Of a DNA stretch of 64,000 bases, positions 1-64,000 are shown piece by piece (positions within the stretch are counted from its first letter, which is position 1; every line of letters begins with the position of its first letter). The stretch is from Hydrolagus colliei (taxonomy: Eukaryota), in contig CM068742.1 in assembly GCA_035084275.1 (NCBI GenBank), forward strand, positions 135,842,001 through 135,906,000, given 5' to 3'. The position numbers and the translations under genes are program-made. The notes below the pieces were generated by a model. That model was given only the letters and a program-made list of their open reading frames with translations. It made no database searches and was not told where the DNA came from.

Positions 1-1999
1 AAAACAACTTAAATTTATATTCTTGGACTACAGAATCTACAACAATTAAACTATTTTTAAAAATCCATTTTATTTGAACCGATATTACAAATGTTAAAAC
101 AAATTGTGCATGTTCAGGAGTGCGATACAGTGTATTATGATAGTCATTCAATGGACCTCAGGAATAGCATTCAATAACTTTCCTTTTGAAAACTCATGAC
201 ATTGTGTGCAGTCTGAAAAAAATTAATGGCTCAAATTCTATCGCAGTTACAAGAGCCACCAAAGCCCTGTTAAGATCCGTTCTTGATAAGTAAAAGATTT
301 ATCAGTCTCAAGTTCCCAATGAATAAACTGTATATAGTTACATACAATTATCATTGCTCTGCTAAATGCTGAACCATCTCCTGAATATTCTCGACCTTAC
401 GGTCACCTTCCCCCTCCCCCTGTCTTGGCTTCAGGCTTCACCATTGTGAAATGCTTCGAGACACCGCCCGGCATGGAGGGCGCTATATAAACGCAAGCTG
501 TTGTTGTTATATTCTAGCTCTCAAATAAAATATATTTTCAAATTGGTATATGATGATAATCCTTGCAAGAAACTAATCATTTGTTCAAAGATATATTTTT
601 GCAGGTATATATATATTGAAATATTAATTATAATAGTTTTTTTTTTAAATGGGACTTTAAATAAAAGGGCCTTGACTTTCCTCGTGGGTTAACTACACTT
701 CCACTTCTGGGATCTGAGTATAAATGAGAGTGTGTATTCAAGCAAGGTGGTAGGTGAAAGGTGATATATAATAATCCTTGTATTTGATATAATGCCTTAT
801 CATGTAGTCAAGATGTCTCAACATCCTTCAGGGGATATACTGTAAAGTGTAGTGACTGTACATTTTGCAGGAGATATATATTGCAAATAAATATTAGATA
901 TATATTGTAAATAAATTGTATGTATATAAATAAATTGTATTTCTTGATATTAGATCACATAAATAAGTGAAGTTAAAATACACATTTTTCAAAAAGTTAT
1001 AGTTTATCAAATCAAGAATGAATGTAAAATATTTAACCAATTTACAAAAGACCAATGAAATTCTGCAGTTTCTAGCTCTTGACTCAGTCAAATGTTTCCC
1101 CCATCTATCTAGTGAAGCCTATCTGAATCTCAAAGCTTGTTTGCATGAATAATACCTACACTGACTAATTTTGTTGTTGGTGGTGTTTGCGCAGGTTTTT
1201 AATGCATTGTAAAGTGGTGCAACTTATAGAGCAATAACACATTATTTATATATACAAAAAACAAAAGAACTGCTATAAAATAAATATGTTTTTCTGGTCG
1301 TTGCTTCTGATTCTGGGATGTTTAAAAAGCAGAAAACTCCTTGAAGCCTGTAACACCTTTTACAGTGGTGACATAAACACTACAACTCTCTCAACACACA
1401 AACATTATTGTAAAGAGAATACAGTACAGTATATGCCACAAATCAGCACACTGAGATTTGTTCAGAAATAATGCATGGAAGGTCTCCAATTTTAACCGCA
1501 AAGTTTTTTTTAAAGACAGCGTCAATTATTTAAAACAGTTCAGCACTTTCACTATCCAGATGTGATATTTGTCACCTTCAGATTGCTTTATTTTTTACGC
1601 CTACCATATTGTTGAGTTGTAAGATGGGGGCTGGGTTCTGTGAGCAATGCAAACATGCAGTGATGCAACCCACTTGCATTGCTCTTGAATCAGGGAAGGG
1701 AAAAGGCGTATCATTGTAAATGCATCTGTTAAGATCTGCTCACCAGCTTTTGACTGACAGTGACATTTGTAATGTTGGCAAGGAGACGATTACCGGTAAA
1801 TAGTCAAGTTCCTTTTTTTTACCATTTTAAACATACAAGTAGTTGAGCAGACTGCCCGAGTTATCTTAAGATGTTTTAGTTAAGTAAGTTCTAGTCTAAG
1901 TATAGTATCCCGATGATAATCAACAGCACTAGTGATGCGATGGTCCAAGTTATCTAGCTTCAAAATACCAAGGGATGATTTATCAGAAGCAGAGAGCTT

Positions 2000-2395
2000 A
2001 TTATCACCTCACTTTCAAGGCCATTCACGGCTTTGCCCCTTCCCATCTCTCCGACCTGCTGCTCCCTCCGTTCATCAGGCTCCGGTCTGCTCCATGTCCC
2101 CCGCCCAACCTGCCCTACCATCGGTGGCCGGGCTTTTAGCCTCTCTGCCCCCACACTCTGGAACTCCATCCCACAGTCCCTTCGCCTCACTTCCTTCCTT
2201 GCCTCCTTCAAGGCTGGTCTCAAGACCTTCCTCTTCAATCGTGCCTTCTGCCGTCCTCCCAACTCTCTCCCTCCCCTCCTAACTCTCTCCCTCCCCTCCT
2301 CCCTACCTTGCCCTTCCCCCTTGCTCGGGTCCCGACCTGACTGTTCAGCACCTTGGGACGTCCTCTAAAAAATTTATTTTGCTGTTGTTGTTGTA
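2000..2395 (+). mobile_element. L2 3' fragment; further short L2 pieces at ~9845-10020, 11710-11960, 15050-15430, 36780-37060, 48560-48900, 51365-51640 and 55690-56300
   Basis: TIGGRAFSLSAPTLWNSIPQSLR...FKAGLKTFLF plus tail. Confidence 0.85.
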
Positions 2396-3737
2396 CAGTT
2401 TATGTTTGGCATGAAGCCAAACTGCACTAAATCAACTGTAACATGAAATATAACTGATATATGTTCTCTCCCAACATGTAGTGAACTGATGGATGGGAAA
2501 GTGAAAAAAATTCAACTTCGTTGCCAAGATAAATTAATTTTCTATCATTTTCTGAAAGAGTAGTGGAAGCTAATTCGATAACAACTTTTAACAGAGAAGC
2601 AGATAATTATTTGTGGAGGACAGGTTTGCAGGGCTATGGGTAAAGAGCAGGGGAGTGGGATTCATTTGGACGTTGGACAACTCCTTTCAAAGAATCAACA
2701 CAGACATCATGGGCCGAATGGCCTCTTTCTGTGCTGTAGAATTATGGTTGGGGGTTTAACAAAGAATAGCTATTGAGGTACTCGCACTATAACTTATTAC
2801 AGTACTGTAACTATCACTATAACTTGTCGATATTTCCTATAACTCTGTAAGTAAACTCTTTGAAAGTTGTTTTTCCCAGCACCTGTTGTCCACCCGTGGA
2901 AAGACAATTGTGATCTGGGCTCTCGTCTGACCATCTTTATAGATGGGTGAGATCGTGCCGCAGTTAAGACAGCAATTTCGGGGACAGAAATGAGGGCATC
3001 GGGTTTTGTGCTGTAAATGCAAGAATGGTGTTTGGCAAATGATTGCTGCAGTGCGCTGCACATGTTGGTAGTAAGATCTGAGGGTCGGTTGGAGCCGCAG
3101 ACACACAGTCCTGATGCACTCCTCCTGCACAGATTTCATTGCAACTGAAGTGAACAGGGAACCCACACACTTGGCTGCCGTTGAGACTGGCCCTCCCCCA
3201 ATGCCACATTCTGCCACATTCATCTTGTTAAAGGATGTCGAGTGTGGACGGGTTTCTGAGCAAAGGCGACCCGAGAGATGGGAGAGTGAGGAAGACTCAA
3301 CTTCGTCGCTGAAATAAATGGATTTTCTGTCATTTGGGGGGGGGGGGGGGGGAGGGGAGGGGTTAGTCTCAACAAAGAATAGCTAGGAAGGTATTCGTAC
3401 TCGGTATTTCGTTTAACAAAAAACATTTCAACGCATCGCCACAGACCGTAACCAAACAATTCTCATCAATCGCTGTCAGCTCCGTGTAAACCCCGTGGGA
3501 GCCTGAGAGCTGAGGGCAGCACCAGAGCAAGTTACCAGGAGAGAGACGGGGATGGGGAGGCTTGTGGAAACGCCCCAATCCGCTACAGTATAATAATCAT
3601 CATAATAATAATAAACCATGTCAGCCATTAGATACAATGCAAGTTCTCCATCTACACACAGCACACGGGCGCACGAGAAAACCGTTCATCTTTGCATCAC
3701 CAAATACTCAACCTGACTGACCAATTTTGCTCAGAGT

Positions 3738-3957
3738 TGGTGGGTGGGATAGTGCTGGGGTTGGGGGGGATGGGGTAGTGGTGGGGTTGGGGGGGGGGGT
3801 AGTGGTGGGGTTGGGGGGGGGATGGGGTAGTGGTGGGGTTGGGGGGGGGGGGGTAGTGGTGGGGTTGGGGGGGGATGGGGTAGTGGTGGGGTTGGGGGGG
3901 GGGGGTAGTGCTGGGGTTGGGGGGGGGATGGGGGTAGTGGTGGGGTTGGGGGGGGTT
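3738..3957. repeat. G-rich tandem repeat (ggggtagtggtggggttggggggg)n
   Basis: Directly visible; runs of G4-G13. Confidence 0.92.
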
Positions 3958-4022
3958 ACAGCCACCGAATCCCCGGAGTTATCCTCTACAGTAAAACAAT
4001 TTGCTCTTTGCATTTGCACTCA

Positions 4023-4508
<486 letters not shown>

Positions 4509-5069
4509 TTAATTGAAAGTTTTTTTGGGGGGGCTGGGAGGGCAAACACACAGCTACAAATCTGGCTGTGATTAACACACACACACACACATTACACACA
4601 CACACACAAGCTGGAGAACTAAGCCACAGGACACGTCGGGATCAACTTTTGCACCGGCTGCACGGAATTAAGATGGCAGGACGGCTGGCGGTGTAACTTA
4701 TACCTGTTCAGCTTCCATCTGAGCTCCTCGTCAAATGCGACAACGCGACTGGGAAAGCGGCGAAACACGTAGGAAACAGCAACATGTTCGCCCGCCCGCC
4801 CGCCCGTCCCCCGACCCCTCACTCACACACTCACTCCCTCCCCTCCCCTCGCCAAACCCGCTCTGTCACAGCCGACACTCCCGATCACAGACAAGGAGGC
4901 GGAGAGAGAGAGTGAGTGAGAGAGTGGGGGGGAGAGAGAGAGAGAGTGGGGGGAGAGAAGGAAGGGAAGGGATCTATGTGTCCTCTCTCTCTCTCTCCCC
5001 CCCCCCCCGCCCCCACCACCTTTGCAACTCACTCACTCGCTCCACTAAGTGCTCCAGCGAGAGCACCTT

Positions 5070-5779
5070 CACACAGTGTGCAAACCAGCTCCTCACACAG
5101 TGTGCAAACCAGCTCCTCACACAGTGTGCACACCAGCTCCTCACACAGTGTGCAAACCAGCTCCTCACACAGTGTGCACACCAGCTCCTCACACAGTGTG
5201 CAAACCAGCTCCTCACACAGTGTGCAAACCAGCTCCTCACACAGTGTGCACACCAGCTCCTCACACAGTGTGCAAACCAGCTCCTCACACAGTGTGCAAA
5301 CCAGCTCCTCACACAGTGTGCACACCAGCTCCTCACACAGTGTGCAAACCAGCTCCTCACACAGTGTGCACACCAGCTCCTCACACAGTGTGCAAACCAG
5401 CTCCTCACACAGTGTGCAAACCAGCTCCTCACACAGTGTGCACACCAGCTCCTCACACAGTGTGCAAACCAGCTCCTCACACAGTGTGCACACCAGCTCC
5501 TCACACAGTGTGCACACCAGCTCCCTCCTCACAGTGTGCACACCAGCTCCCTCCTCACACAGTGTGCAAACCAGCTCCCTCCTCACACAGTGTGCAAACC
5601 AGCTCCCTCCTCACACAGTGTGCACACCAGCTCCTCACACAGTGTGCACACCAGCTCCCTCCTCACAGTGTGCACACCAGCTCCCTCCTCACACAGTGTG
5701 CAAACCAGCTCCCTCCTCACACAGTGTGCAAACCAGCTCCCTCCTCACACAGTGTGTGCACACCAGCTCCCTCCTCACA
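5070..5779. repeat. 24-bp minisatellite (cacacagtgtgcaMaccagctcct)n in RGS7BP intron 1, grading into 26-28-bp variants
   Basis: About 19 near-perfect 24-mers alternating AAACC/ACACC, then ~10 units with an extra CCCT; explains the stacked repetitive ORFs on both strands. Confidence 0.97.
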
Positions 5780-6019
5780 AGCCACACCAGCAGATAAGAC
5801 CCCGCCAGAAATAGACACGTCGGATTAACATTGAAATGCAGGCGTCGTCACTCGGGCTACTACTGAACACATTGCAAAATAGGGCTGTGCAATCAACCGC
5901 ACGTGATCGGAATGGAGAGGTTTGGTTTGGTGGTGTGTGTGTCTGTGTGAGAGAGGGAGGGGAGGGGGGTGGGGGGGAGAAGTGCATCAAAGAAGAAAAT
6001 AAATAAAGCAATCGTTATC

Positions 6020-7110
6020 ATCTCCCTCCTCTCCCTCTCATCCCTCCTCTCCCACCCCCCACCTTACACCCATCCCTGCTCTCTCACCCGCACCCCCCTC
6101 CATCTCCCCTCTCTCACACTCACCCCCCCCCCCACTCCACCCCTCCTCTCTCACCCCCCCTCTATCCCTCCTCTCTCACCCCCCCCTATCCCTCCTCTCT
6201 CAACCCCCCCCCCACTCCATCCCTCCTCTCTCACCCCCANNNNNNNNNNNNNNNNNNNNNNNNNNNNNNNNNNNNNNNNNNNNNNNNNNNNNNNNNNNNN
6301 NNNNNNNNNNNNNNNNNNNNNNNNNNNNNNNNNNNNNNNNNNNNNNNNNNNNNNNNNNNNNNNNNNNNNNNNNNNNNNNNNNNNNNNNNNNNNNNNNNNN
6401 NNNNNNNNNNNNNNNNNNNNNNNNNNNNNNNNNNNNNNNTCCCCACTCCATCCCTCCTCTCTCACCCCCCCCCCTATCCCTCCTCTCTCAACCCCCCCCC
6501 CCCCCCCCGACTCCATCCCTCCTCTCTCACCCCCCCCTATCCCTCCTCTCTCACACCCTCCCTCCATCCCTCCTCTCTCCCCCCCCCCCCCTCCATCCCT
6601 CCTCTCTCACACTCACCCTCCCTCCATCCCTCCTCTCTCACACCCCCCCTCCATCCCTCCTCTCTCACACTCACCCTCTCTCCATCCCTCCTCTCTCACA
6701 CTCACCCTCTCTCCATCCCTCCTCTCTCACACCCTCCCTCCATCCCTCCTCTCTCACACCCCCCTCCATCCCTCCTCTCTCACACTCACCCTCTCTCCAT
6801 CCCTCCTCTCTCACCCCCCCCCCTCCATCCCTCCTCTCTCACACTCACCCTCTCTCCATCCCTCCTCTCTCACACCCCCTCCATCCCTCCTCTCTCACAC
6901 TCACCCTCTCTCCATCCCTCCTCTCTCACCCCCCCCCCCTCCATCCCTCCTCTCTCACACTCACCCTCTCTCCATCCCTCCTCTCTCACCCCCCCCCCCT
7001 CCATCCCTCCTCTCTCACCCTCTCTCCATCCCTCCTCTCTCACACCCTCTCTCCATCCCTCCTCTCTCACCCCACCACCTCCTCTCTCCCCCCCCCCCCC
7101 CCCCCCCCAC
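6020..7110. repeat. Pyrimidine-rich repeat (ctccatccctcctctctcac...)n containing an assembly gap
   Basis: Directly visible; N-run at 6240-6439. Confidence 0.92.
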
Positions 7111-7122
7111 TTTGTAACATAC

Positions 7123-7276
7123 CATCTTCCCCTCCTCGGGTGCCCTGGGCTGGGCGATGCTCTCGGTGCCGCCGCCTGTGTGCCGGGGCTCGGCTGGGGG
7201 CTTCCCCTTCCCGATCTGGAAGATGGAGCCAGGAGATTTGGGGCGTTTTTTTGCGCCCATTCGGTGCAGAACTCAT
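7123..7276 (-). CDS. RGS7BP: RGS7BP (R7 family binding protein) coding exon 1, with an apparent +1 frameshift in the A7 run at 7246-7252
   Basis: ATG at 7276 gives MSSAPNGRKK, matching the vertebrate RGS7BP N-terminus. Removing one A continues RPKSPGSIFQIGKGKPPAEPRHTGGGTESIAQPRAPEEGKM to a phase-0 donor ATG|gtatgt at 7123/7122. Confidence 0.9.
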
Positions 7277-7782
7277 GCAAAACACATCCACTGTCAGCCG
7301 CTCCTCACTGCGGGCGGTGAAGGGTGAGGTGGGGGGGGAGAGAGAGAGAGAGACAGGCAGAGAAGGAGGGAGAGAAAAGCAAGAGAGGAAAAAAGAGAGA
7401 GAGAGGGTAGGGTTTTGTATGTGTGTGGTTTATATATATATATATATATATGTATGTAGAGAGAGAGAGAGGAGAGAAAAGGGGGGAAATAAAGAAACTA
7501 CATGTGTTTGTTTGTTTGTTTGTGACCCCCCCCCCCCGGCAGTGGGTCTTGGCTTGCTGTGGCTTTCAGTAATCCTTCCAAACAGCAGCTCACAGAGCAG
7601 CTGAAACCCCCCAATGCTGACATCTCGGTGCTTGTGGTGGAGGCTGATTTCATTGGCAAGGATCAGGATCAGGATCAGGCATCTCGGGGATTCAGGAGTT
7701 TCCATGAAGAATATGACAGTTTCAGAAATCCTACAGCAGAACCATCTCTCCTCTCGCCTCAGCCACTCTATATTGTTTTGCT

Positions 7783-8180
7783 NNNNNNNNNNNNNNNNNN
7801 NNNNNNNNNNNNNNNNNNNNNNNNNNNNNNNNNNNNNNNNNNNNNNNNNNNNNNNNNNNNNNNNNNNNNNNNNNNNNNNNNNNNNNNNNNNNNNNNNNNN
7901 NNNNNNNNNNNNNNNNNNNNNNNNNNNNNNNNNNNNNNNNNNNNNNNNNNNNNNNNNNNNNNNNNNNNNNNNNNNNNNNNNNNNNNNNNNNNNNNNNNNN
8001 NNNNNNNNNNNNNNNNNNNNNNNNNNNNNNNNNNNNNNNNNNNNNNNNNNNNNNNNNNNNNNNNNNNNNNNNNNNNNNNNNNNNNNNNNNNNNNNNNNNN
8101 NNNNNNNNNNNNNNNNNNNNNNNNNNNNNNNNNNNNNNNNNNNNNNNNNNNNNNNNNNNNNNNNNNNNNNNNNNNNNNNN
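7783..8180. other. Assembly gap (398 N) in the probable RGS7BP promoter / 5' UTR
   Basis: N-run. Confidence 1.
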
Positions 8181-11100
8181 TTCTTTGCTCTCTCTCTTTC
8201 ACCACACAACACACACAGAAAAAACAACAACAACAACAAAGCCCTCCCGGATGGTTAGGGCAATGAATTAATGTGGCTTTAGCTTTAATCTTGTCCTCCA
8301 GTTGGCCTTTTGCAGCTCTAACCTTCCTCGCTGGGAATATGAGGCGCATTATCTGGTAACCTGACAGTGAACCACTCAATCAACACATGGATAGGACGGG
8401 AATACTAATATGATCCATTTAAATCGCGCTTTGCTGCCTGTAGATTTATTTAATGGAAACGTTAAGTAAACGACGTCTGTAGGACTGTGAACACTTACGG
8501 TATTGCAGCCACGTCTCCACATTGAATGGAACCTATTCTTAGGCATATCATTTGCAAGAGAATGACTTTGACCTGATGCTGTGTTTATATTTTATATATA
8601 TATATACAGTATATATATGTACAGTATCTGAATTTTGACAGGGGGTGACTTTATCCAAATTCGTTATTATTTTCTTATAAAATTGGTTTTGATCGTTTTA
8701 ATCCAAGATTCCGTTTCAATGGGAAGTTTTATATACTGCGTGTGTGTTTGCTTGATAAATTGACAACCACAAGAATTAATTTGGAGAAATGCACATTGTA
8801 TTTGTCGACATTCAGTAGTCACTGAAGATGCCTCCTATTGAAGAATCTAAACAGACTGCTCTGGAAGGTTTTTTCCCCCCATATGAATGCATTGAGCTCT
8901 GGTTTCTGAGATTCACTGAACAACACACACACACAACAAACACAAACAAATAGGCGTACATTAAAACTCCCAACTCCAGCTGCTATCTCTGCTGTTTACA
9001 CTGCTGTGTTTGTAAAGATATATATCACCAAGTAAATGAATATGCATTTAAAATATGTAAACCTTGGTGCTCATGCATTTACCATTTGCAGTTGTATAGA
9101 GTATTCAGCAAGTTTAGATGGAGTTAGCCAGATTTCATACCGTACTTTCTTCATTGAGCGAACAACAGTCACTGTAACATCAACTGACTTTGGAATATTT
9201 TGGGGTGATCCAGGATCATGTTAGATGCACCAACAAATAATAACAATTGGAGTATGTGGTATGAAATATAACTTGCTGGGTTTCTGGAGAGAAGCTAGGG
9301 TGAGGAATGTGTGTGGTGAGAAAACAGTTTGATAAGATGAGAATCCACGACTGTTTGTGGGACACTGCTGTGCACAATTGGCTGCCGTGATTCTCCCACA
9401 AGTATACAGTCAATTCACTTTACAGTATATTCTGTGAAGCGTTTTGGGACATCGATAAAATGTGAATGACACTGTATCAAATGCAAGGATTATTCTAATC
9501 CAAGAGAAGGGAATTCTAATAACCAATATTGTTTGCAATTGCAATAGAATGGACTGGCCAATTATTTGAAGTACTGTATTCATATGAATTGCCTTTTTTG
9601 GGTATTGTACGGCAATTGTTTTGCGGTTTGCGTTCTATTCATATAGTTTAACAAAGCTGTCTTGAGTAACTAATATTTCTTCTCTATAGATACTAATCTA
9701 GAAGTGCTCTGAAGTGCATCATTGTAATGCTGTGCTTTTTGTTTTCATACCAGGAGGTTTGGCTGCTGTGGTTTCTCTATTAGATTCTGATCTGCTCTTT
9801 TCTAATGAACTTGTCTATGTAAGGACATGGAACTGCATGATCAGTCAACAACAAAATTACACTTGTATAGAGCATTTCACGTCAGGAGGATGTCCCAAGG
9901 CACTGGACAGTCAATGTTTTGGACCCAAGCTAGGGTAGGGATCGGGGAGGGTAGAGGGGATTTGGGTGACCGATGCGACGTGGAAGAGGAGAGTCTTGAG
10001 ACGGGACTGGAAGGAGGACTTGAAGGATGGAAATACTGTCATAAAACTTGTTGGTTGTTCACATCTATAGAAGCACCTGGTAGCCCAATGGGATCTCTAA
10101 TCGTAATTGGTACATGGTATTTAATTTATAATTCTTCTGCTAAATTTTCTTCTAAAGTTTTAGTTCTAGCTTGTTATTTGGAAGACTTCCTGAGATAGAC
10201 TGTTGCTCAATGAAAGGTGTAGCAGTTACAGGGGAACGGGGGTGAAGGCAAGTGTCTGTAACATTTATGCTTTTCATCTTTTCTGGGATAAAAACCTATC
10301 ATTATGTTTTTATGAACATAATAACCTATGGATTTCTAAATGAAAGAGCACCAAGGTCCAAGCTCCTATCTACCATCCTGTCGGTCACATGTGCATGCCA
10401 TGTCCCAAACTATATATGTCAAGATATTATTTCCAAAAATAAATATCTAATTTAATTTGAAAGAATCCACACTTTCAGCTTCTACTGTCTCCCTAGGGAA
10501 CCTGATATACTCGCTCACTGAATAGTGTTTTCACAGATTTGTTTTGAATTTTGGCTAGTGTGACTGTGCAGTTGTTACTGCATGGATACTATGTATGGCA
10601 TATGCTTTTGTGAGTACTGCTCGCTTACAACAGGAACAAAAACAATACCATCGATGTTTAATACTAGAATTTGCAACTAAAATTTGCAACTGATTAATTC
10701 TTTATTGGTCTGGCAGCAAGAATTATCACTGAACATAGTCCACCATTAATGCCGAGTGGATAATCAAAAGTGAAAGGATTATGTCAGATAGTATATCTGC
10801 CATGAATTATTTTACTGATTAAATAAGTTTATTATTTTGCACACCAAATATATAGTCAGTTCACTTTACAGTGTATTCTGTGAAGCGCTTTGAAATGTTT
10901 CAAAGACGTGATAAAGTACTATATCAAATGCAAGGATTGTTATTGTTGATCTTGCAACTGTCCCCATGCAAAAAATGTCACAACTTTAACTCAGGTACAT
11001 CTAAACCTGTGATGAATTATGCTTTCCACATATCTTTCTTACTATGAACATACCAAATAGAACACTGCCTATTTATAATAATAATTGACAAATATTTATG

Positions 11101-11364
11101 TGGTTCACAAAAGTATCCATTATGTTTCTGAATGTTCTAGTAAAACATTGTGTAATTTTTTTTATGTTTCAGTTTTGCAACAATAGTGAAAAGAAATGAG
11201 AAAATAAAGAAAAATGATCATTTAATCTCATTTAATATCCAATATTAAATTTCTATTGAAAAAACACGTTGTTTTAATAATAATAGTCCTTGCATTTGAC
11301 ATAGCACTTTTCACAACTTCTGGATGTCTCAAAGAGCTTCACGGAATATACTGTAAAGTGAACA

Positions 11365-11700
11365 TAAATGGAAAATAGTTCAGATGCTGGAAATTTGAAA
11401 CTAAAACAGAAATCGCTGGGAAGACTCAGCAGGTCAGGCCGCATCTATAGAGAAAAGAAAAGTGTGGCAACATTTCATGTCCATGACCCTCATCAGAACT
11501 GGGGTATGTTGGGATGGAGAAGCTTTTAAGGAATAACAGAGAGGGAGAGGCAGGGCAAGGAAGACAAATAAGAAAATGGGGGTAGAGGACTGGAGATGAT
11601 GCGGTAAAAAGTTAATGTGGTGAAGCAAAAAGTGGGGGGCAGTGGGATTGTCACAAAACTGGAGAGAAAAGGTGGTAATAATGTTAAATAAAGTAGGGGG
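11365..11700 (-). mobile_element. Penelope-type terminal fragment of the same family
   Basis: gatgctggaaat...ctcagcaggtcaggccgcatctatagagaaaag; minus-strand CTGATGA-GGGTC-atg-GACAT-GAAA at 11496-11473. Confidence 0.65.
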
Positions 11701-13314
11701 TGAAAGTGCAAAAGAAAAGCTTCAGCCACTTTGCCCCTAACCTCTGGAATTCCATCCTGCAGTCCATTCGCCTCACCCACTCCTTCAAGTACCACCTCAA
11801 GACCCTCCTCTTCGACAGTCCCATCGGTCACTCAAAATCCCCTCCTTTTCCTCCACCCACCCCGATCCCAACCCCAGCTTAGGTCTGAAACATTGACTGT
11901 CCAGCGCCTTGGGACATCCTTCTGATGTGAAAGGCACTTTACAAATGTTTGTTTTTGTAACTTTCTTCAAATTGCTATGCTATTTTCACTCTCATCCTAG
12001 TCCAAAATCAGCCACCATTGTGAACTTTGCCTGTCTGTCTAAAGTAACTGTTAACTTGTGCAAACGTCATTATATCAATATTGCAGGGCCGCAGTTACTG
12101 GTAAGGCACTTTATGTATTGATGGCCTTCAGAGTTTAATCCCGTTGTGATGGGAGTACATACATGCTGAATTGATTGGTGTTGGCATAAAACGTAAGATT
12201 ACTATAGGTTCAGACACATAGTTCCCTTTGGACCCATCTTCAAAATGTTTACCCTGCGCATGACGCCACTCAAATGGTCGCATAATTGAGAATTTCCTGG
12301 GTATGATTGTCACTCTGCAAAATCTATGACAGTAGACAATAACAATCCTTGCATTTGATTCATAGAATTTTTTTTACGGCACAAAAGGAGGCCATTCGGC
12401 CCATCTAGTCTGTGCCGGCTCTTTGAAAAGAGCGATTCAATCCCACTGCCCTGTCCGCCCCCCATAGCCTAATATGTCTCAAACTCCCCCCTACCCACAC
12501 ACCCCCACCCCCCCCCCACCCCCACCAGCTCGAGTCTGAAACAGTGAGTGTCCAGCGCCTCGGGACGTGAGAGGCTCTGTCTGTACACGAGCAATGTTGT
12601 CGTCGTCGCCGTCATTAGTGCAGTACAGTCCGGCAGCAGGGTGGAGGTTAGAGCGCTCGGCTGGGGAAGGGTTCGAATCCCCGCTCATTCGAGCAAAACA
12701 CTCACTCGATACAACAGTTTATGTCTCAAAAGTGCTTCATGAGAAATACCGTGAAGTGCGGTGACTGTTTTCGGAACATGGCAGCCAACCTGCCCCACAA
12801 ACAGCCAGGAAGTGAATGGCCCATTTTATTTGGGAGGATTCTTGTCCACTGGCGACACCAAGAGCAGAAAAAAAAAAAAAAAAATCTCTCATGGAATAAA
12901 TGTGAAAACAAACAAAAAGGATCATCATTAAATGTTTGTGTTTGACGGTGAAAAGACGGGGGGGGAGTTGACGTTGACACGAACGTCAAGCATACTTTGC
13001 GCCTACTATAGGAAACAGTGTCAAAATAACTATAACAACAACAACAACAACAAAATCACATTTGTATCTGGTGCCTTTCATGTCGGGAGGATTGCTATAA
13101 GTAATGTGTTGTAGTTTAATTTAAACCTGTAAAGTGATTCCCTCCCCCCCCACCCCGCCCACACCCCCTTTTCCTTGAAGACCTTTTCTTACCCAGTTGC
13201 AAGAGCATCAAACCTAAATCTGGCCTCCCTGTTACCTGGGACCAGTCCACAGCTAGTATTGGGCTATTTTGGGGGCTATTTTTGGGGGTTGGGCTTTGGC
13301 CTATGTTTTAATGC

Positions 13315-13620
13315 CAGGGAGCCTCGAGCGCGGCACGTGGTCGCCGCGTTGTCCTAGCGACGGCAGGAAGGCGGTTGAGCCGTCGCGCCGAGGAGGAGCG
13401 ATCCAAGATGGCGGCCGTGGGAGTGGATCCGTCTCCAGCGTCGTGCGAGGCGCCCCCACTGCTGACAATCCTCCACTTCAACGATGTCTACGAGGTCCAG
13501 TCGCGTTCGGAGGAACCCGTGGGAGGCGCGGCCAGGTTACGATCTTAACTTTTTTTTAATTAAAAAAAAACGCATTAATAACCGCGGTAACAAATTTCGA
13601 AACGGTGCCGTTTTGTTCTT
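13315..13620 (+). promoter_or_regulatory. CpG-island promoter / exon 1 of the Nt5el-like gene
   Basis: Locally CpG-dense in an otherwise CpG-poor window; E-box CACGTG at 13334-13339; YY1 consensus CAAGATGGCGGC at 13404-13415 overlapping the ATG. Confidence 0.65.
13408..13535 (+). CDS. NT5EL: Nt5el-like 5'-nucleotidase (UshA/CD73 fold, CG11883-type), exon 1 of 8
   Basis: aagATGG start; MAAVGVDPSPASCEAPPLLTILHFNDVYEVQSRSEEPVGGAAR contains metallophosphoesterase motif I (HFNDVY) and GG.AR; donor AG|gttacg, phase 2. The symbol rests on recalled synteny (Rgs7bp-Nt5el-Rnf180 in mouse), not on a search. Confidence 0.85.
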
Positions 13621-15590
13621 GAGAATAAAACACCCCAAATCGGGGAGGGGGAGAGAGAGAGAGAGGGAGGGAGGGAGGGAGGGAGGGAAAGCGTCGCCTT
13701 CTCTGCCAGGGTCTGACTTGCCCCTTTGCACCGGAGTCCAGCGAAGATCAAACCCACCAGGGCCGTCAGTAGGTCAAATAATAACCAAATAATAATAATA
13801 ATAATAATACACGCGTTTGAAATTGTGCCTCATCACACGGTTGAGGCGACTCAAACCGCCACACAGGATATACTGAGAAGTGAGTTGACTTGTTTTTTTT
13901 TGGGTGAAACGTGGCAGCCAATTACGCACATCAGAGTCCCACCAACAAAATGTAGGACAAGATATAATTATTGTAAGGGTATGACCCCCCCCCCCCCCCC
14001 CCCCCAATAGATGCATTTAAATGCTGGGGGTACATTAATAACAGCCAATTACTTACATTAATGCATTCTCCAATTCTCAGAGGGCAGTTTATGGAGATGC
14101 ATAAGATATTTGATGAGGAAGTAAGCCAAAACTTGTAGATCCACTGAGAAAGAGCAAGACAACACAGGCTTAAGGCTTGCAGAAGGCAATTTTAAGTCAG
14201 AATTCAAGATATATTTTGTTGACCTAGTAATTAATGACTGAACCAGGTAACAGGAAAGGAGAGAGATTAGATTCATTTCAGAAACAATTTGATGGTTGGA
14301 TGGGTATTCTGGAAAAATGATATTAATCTGGTTGAAAGGTCTGCTTCATCTGTGGTTTCCTTGTAACAACAAAGGATATCACAGAGGAAATATTTCCTTA
14401 AATCACACCTATTAGTGTGCCAAAGTGTTACTTAACAGGAAGCAATGCTCTATAAGGGAGCTGTAACTTTCACATTAGTTTTTTTTCCCCCATGCATGTG
14501 AAGAACAATTTGTAATGGAGTTGTTGGGAAATGAATAAACCAAAATCATATTTACATAATTGCAACAACTACCTGTAGCAACACTAATAGGGGCATATGT
14601 TTTACTACCTACTACTTTTGGTACCTGCAACACACTTCATTCATATAGGCCCATAGATCCTTGTTTGCTGATGACATCTTACTTCTGAAGTAATTGGAAG
14701 ATCCAACTGCAAAAACGGTGCCAAGTAAGTTAACAGCTGGGAAAATTAAAAAAAATGTCATTACAATTTGCTGTCAACAAATTGTGAAAAAAGTGGCATA
14801 AGGCAATTTAATGTTTGAACATCTCCGATTCAATCCTCCCTTCTTGCTTCAACACTTCCTTGGCTGATACTTTATTTTTTCTTTCTCAATTGGTGGCCTT
14901 GAGTGGCCCAATTGTATTTGTGTGAATGATTTATTCATTCTGCTTCCTTTTTCTTGCAACTTTGTTGTGTTCATTGCCCTTAAAATGAAACATAGATATT
15001 TAAAGTTACCCCGTCCTCGCTCAACTCCTCTGGCTTCTCATCACATAAAAGATTCAATTCAGTATTCAGGTTCTCACCTTCAAAGCTCTCCATGGCCTTG
15101 GACCCCCCACCCACCCCTCCAACCTCCTAAACCCCCTACCAACCTTCCATTCCCTCTGCTCAGAGGGCTCTGGCTTGCCCCACACGTCCTGACCTACCCT
15201 CCCCACCTTCAGCCACTCTACCCCCAACCTTTGGAATTCCATCCCGAAGTCCCTCCACCTTGCCCCCTCCCTAGTCTCCTTCAAGTCCCTCCTCAAGACT
15301 ACTCTTCGACAGCCCCATCGATCACCCCAAATCCCCCCCTTTTCCTCCACCCTCCCTGTCCCCAGCTCGGGTCTGAAACAATGACTGTGCAGCACCTTGG
15401 CTCATTCTCCTGACATTGTTGTTGTTTATTCTTCTAAACTTTGAATATAGGAAATGCACTGTCCTCTTCTAGGCAATAAAGGAAAATTCGTAATTTCGTT
15501 GCTGCTATTTAATTTTGAAAATATGGTCTTTTAAACTTAGTCAAATAATGTATTGATGCTATGCATTGTGTTACTTTTTAAAAAAAACAG

Positions 15591-15742
15591 ATTTGCTACA
15601 GCATTACGACAATTTAATCAACAAGACCCCCTGATTCTTTTCAGTGGTGACTGTTTAAACCCCTCATTGTTAAGCACAACAACAAAAGGACAACACATGA
15701 TACCAATTCTTAATGCTTTTGGAGTACAGTGTGCAGTATTTG
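15591..15742 (+). CDS. NT5EL: Nt5el-like 5'-nucleotidase exon 2
   Basis: Acceptor aacag|; (R)FATALRQFNQQDPLILFSGDCLNPSLLSTTTKGQHMIPILNAFGVQCAVF(G) contains the GD motif; donor G|gtgagt; phases match exons 1 and 3. Confidence 0.9.
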
Positions 15743-17712
15743 GTGAGTAAATATTGAACAACTTATTTAATTTTATTATTCTAGTAGCAAACTAGAAGCT
15801 ATTTATGGATCCTACAAGGTCCACCAATGGTCTATTTTCTTACAGGATGATATTATTCGCACCTGATAGAATTGGATTCAAGTAGTGGATGGCAGAATCA
15901 ACATGGCACATCAATTGATGCATCATCAATAAAAAACACAACTATAATTTGTTTTATATCGGTTTTATAGGGAGAAAGAAGGTTGGGGGTGAAACTGCCT
16001 CACCAAATCCTCTGTCTAGATGTCTTTTGGTTTGGATGTCATGGATTGTTACATGAAGTTGACTCTTAGCACAAGGTCACTTATCCTGAGCAACCTATAG
16101 GGTGCTATATAAGTACAAGTTGTTTTGGCTGTTGTTAAAGTTTGGTCACGATGTCTTGGAAACTTGGGTTCATGTGCAAATTAATCATTTCATAATTACT
16201 GGGAAACTGACAATATTCATGTGGAAGGAATGTGGAAATGTGTTTTCTTTTTCCCTGGGTGGAATCTTATATTTAATCTTGCACAACTTGATGCAGTTGC
16301 TCATCAAACCTCTTGCCTTATGTGATGTTAAGTTTCTCTCATGGAAATACTTCTCTGTGCATTCAGTATGTAATCTTAATGAGATCTACTTGCCTTCAAT
16401 CAGCTTGATTTGATGGTGGTTCATCAAAATCCCTGTTTGTATACAATACTTGGAACAAAATTGGTTATTCTATCATTTATGCACAAATTGATGGAACGAC
16501 AATTTTTGTTTAAATGTAGATATGTGGAAGCTATTAGAATTCTGTTACTGCCTCACTTATGGTCGTACCAATGCTTTATAAAGTATTGGAGTCATAATGG
16601 GTTCATCATGAGGAATTTTAACACCCTAAAAGTTGAGTGGACAGATTAGTGACAACTGGGAGAAGGTTTGAAAGTACATTTTCACTGAGGCAATCATTGA
16701 TTGCTACTTGACACAATATGTAAAATAGGCAACTGGAGTAGCAGCTGTACTGGATTTAGAATTTAGTAATGCACAAGGTTGATTAATGACCTGGAAGTTC
16801 AGAAGCACCTGGGATCTAGTGGTTGTTGTATCATTATAGATTTGGTAAATCAAAAACAATATCAAGGTGCATGATTTTAGAGAGCAAATATGGAGCTATG
16901 AAATAGTAATATAAAAATAATCTGCATTTGATATAGTGCCTTATCATGTCGTTGAGATGTCTCCAAACGTTTTACTAAATATACTGAAAATTGTATTGAC
17001 TGTGTACTTTATGAGTGAAATGCAGCAGCAAATTGAGTACAACAGTTTCCCACAAACAATTGTGGATTGAGCGATCAAATTGTTTTGGGGGAGGGATCAA
17101 TATCCCTGGAAAGCAATTCGCCAATTGTTTAAACACCAGGTTCCTATTTACTGCAAGAATAATCTTAAATATTGGGGTTGATACAAAAACCGTTGACATT
17201 ATTTAATAGAAATGGGAAAGGTATGATTACATGTGGCAGCAAGAAGGATCCTAAAAAAATTTCAGGTTATATAAATACTGTGGTAGAATGTGAATGTTAC
17301 AGCATGCAGATCAATTAGGAATCAATTAAGTAAAAATTTGTAGATGAGTTAATGCCGAGTTAGTGATTGGATTTAGCCTCTGTTTACTTAGCAGTTCGTA
17401 CGAACCCACTTGTTAGTCAATTGGCGGATTGCTTTTCCAGGGATAATAATCTCTTAAAAAAAGTAATTAAAAAAAAATAACAATTTGGTTATTCAATCCA
17501 CAATTGTTTGTGTGACTCTTCTGTACGCTGTTGGCTGTCGTTTCGACTACAAAATATACAGTCTTTACAGTATACAAATATACAACTTTACAGTATAACC
17601 GTTGAAGCACTTTGAGACATCCTGAATACATGATATATCAAATGCAAGGGATTAACTTTTTGATTTTCGTATGCCAATACAGAAAATGTGAATAAGGAAA
17701 CTAGTACTAGTA

Positions 17713-18330
17713 CAGTAAAAGCCCTTTTATCCGATCAACCGTAACTTCCGTATAACCGGCACCTCAAAAAAAGGGCCCCATTTGATTAACCGGATCTGGC
17801 ACAATGTATCAGTATCAGTATTTTGGAATGCTGCTACTAGTGGTGCTGCCGTTTTTTTCCCTCACAGAGTACATTACGATTACTTCTTGAATGCTGCTGT
17901 AGTAGTGCTGTGTGTGTGTATGTGTGTGTGAAAGAGAGAGGGAAGGAGAGAGAGAGAGAGGGAGTGAGTTGATTAATTTAGATGGATAATTAGAGAAGTG
18001 GAGGGGGTTTGGGTTTGGAGCCATTGAGATGCCAGACTGACTGTGTGTGTGAAAGAGAGAGAGAAAGAGAATAAAAGGAGAGTACCACTTTGATTGTATG
18101 CTAGGTTTAAAGACTGTGATTGATATTTATTGCTTTATTGGTAAGTATCCATACAATATTCTGTTATTATTTAGTCTATTATTAATATGGTATGTTCTTT
18201 TAAAAATTATTTTAAAAGTTTATTAAAAAAAATTGGGGGGTTTGTTTTGTGCTTTTGGCTCAATATCCAAACTGCGCTTTAACCGGCATTGGCCAGGTCC
18301 CGAGGATGTTGGATAAACGGGCTTTTACTG
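17713..18330 (-). mobile_element. Non-autonomous Tc1/mariner (pogo/Tigger-like) MITE, copy 1
   Basis: TIRs cagtaaaagcccttttatcc / ggataaacgggcttttactg; TA on the left; internal sequence is the reverse complement of copies 2 and 3. Strand is relative only. Confidence 0.85.
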
Positions 18331-18429
18331 CATACGGAAGTTAGTAAAACAGCAAAATTACATTTATAGAGCGCCTTGCATGTTGGGAGGATGTCCCAAG
18401 GCGCTGAACAGTCAGGTCGGGACATATTA

Positions 18430-19053
18430 CAGTAACAGCCCGTTTATCCAGCACCCTCGGGACCTGGCCAATTGCCGTTAAAGAGTGTGCCGGATATTCG
18501 ACTGAAAACCCAACACATTTAAAAATAAAAAAAAATCTAATAATAGACCAAATAATAACAGAATATTGTATGGATACTTACCAATAAAGCAATAAATATC
18601 GATTACAGTCTATAAACAAAGTTTTTTTTCTTTCTCTCCCTCCTTCCCTCTCTCTCTTTCACACACACAAAGTCAGTCTAGCATCTCAATGGCTCCAAAC
18701 CCAATCCCCTCCACTCCTCATTTTCCATCTAAATTAATCAACTCCCCCACCCTCTCTCTACCCCACCCTCTCTCTCCCCCACCTCTCTCTCCTGCCCCCT
18801 CTTTCCCTCTCTTTCTCCCACCCTACCGCAGCATTCAAAAGTAATCGTACTGTACTCGCTGTGAGGGAAGAAAATGGCAGTGCCACCTTCAGGCACTAGT
18901 AGCAGCATACCGAAATACTGATACTGTACAAGAGAAAAAAAATGTGATTGTGCCAGACAAGACCTGATTAATCGAATATGGACCTTTTTTTTTGAGGTGC
19001 CAGTTATACGGAAGTTACGGTTGATCGGGTCACGGATAAATGGACTTTTACTG
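18430..19053 (+). mobile_element. Same MITE family, copy 2
   Basis: TA|cagtaacagcccgtttatcc ... ggataaatggacttttactg|TA. Confidence 0.88.
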
Positions 19054-21542
19054 TACATACTACAGATGTTGTGCAAAGATCTAAGGGTTTAAATGTTTAC
19101 AAGACACCTCGGCCTGAGGTTCAAACAATGACAACAACGAGGAGATTAGTGCTGTTCTGGGTATTACTTTGGGAGTTTAATTTACAGTACATTACAGTAC
19201 ATTGATAATGGGAGAGAAGCAAATATTATTCCACTGTTAAAGATGAGTAAAGCACAGATTTGGAAATTACATTAATTAAAACATTAACAATGCTGAACGA
19301 ATAAATGGAATCATTTGAGAACATAAACGGGATGTAACCAGAGATCATCTGAAGACAATTGATGTAAGGAACATTTGGCATGATTTTGAAGCAGTTGTTG
19401 ATGTCTGACATTTACTGGAATTTTACGAGGCGGTAAATTAAGATAATGGTTGAGTGCTATTCAACTGATGGTTTAATTGGATTCTCAGAAGTAAGTTGAC
19501 AAATACCTTCAAGTGTGGAAGGGTTAAGGCTCACGGAATAGATATCAAATTATTCAGACTGATTGAAAAGTAGTGCAGCAGTAGGAGACAAGGATGGACT
19601 TCTTCAAGGTTATGTTCTGCGTGACCTTTTCTAAAGCTCTGTCAGTTGTTTGGCAGAGGATGTCTGCAGAGAGTATTATCACATTTGTCTATGGTAAAAG
19701 TTTTTTTGGCAAGTAAAAGAGAGGTTAGGATTCATAAGTGGATGAGCTGAGAAATGGCATATTGTCATATTGCCAGTGGATAAATGAAATTTAATGCAGA
19801 TAGAAAGAGGAAATGGTTAAAAAAAACAAGGTTATCTATCAGGATGTTATTATTGAAACCATGATGGCATATAATAAATCTGAAATGGTTGTCAACAGGC
19901 AAATGGATCAATTAGTGTGATGATTTTGTACTATAAATTAGAATGTGAATGTTAATGGGTATATGTCAGGGTGATCCAATCTGTTGGCTGCTGAGGGCCG
20001 GATGTTAGATTTGAGAAACGTCCACGGATTACATAACCAATATATTTGTGTTTCCCTTCCTGAATGTAATCTGTAAGAATCACATAGAAATAGTTTGTTT
20101 TATGCAGTGTAACTATATATTTAATTTCACTTTATTTTAGTTGCAATGCAAACTTTAAGCAATTGATATAAATTTAAAAATAATGATCCAGTTAGTTAGA
20201 AAACAAGAGTTTTCTTGAACTCTGAAAGAAAGAGTTAAGTGAATTAAAATGCACATAATTTAATATGTTTAACAATGAGCAAAATAATGATGATCTCAAA
20301 TGGAAATAATTTTATGTTTTAAAATCAAAATACTAGATATCAACTCAGCATGAGAGGTGTGAGATGGGTTAGGCAGGAGAGAGGAGAGGAGCCAATTTTT
20401 AGGTAGTCATGTTTGCATTGATGTCACTTTATTATGACATCGAGATGTCCCAAAGCACTTTGTAGGGTTTTACTATGAAATATAGTTAATGAGCAGAACA
20501 ATCTAATTTTTGTTCTTGGCAAAGCCATTACCACACATTGTCTGAATAATTCATTTCATTCTTCATCAATCCCACCTTGCAATAAGGAAGCCTTTTGGCT
20601 CAATGATGGAGCCTTTTACAAGGTTTGCTGCTGCCTCTTGAGCACCTTTTAAGTATGTTTCTGTTGACCAGCTGCAGTTCTTGTACCTTGTTCAAACATT
20701 ATTGCTTGGACCTGACAGCATGGACCTGACATTGCCTTTGTTATGTCAGTTTTGGAAACCGAAGACTGTAGCCCCACAACAAGCAAAGTTCTAATGTTAA
20801 ATGCCACCACTGTAGAGGATATTTTTGAAACATGCCAACCCTGTCTTGGAATTGTGAGAACACAGCTTTATTGGTTAAAGATAAAGTGAGCTAACATTTT
20901 AAGTGTGATCTTTTGCCAATCCCTATTATGTGGAGATACTCAAGGGATCAATGATTCACATGATTTTTATTTCTAACGTTTTGATTCTTAGCCCAACATG
21001 AAAATTAATACCTTAACCCAACATAATTGTTTTTTTAAAGAAAATACTGTATAAAGGTAGGTAAATATTTAAAAGTACATTTTCAACTGAATTATGTGGA
21101 CAGTCTATTGAATATCCAGCAATATTAACTAAAAATAATAATCCTTGGATTTGATATAGTGCGTTTCACGTCTTCTAGACATCTCAAAGTGTTTCACAGA
21201 ATATACTGTAAAGTGAATTGACTTTATATTTGCAGTGGACACATGGCAGCCAAGGGTGCACAGCAGTGTCCAACAAACAGTCGTGGATTGAAATGAGCAA
21301 TTTATTATTTTTTGGGGGAGGGATTATTATTAGGCGTGTGGAGTAAGGAAACTTGCCCAAGGTTTCGCTCTGATCTGCCTGAATAAAACTATTCACTTTG
21401 CATATGACTTATTTTCCCATTGCTTACAAACTTTGATATTAATGTAAAGATTATGGAATTTATTTCTGTTCTATTGATGAGCTGTTGATACTCTGTTGAT
21501 ATATTTTTGAAAATTTCAGAGACCTAATTTTTTCAATTATAG

Positions 21543-22126
21543 GAAATCATGAATTTGACTTTGGAGTTGATCTGCTAGAAGAATCTGCATCACTGATGAA
21601 TTTCCCTTGGTTGCTCAGCAATGTATTTGACTTATTTACTTTGCGGCCATTAGGACATGGTTTGGAGAACAGGATAATTGAATGGAATGGTGTAAAAGTG
21701 GGCCTAATAGGATTAGTGGAAGAAGAATGGCTTGATACCTTACCAACTGTTGATAAGTCAAATGTGAATTACATTGATTATGTTCGTGTTGCTGACCAAC
21801 TTTCCAAAGAACTTCGAGTCAAAGGAGCAGAACTTGTGATCGCTTTGACGCACATGAAATGGAGTAATGATATAAGACTTGCAAAGCACTCCGAGGGATT
21901 GGATTTGGTGCTTGGAGGCCACGATCATGACTATGACATCAAAGAGGTTAATGGAATTCTTATTGTGAAAAGTGGATCCGATTTTAGAACTCTAACTAAA
22001 ATTGACATTGTAAGAACTCCCGTAAAGAGTTTCAAATACACAACGCAGAAGATAGTTATTACAAAAGATGTGGAAGAAGATGATTTTGTGAAAAGCATTG
22101 TCCAAGAGTTTACCTTCAATCTTGAG
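21543..22126 (+). CDS. NT5EL: Nt5el-like 5'-nucleotidase exon 3
   Basis: Acceptor ttatag|; GNHEFDFG...FPWLLSN...LVIALTHM...LVLGGHDH...KSGSDF contains the GNHE, H and GHxH metal-binding motifs; donor GAG|gtacgt. Confidence 0.95.
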
Positions 22127-22434
22127 GTACGTTAGTAACAATTTTAAGTATCAGTTGTATCCTTTCTTCCCACTGTTTTAACCTAATAAAAAAGGTTAGA
22201 AATTTAACACCAAGTTATGATTTAGTTTTATAATGAAACTTGTTGCTTTTTGGATTAATTGAAAACATTATAAGTAAATAAATCTGTCATGGCTCAGTGG
22301 CTCAAACTATCAGGAATTTGTAGCGAAAAATGAAAACATTCCTATTTTAATAAATGTTTTAAATAAACATGTTTTAATACCTTCTTAACAATATTAGAAA
22401 GCTTCACTGGAGTGGTACAGTTTGACATTGAGTA

Positions 22435-23043
22435 CTGGTATCCCTCCCCAACCGCGGGCAATATGTTCCTGAAAACCTCCGCGGTTAGTAAAACCGCGGT
22501 TGGAAAATGCAGGGCCCTATGGGAAACATGGGGATAGGGGGAGTAAGTTTGCTTGTCCTTGAACTAAACACCAAAAAATTCATGTTATTTACCTAAATCC
22601 TAATGATGATGATGATGGGGGAGGTGCTTGTTGCGTGCTGTTACAAGGAACAGGGGCCCTACGCTTCCTCTGCCTCCTCCTCCAGGTCATAAATCACCGA
22701 TGAGTGCGAGGTGGGTGGATGTGGAGAAGGTGGTGTGGTGGGTGACACCGAGGTGGGTGGATGTGGATGGAGAAGGTGATGTGGTGGGTGACACCGAGGG
22801 GGTGGATATGGATGGAGAAGGTGGAGTGGCGGGGGACACGGAAGGGGGTAGATGCGGAGAAGCGACATCGTGGCTGGTTGATTGCGACATCGCAACTGAG
22901 TCCTAGTGCCAAACGCTAGTGTTAGTGTTAAAACCTATGGATACACAAAACCCATTGCCATGGTTGGCAAGGGTCGTCACAGCGAGCCAACCGTCGATAA
23001 GTGAAATTTGCGGTAGAAAAAAACGGTTGGGGTGTGGTACCTG
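22435..23043. mobile_element. Second non-autonomous Tigger-like DNA transposon with an internal tandem repeat
   Basis: TA|ctggtatccctccccaaccg ... cggttggggtgtggtacctg|TA imperfect TIRs; internal ~45-bp tandem units at ~22710-22860. Confidence 0.7.
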
Positions 23044-25858
23044 TAATTCTGCAATGTGCTTGTTTAAGGGGAAGTCATATTAACCATGCACATTGTGAAA
23101 GGTTACCAAATCAGAATCTTTGCACTTGATATTAAGCTTTACCAGATCTCAATATCCCAAAGTGCTTAATAGGAGTTTAATATAAAGTTCACTGACTATT
23201 TGTAGGCAAAATGTGCCAAGTACCTGTATCCAGAAGTCAGTGACCAATTTTACTTGGAGAGTGGCCAGAATATCGGAAGATGTCCCTTTTCCTTCAAAAA
23301 GAAATTTGAATAAAATTCAAGATGCAACTTTGCTTTGATATGTTTAACTTCAAGCTCATTCTTAAGAGGTGCATCATAGTTTAAGATAAAGCCTGCTTTC
23401 CTGTCTCACCACCTTCAAAAACTTGCCGAAATATATTTTCTTTTGATTGTGCTTTCAGTCACCTTTCTCCCTACTCCCTCAGCTCCTCTCCATGCAGGGT
23501 AATGGAGGCAGATCATGAAGCGGGACATTATCTGTAGGCGCTGTATTTTGTTGTAATTAATTATACCCCACAGAATCTATGGTAAGCAACTAAATAGTTC
23601 ACCAAAACAAAATCTTTGAATATTCTTGAGTTTAGAGGATTGAGTGGTGATTTGATAGAGGTTTTTAGGATGATAAAGGGATTTGATAAGGTAGACAAAG
23701 AAGCTATTTCCTCTGGTGAGGGAATACAAAACAAGGGGACATCGTCTTAAAATTAGAACCAGGCCATTTAAGAGTGAAATTAGGAAGCATTTTTTCACTC
23801 AAAGGGTGGCAGAAATATGGAATTCTCTACCTCAAAAGGTTGTGGATGCTAGATCCATCTGGACCTTCAAGAGTGAGGTTGGTACATTTTTGGTAGGTCA
23901 ACAACAAAGTTACAGTTGTAGAGCGCCTTTCATCCCAAGGATGTCCCAAGGCATTGGGGAAGAGAGAGGTGACCACAGATGCAGTCGACAGCATAGCACC
24001 ACTATCTAGCACCCATATAAATATAGCATCCATATAAATATAGCATTGCAATGATTATCTTTCATTTGGTTTGATTATGCAGTGACTTTGAAAATTTCAC
24101 TTGAGCATTTAATTGTGAGCTCAGTTGACTCTTAAATCACTTGGATTATCATCAGCGTATAGCCCAAATTGTTAATTAAAATCAAATCCATTTGGAACTG
24201 GAATGAGAAATTAAGTTTGTTTTTATCTTTAAATATACAGTAATGCAAATAAGGATTAACTGTCAAATAGTATTATCCTGTAATTAAGATTGTATTTATT
24301 AGCAAATGGGTGTCAATTAATTGAGTTGTTCTTGAAGCATCAAAGGATTTAATGAATTAAGTCCAATGGGAATGATCACTAACATCAATGTGTTAATACC
24401 ATGATATGAAAGGGAAAGATAAGAATATATTTTAAAATTATACTCTACAAATTTTGTTTCCAACCTAAGAATTTTGAATGATCCAAATATTTAGTTACAT
24501 TGCTGTACATATTATCCCTTTGTGTTATGGAAGAACATATTTACAGTGCGTGTCATGTTATAAATCTGGATTTGTGACATATACTCTTGGCCTTGGTATC
24601 CATGTTGATTGGTATGCAGAGAGGTAAGTAGCTGTTGCACGAATTCTGCAATTCTAAACTGTTTGTTTAATGTGTCTGAGCTGTTGACAGGGGAATGGTG
24701 GCAATATCCTTGGAGTTGCCAGCTATAATATGATATACAATACTTGGCAACAGCCTGTTGGAATTGAGTCAGCCTTCTGTGGTGGTCTCATAACTCTATT
24801 TCCTGAGCCAGGTGGGTCAACAGTACTCCAAGGCATTGCTGTTAGCAAAGTAGCCAACTCAGCTCATCATTCAAAATTTGGAGTGACAGAATCCCAGATT
24901 ATCGATTAGAATGGGAATTCTTCCCACTTGGCTCTTGATAACCTTGCAAACCAAAGCCCAAATGAGTCAAGTGGTCAAGCAGAGAATAACTTACCTGAGT
25001 GTTCTCAATGACAAGCTAGGTAACTTTAGTTGTTTAAATTCCAGCAATACACCAACCCACACTGGGGGCTAGCAAGCCTTGGCTCTAACCAATGTGCACG
25101 TAATATTTATTGAATATTTCTATGTGTGGGTTGTATACATACATGGAATTCTATCCACTTTTACATATTGTAACAAAGTTTACGTCTCAGACAAACCAGC
25201 TGATCAAAAAATTGTAAACATCCTTATCAATTATGTGATTCTGTCACTATGGATTTATGGTGAAGTGCATTGGATCAAATGGATAGAAGGCCCTATAAAC
25301 TGGTCATGTAGGAAATCTGAAATAACTATTCAAAAAGATGCAAGTGAAATCCTTTTTATCTGTTTTTTATGGTGTTTTTATATTTTCTTAACTACTTTGG
25401 GTATATAGGATCATATTGTTCATGCTGGTTATTTTTATATTGTTTTTGAAAAAACTAAATAATAAATCCATAATGGAAGTTGTTCTTGAAGCATCAAAGG
25501 ATTTAATGAATTAAGTCCAATTAAAATTATGTTAAATCAGCTGATTCCTGAATACTATCTGTGACTGATGTTAAATATTCTTGGAAAAAATCTTAAGTAA
25601 AATTTCACTAAAGAGACTACTGAGTGCACACCTGAAAAGTTGTTGTAAGTGTTACATTTATTAAATGAATCAATTCAGAACCATTGGCATTGTCTTGAAA
25701 ACCAACATAAATATTTTCCCCTACTATTGTTTATTTCATACTTTCTATCAATAATAAAATTGAAGTAAACTTGTTTTTTTGAATACTCATTAACAATAAA
25801 TGACATAAGGAACAACTATCTAAATTTGCTATAAATAGACTTTGTTTTATTTCTCCAG

Positions 25859-26006
25859 CATCAATTCGCAGAAGTGCTCTGTCAAATAGATGTAGAATTG
25901 GATGGACGCTTTGCCACCGTGCGAAAATCAGAGAGTAGTTTAGGAAATCTCGTTACAAATGCAATGTTGGAAGCTACTCATGCTGATGTGGCATTGCTTA
26001 ATTCAG
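25859..26006 (+). CDS. NT5EL: Nt5el-like 5'-nucleotidase exon 4
   Basis: Acceptor ttctccag|; HQFAEVLCQIDVELDGRFATVRKSESSLGNLVTNAMLEATHADVALLNS(G), the start of the 5'-nucleotidase C-terminal domain; donor G|gtatat. Confidence 0.92.
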
Positions 26007-26139
26007 GTATATTCTAATTCATCTTGTTTACAATATTAAATTATATGCTAAATTAGCGCATTTCTAAAAAGAAGTCACTTAAGATAAGATTTGCAGGGTT
26101 GTTAGTGTGTTGTTACCTTTTATTACCTTGCATATTATT

Positions 26140-26730
26140 CTGCCATTCCCTCACCCCTCAGGTTGCCGAAACCCTCATCCAGTCATTCATTACATCTAGG
26201 CTTGACATCACATCCCTGCTTGTTGCTTTCCCAACTCTTTACTTCACAAGTTGCAGATCATCCAGAACTCTGCAGCTTGTGTCCTCTCCCACACCAGGCT
26301 CTGTGACACCATCATCTTAACCTTGCCCACCTCCACTAGCTCCCCACCTCGCAGAAGATAGAATTCAAAATCCTCATCCTTGCCTTCAAAGCCCTCCAAG
26401 GCTTTACTCCTTCCTACCTCTCCGATTTACTGACCCCATATCAAACTGTCCACTCACTCCACTCAGCAGGATGCATCCTGCTCCATGTCCCCCCCATCTG
26501 ACCCACTCCACCAAGCCCTTCAGCCTTTCTGCCCCCGCCCTTTGGAACTCCATCCCACATTCCCTTTGCCTCACTCCCCTTACCTCCTTCAAGGAGTGTT
26601 TCAAAACCCTCCTCTTCGACCGCGCCTTCAGCTGCCCTCTACCTTCTCCGATCCTAAGTACAAATCCCTAACTGTTCAGCCCTTGGGAAATCTTGAAAGG
26701 CGCTGTACAAATGTTATTTTGTTGGTTTTG
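26140..26730 (+). mobile_element. L2 3' fragment
   Basis: LTPQVAETLIQSFITSRLD; FSLSAPALWNSIP; L2 tail. Confidence 0.85.
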
Positions 26731-27415
26731 TTAGTACTGTGTGTAAGAGGCCAGAGTGGGAGACATCACACACTGCTATTTTAAATTTTAAATCTCCGTT
26801 CATCACACACTGTCTATCAGGAATTAGACAAATTAATGATCCTCCTCACTATTATTAAGTACATCATGTTGATCTATGTAATGCAGCTATCTGATTTGTA
26901 ATTTATTGTTGGATTTTAATTTCTTAAACTAAATCTGAATTCGGAGTCTTAAGTGGACACTCACCCATTACCAATATTTTGGCTGCAGTTGAATTTGCAG
27001 CAGTAGTGCTTTTGCGATTCATTTTCACTACATTAAGTCTTACCGGAGTCTGGGTATCCGGAATTTGTATAATGCTGATCAGGACTGAAATGGAAATTTT
27101 AAAAATGTTTCTTAGGCCCCTGTGTTTGTAGACTCTCACTGGCTCAACTCTCCTAGCCCGCATCCCTGCATCACCATTCCATTGGCCTTCAGAGGCTAGG
27201 GATATCGACTTACACTGATAAAACAAAATTTATTCACTGTGCTACTTATTCACTACCTTCTACTCACAGGATTCATCTTATCCCACCCCTGCAGATGTTT
27301 TTGGTAAATATTATGAGTGGATTCAAAGTAAATTAGATCAGCTTGATGGCGGAAATGATGCAACTATAAGAGGAAAACAATTTGGAAATGGATCTAAACA
27401 TTTTTAAATTCTTAG

Positions 27416-27581
27416 GTACACTACGCTCAGATCGCTTACACCCACCAGGTGATTTTACCATGCACGATCTTTTGTTGCTTCTACCTATTGTCGATCCACT
27501 TCTGGTGGTCCAGGTGACAGCTCAACAGTTATTGGAAGCTTTAGAAAATGGAGTCAGCATGTATCCAGAACCTGATGGAAG
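27416..27581 (+). CDS. NT5EL: Nt5el-like 5'-nucleotidase exon 5
   Basis: Acceptor ttcttag|; (G)TLRSDRLHPPGDFTMHDLLLLLPIVDPLLVVQVTAQQLLEALENGVSMYPEPDG(R); donor AG|gtaaca. Confidence 0.92.
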
Positions 27582-27931
27582 GTAACATTTATTGAGTCTT
27601 TCCTGTTCTAGATTTAGACAGTTGAAACAGTAATTTTAACAAAATGGTCCAACTAGTAGTTGACCTGAAAATCCCCCATTAGAATAATCCTAAATTTGAT
27701 TCACAGTCTGTGTTGAATCAGCTGTGCTAAGCCTGTTCTATGGGGACACAACAACTGAAGTGAGCGCCCATGTTAGTGTGGAGTGAAATCAGGCAAGGTT
27801 TATAAATATTGCATAAGAACATAAGAATATGGAGCAGAAGTAGGCCATTCGGCCCCTCGAGCCTGCCCCGCCATTTAATAAAATCATGCCTGATCTTCTA
27901 TTCTATCTCCACCTGCCCGCCTTATCCTCAT

Positions 27932-28870
27932 ACAACAACAACAACAAAATTACATTTATAGAGCGCCTAGAACGTCAGGAGGACATCCCAAAGAGCTGAA
28001 CAGTCAGGTCGGGACCCAAGCACGGGAGGAAGGGTCGGGATAGGGGGAAGGGAAAGGAGAGTAGGAGAGGTGGAAGAGTTAGGAGGGGAGCAGAAGGCAC
28101 GGACAAAGAGGCAGGTCTTGAGACCGGCCTTGAAAGAGGAAAGAGGAAGTGAGGCAAAGGGATTGCGGGATGGAGTTCCACAGTTTGGGAGCAGAGAGGC
28201 TGAAAGCTCGGCCACCGATGGTTGGGCGGTGGATGCGGAGCAGGCCAGAGCCTGCTGAGCAGAGGGGACGGGCAGGCTGATAGGGAGACAGCAGGTCGGA
28301 GAGATAGGAGGGGGCAAGGCCGTGAACGGCCTTGAAGGTGAGGACAAGGATCTTGAATTCGATCCTCTGGGGGATGGGGAGCCAGTGGAGACGGGCGTGG
28401 GTGGGAATGATGTGGTCGTGGAGCCTGGTGCGGAAGAGTACACGAGCTGCAGAGTTCTGAATGATCTGCAGGCTGTGAAGGGAGGAGCTAGGAAGGTCGA
28501 CGAGGAGAGAGTTCCCGTAATCCAACCTGGAAGTGATAAAGGGGTGGATAAGAATTTCGGCGAAATGGGGAGTGAGGTAGTGGCGGAGTCTGGCAATATT
28601 GTGGAGGTGGTGGAAGGCTGTACCAGTCATGGAGCGGATATAAGGGAGGAAGGACAGTTCGGGGTCAAACAAGACTCCCAGATTCCTGACTGGCTTTGAG
28701 AGGTGGAGAGAGCAGCCTTGGATACTGATGTTGTCAGCTCCTGAGGTGTGGAGGCGCTGACGCGAGCCAATCAGGAGGGCCTCCATCTTGTTGACATTGA
28801 GCTGGAGGAAATTGGCCCTCGTCCAGGATTCAATGTCGGACAGACACGCAGTCAGAACGCCAGTAGTCCT
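27932..28870 (-). mobile_element. 5'-truncated L2 LINE (post-RT region and 3' tail)
   Basis: VRNLGVLFD...SRLDYGNSLL...LHWLPIPQRIEFKIL...GGRAFS; (TTG)n tail. Confidence 0.93.
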
Positions 28871-30061
28871 GGAGTCTTACCTAAGACACATACCGGGCAC
28901 CTGCATGTGTGGTCACAGGTAAGGACAGTACTGAGCTCAGGTAAAGTGGTCCCATAAATAGCCTGTTATCACATGAATTGTCATATGGGTAAGCGCCCCA
29001 GGTATGTGAGAGAGAAATAAGCCATGGTTCCTACACACAATTCTTATCTAGCAGTTTTTGTCTATTGTGATTGCTCATTGAAAGTTTTCGGTCATTCTTA
29101 AGCTGCTGTTAAAGCTTACCAAGTACTGTAATAGGTTGTATAACCTAACCTTAAGGCTAACTGCCATTTGGTTGTAAATTGAAAGAAATTATTCTAATCT
29201 TAACTAAATCTTTAAGGGGGGAATTCTGGTTGTGTTAAATTTGTGTATTTAGGAACACCTGTGCTGTATACACACTCCGAAGATTGTCCAGCACCTTGGG
29301 ATGTCTTCCCGACATGAAAGGCATTATACAAATAAAATGTTGTTGTTGTTATTGTGTATGTAAGCTTTATTCATAATAAAGAAATGAATAACTACATCTA
29401 CAATATAATTGCATGCCTGCCTCTGTCTCATTCTTTGTTTGAGGCATTTTGTTGACTGGGAGAATTGAATTCCATCATCTTCCTTGTAACTATCACTGAC
29501 TTCTGTACCTTTTCTCTCTAACCTCTTTCTTCCCCTGTGTATATTTTGTTCCCACTTGAAGTTGATGACAAATCTGCCTTCTTTGCCTCCTGAGTAGTTA
29601 TTCCATATATTCAATTTCTCTCTGTATTTAAATAATTAAAACTGAACTATATGTTCACTTTCCCTCTTTTGAACCCTTGTGTATTTTAAACCCTTTGTAT
29701 TTGACCAATAGGCTATTGGAGTTCACTTTATCTAACTTTTAGGATCTTGAGTATTTGAATAATATTTCCCCTGAGATGTTTCTTTATCCATTCCTAGCCT
29801 CTGTAGCCTCTAATTATATCCCAGGAAATTATATCTTGTGAGATATTTCTGTTAATTGAAACTTTTTTTGGCAAGGCATGAAAAAAACGTATCATGAAAA
29901 GCTTTTGATGTCAGTATTGGAGGAGGTTATTCTGCTCATTTTAGTTTGCTAAATATAACCAATTTATCAATTTTTTTATGTTTGGTGTGTTTCTCTTCAC
30001 ATTTATAAATCACTGATAGAATATTTACAATTGAAATTTTTATTAATTATTTATAAACATA

Positions 30062-30550
30062 GACAACAACAACAACTTTGATTTATATAGCGCTCTCCAC
30101 GCCGGACAGTGTCTCAGAGCGCTTCACAATAACGGAACCCGGTCCCGAGCCAGTGGGACGGGGAAAAGGGTGACCGAAGGCACAGTCGAAAAGAAAGATC
30201 TTCAGCTGAGACCTGAAACTAAGAAGAGAGGGGGCCAGGTGAAGGGAGTGAGGAAGGGAGTTCCAGAGCTTCGGGGTAGTGGCTGAAGGCACGGCCGCCG
30301 ATAGTGGAGCGGAGGATTCGGGGGACAACGAGGAGATCAGAACTGGAGGAGCGAAGGCAGTGTTGGGGAGAGAGGAGGTCAGAGAGGTAGGGGGGTGCAG
30401 AAGAGTGGAGAGATTTGAAAACAAGGGTGAGGATCTTGAAATCGATCGTCTCCGGGACAGAGAGCCAGTGAAGTCTGGCAAGGATTGGGGTAATCGGGGA
30501 GCAAAGATTGGTGCAGGTGAGAACGTGGGCGGCAGAGTTCTGAATGAGCT
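30062..30550 (-). mobile_element. L2 3' fragment of a different subfamily
   Basis: IQNSAAHVL...LHWLSVPETIDFKIL; tail stem differs (agcgctctgagacactgtccggcgtggagagcgct). Confidence 0.85.
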
Positions 30551-32046
30551 GGATAGACAAATAAACTAAACATAGCAAGCGATGCAGTTTTGTCGAGTAC
30601 ACATTGACCTCTTATGTAAATTATCAAATGAATAGAATAAACCCCATTGCAATTGATATAACTGTTTACCATCATTTTTTGTATGTTCCATTCATTATCT
30701 GATTATCTGTATTTAATGAGAATATGAGATGGAGACCTACATTAATACAGTGTGCTTATTAACCTGAGAAAACACATGGTCATCGCTATTTCCAAAAGCT
30801 ATTTGAAATCTGTACTAATTTTTTTTTAAATTTGGCACACTAAGTATTCTTAGGTGTTACAAAGCTATTCAATCAGTCCATCATATTGTGCTGAATGGTA
30901 GTGCTGAATTGCTGCATTTCATTCACTCTGTCCATTCTGCGAACTTTGTAGATGTACGTAGAAAATATTCCTTCAAAATTCATGTCGTTTTTCTTACCAT
31001 AATTTTTACATCCTCATTCATTCTGCATAGCAATGTATAATAATAATAATAAATCATTCATTGTGGACTCAAATAACTGGTTTAGCCATCTAATAGTATT
31101 TTTCCGTGCCAATTTGGTTGTGTTTTGTGGATTCTAATAAACCATTTTATTGATTAGAATTTAAGCATTATGTAGGCAAATCAGCAAGCTGAAATATTGA
31201 GGCAATAAACTACTTTATTTAATACAGGGGAACCTGCATTACAACACCCTTCAATATACACTGCCCTTTGCCTGTATGTGTCTCTCTTGCATCTACACAT
31301 CCATACACATTGAATAAATTTAATTTATAACATGCTTTTACCTTGATATTGTTTCAAACTTATATCATTTTCTTCAAATATCGAATCTAATATTAGTGAT
31401 GTCAATTTCATATGTACACACCATTGTTCTAGTCTGTTAACAATAGTTTGTTTATATTCATATAGATTTGACTGGAACAATCTCATGTTATAGCTATGAC
31501 TATGTATCTTTCATAAGCAGGGGAACTGGGGTCTTCTCGAACTGAATTGACTCCCAAGGTGACATGTTTGGCAATAATACTGTTCAATGATACTGTCCAC
31601 CAGCTTTTCTACTGCTTGTCGAGCTAGGACCACCCTATCAGGGCTTTAGCTTGAAGCCAAGGCTTGGGGACCACAGATTGTGTATTGAGGTTTGCTATGT
31701 GGTTTTAGCTGACTAGATTCTAACAAATCTCCAAGAAGGTCCCCAAGAATTGGCTTTTGACAGTCTCCCCTTAATACTGTAAGGAATTAGATAAACAGGA
31801 TACTTCCCTCCAGAGAGAGAGAGCACATTACATTCCAATACATGGGAATTTCCATGTGTAGGTAGGATGCAAGCAATTCTGGTTGGTTTGGATATACTTA
31901 AGCATGGTGATGGATTACACGTGTGTCAGAAACTCAGCTAATCGAAATAAAACATTTTGTATTAAAATATATGAATTAAAAAAAAATAGTTTATTACAAT
32001 ATCCATTTGAATGTTTAAAAGTGAATTCTGTTTGCAACTTTTAAAG

Positions 32047-32194
32047 GTTTCCTCAGGTGGCAGGGTTAGAGTTTGGATTTGACCCAAGTGCACAACCAGG
32101 CCATAGGATTGTTGCAGACTCGGTGAAGATACAGGGACAGTACCCAGACTCCAATAGAATCTACTTACTTGCAATTAAAGAATATCTAGCAAAA
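32047..32194 (+). CDS. NT5EL: Nt5el-like 5'-nucleotidase exon 6
   Basis: Acceptor ttttaaag|; (R)FPQVAGLEFGFDPSAQPGHRIVADSVKIQGQYPDSNRIYLLAIKEYLAK; donor AAA|gtaagc. Confidence 0.92.
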
Positions 32195-32429
32195 GTAAGC
32201 TGCAATTATATACCATTTATTGTTTTAGAGAAAAGTCCAATTATGGTTTGTGTGCTTAAAAAATATATGATTTTAAGTATGATTTAAACTTTTAAATATT
32301 AATCCATGCTTAGAACTTTAATTGGGTTATAAAGCTATTACACCAAAAAAAATGCAGTACTAAACACAATTAACCCTTTCTGAACTGGCCGTTTATTAAT
32401 CTGCATTGGCCAGCCTAGCACATTTGGTA

Positions 32430-32800
32430 ATTCTTGTTTTCAGTCAGAAGGTTGTGAGCTGAAGCCCCATATCAGGATTTGAGCTCAGAGTTTGGATTGC
32501 CCCTCTAGTGCAGGTGGAAATGTAGTCCTTCATTTGAGACAGTAAACTGGGGACCTGTCTGTCATTCGGGCGGTTATTAAAAATCCAAAGGAGGTATTTA
32601 ACAAAATAAGAATGTAGTTTTTCCTTGTGTTCTTGTCAACAATCCTCTGGAAACAGAGGATTTTTTATGGGATGTAATTGCTGTACTTAAATTGTTTGTA
32701 GTGCACCCTGAGAAAAATAGTCATTTTATTCATAGTCAAGAAAAGTGTAAGGTTTGAGGTGTTCTGATGATGTGATAAAGAGCTTTACTAAATGCAAGGG
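32430..32800 (+). mobile_element. Old DeuSINE (SacSINE1/AmnSINE-like) copy; relatives at ~36270-36430 and ~46500-46750
   Basis: tcagaaggttgtg...ttgagc...ctagtgcag...gtcct...gagac.gtaaactgg Deu-domain-like blocks shared among the three sites. Confidence 0.6.
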
Positions 32801-35800
32801 TGATTATTCATAGTAATTTCCAGTATCCCTCTACTGTAGCCTTTAATATTTAAGATATTTCAAATATTTTCCTAGAAATGGGAGGTGCGAGTACAGTACA
32901 TAGTTTCCAGGTGTCATGTAGCTCAGTAGTTAGAGCACTTGCTTCACCAGCGAGAGACCTGTGTTCGATTCCCAACAGGTCAAAAACTTGGGCAAATGTT
33001 CTTACTCCACACACCTGATAATAATCCCTCAAGAAAAAACAATAATAAATTGGTCACTTCAAACCACAACTGTTTGAGGGACACTATTGTGCGCAATTGG
33101 CCGCCACGTTTCACCTACAAATGTACAGCCAATTCACTTTACAGTATATTCTGGGAAGCACTTTCAGACGTCTAGAATATGCGAAAAGCGCTATATCAAA
33201 TGCAAGGATTATTATCTTTCATGTTTCTTTATGATAGTACTGTATTATGTTTTTGACTTTCTAGTTTGCTGGGATTTTCTGCCAAATCTAATAAGCTTTT
33301 AAAAAATATCAGCTGAGTTTTTTAAAATGTTTGTCACAAATGCAATGGCTTCAAATAAACGTAGTGTTATGTTTCTAATGCCTTTAAATGAGGGTAGATC
33401 AGTAATCAAGATAAGACTATTCAACTACTGTCTTTCTGCTATGGGTAATTCTGCATAATTCTGGACTGTCATTACAATTATTGTGTCTGGATTTCTGCTT
33501 ATTAATTACGCAGTAAAAATCATTAGTAGCATTAACAATACTAACTGTCCCATACATTTGAATTAATTGAATTACTAAAGATTTGGGGGTAATAAACTAG
33601 AAATAAAAAGCTCATGTTCTCAGTTTTGATGTTGCTATGGAGTGCTGATTTATTGTTGCAGAATAGGTTTTAGATATGAAAGGGTCTGATGTTGATGGTA
33701 AGTAAATTTCCGTTTAGTTCACGGAATAATAATACAACAGGTTTTTTAAAGTTATTTGAAGCATTTCTAAACTCAGGAAGTCAAGGGCATTCTAAAATAT
33801 TTTTAGTTTTCAACGTAAATGACAAAGAATGTACAGCACAGAAACAGACCACGTGGTCCAACCAATCCATGCTGTTGTTTATACTCCACATGAATCTTCA
33901 CCCAATCCTTACTTCCTCCCATCCCTTCCATTCCCTTCTCCCTCATGTGAAGGTTTAGCTTCCTCTTGAAAGCATCTATACTATCTGATTCAACCACCAC
34001 TTCAGACAGTGAGTTCTACAATCTTATTTGTGTGAAAGTGTTCCTCCTAAATTCTCTTTTATATCCCCTAATCACCCTATTTTATACTTGTGTCCACTGG
34101 TTACTAACTCCCCATCCAGTGGAAGCAACCAATTTATGTTAATTTTATGAAATTGTTTATAATTTTAAACACTTCTATTCCACCTCTTAAACATATCCTA
34201 TCCAGCCTATCGTGATAACAGTAAACTGCCAGCCCTAAGCACATCCTCATGAACGTGCACCATACTCTTTTACTAGGAATTAATAATTCTATTTTCATTT
34301 TTGTATTTATGACAAGAATATATATTGCATATGATACATTAGCATATTTGAAATATAACAGTCAAGATTAATTTTACAAGATTTAATCCAAAACCTAACT
34401 GGACAGTTATTGGGACGCGCCTGACAGTGCCTTCGGACATCCTCCTGACATGAAAGGCGCTCTATAAATGTAAATTTATATTATAAATGTAATTTTGTTG
34501 TTATTGTTGGACATTAATTGAAATCCTGGGCTATGTGGTTTCACAATTAACTGGTTTCCAACTTCCATCAACCATGTTCAACTGTTGTTAAAGCAACAAC
34601 AACAACAACAAATTACATTTATAGAGCGCCTTTCACGTCGGGAGGACGTCCCAAGGCGCTGAACAAGAGACATGTAGTATCCATGTACTTCAGTTAAAAG
34701 AAAATGTGATGCACACATGAGGTAGAAGGGAATGGATGGGGCATAAGTGAGGGGAAAAGAAGAGGTTATAGCTTATGTGAAATATAAACACTTTTTGGAC
34801 GAGTTGGGCCTAAGGGCCTATTTCTGTTCTGTCTCATTCTTATGTAATCCTGAGAAATCTCAGAGCTGTTGAATCTATAGAAACACTCAGCTTCTGATAA
34901 CGAATGATTCTAACAAGAAACAGTGGGTTATTTCCAGGTTCCCCATTGTTCATATGTAATGTAGAAGAGAACGCAGTGGAGTCCAACAGATGTAGTGGTT
35001 AGTGAGCTTGCCTCGCAAGCAAGAGGACCAAGGTTCAAATTCGGGGGGGCAAAAACCTTAGGCAAATTTCCTTCTCCAAACGCCTTTGCTTACCTTGCAA
35101 TATGTAGGAACCCAGTTGTTAGTTGATTGGCGGATCAATTTCTGGGAATACAAATCACTTTAAAAAAAATTGGGTCTCTCAATCCATACAATTGGCTGCC
35201 GTGTTTCACCCACGAATTAACAGACAATCCACATCACAATATATTCTGAGAAGCACTTTGATACATCTCAACAATGTGATAAGACATGATATTGAATGCA
35301 AGGATTCTTATTACAGTACTTCTTCTGGTGTAGCTTTGCAGCTGGTATCAAGATGTATGGACAAGAATAATATTAGCAATGGAAATAACATTACAGAGAT
35401 CTGGAAGATTCAATTTAACAGTTGGGTGAACAAATGGATTCTAATGTAGATAAATGTCTGGTAATGCATAATTGAAAAGAAACTGTAAACAATAAAGGGA
35501 TGTTGAATAGCAGAGATAGAGAAAAATATTAGACTATGATTGTTTACTTTTCCTTCACTGAAAGCTTCCAGTCAAAATTAATTGAATTTAATGTTAAATC
35601 TTGAAGTCATTTGACAAAGTTGTCATTCCTTGTGAAAAACCTTGATCGGACCACATTTGGAATATTATATGGTGTTATGCACATTATCTGCAAAATGTCA
35701 TTGAAACTATACCTTGTAGAAACAACTATACCTTGTAGGATTCAAACAAGAAAAATTCATCATCCTTCTACACTGTGGGGAGTAGAGAACAGGTTTGGGG

Positions 35801-35945
35801 GGGAAGGGAAGAGCAAACTGCTGACACTGCAATACAATTTGACAATATAAATGAAACATGTTTTGGTTCATAGTTTACATTGTAGTGACGTGATAATCCA
35901 CAGTTTTCTTATTCACAATGAACAAACTCGTTTTTGTTTGTTTAG

Positions 35946-36129
35946 GGCAAGGATGGTTATGTGATGCTCCAGAATTGTCATTGGCTGATTGATACAGAAA
36001 CTGCCCCCAGTCTCTCCAGTGTTGTCATTAACCATTTTGAATCAGTAAAAATTGTTCAGGGGCTGAAGAAATGTAAATCAGGACATCGGATGAGCTTAAT
36101 CAAGATCTCCAAATCTGCATCTGTCACAG
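35946..36129 (+). CDS. NT5EL: Nt5el-like 5'-nucleotidase exon 7
   Basis: Acceptor tgtttag|; GKDGYVMLQNCHWLIDTETAPSLSSVVINHFESVKIVQGLKKCKSGHRMSLIKISKSASVT contains the GxDGY/F motif; donor G|gtatat. Confidence 0.9.
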
Positions 36130-37389
36130 GTATATATTCTCTCTATGTGCTCTGAGTTTTGTTAAATTTTAGTTTGTCAAGTTAAAGTTATTCTGCCTAG
36201 ATTTAATGATGCCATTAATTTAATGATGAACCTTTGATTTACACACATAACCTGTGCAGTGTTTCAGATTGACTCAGTTGAGTCAGACATGGATTTGAGC
36301 CTCACTCAGGGTTTGAGAGCACACAATTTAAAGTAACAAACTAACACATTACTAGGAGGAATACTGCATTATTGGAGGTGTTGTCCTTCCAAAGAGATGT
36401 TAAACTGAAGAGCAATCTATGTGTTTGGTAGACATTAATCACACAAAGCTCCCTGCACTTATTTTATCATAATCCTCACCAACTCTAGATCCGACCTGGT
36501 TAGAAAGTCACTTTTTGATGAATCTTCTGAAGTTGAGGAATTTTATACTTGTTATTTATTATGAATAATATTCCTTCAATTTTAAGGAATTCCTTCACTT
36601 CCTTCAAGTGCCATAATGTCGTAAAGCACTTTACATAATTTTATTGTAAAGTGTAATGACTATGCATTTGCAGGCAAACACAGCTGCTGGTTTGAATACA
36701 GCAATGTCCTACAAACAGCTAAGAAGCAAGTGACCGATTTGATTTGATGTGCGTGTTGGTCTGGACTCCAATCATACCAGAGAGGGTAGGAAGGTGGCTG
36801 AAGGCAGAGTTGAAGAGGACTTGAGGCATGCCTTGAAGGAGTCAAGGGAGGGGAGTGAAGTGATAGGAAGGTGGGGGCAGAAAGGCTGAAACCCCGACCG
36901 CCAATGATGGGTCAGAATGGGCAAGGGACATGGAGCAGGCTGGAGTCTGCTGAGGGGAGGGAGAAGACAGGTTGATACAGGGTTAGCAGGTCAGATATGT
37001 AGGTGGGTGCAAGGCTTTAGAGGGTCTTGACAGTGAGGACAAGGATTTTGAACTCAATGTATTATTTTAGTTAATAATCTGCTATAGGTATATTGGAAGA
37101 GAAAGTCTCACAGAGAGAGATAACGGCACATAGAGAGAAGGACTAGTACAATATGATATTACAGTGACACTATAACTCCTGTTACGAGAATATTTTGGTT
37201 AGCCAATTTCTAATTCAGTGATGACCAATCATCTGCACTGACTGATTCCTTATCTGTAATGCAGATGGGCCTAAATATGGGTGGTCCTATGGATAGTTCT
37301 CTATTGTAGAATGATAATCTGTCTACTTATCGAGTAGAGAAATTTCAGGCTATGTTTTCTTAAGATGATAATTGATTTTTATTAATCAG

Positions 37390-37586
37390 CAGATTTTGAA
37401 CAGAAAACAGATGATACATTTGCAGTTGCTGCTGTCCCTGATGTGGAAGGAAGAATATATCATGTAACTGAGGAAATGAAACAGCATCTCAGTCAACTAC
37501 GATGTGCACGAGAACAAGGCCAAAGAACATTTCCATTGGGTTTATCTAATGCCGACGATTCTCTTGATTGTGATTTAAAGCGATAA
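37390..37586 (+). CDS. NT5EL: Nt5el-like 5'-nucleotidase exon 8 (terminal)
   Basis: NAGNAG acceptor (cag|cag); (A)DFEQKTDDTFAVAAVPDVEGRIYHVTEEMKQHLSQLRCAREQGQRTFPLGLSNADDSLDCDLKR* contains the family C-terminal PxVEGRI motif. The eight exons sum to 1707 nt (568 aa + stop) with all phases consistent. Confidence 0.85.
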
Positions 37587-37790
37587 GCATAATTCTCAAA
37601 GCATTGTATTCTCAATTTGTTCACTTATGTACCAAAATTTAAAATATTCTTTTATATCTCTTGCAAACTAATACGCTTCGTAAATGATCTTTTGTATGTC
37701 AAACTTGCTGAAACATTTTTTAAAACCTAAAGGTTTAAAAAATGTTTGGCAGTTAGTTGTTTTTTCTTCTTTCAGACTTGGCAAAAGTCC

Positions 37791-37796
37791 AATAAA
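37791..37796 (+). promoter_or_regulatory. Candidate polyadenylation signal of the Nt5el-like gene
   Basis: AATAAA ~205 nt after the stop codon, followed by T-rich sequence. Confidence 0.5.
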
Positions 37797-38959
37797 CAAA
37801 TCTTACTTTTTACCATTTCAATTTGTGACAGTTTCTCTCAAGTGTATGGTGCACCTGAAAGCACTGTGCGCTCATTTCTAGGTGTTTAAACTATTGCCTT
37901 CATGCAATGTGGATTCTGGGATAAGTAGTGGGTAAAGTGCCTATGATAACAACATAATGATTGATCACAGCATTATCTGTTCAGAAGGGCTTAGCTGTTT
38001 ACTGTCTCCAGTGTCATCCTGTGCCACTTGTCTATTGTCTAGTTTTTATACACCTGTGCACATTTCAAAAAGGAGGCTCAGATGGAGAAGGCCCTTTGGC
38101 TTATTTGATCTCATCCTTCCAGAATATATATTTTTTAATTATCCCTTTATTTTACCTTAACCACACTTGTAAATTTGCTGCAGTAATTAATTACCCTCTA
38201 GGTAGTTAATACTTTTCGCTACCTGCCTTGAAATTGTCAGTTGCAGTTTCAAACCTGTCCACTTGTTCTGCAGGCTTGGTGTATCTGCTCTCTTGGTGCA
38301 ATGTTTACTTTCTCAATCGCATTTATTATCTTGCATCTCTACAAGTTCTCTTCTGAGATGTCTGTTTCAAGACTGAAGTAAATTAACTTGTCTAATGATT
38401 GCTATATGCAGTACCATGCAGGATTTATATTGAACACTTATCAGCCCATGTGCATTCCTTATCAAGCTCTCTTTGTATGCCCTTTGTTGTCCCCTCTGAT
38501 TCCACAGTTCCTCTTACCTCCCTGCCCTCAACTTGGTGCCATCTGCAAATTTAACTGTCTTCCATGGGGTTTGTGAATCCAGACCATTAATGGAAATGCA
38601 ATGAACAGGTACCCATCACATTTTGACTGAGCAGCTCTAACAACTATTCTTTGCTTTGTTACTTTCAGCCAATTCCAAATCTATGCCCCTGGATTTCCTT
38701 TAATATCTACTGGCATTCCATACGATACTTACAAGTCTAGATGCCTATGTAAAATGGATTCCAAAAATAAATTTAAAATTACACTTTTTTAAAAATACTC
38801 GGTTAGTCAGACAAGATGTACCCTTAGCAAAACATGGTGACTTTGTTTCTAATAGTTTAGTGAACATTCTTGGTTGATTGGAAAACTATCTTAGCAAAAC
38901 AAAGCAGTTTTCATCGTTCAATAAATAGAAAATGAGAAGCAGCATTGACAAGCAGGAGT

Positions 38960-40300
38960 ATACGAACAGGAGAAGGCCATTCAGCCCCTTGAGTCTGTTC
39001 CAACATACTACAGTAAAAGCCCATTTATCCAGCACCCTCGGGACCTGGCCAATGAAGGCTAAAGCGCGTGCCAGATATTCAGTCGAAAACACAAAAAAAG
39101 TTTACATTAAAAAAATTTAATTACTTTTTTAAACATACCATATTAATAATAGACTAAATAATAACAGAATATTGTTTGGATACTTACCAATAAAGCAATA
39201 AATATCGATTACCATCTTTAACACAGCACACAATCAAAGGGGTACTCTTATTCTTTTTCTCTTACACACACACAAACACACACAGTCTGGCATCTCAATA
39301 GCTCCAAAACCAACCCCCCTCCACTCCTCTCATTTTCCATCTAAATTAATCAACCCACCCCCACTCTCCCCTCCTCTCCCTCCCCCTTCCACTCCTCTCT
39401 CTTTCTCCCCCCCCCCCCCCCCCCCCTTTTTCCCTCTCTTTCCCTTTGTCCCCCGGCCACCTTCTCTCTCTCCCTGCCTCTCTCTCGAACAAGGAAGTGA
39501 AGCTTTCAGAGGTAGTTGTACTGTACTGTGAGCGGAAAAACGGCAGTGCCGCCTTCAGGCACTAGTAGCAGCATACCGAAATACTGATACGAGCGAAAAA
39601 AATGTGATTATGCCGGATAACACCCAGTTAATTGAATGAGGACCTGTTTTTTGAGGTGCCGGTTATATGGAAGTTACGGCTGATTGGGTCACGGATAAAC
39701 AGGCTTTTACTGTATAAGATCATGGTTGATCTGTACCTCAAGTCCCAATTACTTGGTTGTGCCCTGTATCCCTTGAATATACAGTACTTACCTAACAAAA
39801 ATCTATCCACCTCAGTCTTAAAAATTTGAAAGGATCCAGCATCTACAGCCATTTGTGGGTGAGTGTTCCATATTTCCCATACCCTTTCGATGAAACAATG
39901 CTTTCTGATTTTGCTCCTTAGCTCTAATGTTAAGATTGTGTCCCCTTGTTCTGGATTACCCCACTGGAGAAAATACTTTCTTTGTAGCTACCTTATCAAA
40001 TCCCTGTACCATTTTAAACACCCTCAACTTTCTAAATTCAAGGGAATACATACCAAGTTTATGCAATGTATCCTCTTAACCTTTTTAGCTCTGGTATTCT
40101 GGTGACCCTGCACTGTACCCTCTCCAGGGCCAATATATATTTCCTTAGGTGTTGTGCCCAAAACTGAACGCAATACTCCAGATGGGGTCTGACTAAGGCT
40201 GTCTACAGCAGAAGCATCATTTCCTCTCCTTTACATTCCAACTCCCTTGAGATTAAGGCCATCATTCCATTAACCTTTTTCATAACATTTTGTAAGTGAA
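38960..40300 (-). mobile_element. CR1 LINE 3' fragment interrupted by a MITE
   Basis: CR1 3' signature (ggccattcagccc), FKTEVDRFLLGK, and [14 protein letters not shown]-like sequence at ~40150-40200. Confidence 0.8.
39011..39712 (+). mobile_element. Same MITE family, copy 3, inserted into a CR1 3' fragment
   Basis: TA|cagtaaaagcccatttatcc ... ggataaacaggcttttactg|TA; CR1 sequence resumes on both sides. Confidence 0.88.
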
Positions 40301-40813
40301 TAATATATGAGGGTATTTAACATTCAGAAAGATTTTGGTCAATTAAGCAATACAGGTCAGAGTGGCAGATTAATTTTAATGTGGAAATCTGCACCATAAT
40401 GCTGAGATATTGTATCACCGAAAATATAAATGTTGAATGACATAGACGAGCTAGATATAAATTAATTTGACATCTGCCTCAAGAACAAATTTTGCTATGT
40501 GCATCTGCTATGTTGTGTAAAACAAGTGGACTTTTTAAAATTATAAATGAGCAAACAATATTTTGCCTTTTTTTAAGCAGCCTGGAGTGAAACAAATAGG
40601 TTTCCATTGAAATTACCTGAAATATTCACTAATTGTTTTCTTGGCATAAAATATTTGTGGCTAAACTAAGACAACAAAATTACTCTTGTATAGCGCCTTT
40701 CACATCAGAAGTCCCAAGTAATCAATGCTTTGTATTTAAAGTATCACAATACGTTATACTTAGTGAAACAAATATAGTTCAGTCCAAGGACAGCCTACTT
40801 TACTCCCGTTTAC

Positions 40814-42659
40814 CAGGGCTGTAGTCGAGTCCTCCTCATCCGAGTCCCTGATGTCCGAGTCCGAGTCCTTGCCACTTTTTAATGTCCGAGTCCAAGTCCT
40901 CAATGTCCGAGTCCGAGTCCTCCATGTAAAAATTCACGCCCATCACCAACTTATACATACTAGAATTTCAGTCTTATACATTTTTGGATGTATATTGCTT
41001 GCTACACTTTGTTTACAAGGGTTGGGTTCTTACTTCATGGTTTTATGCAATAAATTGACTCATTATCCCAAAGTTCAAGTGCTTAATGGTTTGGTTCAAG
41101 AACAAATTAAAATTTGATTTTTAGTCCCTGAAGTACAAGGAATATTGACTTCTCAAGTCGTCAGTCACTTGTCTGATAAAGCCATTGCACTGATATTCAC
41201 TGAAATGAAGATTCACAAAATGCTAAGACAGTGATATGCGTTCATTAATTGGAGGAAGGTAACATGGTCGGGCATGAAAAACAAGTGTCTAGAAAGTTGA
41301 TGTTAATCCTCTCCAAACTTGCAGTTAAGCAGTAGTTCCGCAGTAACCTGTGCCTTATTAAATTTGTCTTTCGGAGTGCTTCAAATTGATAAGTTTGCCT
41401 AACTAAAAAATTCTAGCTCAAACGTCTGACTGCAATTTAGAGACTTTGCAGTTTAAAGCTGACTTGGAACTAGTAACTTGGCTGGCTTGTGGTATTCGCT
41501 TTTATTCAAACTGGTGGACGAGAATTCAGTGAATTCCTCTTACGAGTCCCCTAAATTTGTGTTTTCTAATTCCGTTCTCCTTTCCTTTCGCTTCACAGTG
41601 CTTGCGCTTTACTTTTTATGCATATCTCTATGGGGCTAGATTTTTGTCCCCATATATATTTCTACTATATAGACTTAAGATCTAGCCCTAATTTCAGCAC
41701 GTAGCTGTATTTTATATGTGAGACTTCCATCCGTGTTGGAGAAGAGCGACAACTACTCCAACCAGATGGATTTTTCTGTAGACTGAGGCCTACCCAACAT
41801 AGTTCAGAAAATAGTCTTTATTAGATTAAATCTTCAAGACTATTAACATGATAAAATTTATCGTGATTCATAAGTAACACGTTCCGACAAGAGTCCACAC
41901 ACACACTTAATTTATTGTATAGTCTAATCGTAAATGAGTACGAAACTTACTTTTCTTTATGGCATCGCTGCAGATGGCTTGTGAAATACGATGCGGTGCC
42001 ACACGTTTCAGTTATAACACATTTGCAAAACTTACATTTTGCGTGATGTTTGTTGCCCCCTGTTGTTGTGAATTCCTTAAGATCTGTGTACCCGTACCCA
42101 ATCACTCAGGACATGGCAGACATGGTGATGCTCGTACTCGCCGGGCAGGTAAGAATCAGGGAGGTTTCAGTGCGTAGCACGCGATATAAGCTTAGTACGG
42201 TAGTCCTTGTACAGTTAGTACACAAGACAATGTATAAAAAAATACTCACAGAGTCTCAGCAGAAATCAGTGTTACTACACAGTACTCACACAATAGAACA
42301 AGCACGTGGCAATCCAGGGCATTGGATTTAAATGAGTCACTTTTTAAAGGGCTATTTTCACTGGTAGAAAATTTACATGTGATAGATAGGAAGTAGTATC
42401 CCACGTGGGATACCACGTCACAGTTCATTCACAAGCAATTTTCGCTGCGAGATTTCCGGTAAGTCGGCAGGTGTAGTATTTGTGTGAACTGCAGAAAACA
42501 CTGCAGCTCGGCTCATACCTGCTGGACTCGTGGCGGTCTCGAGCCCGAGTCCTCGAGTCCCTGCTGTCGAGTCCGAGACCCGCACAGCCGAGTCCGAGTG
42601 AAATGAGGACTCGAGACCGGTCTCGAGTCCGAGGCCAGGACTCGAGTCCTATAGCCCTG
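40814..42659 (-). mobile_element. Non-autonomous hAT transposon with a relic BED zinc-finger exon
   Basis: Perfect 8-bp TSD CCGTTTAC (40806-40813 and 42660-42667); TIRs cagggctgtag / ctatagccctg; clustered subterminal CCGAGTCC repeats at both ends. Confidence 0.92.
41951..42123 (-). pseudogene. Relic hAT transposase first exon (BED zinc finger)
   Basis: MSAMS*VIGYGYTDLKEFTTTGGNKHHAKCKFCKCVITETCGTASYFTSHLQRCHKE then AA|gtaagt donor; CxxC...HLxxxH BED signature; stop at codon 6. Confidence 0.75.
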
Positions 42660-44907
42660 CCGTTTACTATCCGACAAGTGCAATAATAATAATAATCCTT
42701 GCATTTGATATAGTGCCTTATCATGTCTTCTAGACATCTCAAAGCGCTTCACAGAATACACTGTGAAGTGAATTGACTGTATATTTTGTGGGTGCAACAT
42801 GGCAGCCAATTCCGCACAGCAGTGTCCCACAAACAGTGGTGGATTGAATTGACTAATTATTGTGTTTTTTTTAGGGATTATTATTAGGCATATGGAATTA
42901 AAAAACTTGCCCAAGGTTTCACCCTGCCTGCAATTGAACCTGGGTCTCTCACTTGTAAGGTGAGTGCTCTAACCACTGAGATACAATACTCCACAAATAA
43001 AAACAATTAGCATTTTTACTACACCCTTCACACTTGACAGCACCTTGGAGTACACGATTGAGCCTTCACTATGTGGATGCCAAATACTGTACCAAGAATA
43101 GGCTGCTACATTTTCTGTTTTGATTTTAGCATTTCTTTTTTTTTGTTTTTAGCGATTTTAATCGATTCTTTAACTGCACGTTGTTTAGAGGTTAAAGTTT
43201 AAGCATTTGGCAACCGCAATTTTCGTGTGCAAAGAAGCTGATTTGAAATCTACATCAGACAACATTCCTGGAAGTAACATGATTCTCCCAATTGTCTCCT
43301 CTGATGTTCAAATTTCCACCTAGTTTTAGACATACTGTATGTATAAAAAAAATCATGTCACTTTAAAATTTAAGATTGCATAGGATTCTGGAACATTCTG
43401 AAATTCAGTCGAATTTGGAAACCTATTTTCTGAAGCACTTTACTTCAAAATAAGTATTTTACGATTAAATGGTCTAGGCCAATACTGTACTAGGTTCCTG
43501 GCTGACCAATAAAACAGAATAAAGCCTAAAAAATTGAACATTCCAAACCCTCATTGCATAGTGAAATAATTGTTGGTTACATAATCTCACCAGCACCATA
43601 ATCAATCCCCAAAGGACCATCATAAAAACCCTTTGGCATTCTCATCTCATTGACTGTACCTAGATTTAGTTTTTATCTGAATAAACATTTATTGTATTAG
43701 ATTATAGGTCTATTGCATGTGATTTACAACCCACAGAAGTGTCATTGAACGTGATTTCCTGTGACTTCATCATTCAGAAATTATTTTATAAGATCCCAAT
43801 GGGAAACGTGTTAGAATGTGGATTTAGCAGCAACACATAGCTCAGGATAGACAGGAAGCTCAAGAAAGTAAATCATATAGTTTCTCTTGTTTCGTTTGAT
43901 ATCTCTGCTTCATCACATTTACCAGCACATACAATTATGTAACAGACATGATTTTATTTAGAACTGGATAAAATCAATAGGCCCAATAGGATATTTACTA
44001 TCCTAGGAAACGTGCCTCACAATATCCCTCAATCCCCTATCTTTCCAGAAAGATAACTGTCTTTTGAACCCTTTTACTGTATACTGTCTAATGGTCTGTC
44101 TGTTAACTTTTTCAACCAGTGCACTAACCTATGTGTAAAAATTGTGTTGTTTGGTTTCTGTTCTCATTCTAATATATGTCCTCTGGTGCTTGAACTTTCA
44201 CACATGTGCAAGAATAGTAATAATAGTATAATTGTTGCATTTGAGATGTCTTTTCATTCTTCTAGACATCTCAAAGCGCTTCACAGAATATAAGGTAAAG
44301 TGAATTAATTGACTGTGTATGTATGGGTGAAATGCAGCAGCCGATTGCGTACAATAGTGTCCCAGAAATAGTCGGGGATTGAAATGACTGGTTTTTTTAG
44401 GGATTATTATTAGGCGTGTGGTGTGAGGAAACTTGCCCAAGGTTTCGCCCTGTCTGGAATCGAACCCATGTTCTCGCTTGAAAGGCAAGTACTCTGACCA
44501 CTGAGCTACAGAACTCCCAATAAGATTACAATGCATTATGTTTTTCGATTATTATCAACAAAAATGAAATTCTGTGGTCTGAACGTTCAACAGTAACACT
44601 CTGCAGGATGGAAGAAATGACAGAAGTATTTTGAAAGCCTTCTGAGAAATGAATTGCTTAAGAGGATTCCACTAAAACTATAACGACACTGTTCAATGAG
44701 AGAGAGGAGGCTGTTTGTCACATTCCATTTCTAGAGATGAAGAGAATAGCTACATCTGGAAATCTGAAATGAAAAAAAGTTTCCTATGAGAAACATATTG
44801 TTCTCCTTGAGAAGCTGATTGCGCTGTTGTGGGATTTCAGCACAATCTGTCTGTATTCTGCTTGGGCATGGGAAGAATGTAGCCTTGGGAATAAACATGG
44901 ACATTTG

Positions 44908-45095
44908 TGAAACAGAAACAGAGAGAGCTGGGAAAACTCAGCAGGTCAGGCAGCATCTATGGAGAAAGGAAAGTGAGTCAACGTTTCGGGTCCACAGCAC
45001 TTCGTCAGAACTTGTTGTTGTTGTTAACCTGCTGAGTTTTCCCAGCTCTCTCTGTTTCTGTTTCAGATTTCTAGCATCTGCAGTATTTTGTGTTT
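44908..45095. mobile_element. Penelope-type terminal palindrome with a hammerhead-ribozyme relic
   Basis: Perfect 39-bp inverted repeat (44908-44946 / 45027-45065); minus strand between the arms has agtt-CTGACGA...GAAACGT-T-gact. Confidence 0.7.
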
Positions 45096-45096
45096 A

Positions 45097-45710
45097 GGCT
45101 CATTTCAGTGAGGGCCATGATATCAACGTTCTCATCGAGGATGAGATCGTTGATGTCCAGGGTCTTGTTGCAGAAGGAGCGACGTTTTGGAGGCTGACGC
45201 GGAGGGAGCAGTTGGCAGAGGGATGTGAGGGGAGACCGTATTGGGCAGCAGGGGTGGAGGGGATGGGGATGAGAGAGGAGAGGTTAGCCCTCCCGGATCT
45301 GTGTCTGGTGTGGCTGGCGGTGGTGATGTGGAATGGGGGCAGTCGGTGTGGGTGCTGCTAGACAGCCAATGCCGAGTGCCACGCTGAGCCCGGCGGAGGA
45401 TTCCTAGGCTGGAGCAGAGGGAGGCTGTGCGAGAGTTGAGTGGGGATAGCAGGCGGGGTGGGTGATGGGTGGGGGGCGGAGTGAGAGCAAGAAGGGACAG
45501 TTGCTGAGAAGAGGTGGGGAGTAGGCGGGGGGGGGAGAAGGGGAGAGTGAGAGTAGCGGATAGAGGGGGGTGGGTGGGAGGAGAGACATTTAGGGTGGTG
45601 GGGGAGGCTCAGGTTGGTGCGGCAGCCAAAACGCGCACGCAGACGACTGGGAGCTACCTTTAACCCTGCAAGCCGAAGCCCGAATACGTAGGGTGGTCGT
45701 ACTCATGTCT
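45097..45710 (-). mobile_element. 5' portion of an L2 LINE (5' UTR, ORF2 N-terminal extension, start of the APE endonuclease)
   Basis: Minus strand reads LGILRRAQRG...ANLSSLIPIP...LRVSLQNV/RSFCNKTLDINDLILDENVDIMALTE (1-nt deletion), the N-terminal APE endonuclease motif; truncated at the adjacent Penelope-type palindrome. Confidence 0.75.
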
Positions 45711-45846
45711 CTATGGGGAACAACGACCTTTTTTCCCCGTTATTATTCCCATGTTTGCAATTTATAGAGTGCTATTGATGTTTTTCCATTCAATAAATAT
45801 GTGATAGAAATTGACAAAGCAAGACAAAACACCTATTAGGGGTAGT

Positions 45847-46150
45847 GGAGTCATGTAGCTCAGTGGTTAGAGCACTCAGTTTGCAAGTGAGAGATCTGGT
45901 TTCAATACCAGGCAAGGCGAAACCTTGTGCAAGTTCCCTTACTCCACATGCCTAATAATAATCCCTCAAAAAACAATAATAAATTGTTTCATTTCAATCC
46001 ACAACTGTTTGTGGGGCACTGCTGTGTGCAATTGGCTGCCGTGTTTCGCCCACAAAATATACAGTCAATTCACTTTGCAGTGTATCCCGTGAAGTGCTTT
46101 AAACCGTCTAGAAAACGTGATAAGGTGCTATACCAAATGCAAGGATTATT
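45847..46150 (+). mobile_element. Full-length tRNA-headed SINE (Deu-type 3' half, L2-like tail); other near-full copies at 32910-33215(+), 34978-35310(+), 42683-42992(-), 44220-44518(-) and 49305-49570(-)
   Basis: A-box tagctcagtggttagagc and B-box ggtttcaatacc; body gggcactgctgtgtgcaattggctgcc; stem-loop tail ending aaatgcaaggattatt. Truncated copies at ~770-890, 9340-9495, 10840-10945, 11280-11365, 16915-17130, 17390-17650, 21135-21380, 48350-48515, 55475-55570 and 57125-57210. Confidence 0.9.
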
Positions 46151-49100
46151 TTTATTTTATGTATGCATGTGTGCATGTGTGCGTGCATGCGTGTGTGCGT
46201 GCGTGCGTGCATGTATGTATTTATTTATTTACTTATTTACTTATTTATTGTGGGCAAACGTACTGAACTTTGGTGTTCGTTTTCCATTTTCCAGGACTTG
46301 GCATCAAGATCGATAACTTTACTAAAGAGTGGGAAGTAATCCCCTGGATATTTTAATTTTTTTCCCATAGTATTTATTTTGTAAGTGGGTCTACACATAG
46401 TGAAACAGACAGGACGGACTCAACACTTTTAGTTCATGCTGTCCACAATTATGTGTGCTGTTAGTGAGCAGCCAAAATATTTTCTTCTGGTTACTTGCGA
46501 CATCTTAGCTCAGTTGGTAGCATTCTCATCTCTGTTTCAGAAAACTGTGGATTCAGTTCCTGAATCAAGGATATAGAGTTCATAGTGTTGGCTGATGCTC
46601 TAGTGCAGTGTTGGGGGAGCATTGCAGAATTCTTGGTGCTGTCCTTCTGGTGAGGTGCAAAATGAAAGATACTGTCCCACTGTTCAACTGGATGTTAATG
46701 ACACTGTTCTTCTGGAGATCTGGCCTGCAATCATCTGGTTAATTGACCATTCACTTCCTTGACCTTTGCCTAAAAATACAGTCAACAACAACAACTGTGA
46801 TTTATATAGCGCCCTCCAAGCTGGATGGCGTCTCAGAGCCCTCATATGTACAGTCACTGCATTTTACAGAAAAGTCTTTGAAATGCTTTTTGATAAATTG
46901 TATCTAATTTAAGGATTGTTCTCATATTTGATCTCAAATCACTTTTTAGCTGCCTAACTCTGTGTGATCACTTACCCAACTTGTTTATATTGCACCAAAA
47001 ATTATTCATGATGCTCATCAATCATTAAACAGTCCAAAAGCAAAAAGCATGTTAATAACATTTTCTCCCATAATTGAGTTGGAGTCAAGTAAATATAACT
47101 GGAGAAGAATTTCAAGCAGTAGGACATTATCAACCCATTTAAACTATCTATTTAATTTCCCACAAGATTCAAAAATATAAATTAAGCTCTAATTATAGAT
47201 GTAGGATCCTAAAGGGATATAGGATTTTTTTTAGGAACATGAAAACTCCATTTAGCCCGACAATTGAGTTTCTATTTTAATTGGTCTCAGTTCTACTTGC
47301 CAGCTTCTCACTATGTCCCTCAATCCCTTCTTACTCAAGAAATGCATCTAGTTGCCTGTGTAAGCCATTTCAGTGATCTTCCCTAGTGATTTATTCCAAA
47401 AATCTATTACCCTATGCGTAAAAATATTCCACTGTAGTTTCTTACCTATGACTAATTTTCAACTTCTGTCCTGTTTCCCAACGTGAAAGGTGCTCCATAA
47501 ATGCAAATGTGTTGTTATTACTGTCGTTAAAATTCCCGATAGATATCCACAAGTCTATGAACCCTATTTGCACAGTAACAATGGGTCAACTAATTTCCTG
47601 TTTGGTAAACTATGACTTGTTGGATCTTGCCGAGACTCTACCTCACATGAAAAGCATTATATAAATGCAAGCTGTGATTGTTTATTAAGAAACAAGTAAC
47701 GCGTTTACTGAACTGAGTAACATTGCTATCATGATTCAGTTCAATCAACAACAACAGCAGCAAAATTACATTTGTAGAGTGCCTTTCACGTCGGGAGGAC
47801 GTCCCGAGGTGCTGGATTCTCTCCAGTCTCTCCATTTAAAAAACTATTTATTGATAGTGTATTGGTTTCATAGATGGGCTTAAGCAACATCTGCTGCAGC
47901 TTTGGCAGTACTTTACTGCAATTATATGGAGAGACCAAAGAGTGCAATACTGCACAACTGAAATTGGAATTCAGACCTACATTTTGCTAATTCTTAAATC
48001 TGGATGATTGACGGTAAAGGTAGGGTATGGTAGAACTGTTAATGGATACCTTGAAAATGGGCTCTTGGTTTTGAATCTCCTACAATAAATTACATATCCC
48101 TTCTTCAAACCTTTAATCCCCTGCTCTGTGAGCGCCTCATTCAACATTATAAAATTTAACATAATTTTATGAAATATATTTCTGACTACTGAGCTACACT
48201 ACTTTGCTCGTATGGAATTAAGTGTGTTTGAAGAGCTCAGTGTAGATCAATATTTCATCAGCTCAGTTGAATTTAACTCAGTGTCTCCGAGATGAAAGAC
48301 AGCAAATGAAATGTGCAAGTCCCCATCCCTGAACTGCATGAGATTTTGAAAAAAATTGGTCACTTCAATCCATGAGTGTTTGTGAGACACTGCTGTGTGC
48401 AATTGGCTGCCGAATTTCATCCATATATATACTTTGCAGTATATTCTGTGACGCACTTTGAGACATCTAGAAGTCGTGAAAAACGCTATATCAAATGCAT
48501 GGATTATTATTATTAAGTGCTGTAGTGTGTTAGCAACAAGTTAAATAGTGCCCTTTACATGGGATAACATCTTGGAGTGCTTCACAGCGGCGGAATTAGA
48601 CCTTGGAGTGGAGGCATAGGGGCAGAGATTTCCAGATAGTTGGGGCATAATGTCTCAAGCCTTAGCCACCAATGGTGGCGTAGAAGGGGTAGTGAACATC
48701 AGCAGTTAGCTGAACAGAGGGGGCAGGCAACAAACTGTGGTACAACAAAATCAAAGAGATAGGGAGATCTTTGGGCGTAAAAGGATTTATTTGTGAGGGT
48801 CAGGACCTTTAAATTGATCTGTTCAGAGCCAGGAATGGATTTGGGTGTGTGGAGTTTGGTGTTGGTGAGATGTTTGGCAGAATATTGGATTAGCTGGATT
48901 TAATAAACCACAGCCTTTTAGTGATTTCACATTAAATTGATTTGTGCCGATTCCAATATTTTGACAACACAACTAGCAATTGACTCAATTGACAGTACTA
49001 TTCGATGAATCCCCAAATCCTGTCTGAAACTCCTCCACATAACTTGGTAATTCACGTTGTAGCTATTTGGGGGGATATTAGTGTGCAAAACTTGGGAGTT

Positions 49101-52100
49101 TTTGGTACAGATACAAAGTCACCACTCTTAACCTTAATTACTTTAAGTTCTTTGGAACATTTAGATGCTATCGGCATTTTTATAAATGTAACTATACTAA
49201 TAAAAAGAACCCTTTCATTTGATGTAGTACTTTTCACGTCTTATAGATGTCTGAAAGCGCTTCACGGAATAAAGTGGATTTATATCTGTACTGTATTTTG
49301 TAATAATAATAATAATCCTTGCATTTGATATAGCGCTTTTCACATATTATCGACATCTCAAAACGCAGCAGCCAATTGTGCACAGCAGTGTCCCACAACC
49401 AGTCGTGGATTGAAAATGACCTATTTTTATTATTGTGGGGTTTTTTGGATGGGTTATTAGGCATGTGGAGTAAGGAAACTTGCCCAAGGTTTCGCCCTGA
49501 TCTGCCTGGATTCAAACACAGGTTTCAGGCTTGTAAGGCGAGTGCTCTAACCACTGAGCTACAGGAGCTCCACAGAATATATCCTACCTCAAGAATGTGG
49601 CTAGAGATATATTTTGACATTGGTTAAATTAATTGATGTAATTTTAGCACTTCTTGTTCACACTCATTTCTATAATATTTTTGTATGATAGCACTTCTGA
49701 GTTCTAATACTCATTTTAATTGAGTCTGAGTCATTTATGTTGTTGAATTCCAATTTAGATCATACTAATTTTAGAGTCTGTGAGAGAATTTGGATAATTT
49801 CCAAGTAGACCACAGCTTTGAGTTGGGGTTAACAGGGAGCTCATTTATTGAAGAGGTACTGACTTTCACATTCAAAAATCCTGCTGTGCCAATGTCTGGG
49901 TGAGAATAGGTGGTTGTGAATTGAAAAAGGATACAGTAAGCGCAATTCAGTGTTTCTATTATGGCCCTCAAGAATAATTCAATGAAAATGACAGAAGAGC
50001 AATATGAACCATACTACGTGGAATTGACACAATAATACTATGTAGTGAAATAGATATTGTTAGCCATATCACAATCAATCTCATCACGAGCTAAGCATTT
50101 CATTATGGCATTCATTCATTTTATTACATTGCAATATTTTTACAGATTTTCTCCCATTAGGACTAACCACTGATATTTCCCCCGAAGATGATTCCCCTCT
50201 ATGTTACTAAAGCGGAGACGGTTAACTTAGCACAGATTAAGAATCAAACTAATGCTGCCCATAAGTACATCGAACTTTGAGGCAGTTAATTTAAAAACCA
50301 AATTAATTTAAAAACAAAAGGCTCCCAATAGTTAAAAGCAGGTATCTATTTACGTAAAACATATTTATTGAAACTCTTCAAGTTACAGTAAAAGTGTAAA
50401 CAACACTTAAATTAACTCACTGGATTCTTCAGTCACTTGTGTGAACAAAAGAGCAATAATTTGCCATCGCGACAGAGTAAATCAGCACTGTGTTTGTAAC
50501 TATTATCTTGAGAGTACAATGCAACAGCAGCAGCCTGTTGGGGATGTTTACAGTTGCTTATTTGGATATTCAATACTATTTCTTCCAAATCGAAGTATGT
50601 GAGGAACATGTGAAACGCACCCTGGGTTGCAACAATATGTACCAGATACATTATACAATGGAATCATTAAGATGCAGAAACTAATGGGTTTCAATTGAGT
50701 GGACAAAACGTTGATTGAAATATCGCTCACAAGCAAATCTGCATTACATTTATCTGTTCTGTATGTGTTTGAAGAATATTTCCTGAGAATATTATCAGAA
50801 CTGGGTTCTTTATTTTTTGAAAAAAAGCTTTTGTCATCTGGTGACTCCACAATAAAGGATGTTTAAATAATTGTTCTATTTTGTGAAATACAAGGTGACT
50901 GAAATGTTGTGATACCCTTACAGTATCTAATAAGTCTTAAAGAAATGATGAATTTTTTTAGATAATAAGGTAGTTTTCATGACTTTTTGATCACCCTGCA
51001 CATCATACCCTCCTTCCTCTATGAGTCAAACAGCAAAAATGTTCTGAAACTTATTTTTAATGAAAAGAATACATTGGTATTCAAGAAAGTTACACAAATA
51101 AAAAATGATCTTTTACACAACATTCTTAAATATTCTACCAGGTTTAACAGCAGCTTCATCACTCACTTCATCAACCAATGTTTTTTTTAAAATAAAAGCT
51201 TTACTTCCGCATTTGTTTTCAAGTTTCTCTTGCTCCAGAATCAGAGGAACCTTTCACTGTTGCTGAGAACACTAATAACTTCAAGATACAAAAGGCATAA
51301 AATTAGGTTCTCAGAGAGAGTAACTGCAACCCTGCATTTAAAGTCTTAAGTTACCAGCTTGCAAAACAACAACAAAATTACACTTGTATAGTGGCTTTCA
51401 CGTTAGGAGGACATCCCAAGGCACTAGACAATCATTGTTTCAGACCCGAGCTGGGGTCGAGGACGGGGAGGATGGAGGGAAAGGTGGGGGATTTGAGGTG
51501 TCCGATGGGACCTTTGAAGAGGAAGATCTTGAGGCAGGACTTGAAGCAGGCCAGGGAGGGGGCGGAGCAGAGGGATCACCGATGCTAAGGTGGATCGGGC
51601 GGGAGTCATGGAGCAGGTCAGAGTATGCTGACGGGAGTTTATGAAGGGAAGAGTTGGGGAGGCCAACAAGGATGGAGTTTCTGTAGTGGAACCTTGAAGT
51701 GACAACCCCGCATGAAGGGTGCTATATAAATGCAAATTGTTGTTGTTATTATGCTATTGGAATAAAATGCTCTTTTCATTCACTGCTGAAAGCGGGGAGT
51801 GCTGGATTGAAAATATCGCATAGTTTGCTAATCCAAAAATAGTGTGCAAAAAGGGGATTGCCGTTCATGGATTACAGTCTTTTTTTCTTTGTTCACAAAC
51901 CTTCCTGTCTTTATTCATACTCCAAAGATTCTTGCTTCTCTGGACATTCCTTCCAATTTCCAAACGCATCATCCTACCTACCTCTTCTCCTCCTTTCTAC
52001 ATCCTTACTGTATTGAATCATTCCACTTTCTTCTGCTTTAACTCATTAGTACCTCGTTTAGGGAAATTTTCCTAGTTTCCCTCAATCATTTCCTGCTCCT

Positions 52101-52604
52101 TTAACCATACTTCCAAAAACTCTAGTTTCATGTCACTTATCCGCTGCACTTGATTTACCTTATAACCCTTCCTCTTCTTTGGACCTTGGTGGTGTCCTGC
52201 ACCATGAGCCTACCCGTAATAACAACAACAACTTACCCCACCTACAAGTTTTTAACCTGTGTATAATTCTTATTAATGTAAGCCCCAAGGATTTCCTGCA
52301 ACTTAGATTGCTGAAAATTTAAAAAATCCAAATCACAAATAGCTGCTTTGTAAATATTGTAAATTTGATGGCTTTTGATACCGATATTTGAAAAAAAGGC
52401 TTCATTTGTACATTTGTAAGTCTGATCACATGGAGGAACTGACAGCTGAAATTCACACACAAATCTGCTGTGTCACCATTGTCACCACAAATCATAATCT
52501 GCCTGCAATTTGGTTCCAGTTGTAAGACAGTTGGGTATTCATGTTGGGGCATTGGCACTCACTGAGCACATCAGTAAAACAAAGAGTTGGCTTTATATGC
52601 TCCC

Positions 52605-53570
52605 TCTAATTATCTACATGTGGACAACTTCCACATATGATACCCAATTCTATCTCTCTGTCCTCTATCCTTGACTCCAGGACCCCTGCTGTCTTGACAT
52701 ATTGTCTGTCAGACATCAAGTCTTGGATGACAGCTATCTTGCTCAGTTGAATGTCAACAAAGCCGAGGCCCTGCTGGTTGGCCTCGTCATGCCTCCACAC
52801 CTCAGGCGCTGATAGCATCACCATCCAACTTTGCACACACCATCACACTAAGCCAGTCTGGAAACTTGGCATTCTGTTTGACCATCAACTATCCTTTCTA
52901 CCCCACTTTAGTGCCATCAACTGCTCTGCCTTCCCCCACCTCTGCAATATTACCTGGCTCTGCCACCATCTCATACCTCAGGCCGACAAAATCCTCATAC
53001 ATGAATTCAGAACAGCCAAGATTGACTATGCAAACTCATTGTTGTCGGCTTCCCCAACTCCCCCCTCCATAGGCTACAGATCATTCAGAACTCTGCAGTC
53101 CTTGGCCTCTCCAGAACTAGGCTTCAATATCCTAGCACCCCCATCCTTGCCCAACTTCACTGCCTTCCCATCGCAGAGGATACAGTTCAAGATTCTGGTC
53201 CTCACCTTCAAAGCCCTGCATGACCTCTCTCCTCCTTACCTCTGCAACTTCCTGCCAACCTGACCACTCCATTTGATCAGTGGGCTTTGGCCTGCTTCAC
53301 ATCCCTCACTTCACTCGCCTACCGTTGGTGAGCGGATCTTCTGCCACTCTGCCCCGCCCTAGGGAACTCCATCCCGCATTTCCTCCACCTCATCCCATCC
53401 CTTGCCTTCTTCATGACCCATCTCAAGACCCTCCGCTTCTGTGCCTTTGATCACCCTCCACCCTCCCGATCCCCTGCTTATGTTCGAAACACTGAGTGTC
53501 CAGTTCCTTGGGACATTCCTCTCGATGTGGAGGCGACTGTAGAAATAGAAATTTGCTGTTGTTGTTGTTT
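52605..53570 (+). mobile_element. Degenerate 5'-truncated L2 LINE
   Basis: Homologous to 27932-28870 (KPVWKLGILFD, KIDYANSLL, RIQFKILVLTFKAL); tail ttgctgttgttgttg. Confidence 0.88.
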
Positions 53571-54311
53571 ACTAACAGATAAACTGTTGGGTGTATTCCA
53601 GCAGACTGTGAAATAATTTCTTTATGTTTTTTATTATTATAATAAAATTAAAGGATATCTTTGAAAAAGAAATCAGGAACGAGATCAACATATTCTTTAG
53701 GAAATAAGAACTGATCTTAAATGGCCTCCATTGTGCTACTATTTTTGCTTTTGAGATTTCAAAGTACAGTACTCACAAAAGTCTTTTCAAAAAATACTTA
53801 CTCGATATTTAGGTAATCGTGCAGTGAGTAAAAACACTATCAGTTCTTTATCTAAAATCTATATCATGCTTTACAAAGAGTTTGTTTATTCTCCACCAGC
53901 TCCAGATTGCTTGCATTGTTGGTCTTTACACCATATTCTCTTGGTGGTGGAATAACAATGTCAATACTTCTCTCTGGGTTCAATAAATCAAGAGTTGGAC
54001 ACTTCCAAGCTCTTTGAATGCAGTCCAAGTTGCGTCCAGTTTCTTGTTGAAGCTGTACCTAGCATCAGTTGTGCCCTGCAGACTTCGCTAATAGGCTGCT
54101 GGCTTCATCACTGATGGATAAAACTGATAAAGGGCAACAGAAGCTAGGAGATATATATTGCAAACTCATCTTCTCGAATGTGCTCATCCTTATGTCCCTG
54201 GCTGTTCTTTAGCTGAGCATGTGTAATACTTCAAGGAATTTCTTCAAAACCTATTGATCCACATTGTGTGGTTGAATCCTTAGTATTGTTCCAAGCTCAT
54301 AATGTATCATT

Positions 54312-54514
54312 TTAAAAGGATGGAAAGAAAAAGTAGCAGAGAAAGCAAAAAATGATGAATCCAATAACCCAGTTGACAGAATATATATAGATAATAACCA
54401 TGTCCATATCAAAACGCCAGCCACGGTTGTCATCCTCAAAATCCATGGAGTCCAGCCTGTAGGCTCCATGAGGGAACTGTCTCCTTGTGATGGTATCTGA
54501 ATGTCTTCCAAAAC
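54312..54514 (-). CDS. RNF180: RNF180 terminal coding exon with C-terminal transmembrane anchor
   Basis: Acceptor ccccacag|; (G)[66 protein letters not shown], matching the RNF180 C-terminus. Confidence 0.95.
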
Positions 54515-55039
54515 CTGTGGGGTTTACATTAATAGCATGTGGCTCATTATTTGAGCTGAGCAGAAACCTATCAGACTCAGTGATATTCAGAATACAGAGA
54601 ATAAATTTGGGCCCTAATTTAATAACTAATTTAATAACTAATTATACTGTTAAACACCTGGGCATCTAGGATTTTATCTTACCTTTATCATAACCACATC
54701 AAATTTCAACTTTATTAATGTGTTGTTATTTAAAACAATTATTATTATTGAATAGAAGTATGAGTAATCATCTCTATTAAACATATCCAACTTTAACACT
54801 ATTCTTATATTTGATGTAGCTCTTTTTATATAGGGAGGCTTTTCTAAAAGAACTTTATTACTGCTTTATTAGTGCCAGGAACAGTGTAATGTATCTCACG
54901 TAAACATGTTTCCATTAGCAAGGATCCTTCTTTTGAATCACAATCCTTTAACATCTGAATAAATCACAGAGCTTCAGAAACTATCTGTAGTCAATGGGTA
55001 AGATTGCAGTCTAAGTTGCTGCGCAAATGATTTCCTTAC

Positions 55040-55165
55040 CTCCCAAGACTCTGAAAAACCTCCTGCAACCAGGTAATGGCCACTTTGCACAGCTTGCCTT
55101 TTGAAAGCTTTGTTTTCTGGCTAGATACTCTTTCGAGAACAAACTTTTTGTGGTGTTATTCAACT
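55040..55165 (-). CDS. RNF180: RNF180 penultimate coding exon
   Basis: Acceptor ctttacag|; (E)[41 protein letters not shown]; donor G|gtaagg; 126 nt. Confidence 0.93.
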
Positions 55166-57661
55166 CTGTAAAGCAGGGAAGAATAAAAGGGCATCACAAT
55201 TTGATATTAATTATGTGGTCGGCATGTATAATTTAAAGCTTCAGATTACAATGGTGTTAATTAAACTGTCACGCTGCGTTGAACCCCTGCCAGTCTAGAG
55301 TAGTGATGGCCACTACCTTCTCATACTGAGACAGGTATAATCTGAGGGTTTGTGATAAGCCGAAGAGTTCCCCAGCAATCAGTAGGCAAAGAACATTGGT
55401 GCAGGCCTGAGAACAAAAAGCTACTGATACAATGACACGATGGCCAAATGGCCTTCTTCTGTGCCATACATTTATAATAATAATAATCAATAATTTGGTA
55501 TAGTGCTTTTCACATCCTCTAGATGTCTCAAAGTGCTTCACAGAATATACTGTAAAGTGAATTGACTGTATACTTGTATACATTTCTGGTAGACGTTCTC
55601 CAACACTCCAACTACAAATGACTATATGTAATTATACAGTGCATTTCACAAAGTAGAACATCACAAACAAACAAACAAACAACAAACAAAACTTACATTT
55701 ATATAGCGCCTTTCACGTCGAGAGGACGTCCCAAGGCGCTGTACAGTCAGGTAGGACAAGAGCAGGGCGGGAAGGATCAAGGCAGGATGAAGAATAGTAG
55801 GAAAAGTAACTGTATATTAGTGGGCGAAACGTGGCAGCCAAATGCTTTGCAGAGATAGTGCGGATCACTGGCAGAGGGTAAGTGTATGAAATATAGTTCA
55901 CTGAAGTTGGAACAGAAGAGATGAAGGTTGAGCAGCAGCCCCATGCTGATTAGGACAAGGATCTTGATATCAATCCCCTGGGTGCTGGTGAAACCTAGAT
56001 GCGGGGGTGGGGGGAGGGTGGGGGGAGGGTGGGGGGAGGGTGGGGGGAGGGTGGGTTGGGGAGTCAGGATCCCTTGTGTTGGAGAGGACACGGACTGAGG
56101 TGTTTGGATGAGCTGAAGCTGAGATTGGGAGGCTCAACAATGGGGAAATTTTGCGTCGATATAACAAAAGCATGATTGAGGCTGTATTGGAGATTAAATA
56201 GCAGCAAAGATGGACAATATACTGGAAGAGAAAATGGTCTTGTTGAAGGACCAAATGTAGCGTTTTAAAAGAAAAAAAAACTATAGAAAATTTATTGTGA
56301 TTAACAAGTGAAATTAACTTTGCTTGATGACAAGACGTAAGGCACGCCATGGGTTTTATTTGGTAATTTACATTGCAGATTTTGTTTTGGACTATTCAAC
56401 ATTTTTCTTCCCCAGAGACGTGGGTGTTTTTCTTTCTCCAGAGATGTGGGGTATTTTGGTCTAACTCCATATGAACTTTGTTCTTTTTATTATTATTATA
56501 GAGTGTACTTAATTAGTTTATATCACAATCATGCAGTTTCACAAATTCCGGGAGACAAATGTGCTCAATGGGGATTTTCACTTCAAAGAAAAATAAATTG
56601 AAAAAAAATGTGGTCTCTCAATCTACTGCTATTTCTGGGACACAGCTGGGCACAATTGGCTGCTGCATTTTCCCCACAAAATAAATACCATCATGTCTCT
56701 TTTGAGGCAGTGTTGAAGCAATAGATTTTGTCAGATTGAACTGCATATTTGAAGCACAAACACCTAAGGCTTTGAGCTTGTCAGAGCCAGGTGTTACAGC
56801 AGATCAAAAGTCCAGGTGTTGTCTTGGAAAGCAGTAGTTTGAGTTGTAAATATTGAGTCCTGACTACATGTAGGCATCACATACCATTCTCAGTCCCACT
56901 GGATATATGCTTTATAGGTGGAAAAGGATAGACAGGAGATTAACTCTTGAGTGTAACTGACATGTCTCTTTGACGTTTTGGAGTACTTATACTATTCTGA
57001 AATAAGTGCAGTTAATCACAACCACTCAAATACTCAAGTAGGAAACACTATGTTATAGGTTGTTTAGCAAATCAACCAGTGCTTAAAAAACACTGAAGCA
57101 AAAACTTACATGACCTAAAAAATCTAGTCAATTCACTTTACATTATATTCTGTGAAGCACTTTGAGACATCTTGAAGACTTGATAAGGCTCTATATCAAA
57201 TGCAAGGATGATAAGGATCATTATAGTAGCAACAGGACAGAGGATTTTCCAACTGCAACTTTGGTACATCTCATTTCTGGGAATCATTGAAAAGTGGAAT
57301 GTCTCCACCTCCCCAAGATATGCTGGCTTCTATTACATCCTCAATGAAATTCAGCAAACATTCTACAGTAACGAATTAGCTACTCCTCTTACTCTGCCAA
57401 GTTTACCACAAAATAACATTTGTTTCATTTCCAGCTTAGTTCTGTAAAGTACTAAAATATTTCTTTTACATCAAGGGCACCATAAACACACCAATGATTG
57501 AATGGGCTTTTACAAAAGTATTTTACTTTGATACCAATTGAATAACAAAAGAGGCTTTATTTTCTGAAACGGTGATTTTAAACCATTCTATAATACAACT
57601 TGCATTACCAGAAAATATCTTCACGATTAAAAAAAAAATTAAAAACCTTTTTATCTACTAC

Positions 57662-57890
57662 CTGTTTGGAAAAAGACTCGGGTGATGACAGTGCGACACA
57701 AAGGGCATGGTGTGTTTGCAGGATTATCCTTTGCAAGAGTTCGAAGGCAGGGCTCACAGAAGATGTGGTGGCAGGGATAACACACATATGGACTGAAGAA
57801 AATATCCAAACACACAGCGCAGATATAGCCTTCCTTTTCCCACTTCAAGTCATCTTCATCATCTGTACTTGTCATATTCGCACTGGAGAT
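57662..57890 (-). CDS. RNF180: RNF180 RING-finger exon
   Basis: Acceptor tttcttttag|; [76 protein letters not shown], a C3HC4 RING matching RNF180; donor G|gtagta. Confidence 0.95.
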
Positions 57891-58516
57891 CTAAAAGAAA
57901 ATAAAACCAATTTTCTTTCTTTATTTTTAAAATAATTTGTACACAAGTTGTTTAAAAATTACAAAGAGGCAGCAAAACCCAGAGCAATATGAACTAATCT
58001 ATTAATACAAAATAATTATCTGCAGACTAGTTTCCTTCACCAAAATATTAGGTCAAAGTTCTGAATTCATAAGAACAAATGCCTGTTATATTTGCTAAAG
58101 GATAAAACACGAATGGACAACCCTTCATCCCTTTTTCATCTTGTTGCCCCTTCATTTCTTTGTTTTGAGGATAGACTATTTCTCTCGCTGAGTATAGATA
58201 TTCTACCCATTCTGCATGATCATATCTGTTCTTTTAGTTGTGCTAAACATGCAGCAAGTGAAAGAAAGTAAGTGTTGAAGAAATCTCAGTTCAGTTTGAA
58301 TAATTCAATAGCTGAAATCTTCCAACAAATTTGGCTCTCAATAAAGATAATGCAGTCTGCTTAATGGAAATGTTCCATTAATTCCTAACATCAAGGTTGC
58401 TTTCAAGGTTGAAGTTTAAGCATAATTCAGATATGAAAATTAGTTACAAATTTTTGGGGGGTTAGCCAGGTATCTGACAGATACAGAAACATGCCATCAC
58501 CATGCTTAAGAGCATC

Positions 58517-59125
58517 CAACAACAACAACAACAACAACAAAATTACATTTATAGAGCGCTTTTCACATTAGGAGGATGTCCGAAGGTGCTGGGGGGGGGG
58601 GGCAGGTTTGTAGCGGATTAGGAGGTCACAGGGGTAGGGGGTTTGTGGCCATGGAGGGCTTTGAATGTGAGTACGAGAATCTTGAATTGGATCCCCTGGG
58701 TGATGGGGAGCCAATGGCGTCAGGCAAGAATGGGGGAGATGGGGACACAAAGCTTGGAGCGGTAGATGACAGGGGCCGCATAGTTCCGCATTATCTACAA
58801 CCTATCGAGTGAAAGGCCGACAATTGGGAAGGCTGACAAGCAGGGCATTGGTGTAGTCAAGCCGGGATGTGATGAAGGCGTGAATGAGGGTTTCAGGGGC
58901 CTGGGGGTGAGGTAATGGTGGAGTCGGGCAATATTGTGGAGGTGAGGGAAGGCAGAGCGGGTCATTGTTGGACATGGGGGAGGAAAGACAGTTGAGGATT
59001 GAACAGGACGCCTAGGTTCCTGACTGGCTTGGTGTGTTGAGTATGCATCTTTGGAGGTTGATGCTGCCAGTGCCTGATAAGAGAAGGCGCTGGCATGAGC
59101 CAATCAGGAGGGCCTCGGTCTTGTA
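58517..59125 (-). mobile_element. Degenerate L2 fragment
   Basis: AFPHLHNIARLHHYLTP plus L2 tail with (AAC)n on the + strand. Confidence 0.85.
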
Positions 59126-59329
59126 CACCATTTCAAAGTTGTTTATTGGAAAGGAATGCACACTTTCTACCTGGAGGGATGAGGCCAGCAATCCTATAGG
59201 TTGTGGGTAGCATAGTAAGTTAGTTTCTGGAAAATATTAGTCTCAGAAGGTATGAGGTACAGGTTGGCAAGCCTTCCATGGCCACAAACCCACTACCCCT
59301 GTGACCTTTAGAGTGTGCATTTAGAGCAT

Positions 59330-59550
59330 TGCTTGGCAAGCTTTCCTGCTGCTTGTCCTAGTAGGACCACCCTGCCTGTTAAAGCTTTGGCTTGCAGGGT
59401 TAGCAGGAGCTGAGTGGGATTACTCCCTGCCACAAGTGACTGGTCTGCCCTCAGTTCCTGAGCTGTGCTGTCAGCATTGCCCTGGTGTCCTGCAGACCTG
59501 CCTGACTCGGGAACTGGACCAATGAACCAGTTCAGCTCCAAGGAGACCCT
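59330..59550. mobile_element. Old dispersed SINE-like element; homologous copies at ~24770-24990 (opposite orientation) and ~31520-31680 (same orientation)
   Basis: Shared blocks: agctttcctgctgcttgtcctagtaggaccaccct (59339) vs agcttttctactgcttgtcgagctaggaccaccct (31602); ttcccgagtcaggcaggtctgcaggacaccagggcaatgctg (59512, minus) vs ttcctgagccaggtgggtcaacagtactccaaggcattgctg (24800, plus). Confidence 0.6.
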
Positions 59551-60107
59551 GCTTACCTCCCCCTCCGCACCTCCCCCCCCACCCCCGCAAAGGATTCCAG
59601 TCACTTGACATCCAACAAGCTTGGGTTGCGGGTTTCGGCCCTCACTAGGTGGATGGTGTATTAGACAGATGAATGAAAATCGTACGCGATGTTATTGACT
59701 TTTCCTCTTCCTTAACACTTATTCTAGTTTGATTGTTCAACAATTTCCCTTGCAATCCTTTGTTTCAGAAATAAACGCATACAGTAAAACCTGGATATCT
59801 ATCCCATTCCGTCAAAATGTCTTCTTATCAAAGCTTAGAAAATGTGTTACAAGTAGGCTTATCCGTGCACATTTATATATAATGTAAGCAAATTGTGAAA
59901 GGCACAATTGTATTTCATAGGTATCCTAGTTAAAATTATTCAATAATAATAGTTGATTATGCAAATCTGGTTAAACATGCCTTTGTTTTTCTTAGTCCAC
60001 ATGTTCACACTAAAGCAAATTTTAAAAGTAGATATCTCTAATATTGTACGGTATCCACCAGGGGCCACAATAAACCAAATACCCTTGCGATGTTCTGGTT
60101 GTTGATT

Positions 60108-61430
60108 CAACAACAACAACAACAACAAATTAGACTTATAGAGCGCCTTTCATGTCGGGAGGACGTCCCAAGGCGCTGCACTGGAGGCGTGTGACCCGAG
60201 CTAGGAGGGGAGTGTTCGGGAGGGGGTTAAAAACATGGGGGAGGTTGAAAAATTAGGGGGGGAACAGAAGGCACGGTCGAAAAGGAAAGTCTTCAAACCG
60301 GCCTTGAAAGAAGAAAGGGAAGAAACAAGGCGGAGGGATTGGGGGATGGAATTCCATAGGGTGGGAGCGAAGAAACTGAAGGCCCGGCCTCCGATGGTGG
60401 GGTGGTTCGGGCGGGGAGCTTGGAGCAAACCAAGTCCTGCTGAATGGAGGGACTATCGGGGGAGAGTAAATCGGATAGATAAAACGGGGCAAGGCCGTGT
60501 AAGGCCTTGAAAACAAGGACAAGGATCATGAACTCGATCCTCTGGGGGATGGGGAGCTAGTGGAGACGGGCGAAGGTGGGGGTTATGTGGTCGCGGAGGC
60601 GGGTGCGGGATAGTACACGGGCTGCAGAGTTTTGGATGACCTGCAGCCTGTGAATGGAGGAGCTGGGGAGGCCGACGAGGAGAGAGTTTCCGTAGTCCAG
60701 CCGTGAGGTGATGTACGCGTGCACGAGTGTTTCGGCAGCGCGGGGGGTGAGATAGTTGCGGAGCCTGGCAATGTTGCGCAGGTGGATATAAGCGGTGCCG
60801 ATCAAGGCACGGATATGGGGGAGGAAGGAGAGTTTATGGTCGAATGTATGCCAAGGTTTCTGACTGGCTTTGTGAGGTGGAGAGTACAGCCTTGGATGTT
60901 GAGGCTGGCAGCGCCCGATGTGCAGAGGCGCTGGCTTGAGTCAATCAGGAGGGCCTCGGTCTTGCTCACGTTCAATTGGAGGAAGTTGTCCCTCGTCCAG
61001 GACTCAATGTCGGACAGACATGCTGTCAGAACATCGATGGTCTGGGGGTTGAGGGATGAGGCAGAAAGGTACAGCTGGGTGTCGTCCGCATACATGTGGA
61101 AATTTACCCCATGTTTGCGGATGACATCGCCCAGAGGGAGCATGTAAATGGTGAAAAGGAGGGGTCCGAGGACAGAGCCCTGGGGGACGCCATGAAAAAC
61201 TGTGCGGGGGTTTGAGGAGAAACCGTTAGAAGATACAAAATGTAGGCGGTGGGTCAGGTAGGAATGGAACCAGTCAAGGACTGAGCCTTGAAGGTTGAGG
61301 TGGGAGGAAAGACGTTGGAGGAGGATGGTGTGATCGACTGTGTCGAACGCAGCAGATGGGTCAAGGAGGACGAGGAGGCAGAGGGAGCCCTGGTCGCAGG
61401 CGGTTGTAGGATGTCGTTTGTAACCTTGAC
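60108..61430 (-). mobile_element. 5'-truncated L2-clade LINE (RT core to 3' tail)
   Basis: LLDPSAAFDTVDH, GVPQGSVLGPLLFTIY, HMYADDTQLY, SRLDYGNSLL; frameshifted; ends in a stem-loop plus (TTG)n tail. Confidence 0.95.
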
Positions 61431-62304
61431 CAGGGCAGTTCCCGTTGTCTACAAAATTTCTATTTTTACAGATCAATTCGTGAATATTATGCTCTTTGCG
61501 ATTCACTGCTCCCTAACATCCTAATCTGTAGCAGAATGTATTAAATGGCAGCTGAAATTAACGTTAGTAGGTATGAATAGTTAAGACATAAATGTTGTCT
61601 TAATGGAATTAAGTAAAGGAAGTTATATTGAGATCCATTTGATCTCAGCCAGTCAGAATTCAATACTTGCAATGTATGCAGATCCAAATACTTAAGGACC
61701 ATTGAAATGCCTGTTTTTACCAATTTTCACTAAAATAATCCTTAATTTTTGGTTAAAGTCAATTGGTAAAAAAAAAACGATTTTCTCCCTGACTTGATTA
61801 ATAATTTTTTTTTAAATTGTTGGTGTTTGGGATGGTGTGAGCACATCAGTTTCTGGATGTACACAGTTGCTCGGGAAGCAATGCAACCTTCTAAAGTAAC
61901 CTTGCATGATTGCAGGTAATTTTGTGCATTCACACTATTGGATCTTTTAAAAGCAAGATCATAAGTCTTTCATATTTAGTTTTGTACAGTTTAGCGTTAT
62001 AGACAGAAAATATTATAGGAGACAGAAAGTGAGAGATTCAGAAATGGACAGAAAGAGTGACTCAGAGTGATTGAGGGAGACAGAGAATTCAATTCAATGA
62101 ATTTACTTGAAGTTTTTGATCTCCAAACTCCCTGTCGTACGATTTTCTCCCATTTTTGATACCAAACATTGACTCTGAGAAAGTCCCCGTTTTTATTTTA
62201 TGGGAAAAGCGACAAACAGTTCTTTCGCATACTTGATTGACCATGGTTGTTTCCTAGTGAGTGTGAGGATTGCATCTGACATCTGGCCACATATTTTCAA
62301 AAGA

Positions 62305-62820
62305 TGTTCAAAATTATGAGGGGATTCGATAGGGTGAACAGGGAGAAACTGTTTCCACGGGCAGGTGGCTCAGTAAGCAGAGACACAGATTTAAAATAGT
62401 TGCCAAAAGAAACAGATGGGTGATGAGGATTTTTTTTTCACACAGCGAGTTGTTTGGATCTGGAATGCATTGCCTGAAAGGGTGGTGGAAGCCAATTCGA
62501 TAACAACTTTCAAGAGAGAAGTAAACAGATATTTGAGGAGGGCAAATTTGTAGGGCTATGGGGAGAAAGCGCAGGGGAGTGGGATCAATCCACGACTGTT
62601 TGTGGGACACTGCTGTGCGCAATTGGCTGCAGCGATTCTCCCACTAATATACAATCAATTCACTTTACAGTATATTCTGTGAAGCGCTTTGGGACATCGA
62701 TAAGATGTGAAAAGCGCTATATCAGATTGTTATTATTGATTTGGACAGCTCTTTCAAAGAGCCGGCATGAACACAACGGGTCGAATGGCTTCCTTCTGTG
62801 CCTTATAATTCTATGATTTA
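62305..62820 (+). mobile_element. CR1 3' fragment interrupted by a SINE (62586-62737); other CR1 pieces at ~2555-2745, 12359-12470, 23620-23897, 27812-27930 and 33830-34280
   Basis: FFSQRVVWIWNALPERVVEA-type sequence and gggtcgaatggcttccttctgtg tail. Confidence 0.8.
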
Positions 62821-63141
62821 TATGAAAGCAGATAAATTGCCTATGTAGCAAAGCTTCTTACCAACCATTTACAGCATTGGCAGCACAAAATCCCTTACAT
62901 TTGTAAAGAGTGAGAAACTCTTAAGAGTGATGCCTGTCAAAGTCACTAGGTATGGGATATGGCTTTCACAAATCAAATCAAAAGGTCTAGCAAGATATTT
63001 CATAAAGATGCATTAACTACCAATGAGTATAACCACGCATGTTGTGAAAACTATCCAAATTAATAATGGATCACATCACTAAGATTGGTTCCTGTTGAGA
63101 AGTCTTGATGTGTAGAACCTGTGTTCTTCACATATCTCACA

Positions 63142-63368
63142 AAAACGCAAAATGCTGCAGATGCTGGAAATCTGAATCAAAAACAGAAGTCGCTGGGAAC
63201 ACTCAGCAGGTCAGGCAGCATCTATGGAGAAAGGAAAGTGAGCCAAAGTTTTGGGTCCACGACTCTTGGTCAGAACGGTCCTGAACCCGAAATGTTGACT
63301 CATTTTTCCTTTCTCCATAGATGCTGCCTGATCTGCTGAGTGTTCCCAGCGATTTCTGTTTTTCTTCA
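63142..63368. mobile_element. Penelope-type palindrome of the same family
   Basis: ~65-bp imperfect inverted arms (gctgggaacactcagcaggtcaggcagcatctatggagaaagg and its complement). Confidence 0.7.
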
Positions 63369-64000
63369 AATATCTGTCTATTTCAATTTTCAAGCTGCAA
63401 TGTAAAATATTACCTCTTGGGTATAAGAAGCAATATTATTTGTGTAATAATACTCGGCTTTCTGATTGATTCAGTAGATGGTTGTACTATATTTACTTGC
63501 AGTTTACAAAACCTTCAGTCACCTTTACGGCATTTTCCTGCAATTTTTAAAGTATATATAACAGGATGTAACATAATTGGCAGATGAATGTGGACAAATT
63601 GCTCAAATTTAATCTTTTTCTTCAATATAATATTGAAGTGTGAAAACTTCAAGACGCTGATCCATTACCTTGAACAATCATCAGCTGGAGTAACAATTAA
63701 AATGCTATTTTGGTCTCTATTTTTTCACTATGAAATCTTGGAAAATATTAATTAAACTGACAGTAGAAAGCACTAGACTAACATGGCCAGAAAAGAAAGG
63801 TCATGGGATCAATAGTTCTACTAAAAACCACAGGGTCTACAGTTTTAACATGCTTTTATTTGCTTCACAAATATTGGAATAAATCTGCCTCATAGTAGTA
63901 TTATTTTATCTTCTCGTACAGAGCCATAGAGAAAGACAAAGAAGTGCACTGAATCTCTGCTCTGGCTACTATAAATAGAATTTGAAACTATGATGGGTTC

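Follow-up and report, generated by a model that had tools for sequence, protein, structure and literature searches.

An intact chimaera gene for a predicted intracellular CD73/UshA-fold nucleotidase with a changed active site

Ecto-5'-nucleotidase (NT5E/CD73) is a drug target. A stretch of 64,000 nucleotides from contig CM068742.1 of the chimaera Hydrolagus colliei (in the following "the window") harbours a gene for a CD73-like protein, and the locus raises the question of whether this protein is a second NT5E or a distinct enzyme, where in the cell it works and which substrate it may cleave.

The gene and its neighbourhood

Eight exons, all bounded by AG/GT ends, join in phase to an open frame of 568 residues with one terminal stop (Table 1), exactly as the original prediction had proposed. 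An in-frame stop lies upstream of the start codon in exon 1, this frame contains no earlier ATG, and the start region of the elephant-shark RefSeq protein matches this start. The acceptor of exon 8 is a tandem NAGNAG site; as the elephant-shark RefSeq model lacks the one residue contributed by it, a protein of 567 residues seems as possible as one of 568. A whole-genome search with the elephant-shark protein returned eight matches, which all lie inside the window and correspond to the eight exons. The gene is intact and single-copy, which supports the earlier claim of integrity.

Presumed RNA reads of a related organism connect exons 2 and 3 in one contig and, in a second presumed RNA read set, exons 3 and 4. 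This support covers introns 2 and 3 only and stems from the relative, not the chimaera; exon 1 is absent from the read-supported rows listed for the relative's contigs. Among the 18 of 20 differences from the relative that were listed for exon 3, 12 are synonymous and 6 non-synonymous, which corresponds to a pN/pS of approximately 0.14 for these 18 of 20. The open frame and purifying selection rule out a pseudogene. Judging from base composition, the CpG-rich stretch over exon 1 is likely the promoter.

The gene adjoins RNF180, a neighbour that had been anticipated. On its other side lies a gene that we take to be RGS7BP-like, the exons of which show a weak Syntaxin_2 match below cut-off.

Table 1. 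Features of the nucleotidase gene and its neighbours (window coordinates; aa, amino acids).
Feature	Position	Strand	Content
RGS7BP-like gene (presumed), first two coding exons	4023..7276	-	diverging from nucleotidase gene
CpG-rich stretch over exon 1	13200..13800		GC 0.55, CpG observed/expected 0.97 vs 0.33 in 14000-20000
Exon 1, aa 1-43	13408..13535	+	start codon, short hydrophilic leader, motif I with Asp26, Tyr28
Exon 2, aa 43-94	15591..15742	+	motif II, Asp63, family Pro67-Ser68
Exon 3, aa 94-288	21543..22126	+	Asn95, His96, Asp99, His197, His220, His222; bulk of metallophosphoesterase domain
Exon 4, aa 289-338	25859..26006	+	hinge end, Arg310, Asn336
Exon 5, aa 338-393	27416..27581	+	Arg341, Ile362 (CD73 Phe417), Asp364 (CD73 Gly419)
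Exon 6, aa 393-442	32047..32194	+	Lys437, Glu438, Tyr439 (CD73 Phe500)
Exon 7, aa 443-504	35946..36129	+	Lys444, Asp445 (CD73 Asp506), conserved basic Cys/His loop 483-493
Exon 8 coding part, aa 504-568	37390..37586	+	tandem acceptor 37390/37393, hydrophilic tail, stop
First AATAAA past stop	37791..37796	+	candidate polyadenylation signal
RNF180 last exons (RING exon, RNF180_C exons)	54321..57890	-	converging on nucleotidase gene

Family, fold and predicted location

The chimaera protein is 96.1% identical over 567 residues to XP_042187717.1 of the elephant shark, and 64.3% identical to the mouse protein NP_080027.1 (Q9D3Z8, LOC66763), presumably Nt5el. Both are annotated predictions, which share the motifs of the chimaera protein and differ from it at the species level only. 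The Pfam domains Metallophos and 5_nucleotid_C are matched by single exons, and these matches, together with the elephant-shark identity, place the sequence assignment far beyond chance; P0173 scores 48 and 120 bits for the two domains, above the Pfam cut-offs of 21.5 and 23.6, respectively. An atlas cluster search yielded same-family clusters only, and none of six nucleotidase proteins attained the cut-off of any NCBIfam family, all 14 matches lying far below.

The proposed CD73/UshA fold is supported by an AlphaFold model of the shark orthologue P0002 (83% identical; mean pLDDT 89.4, pTM 0.88), the best fold matches of which are 5'-nucleotidases (Z 33-34), including open CD73 (4h1y; Z 33.6, rmsd 4.1, 465 residues aligned). 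The model predicts the two-domain CD73/UshA architecture with a hinge helix. The top sequence and fold matches, E. coli UshA, Thermus 2Z1A, YfkN/CpdB and SoxB, have the same layout of Metallophos and 5_nucleotid_C domains, yet these proteins are exported, and the top solved matches among the alignments listed carry His in motif I.

With NT5E/CD73 the protein shares the fold, the catalytic His-Asp pair, the second-metal ligands and the equivalents of Arg354/Arg395, Asn390/Asp506 and Phe500. An NT5E duplicate is ruled out by the tree, in which one clade with NT5E is rejected (AU test, p-AU 5.5e-06). Identity to shark NT5E amounts to approximately 31%, and the true NT5E of the same genome is a separate gene on a different contig and has a hydrophobic leader; the distinction from NT5E drawn at the outset therefore holds. 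All 15 vertebrate rows, the mouse protein included, form one clade (100% SH-aLRT), insect members (Anopheles, Agrilus) fall into the same eukaryote clade, and this clade sits among bacterial homologues (97-99% SH-aLRT). The homologues returned include no protein by the name of CG11883. Ankyrin repeats occur in members from echinoderms and corals. A literature search that covered mainly open-access journals retrieved no functional study or assay of Nt5el, CG11883, 4933425L06Rik or the cd07406 subfamily, and the chimaera gene is a new member of a catalogued, apparently unassayed subfamily.

In contrast to NT5E/CD73, the chimaera protein shows neither a signal peptide nor a GPI tail: in a hydropathy scan (not SignalP), neither the leader (best 11-residue mean 0.71) nor the tail (0.01) is hydrophobic, in agreement with the claim that the protein is neither secreted nor GPI-anchored. 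A hydrophobic leader is present in 0 of 95 full-start eukaryote homologues versus 70 of 73 bacterial ones, and 19 of the 95 begin with Met-Gly and an early Cys, a lipid-anchor-like start. The predicted site of action of the chimaera protein is intracellular.

In the homologue clusters searched, an orthologue was named from none of the monkeys and apes, Laurasiatheria, birds, crocodilians, snakes, frogs and percomorph fish. Several vertebrate groups, humans probably among them, seem to lack the gene, which supports the patchy distribution that had been foreseen.

Metal site and substrate pocket

All motifs singled out by the original prediction are present in the spliced protein: DVY (26-28), GGHDH (218-222), VRKSES (309), LNSGTLR (335), LPI (360) and KDGY (444). 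The catalytic His-Asp pair and the metal motifs are kept, with the exception of the motif I His, a first-shell metal ligand in CD73, which is replaced by Tyr28. Compared with CD73, the exchanges are His38 to Tyr, GGHSN/GGHTN to GGHDH, Phe417 to Ile, Gly419 to Asp, Pro498 to Lys and Gly505 to Lys. Asn95 and His96 occur in 53/55 vertebrate, 66/67 other eukaryote and 79/80 bacterial rows, the remainder being gaps. Of the 67 rows from non-vertebrate eukaryotes, 63 have Tyr28 and 4 are gaps; of the 80 bacterial rows, 71 have Tyr28, and Asp takes its position in 5. Among the alignments listed, none shows a solved structure whose motif I carries Tyr.

The altered site had been considered a jawed-vertebrate novelty, which the alignment column counts rule out. 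Signal-bearing bacterial DxY 5'-nucleotidase homologues (such as L013, L024 and L009) share not only Tyr28 but also His222 (79/80), Pro67, Ser68 and Lys236, and the pocket changes are common to algae and invertebrates. The bacterial proteins differ in keeping the usual pocket (Phe362 in 75/80, Asn364 in 68/80, Gly444 in 67/80); the two tested reached no NCBIfam cut-off. The evidence says that the subfamily is older than animals.

The substrate contacts of CD73 and their numbering, including Phe500 and Asp506, are given in PMC8677862, and by alignment they map to Arg310, Arg341, Asn336, Asp445 and Tyr439, which are kept, and Ile362, which is changed. The Arg and Asn residues of VRKSES and LNSGTLR (Arg310, Asn336, Arg341), which the original prediction had taken to bind phosphate, are in place, and the postulated loss of both base-clamping aromatics holds for Phe417, which became Ile362 of LPI, but fails for Phe500, which pairs with Tyr439. 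The assignment of KDGY/GDGF to the clamp does not stand either: the Tyr of KDGY is no clamp residue, and its Asp445 pairs with Asp506, a ribose ligand. The Phe417/Phe500 clamp as such is thus replaced by Ile362 and Tyr439, and 73 of 79 NT5E rows from fish and sharks likewise have Tyr at the Phe500 position. Judging from the sequence, the alteration of the pocket is confined to the Phe417 side. Phe persists at position 362 in 13/120 homologues, and the residue there can also be Ile, Met or Leu; Asp364 (113 of 122 eukaryote rows) and Lys437 (108 of 111 motif-bearing rows) replace the Gly/Asn and Pro/Asn of CD73-type enzymes, respectively.

Candidate activities and their implications

Sequence, model and analogy to CD73 and UshA together make it slightly better than an even bet (roughly 0.55) that the protein is a two-metal 5'-ribonucleotide phosphatase of the cytosol with a likely preference for non-adenine bases. 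By analogy, the open C-terminal domain would bind the substrate, holding the phosphate through Arg310 and Arg341, the ribose through Asn336 and Asp445 and the base on Tyr439; the domains would then close, and a metal-bound water would attack the phosphate with the help of the His96-Asp99 pair. One metal would be held by the usual Asp63, Asn95, His197 and His220, the other by Asp26, Asp63 and His222, where Tyr28 would stand in for the lost His. Aliphatic Ile362 would form the second stacking face, with the new charges Asp364, Lys437 and Lys444 alongside, the places of these charges and of Tyr28 relative to base and metals being read from alignments only. Given such a face, a small, polar or modified base of the pyrimidine or nicotinamide type would be the most likely cargo.

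One changed aromatic need not rule out AMP, because CD73 hardly contacts the base through side chains, reads it mostly by stacking and accepts purines as well as pyrimidines (PMC8677862). This mode of recognition, the retention of all but one of the six CD73 substrate contacts and the variation of position 362 (Ile/Met/Leu/Phe) would suit an ordinary, broad intracellular 5'-nucleotidase, AMP included. Such an enzyme is unlikely, however, as the fixed Asp364 and Lys437 point to selection for a different pocket, and cells already contain other AMP nucleotidases.

Quite unlikely, too, is an enzyme that, in the manner of the side activities of UshA and CpdB, splits pyrophosphate or phosphodiester bonds of larger nucleotides (NAD, ADP-ribose, UDP-sugars, CDP-alcohols, 2',3'-cyclic nucleotides). 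GHxH is a motif of many diesterases, which His222 restores, and the eukaryote clade adds the basic residues Lys/Arg199, Lys236, Arg393, Lys437 and Lys444 near both halves of the site. UshA and CpdB, which adopt the same fold, exhibit such activities according to two reports (PMC8071527, PMC8475336). Yet models of cyclic phosphodiesterases score lowest of the 14 NCBIfam matches (29-45 bits), and the C-domain retains the 5'-nucleotidase layout.

Many homologues are labelled "mannosylglucosyl-3-phosphoglycerate phosphatase-like", and one stacking aromatic is gone, as might be expected of a phosphatase for non-nucleotide sugar-phosphates. This activity is improbable: the Petrotoga enzyme MggB behind the label is putative and tentatively described (PMC3736172), and the same clusters are also termed YfkN-like, snake-venom 5'-nucleotidase-like and NAD 5'-nucleotidase-like, so that the labels are best-hit names. 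The sugar-phosphate idea of the original prediction is weakened by the retention of Tyr439 and of the ribose ligands Asn336 and Asp445; the latter speak against a sugar-phosphate as lead substrate, and the intact ribose and phosphate contacts in the sequence favour a ribonucleotide over a plain sugar-phosphate. An inactive scaffold, in which the exchange of a first-shell His for Tyr28 abolished one metal site, is highly improbable, since every other residue for metal binding or catalysis stays the same between bacteria and mammals, and since 71 of 80 bacterial homologues, most of them with signal peptides, have the same Tyr. Bacterial gene neighbourhoods (2036 open frames, 80 loci) revealed no neighbour pointing to a pathway; the largest recurring neighbours, a TPR protein and an SDR enzyme, occur at 13 loci each in one acidobacterial group only.

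The iron site of purple acid phosphatases comprises Asp, a bridging Asp, Tyr and the final His of GHxH, and the corresponding chimaera residues, including Tyr28, would match this set. Purple acid phosphatases differ in that their Tyr derives from motif II rather than motif I, and they lack a nucleotidase C-domain. The fixation of Tyr28, the oxygen donor Asp at its position in a few bacterial rows and His222, which completes Asp-Asp-His-Tyr, hint at a bolder version of the ribonucleotide phosphatase: Tyr28 would bind iron as tyrosinate in a purple acid phosphatase-like site built independently in the CD73 fold, and the eukaryote branch would use this site in the cytosol to remove a single non-adenine nucleotide, an activity that would have persisted from algae to mice but been lost six or more times among vertebrates, probably in humans too. 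As a whole, this scenario is speculative and rather doubtful.

The gene is already catalogued, and its value lies in the open function rather than the locus. Although the mouse gene carries the label "ecto-like", the evidence indicates that the subfamily is devoid of export signals and that its pocket differs. If the protein is an as yet unassayed nucleotidase of the cytosol that mice and rabbits have and humans do not, its repeated loss would offer a co-loss test for the pathway to which it belongs, and it would mark a difference in nucleotide metabolism between model animals and people.

Gene model, neighbourhood and family identity

The locus is a further member of an already catalogued subfamily of CD73/UshA-fold proteins. 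The motifs of the original prediction were confirmed in place on the + strand, as was its eight-exon protein: the spliced exons yield 1707 bases, 568 residues and a single stop. For the exon 8 acceptor an alternative reading exists 3 bases downstream, which is used by the elephant-shark RefSeq model. Exon 1 is covered by a CpG-rich stretch. The protein is 96.1% identical to the elephant-shark RefSeq protein (545/567), 64.3% to mouse NP_080027 (362/563) and 31.4% to a shark NT5E (155/494). These identities point to a chimaera as the probable source of the window. All 8 matches of a whole-genome search with the elephant-shark protein lie within the window. The second 5_nucleotid_C locus of the genome, on contig C3, encodes a typical NT5E protein that has a hydrophobic leader, the motif I His, GGHTN and LPF.

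Features of the window (exons 1-8 belong to the nucleotidase gene, with AG/GT ends across the gene model)
Feature	Position	Strand	Remark
RGS7BP-like second exon	from 4190 downward	-	resembles RGS7BP
Simple tandem repeat	4977-5610		long; first intron of RGS7BP-like gene; open in several frames
RGS7BP-like first coding exon	7276-7123	-	resembles RGS7BP; 154 bases from ATG to donor
Exon 1	13408-13535	+
Exon 2	15591-15742	+
Short repeat in intron 2	21150-21380		likely an abundant SINE
Exon 3	21543-22126	+
Exon 4	25859-26006	+
Exon 5	27416-27581	+
Exon 6	32047-32194	+
Exon 7	35946-36129	+	encodes residues 483-493
Exon 8	37390-37586	+
RNF180 end	54321-57890	-
LINE fragment in RNF180	60805-61512	-	236-codon open stretch with reverse-transcriptase-like YADD motif

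The two RGS7BP-like exons may belong to RGS7BP, a weak Syntaxin_2 match being the sole tool support for the name. The length of the first corresponds to whole codons plus one base, and the reading frame differs on either side of an early run of 7 A, most likely owing to a homopolymer assembly slip. Fragments similar to the LINE in RNF180 also occur in the nucleotidase gene introns.

Contigs from four putative RNA sets of a related organism were aligned to the stretch 12400-32300. Among the matches listed, one contig of set X1 spans the exon 2-exon 3 junction, one of set X2, a run of the same study, spans the exon 3-exon 4 junction, and none supports exon 1. The intron 2 repeat lies in a bin with a contig depth of 100,000-259,000 (runs X1-X3). 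Among the exon differences listed, 20 of 26 are synonymous; in exon 3, with 124 synonymous and 458 non-synonymous sites, this holds for 12 of the 18 that were listed out of a total of 20, corresponding to a pN/pS of about 0.14.

A protein search with exon 3 yielded 296 proteins at E <= 1e-10 among 1300 candidates, and the 120 listed include sharks, bony fish, reptiles, mammals, tunicates, echinoderms, corals, molluscs, arthropods and green algae. A prokaryote genome scan, with patterns that included the GHDH motif and in no case Tyr28, gave 547 relatives among 602 pattern matches, of which the best 80 were kept. Unrooted trees (quick search, SH-aLRT) were calculated from 63 rows (LG+G4) and, after removal of one duplicate and one long-branch row, from 61 rows (mixture model). 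In both, the window protein falls in a vertebrate clade (SH-aLRT 100), which is nested in a 31-row eukaryote clade (SH-aLRT 100); the latter and bacterial Tyr-type enzymes are set apart from NT5E and His-type enzymes (SH-aLRT 99 and 97). A joint clade of the vertebrate proteins with NT5E was rejected (p-AU 5.5e-06), in agreement with the predicted subfamily identity.

Literature searches found no functional study of Nt5el, CG11883, 4933425L06Rik or the CDD-named subfamily. In the accessible parts of PMC10969083 and bioRxiv 10.1101/2022.05.27.493404, Nt5el is a mere list entry. As far as the respective excerpts go, the fly possesses five homologues, two being GPI-linked (review PMC9738970), and the Petrotoga enzyme behind the label “mannosylglucosyl-3-phosphoglycerate phosphatase-like” is putative (PMC3736172).

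Active site and substrate pocket

Column counts over 55 vertebrate, 67 other eukaryote, 80 bacterial and 40 NT5E rows reveal two layers of change. Common to eukaryotes and bacteria are Tyr28, Pro67, Ser68, Asp/Glu221, His222 and Lys236. Tyr28 is found in 42/55 vertebrate, 63/67 other eukaryote and 71/80 bacterial rows; 5/80 bacterial rows have Asp, as seen in motif I of the alphaproteobacterial members L021, L022, L028, L050 and L077 in place of Tyr/His. His222 occurs in 54/55, 67/67 and 79/80 rows, respectively, the bacterial value being partly selected for because the scan patterns included GHDH, whereas NT5E has Asn there (40/40). The eukaryote-only layer comprises Glu153, Trp156, Met198-Lys/Arg199, Phe241, Ile/Met/Leu362 (Phe in 75/80 bacterial and 39/40 NT5E rows), Asp364 (49/55 vertebrate, 64/67 other eukaryote; Asn in 68/80 bacterial), Lys437 (46/48 and 62/63) and Lys444 (46/55 and 52/67; Gly in 67/80 bacterial and 40/40 NT5E). 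A jawed-vertebrate age of the remodelled site is not borne out: none of the positions examined is vertebrate-specific, and Tyr28 is shared with bacteria. Separately, residues 483-493 form a conserved basic loop after the C-domain core (Cys485, Ser487, His489, Arg490), with His in 98/120 and Arg in 94/120 homologues.

According to the available part of PMC8677862, CD73 stacks the base between Phe417 and Phe500, holds the ribose by Asn390 and Asp506 and the phosphate by Arg354 and Arg395, and its side chains make almost no contact to the base. An alignment with chain 4h1y maps, at a constant offset of 3, Asn390 to Asn336, Arg395 to Arg341, Phe417 to Ile362, Phe500 to Tyr439 and Asp506 to Asp445; Arg354 is paired with Arg310. 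Of these contacts 5/6 are kept. Asp445, the Asp of KDGY, is thus the ribose ligand, and six places before it lies the second stacking residue. Of the two base-stacking aromatics assumed lost, only the first is; the second had been mis-mapped, and Tyr439 is present in 43/48 vertebrate and 62/63 other eukaryote rows having the motif, as in fish and shark NT5E (73/79 rows). The suggested sugar-phosphate substrate is not upheld, given the retained ribose contacts, and Ile362 as a single pocket change is of limited meaning because CD73 side chains, in that account, barely touch the base.

An AlphaFold model of the shark orthologue P0002 (96 sequences) has a mean pLDDT of 89.4, low confidence being confined to the two ends and to 500-514. 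Foldseek and VIA-align ranked 5'-nucleotidases first, and open forms gave the lower rmsd (4h1y: Z 33.6, rmsd 4.1, 465 aligned). In CD73, His38 and its partners are metal ligands; with the purple acid phosphatase ligand set as comparison, we hypothesize that Tyr28 is a metal ligand too. By analogy, the domain rotation and division of labour between domains, as described in the accessible parts of PMC8475336, PMC8071527 and PMC13229355, may also apply to the window protein.

Cellular location

An 11-residue hydrophobicity window was applied to the 95/120 eukaryote homologues that have both a Met start and motif I, and to 73/80 bacterial proteins. A hydrophobic leader was found in 0/95 of the former, many of which lack room for one, versus 70/73 of the latter, a prediction that favours the proposed intracellular location. 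Of the eukaryote homologues, 19/95 begin with Met-Gly and have a Cys within four residues, as is typical of proteins that are lipid-anchored on the cytosolic side, and echinoderm and coral family members carry ankyrin repeats. Taken together, these sequence traits support a cytosolic protein indirectly but consistently. P0052-P0056, P0060, P0062-P0064, P0074 and others are echinoderm and coral homologues that combine ankyrin repeats at the C-terminus with a start of the Met-Gly-Cys type.

Distribution among vertebrates

When the mouse protein was searched over its full length (best 120 of 1150 matches), vertebrate sequences filled rows 1-44 and 4 of the later rows. Members were inspected for 27 of these 48 clusters, including 15 each from four large ones (48, 29, 26 and 21 members). 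Holders among the members listed include cartilaginous fish, gar, eels, herrings, suckers, salmonids, smelts, squirrelfish, alfonsinos, coelacanth, lungfish and newts; tuatara, geckos, skinks and turtles; and monotremes, marsupials, afrotherians, rodents, lagomorphs, tree shrew and lemurs. The same members include no monkeys or apes, laurasiatherians, birds, crocodilians, snakes, iguanians, frogs or percomorphs. The human counterpart is, we assume, a pseudogene. The porcupine orthologue P0039 bears the source flag “LOW QUALITY PROTEIN”, possibly a further loss in progress. Read from absence in protein lists, the pattern suggests that the gene was lost repeatedly in vertebrates.
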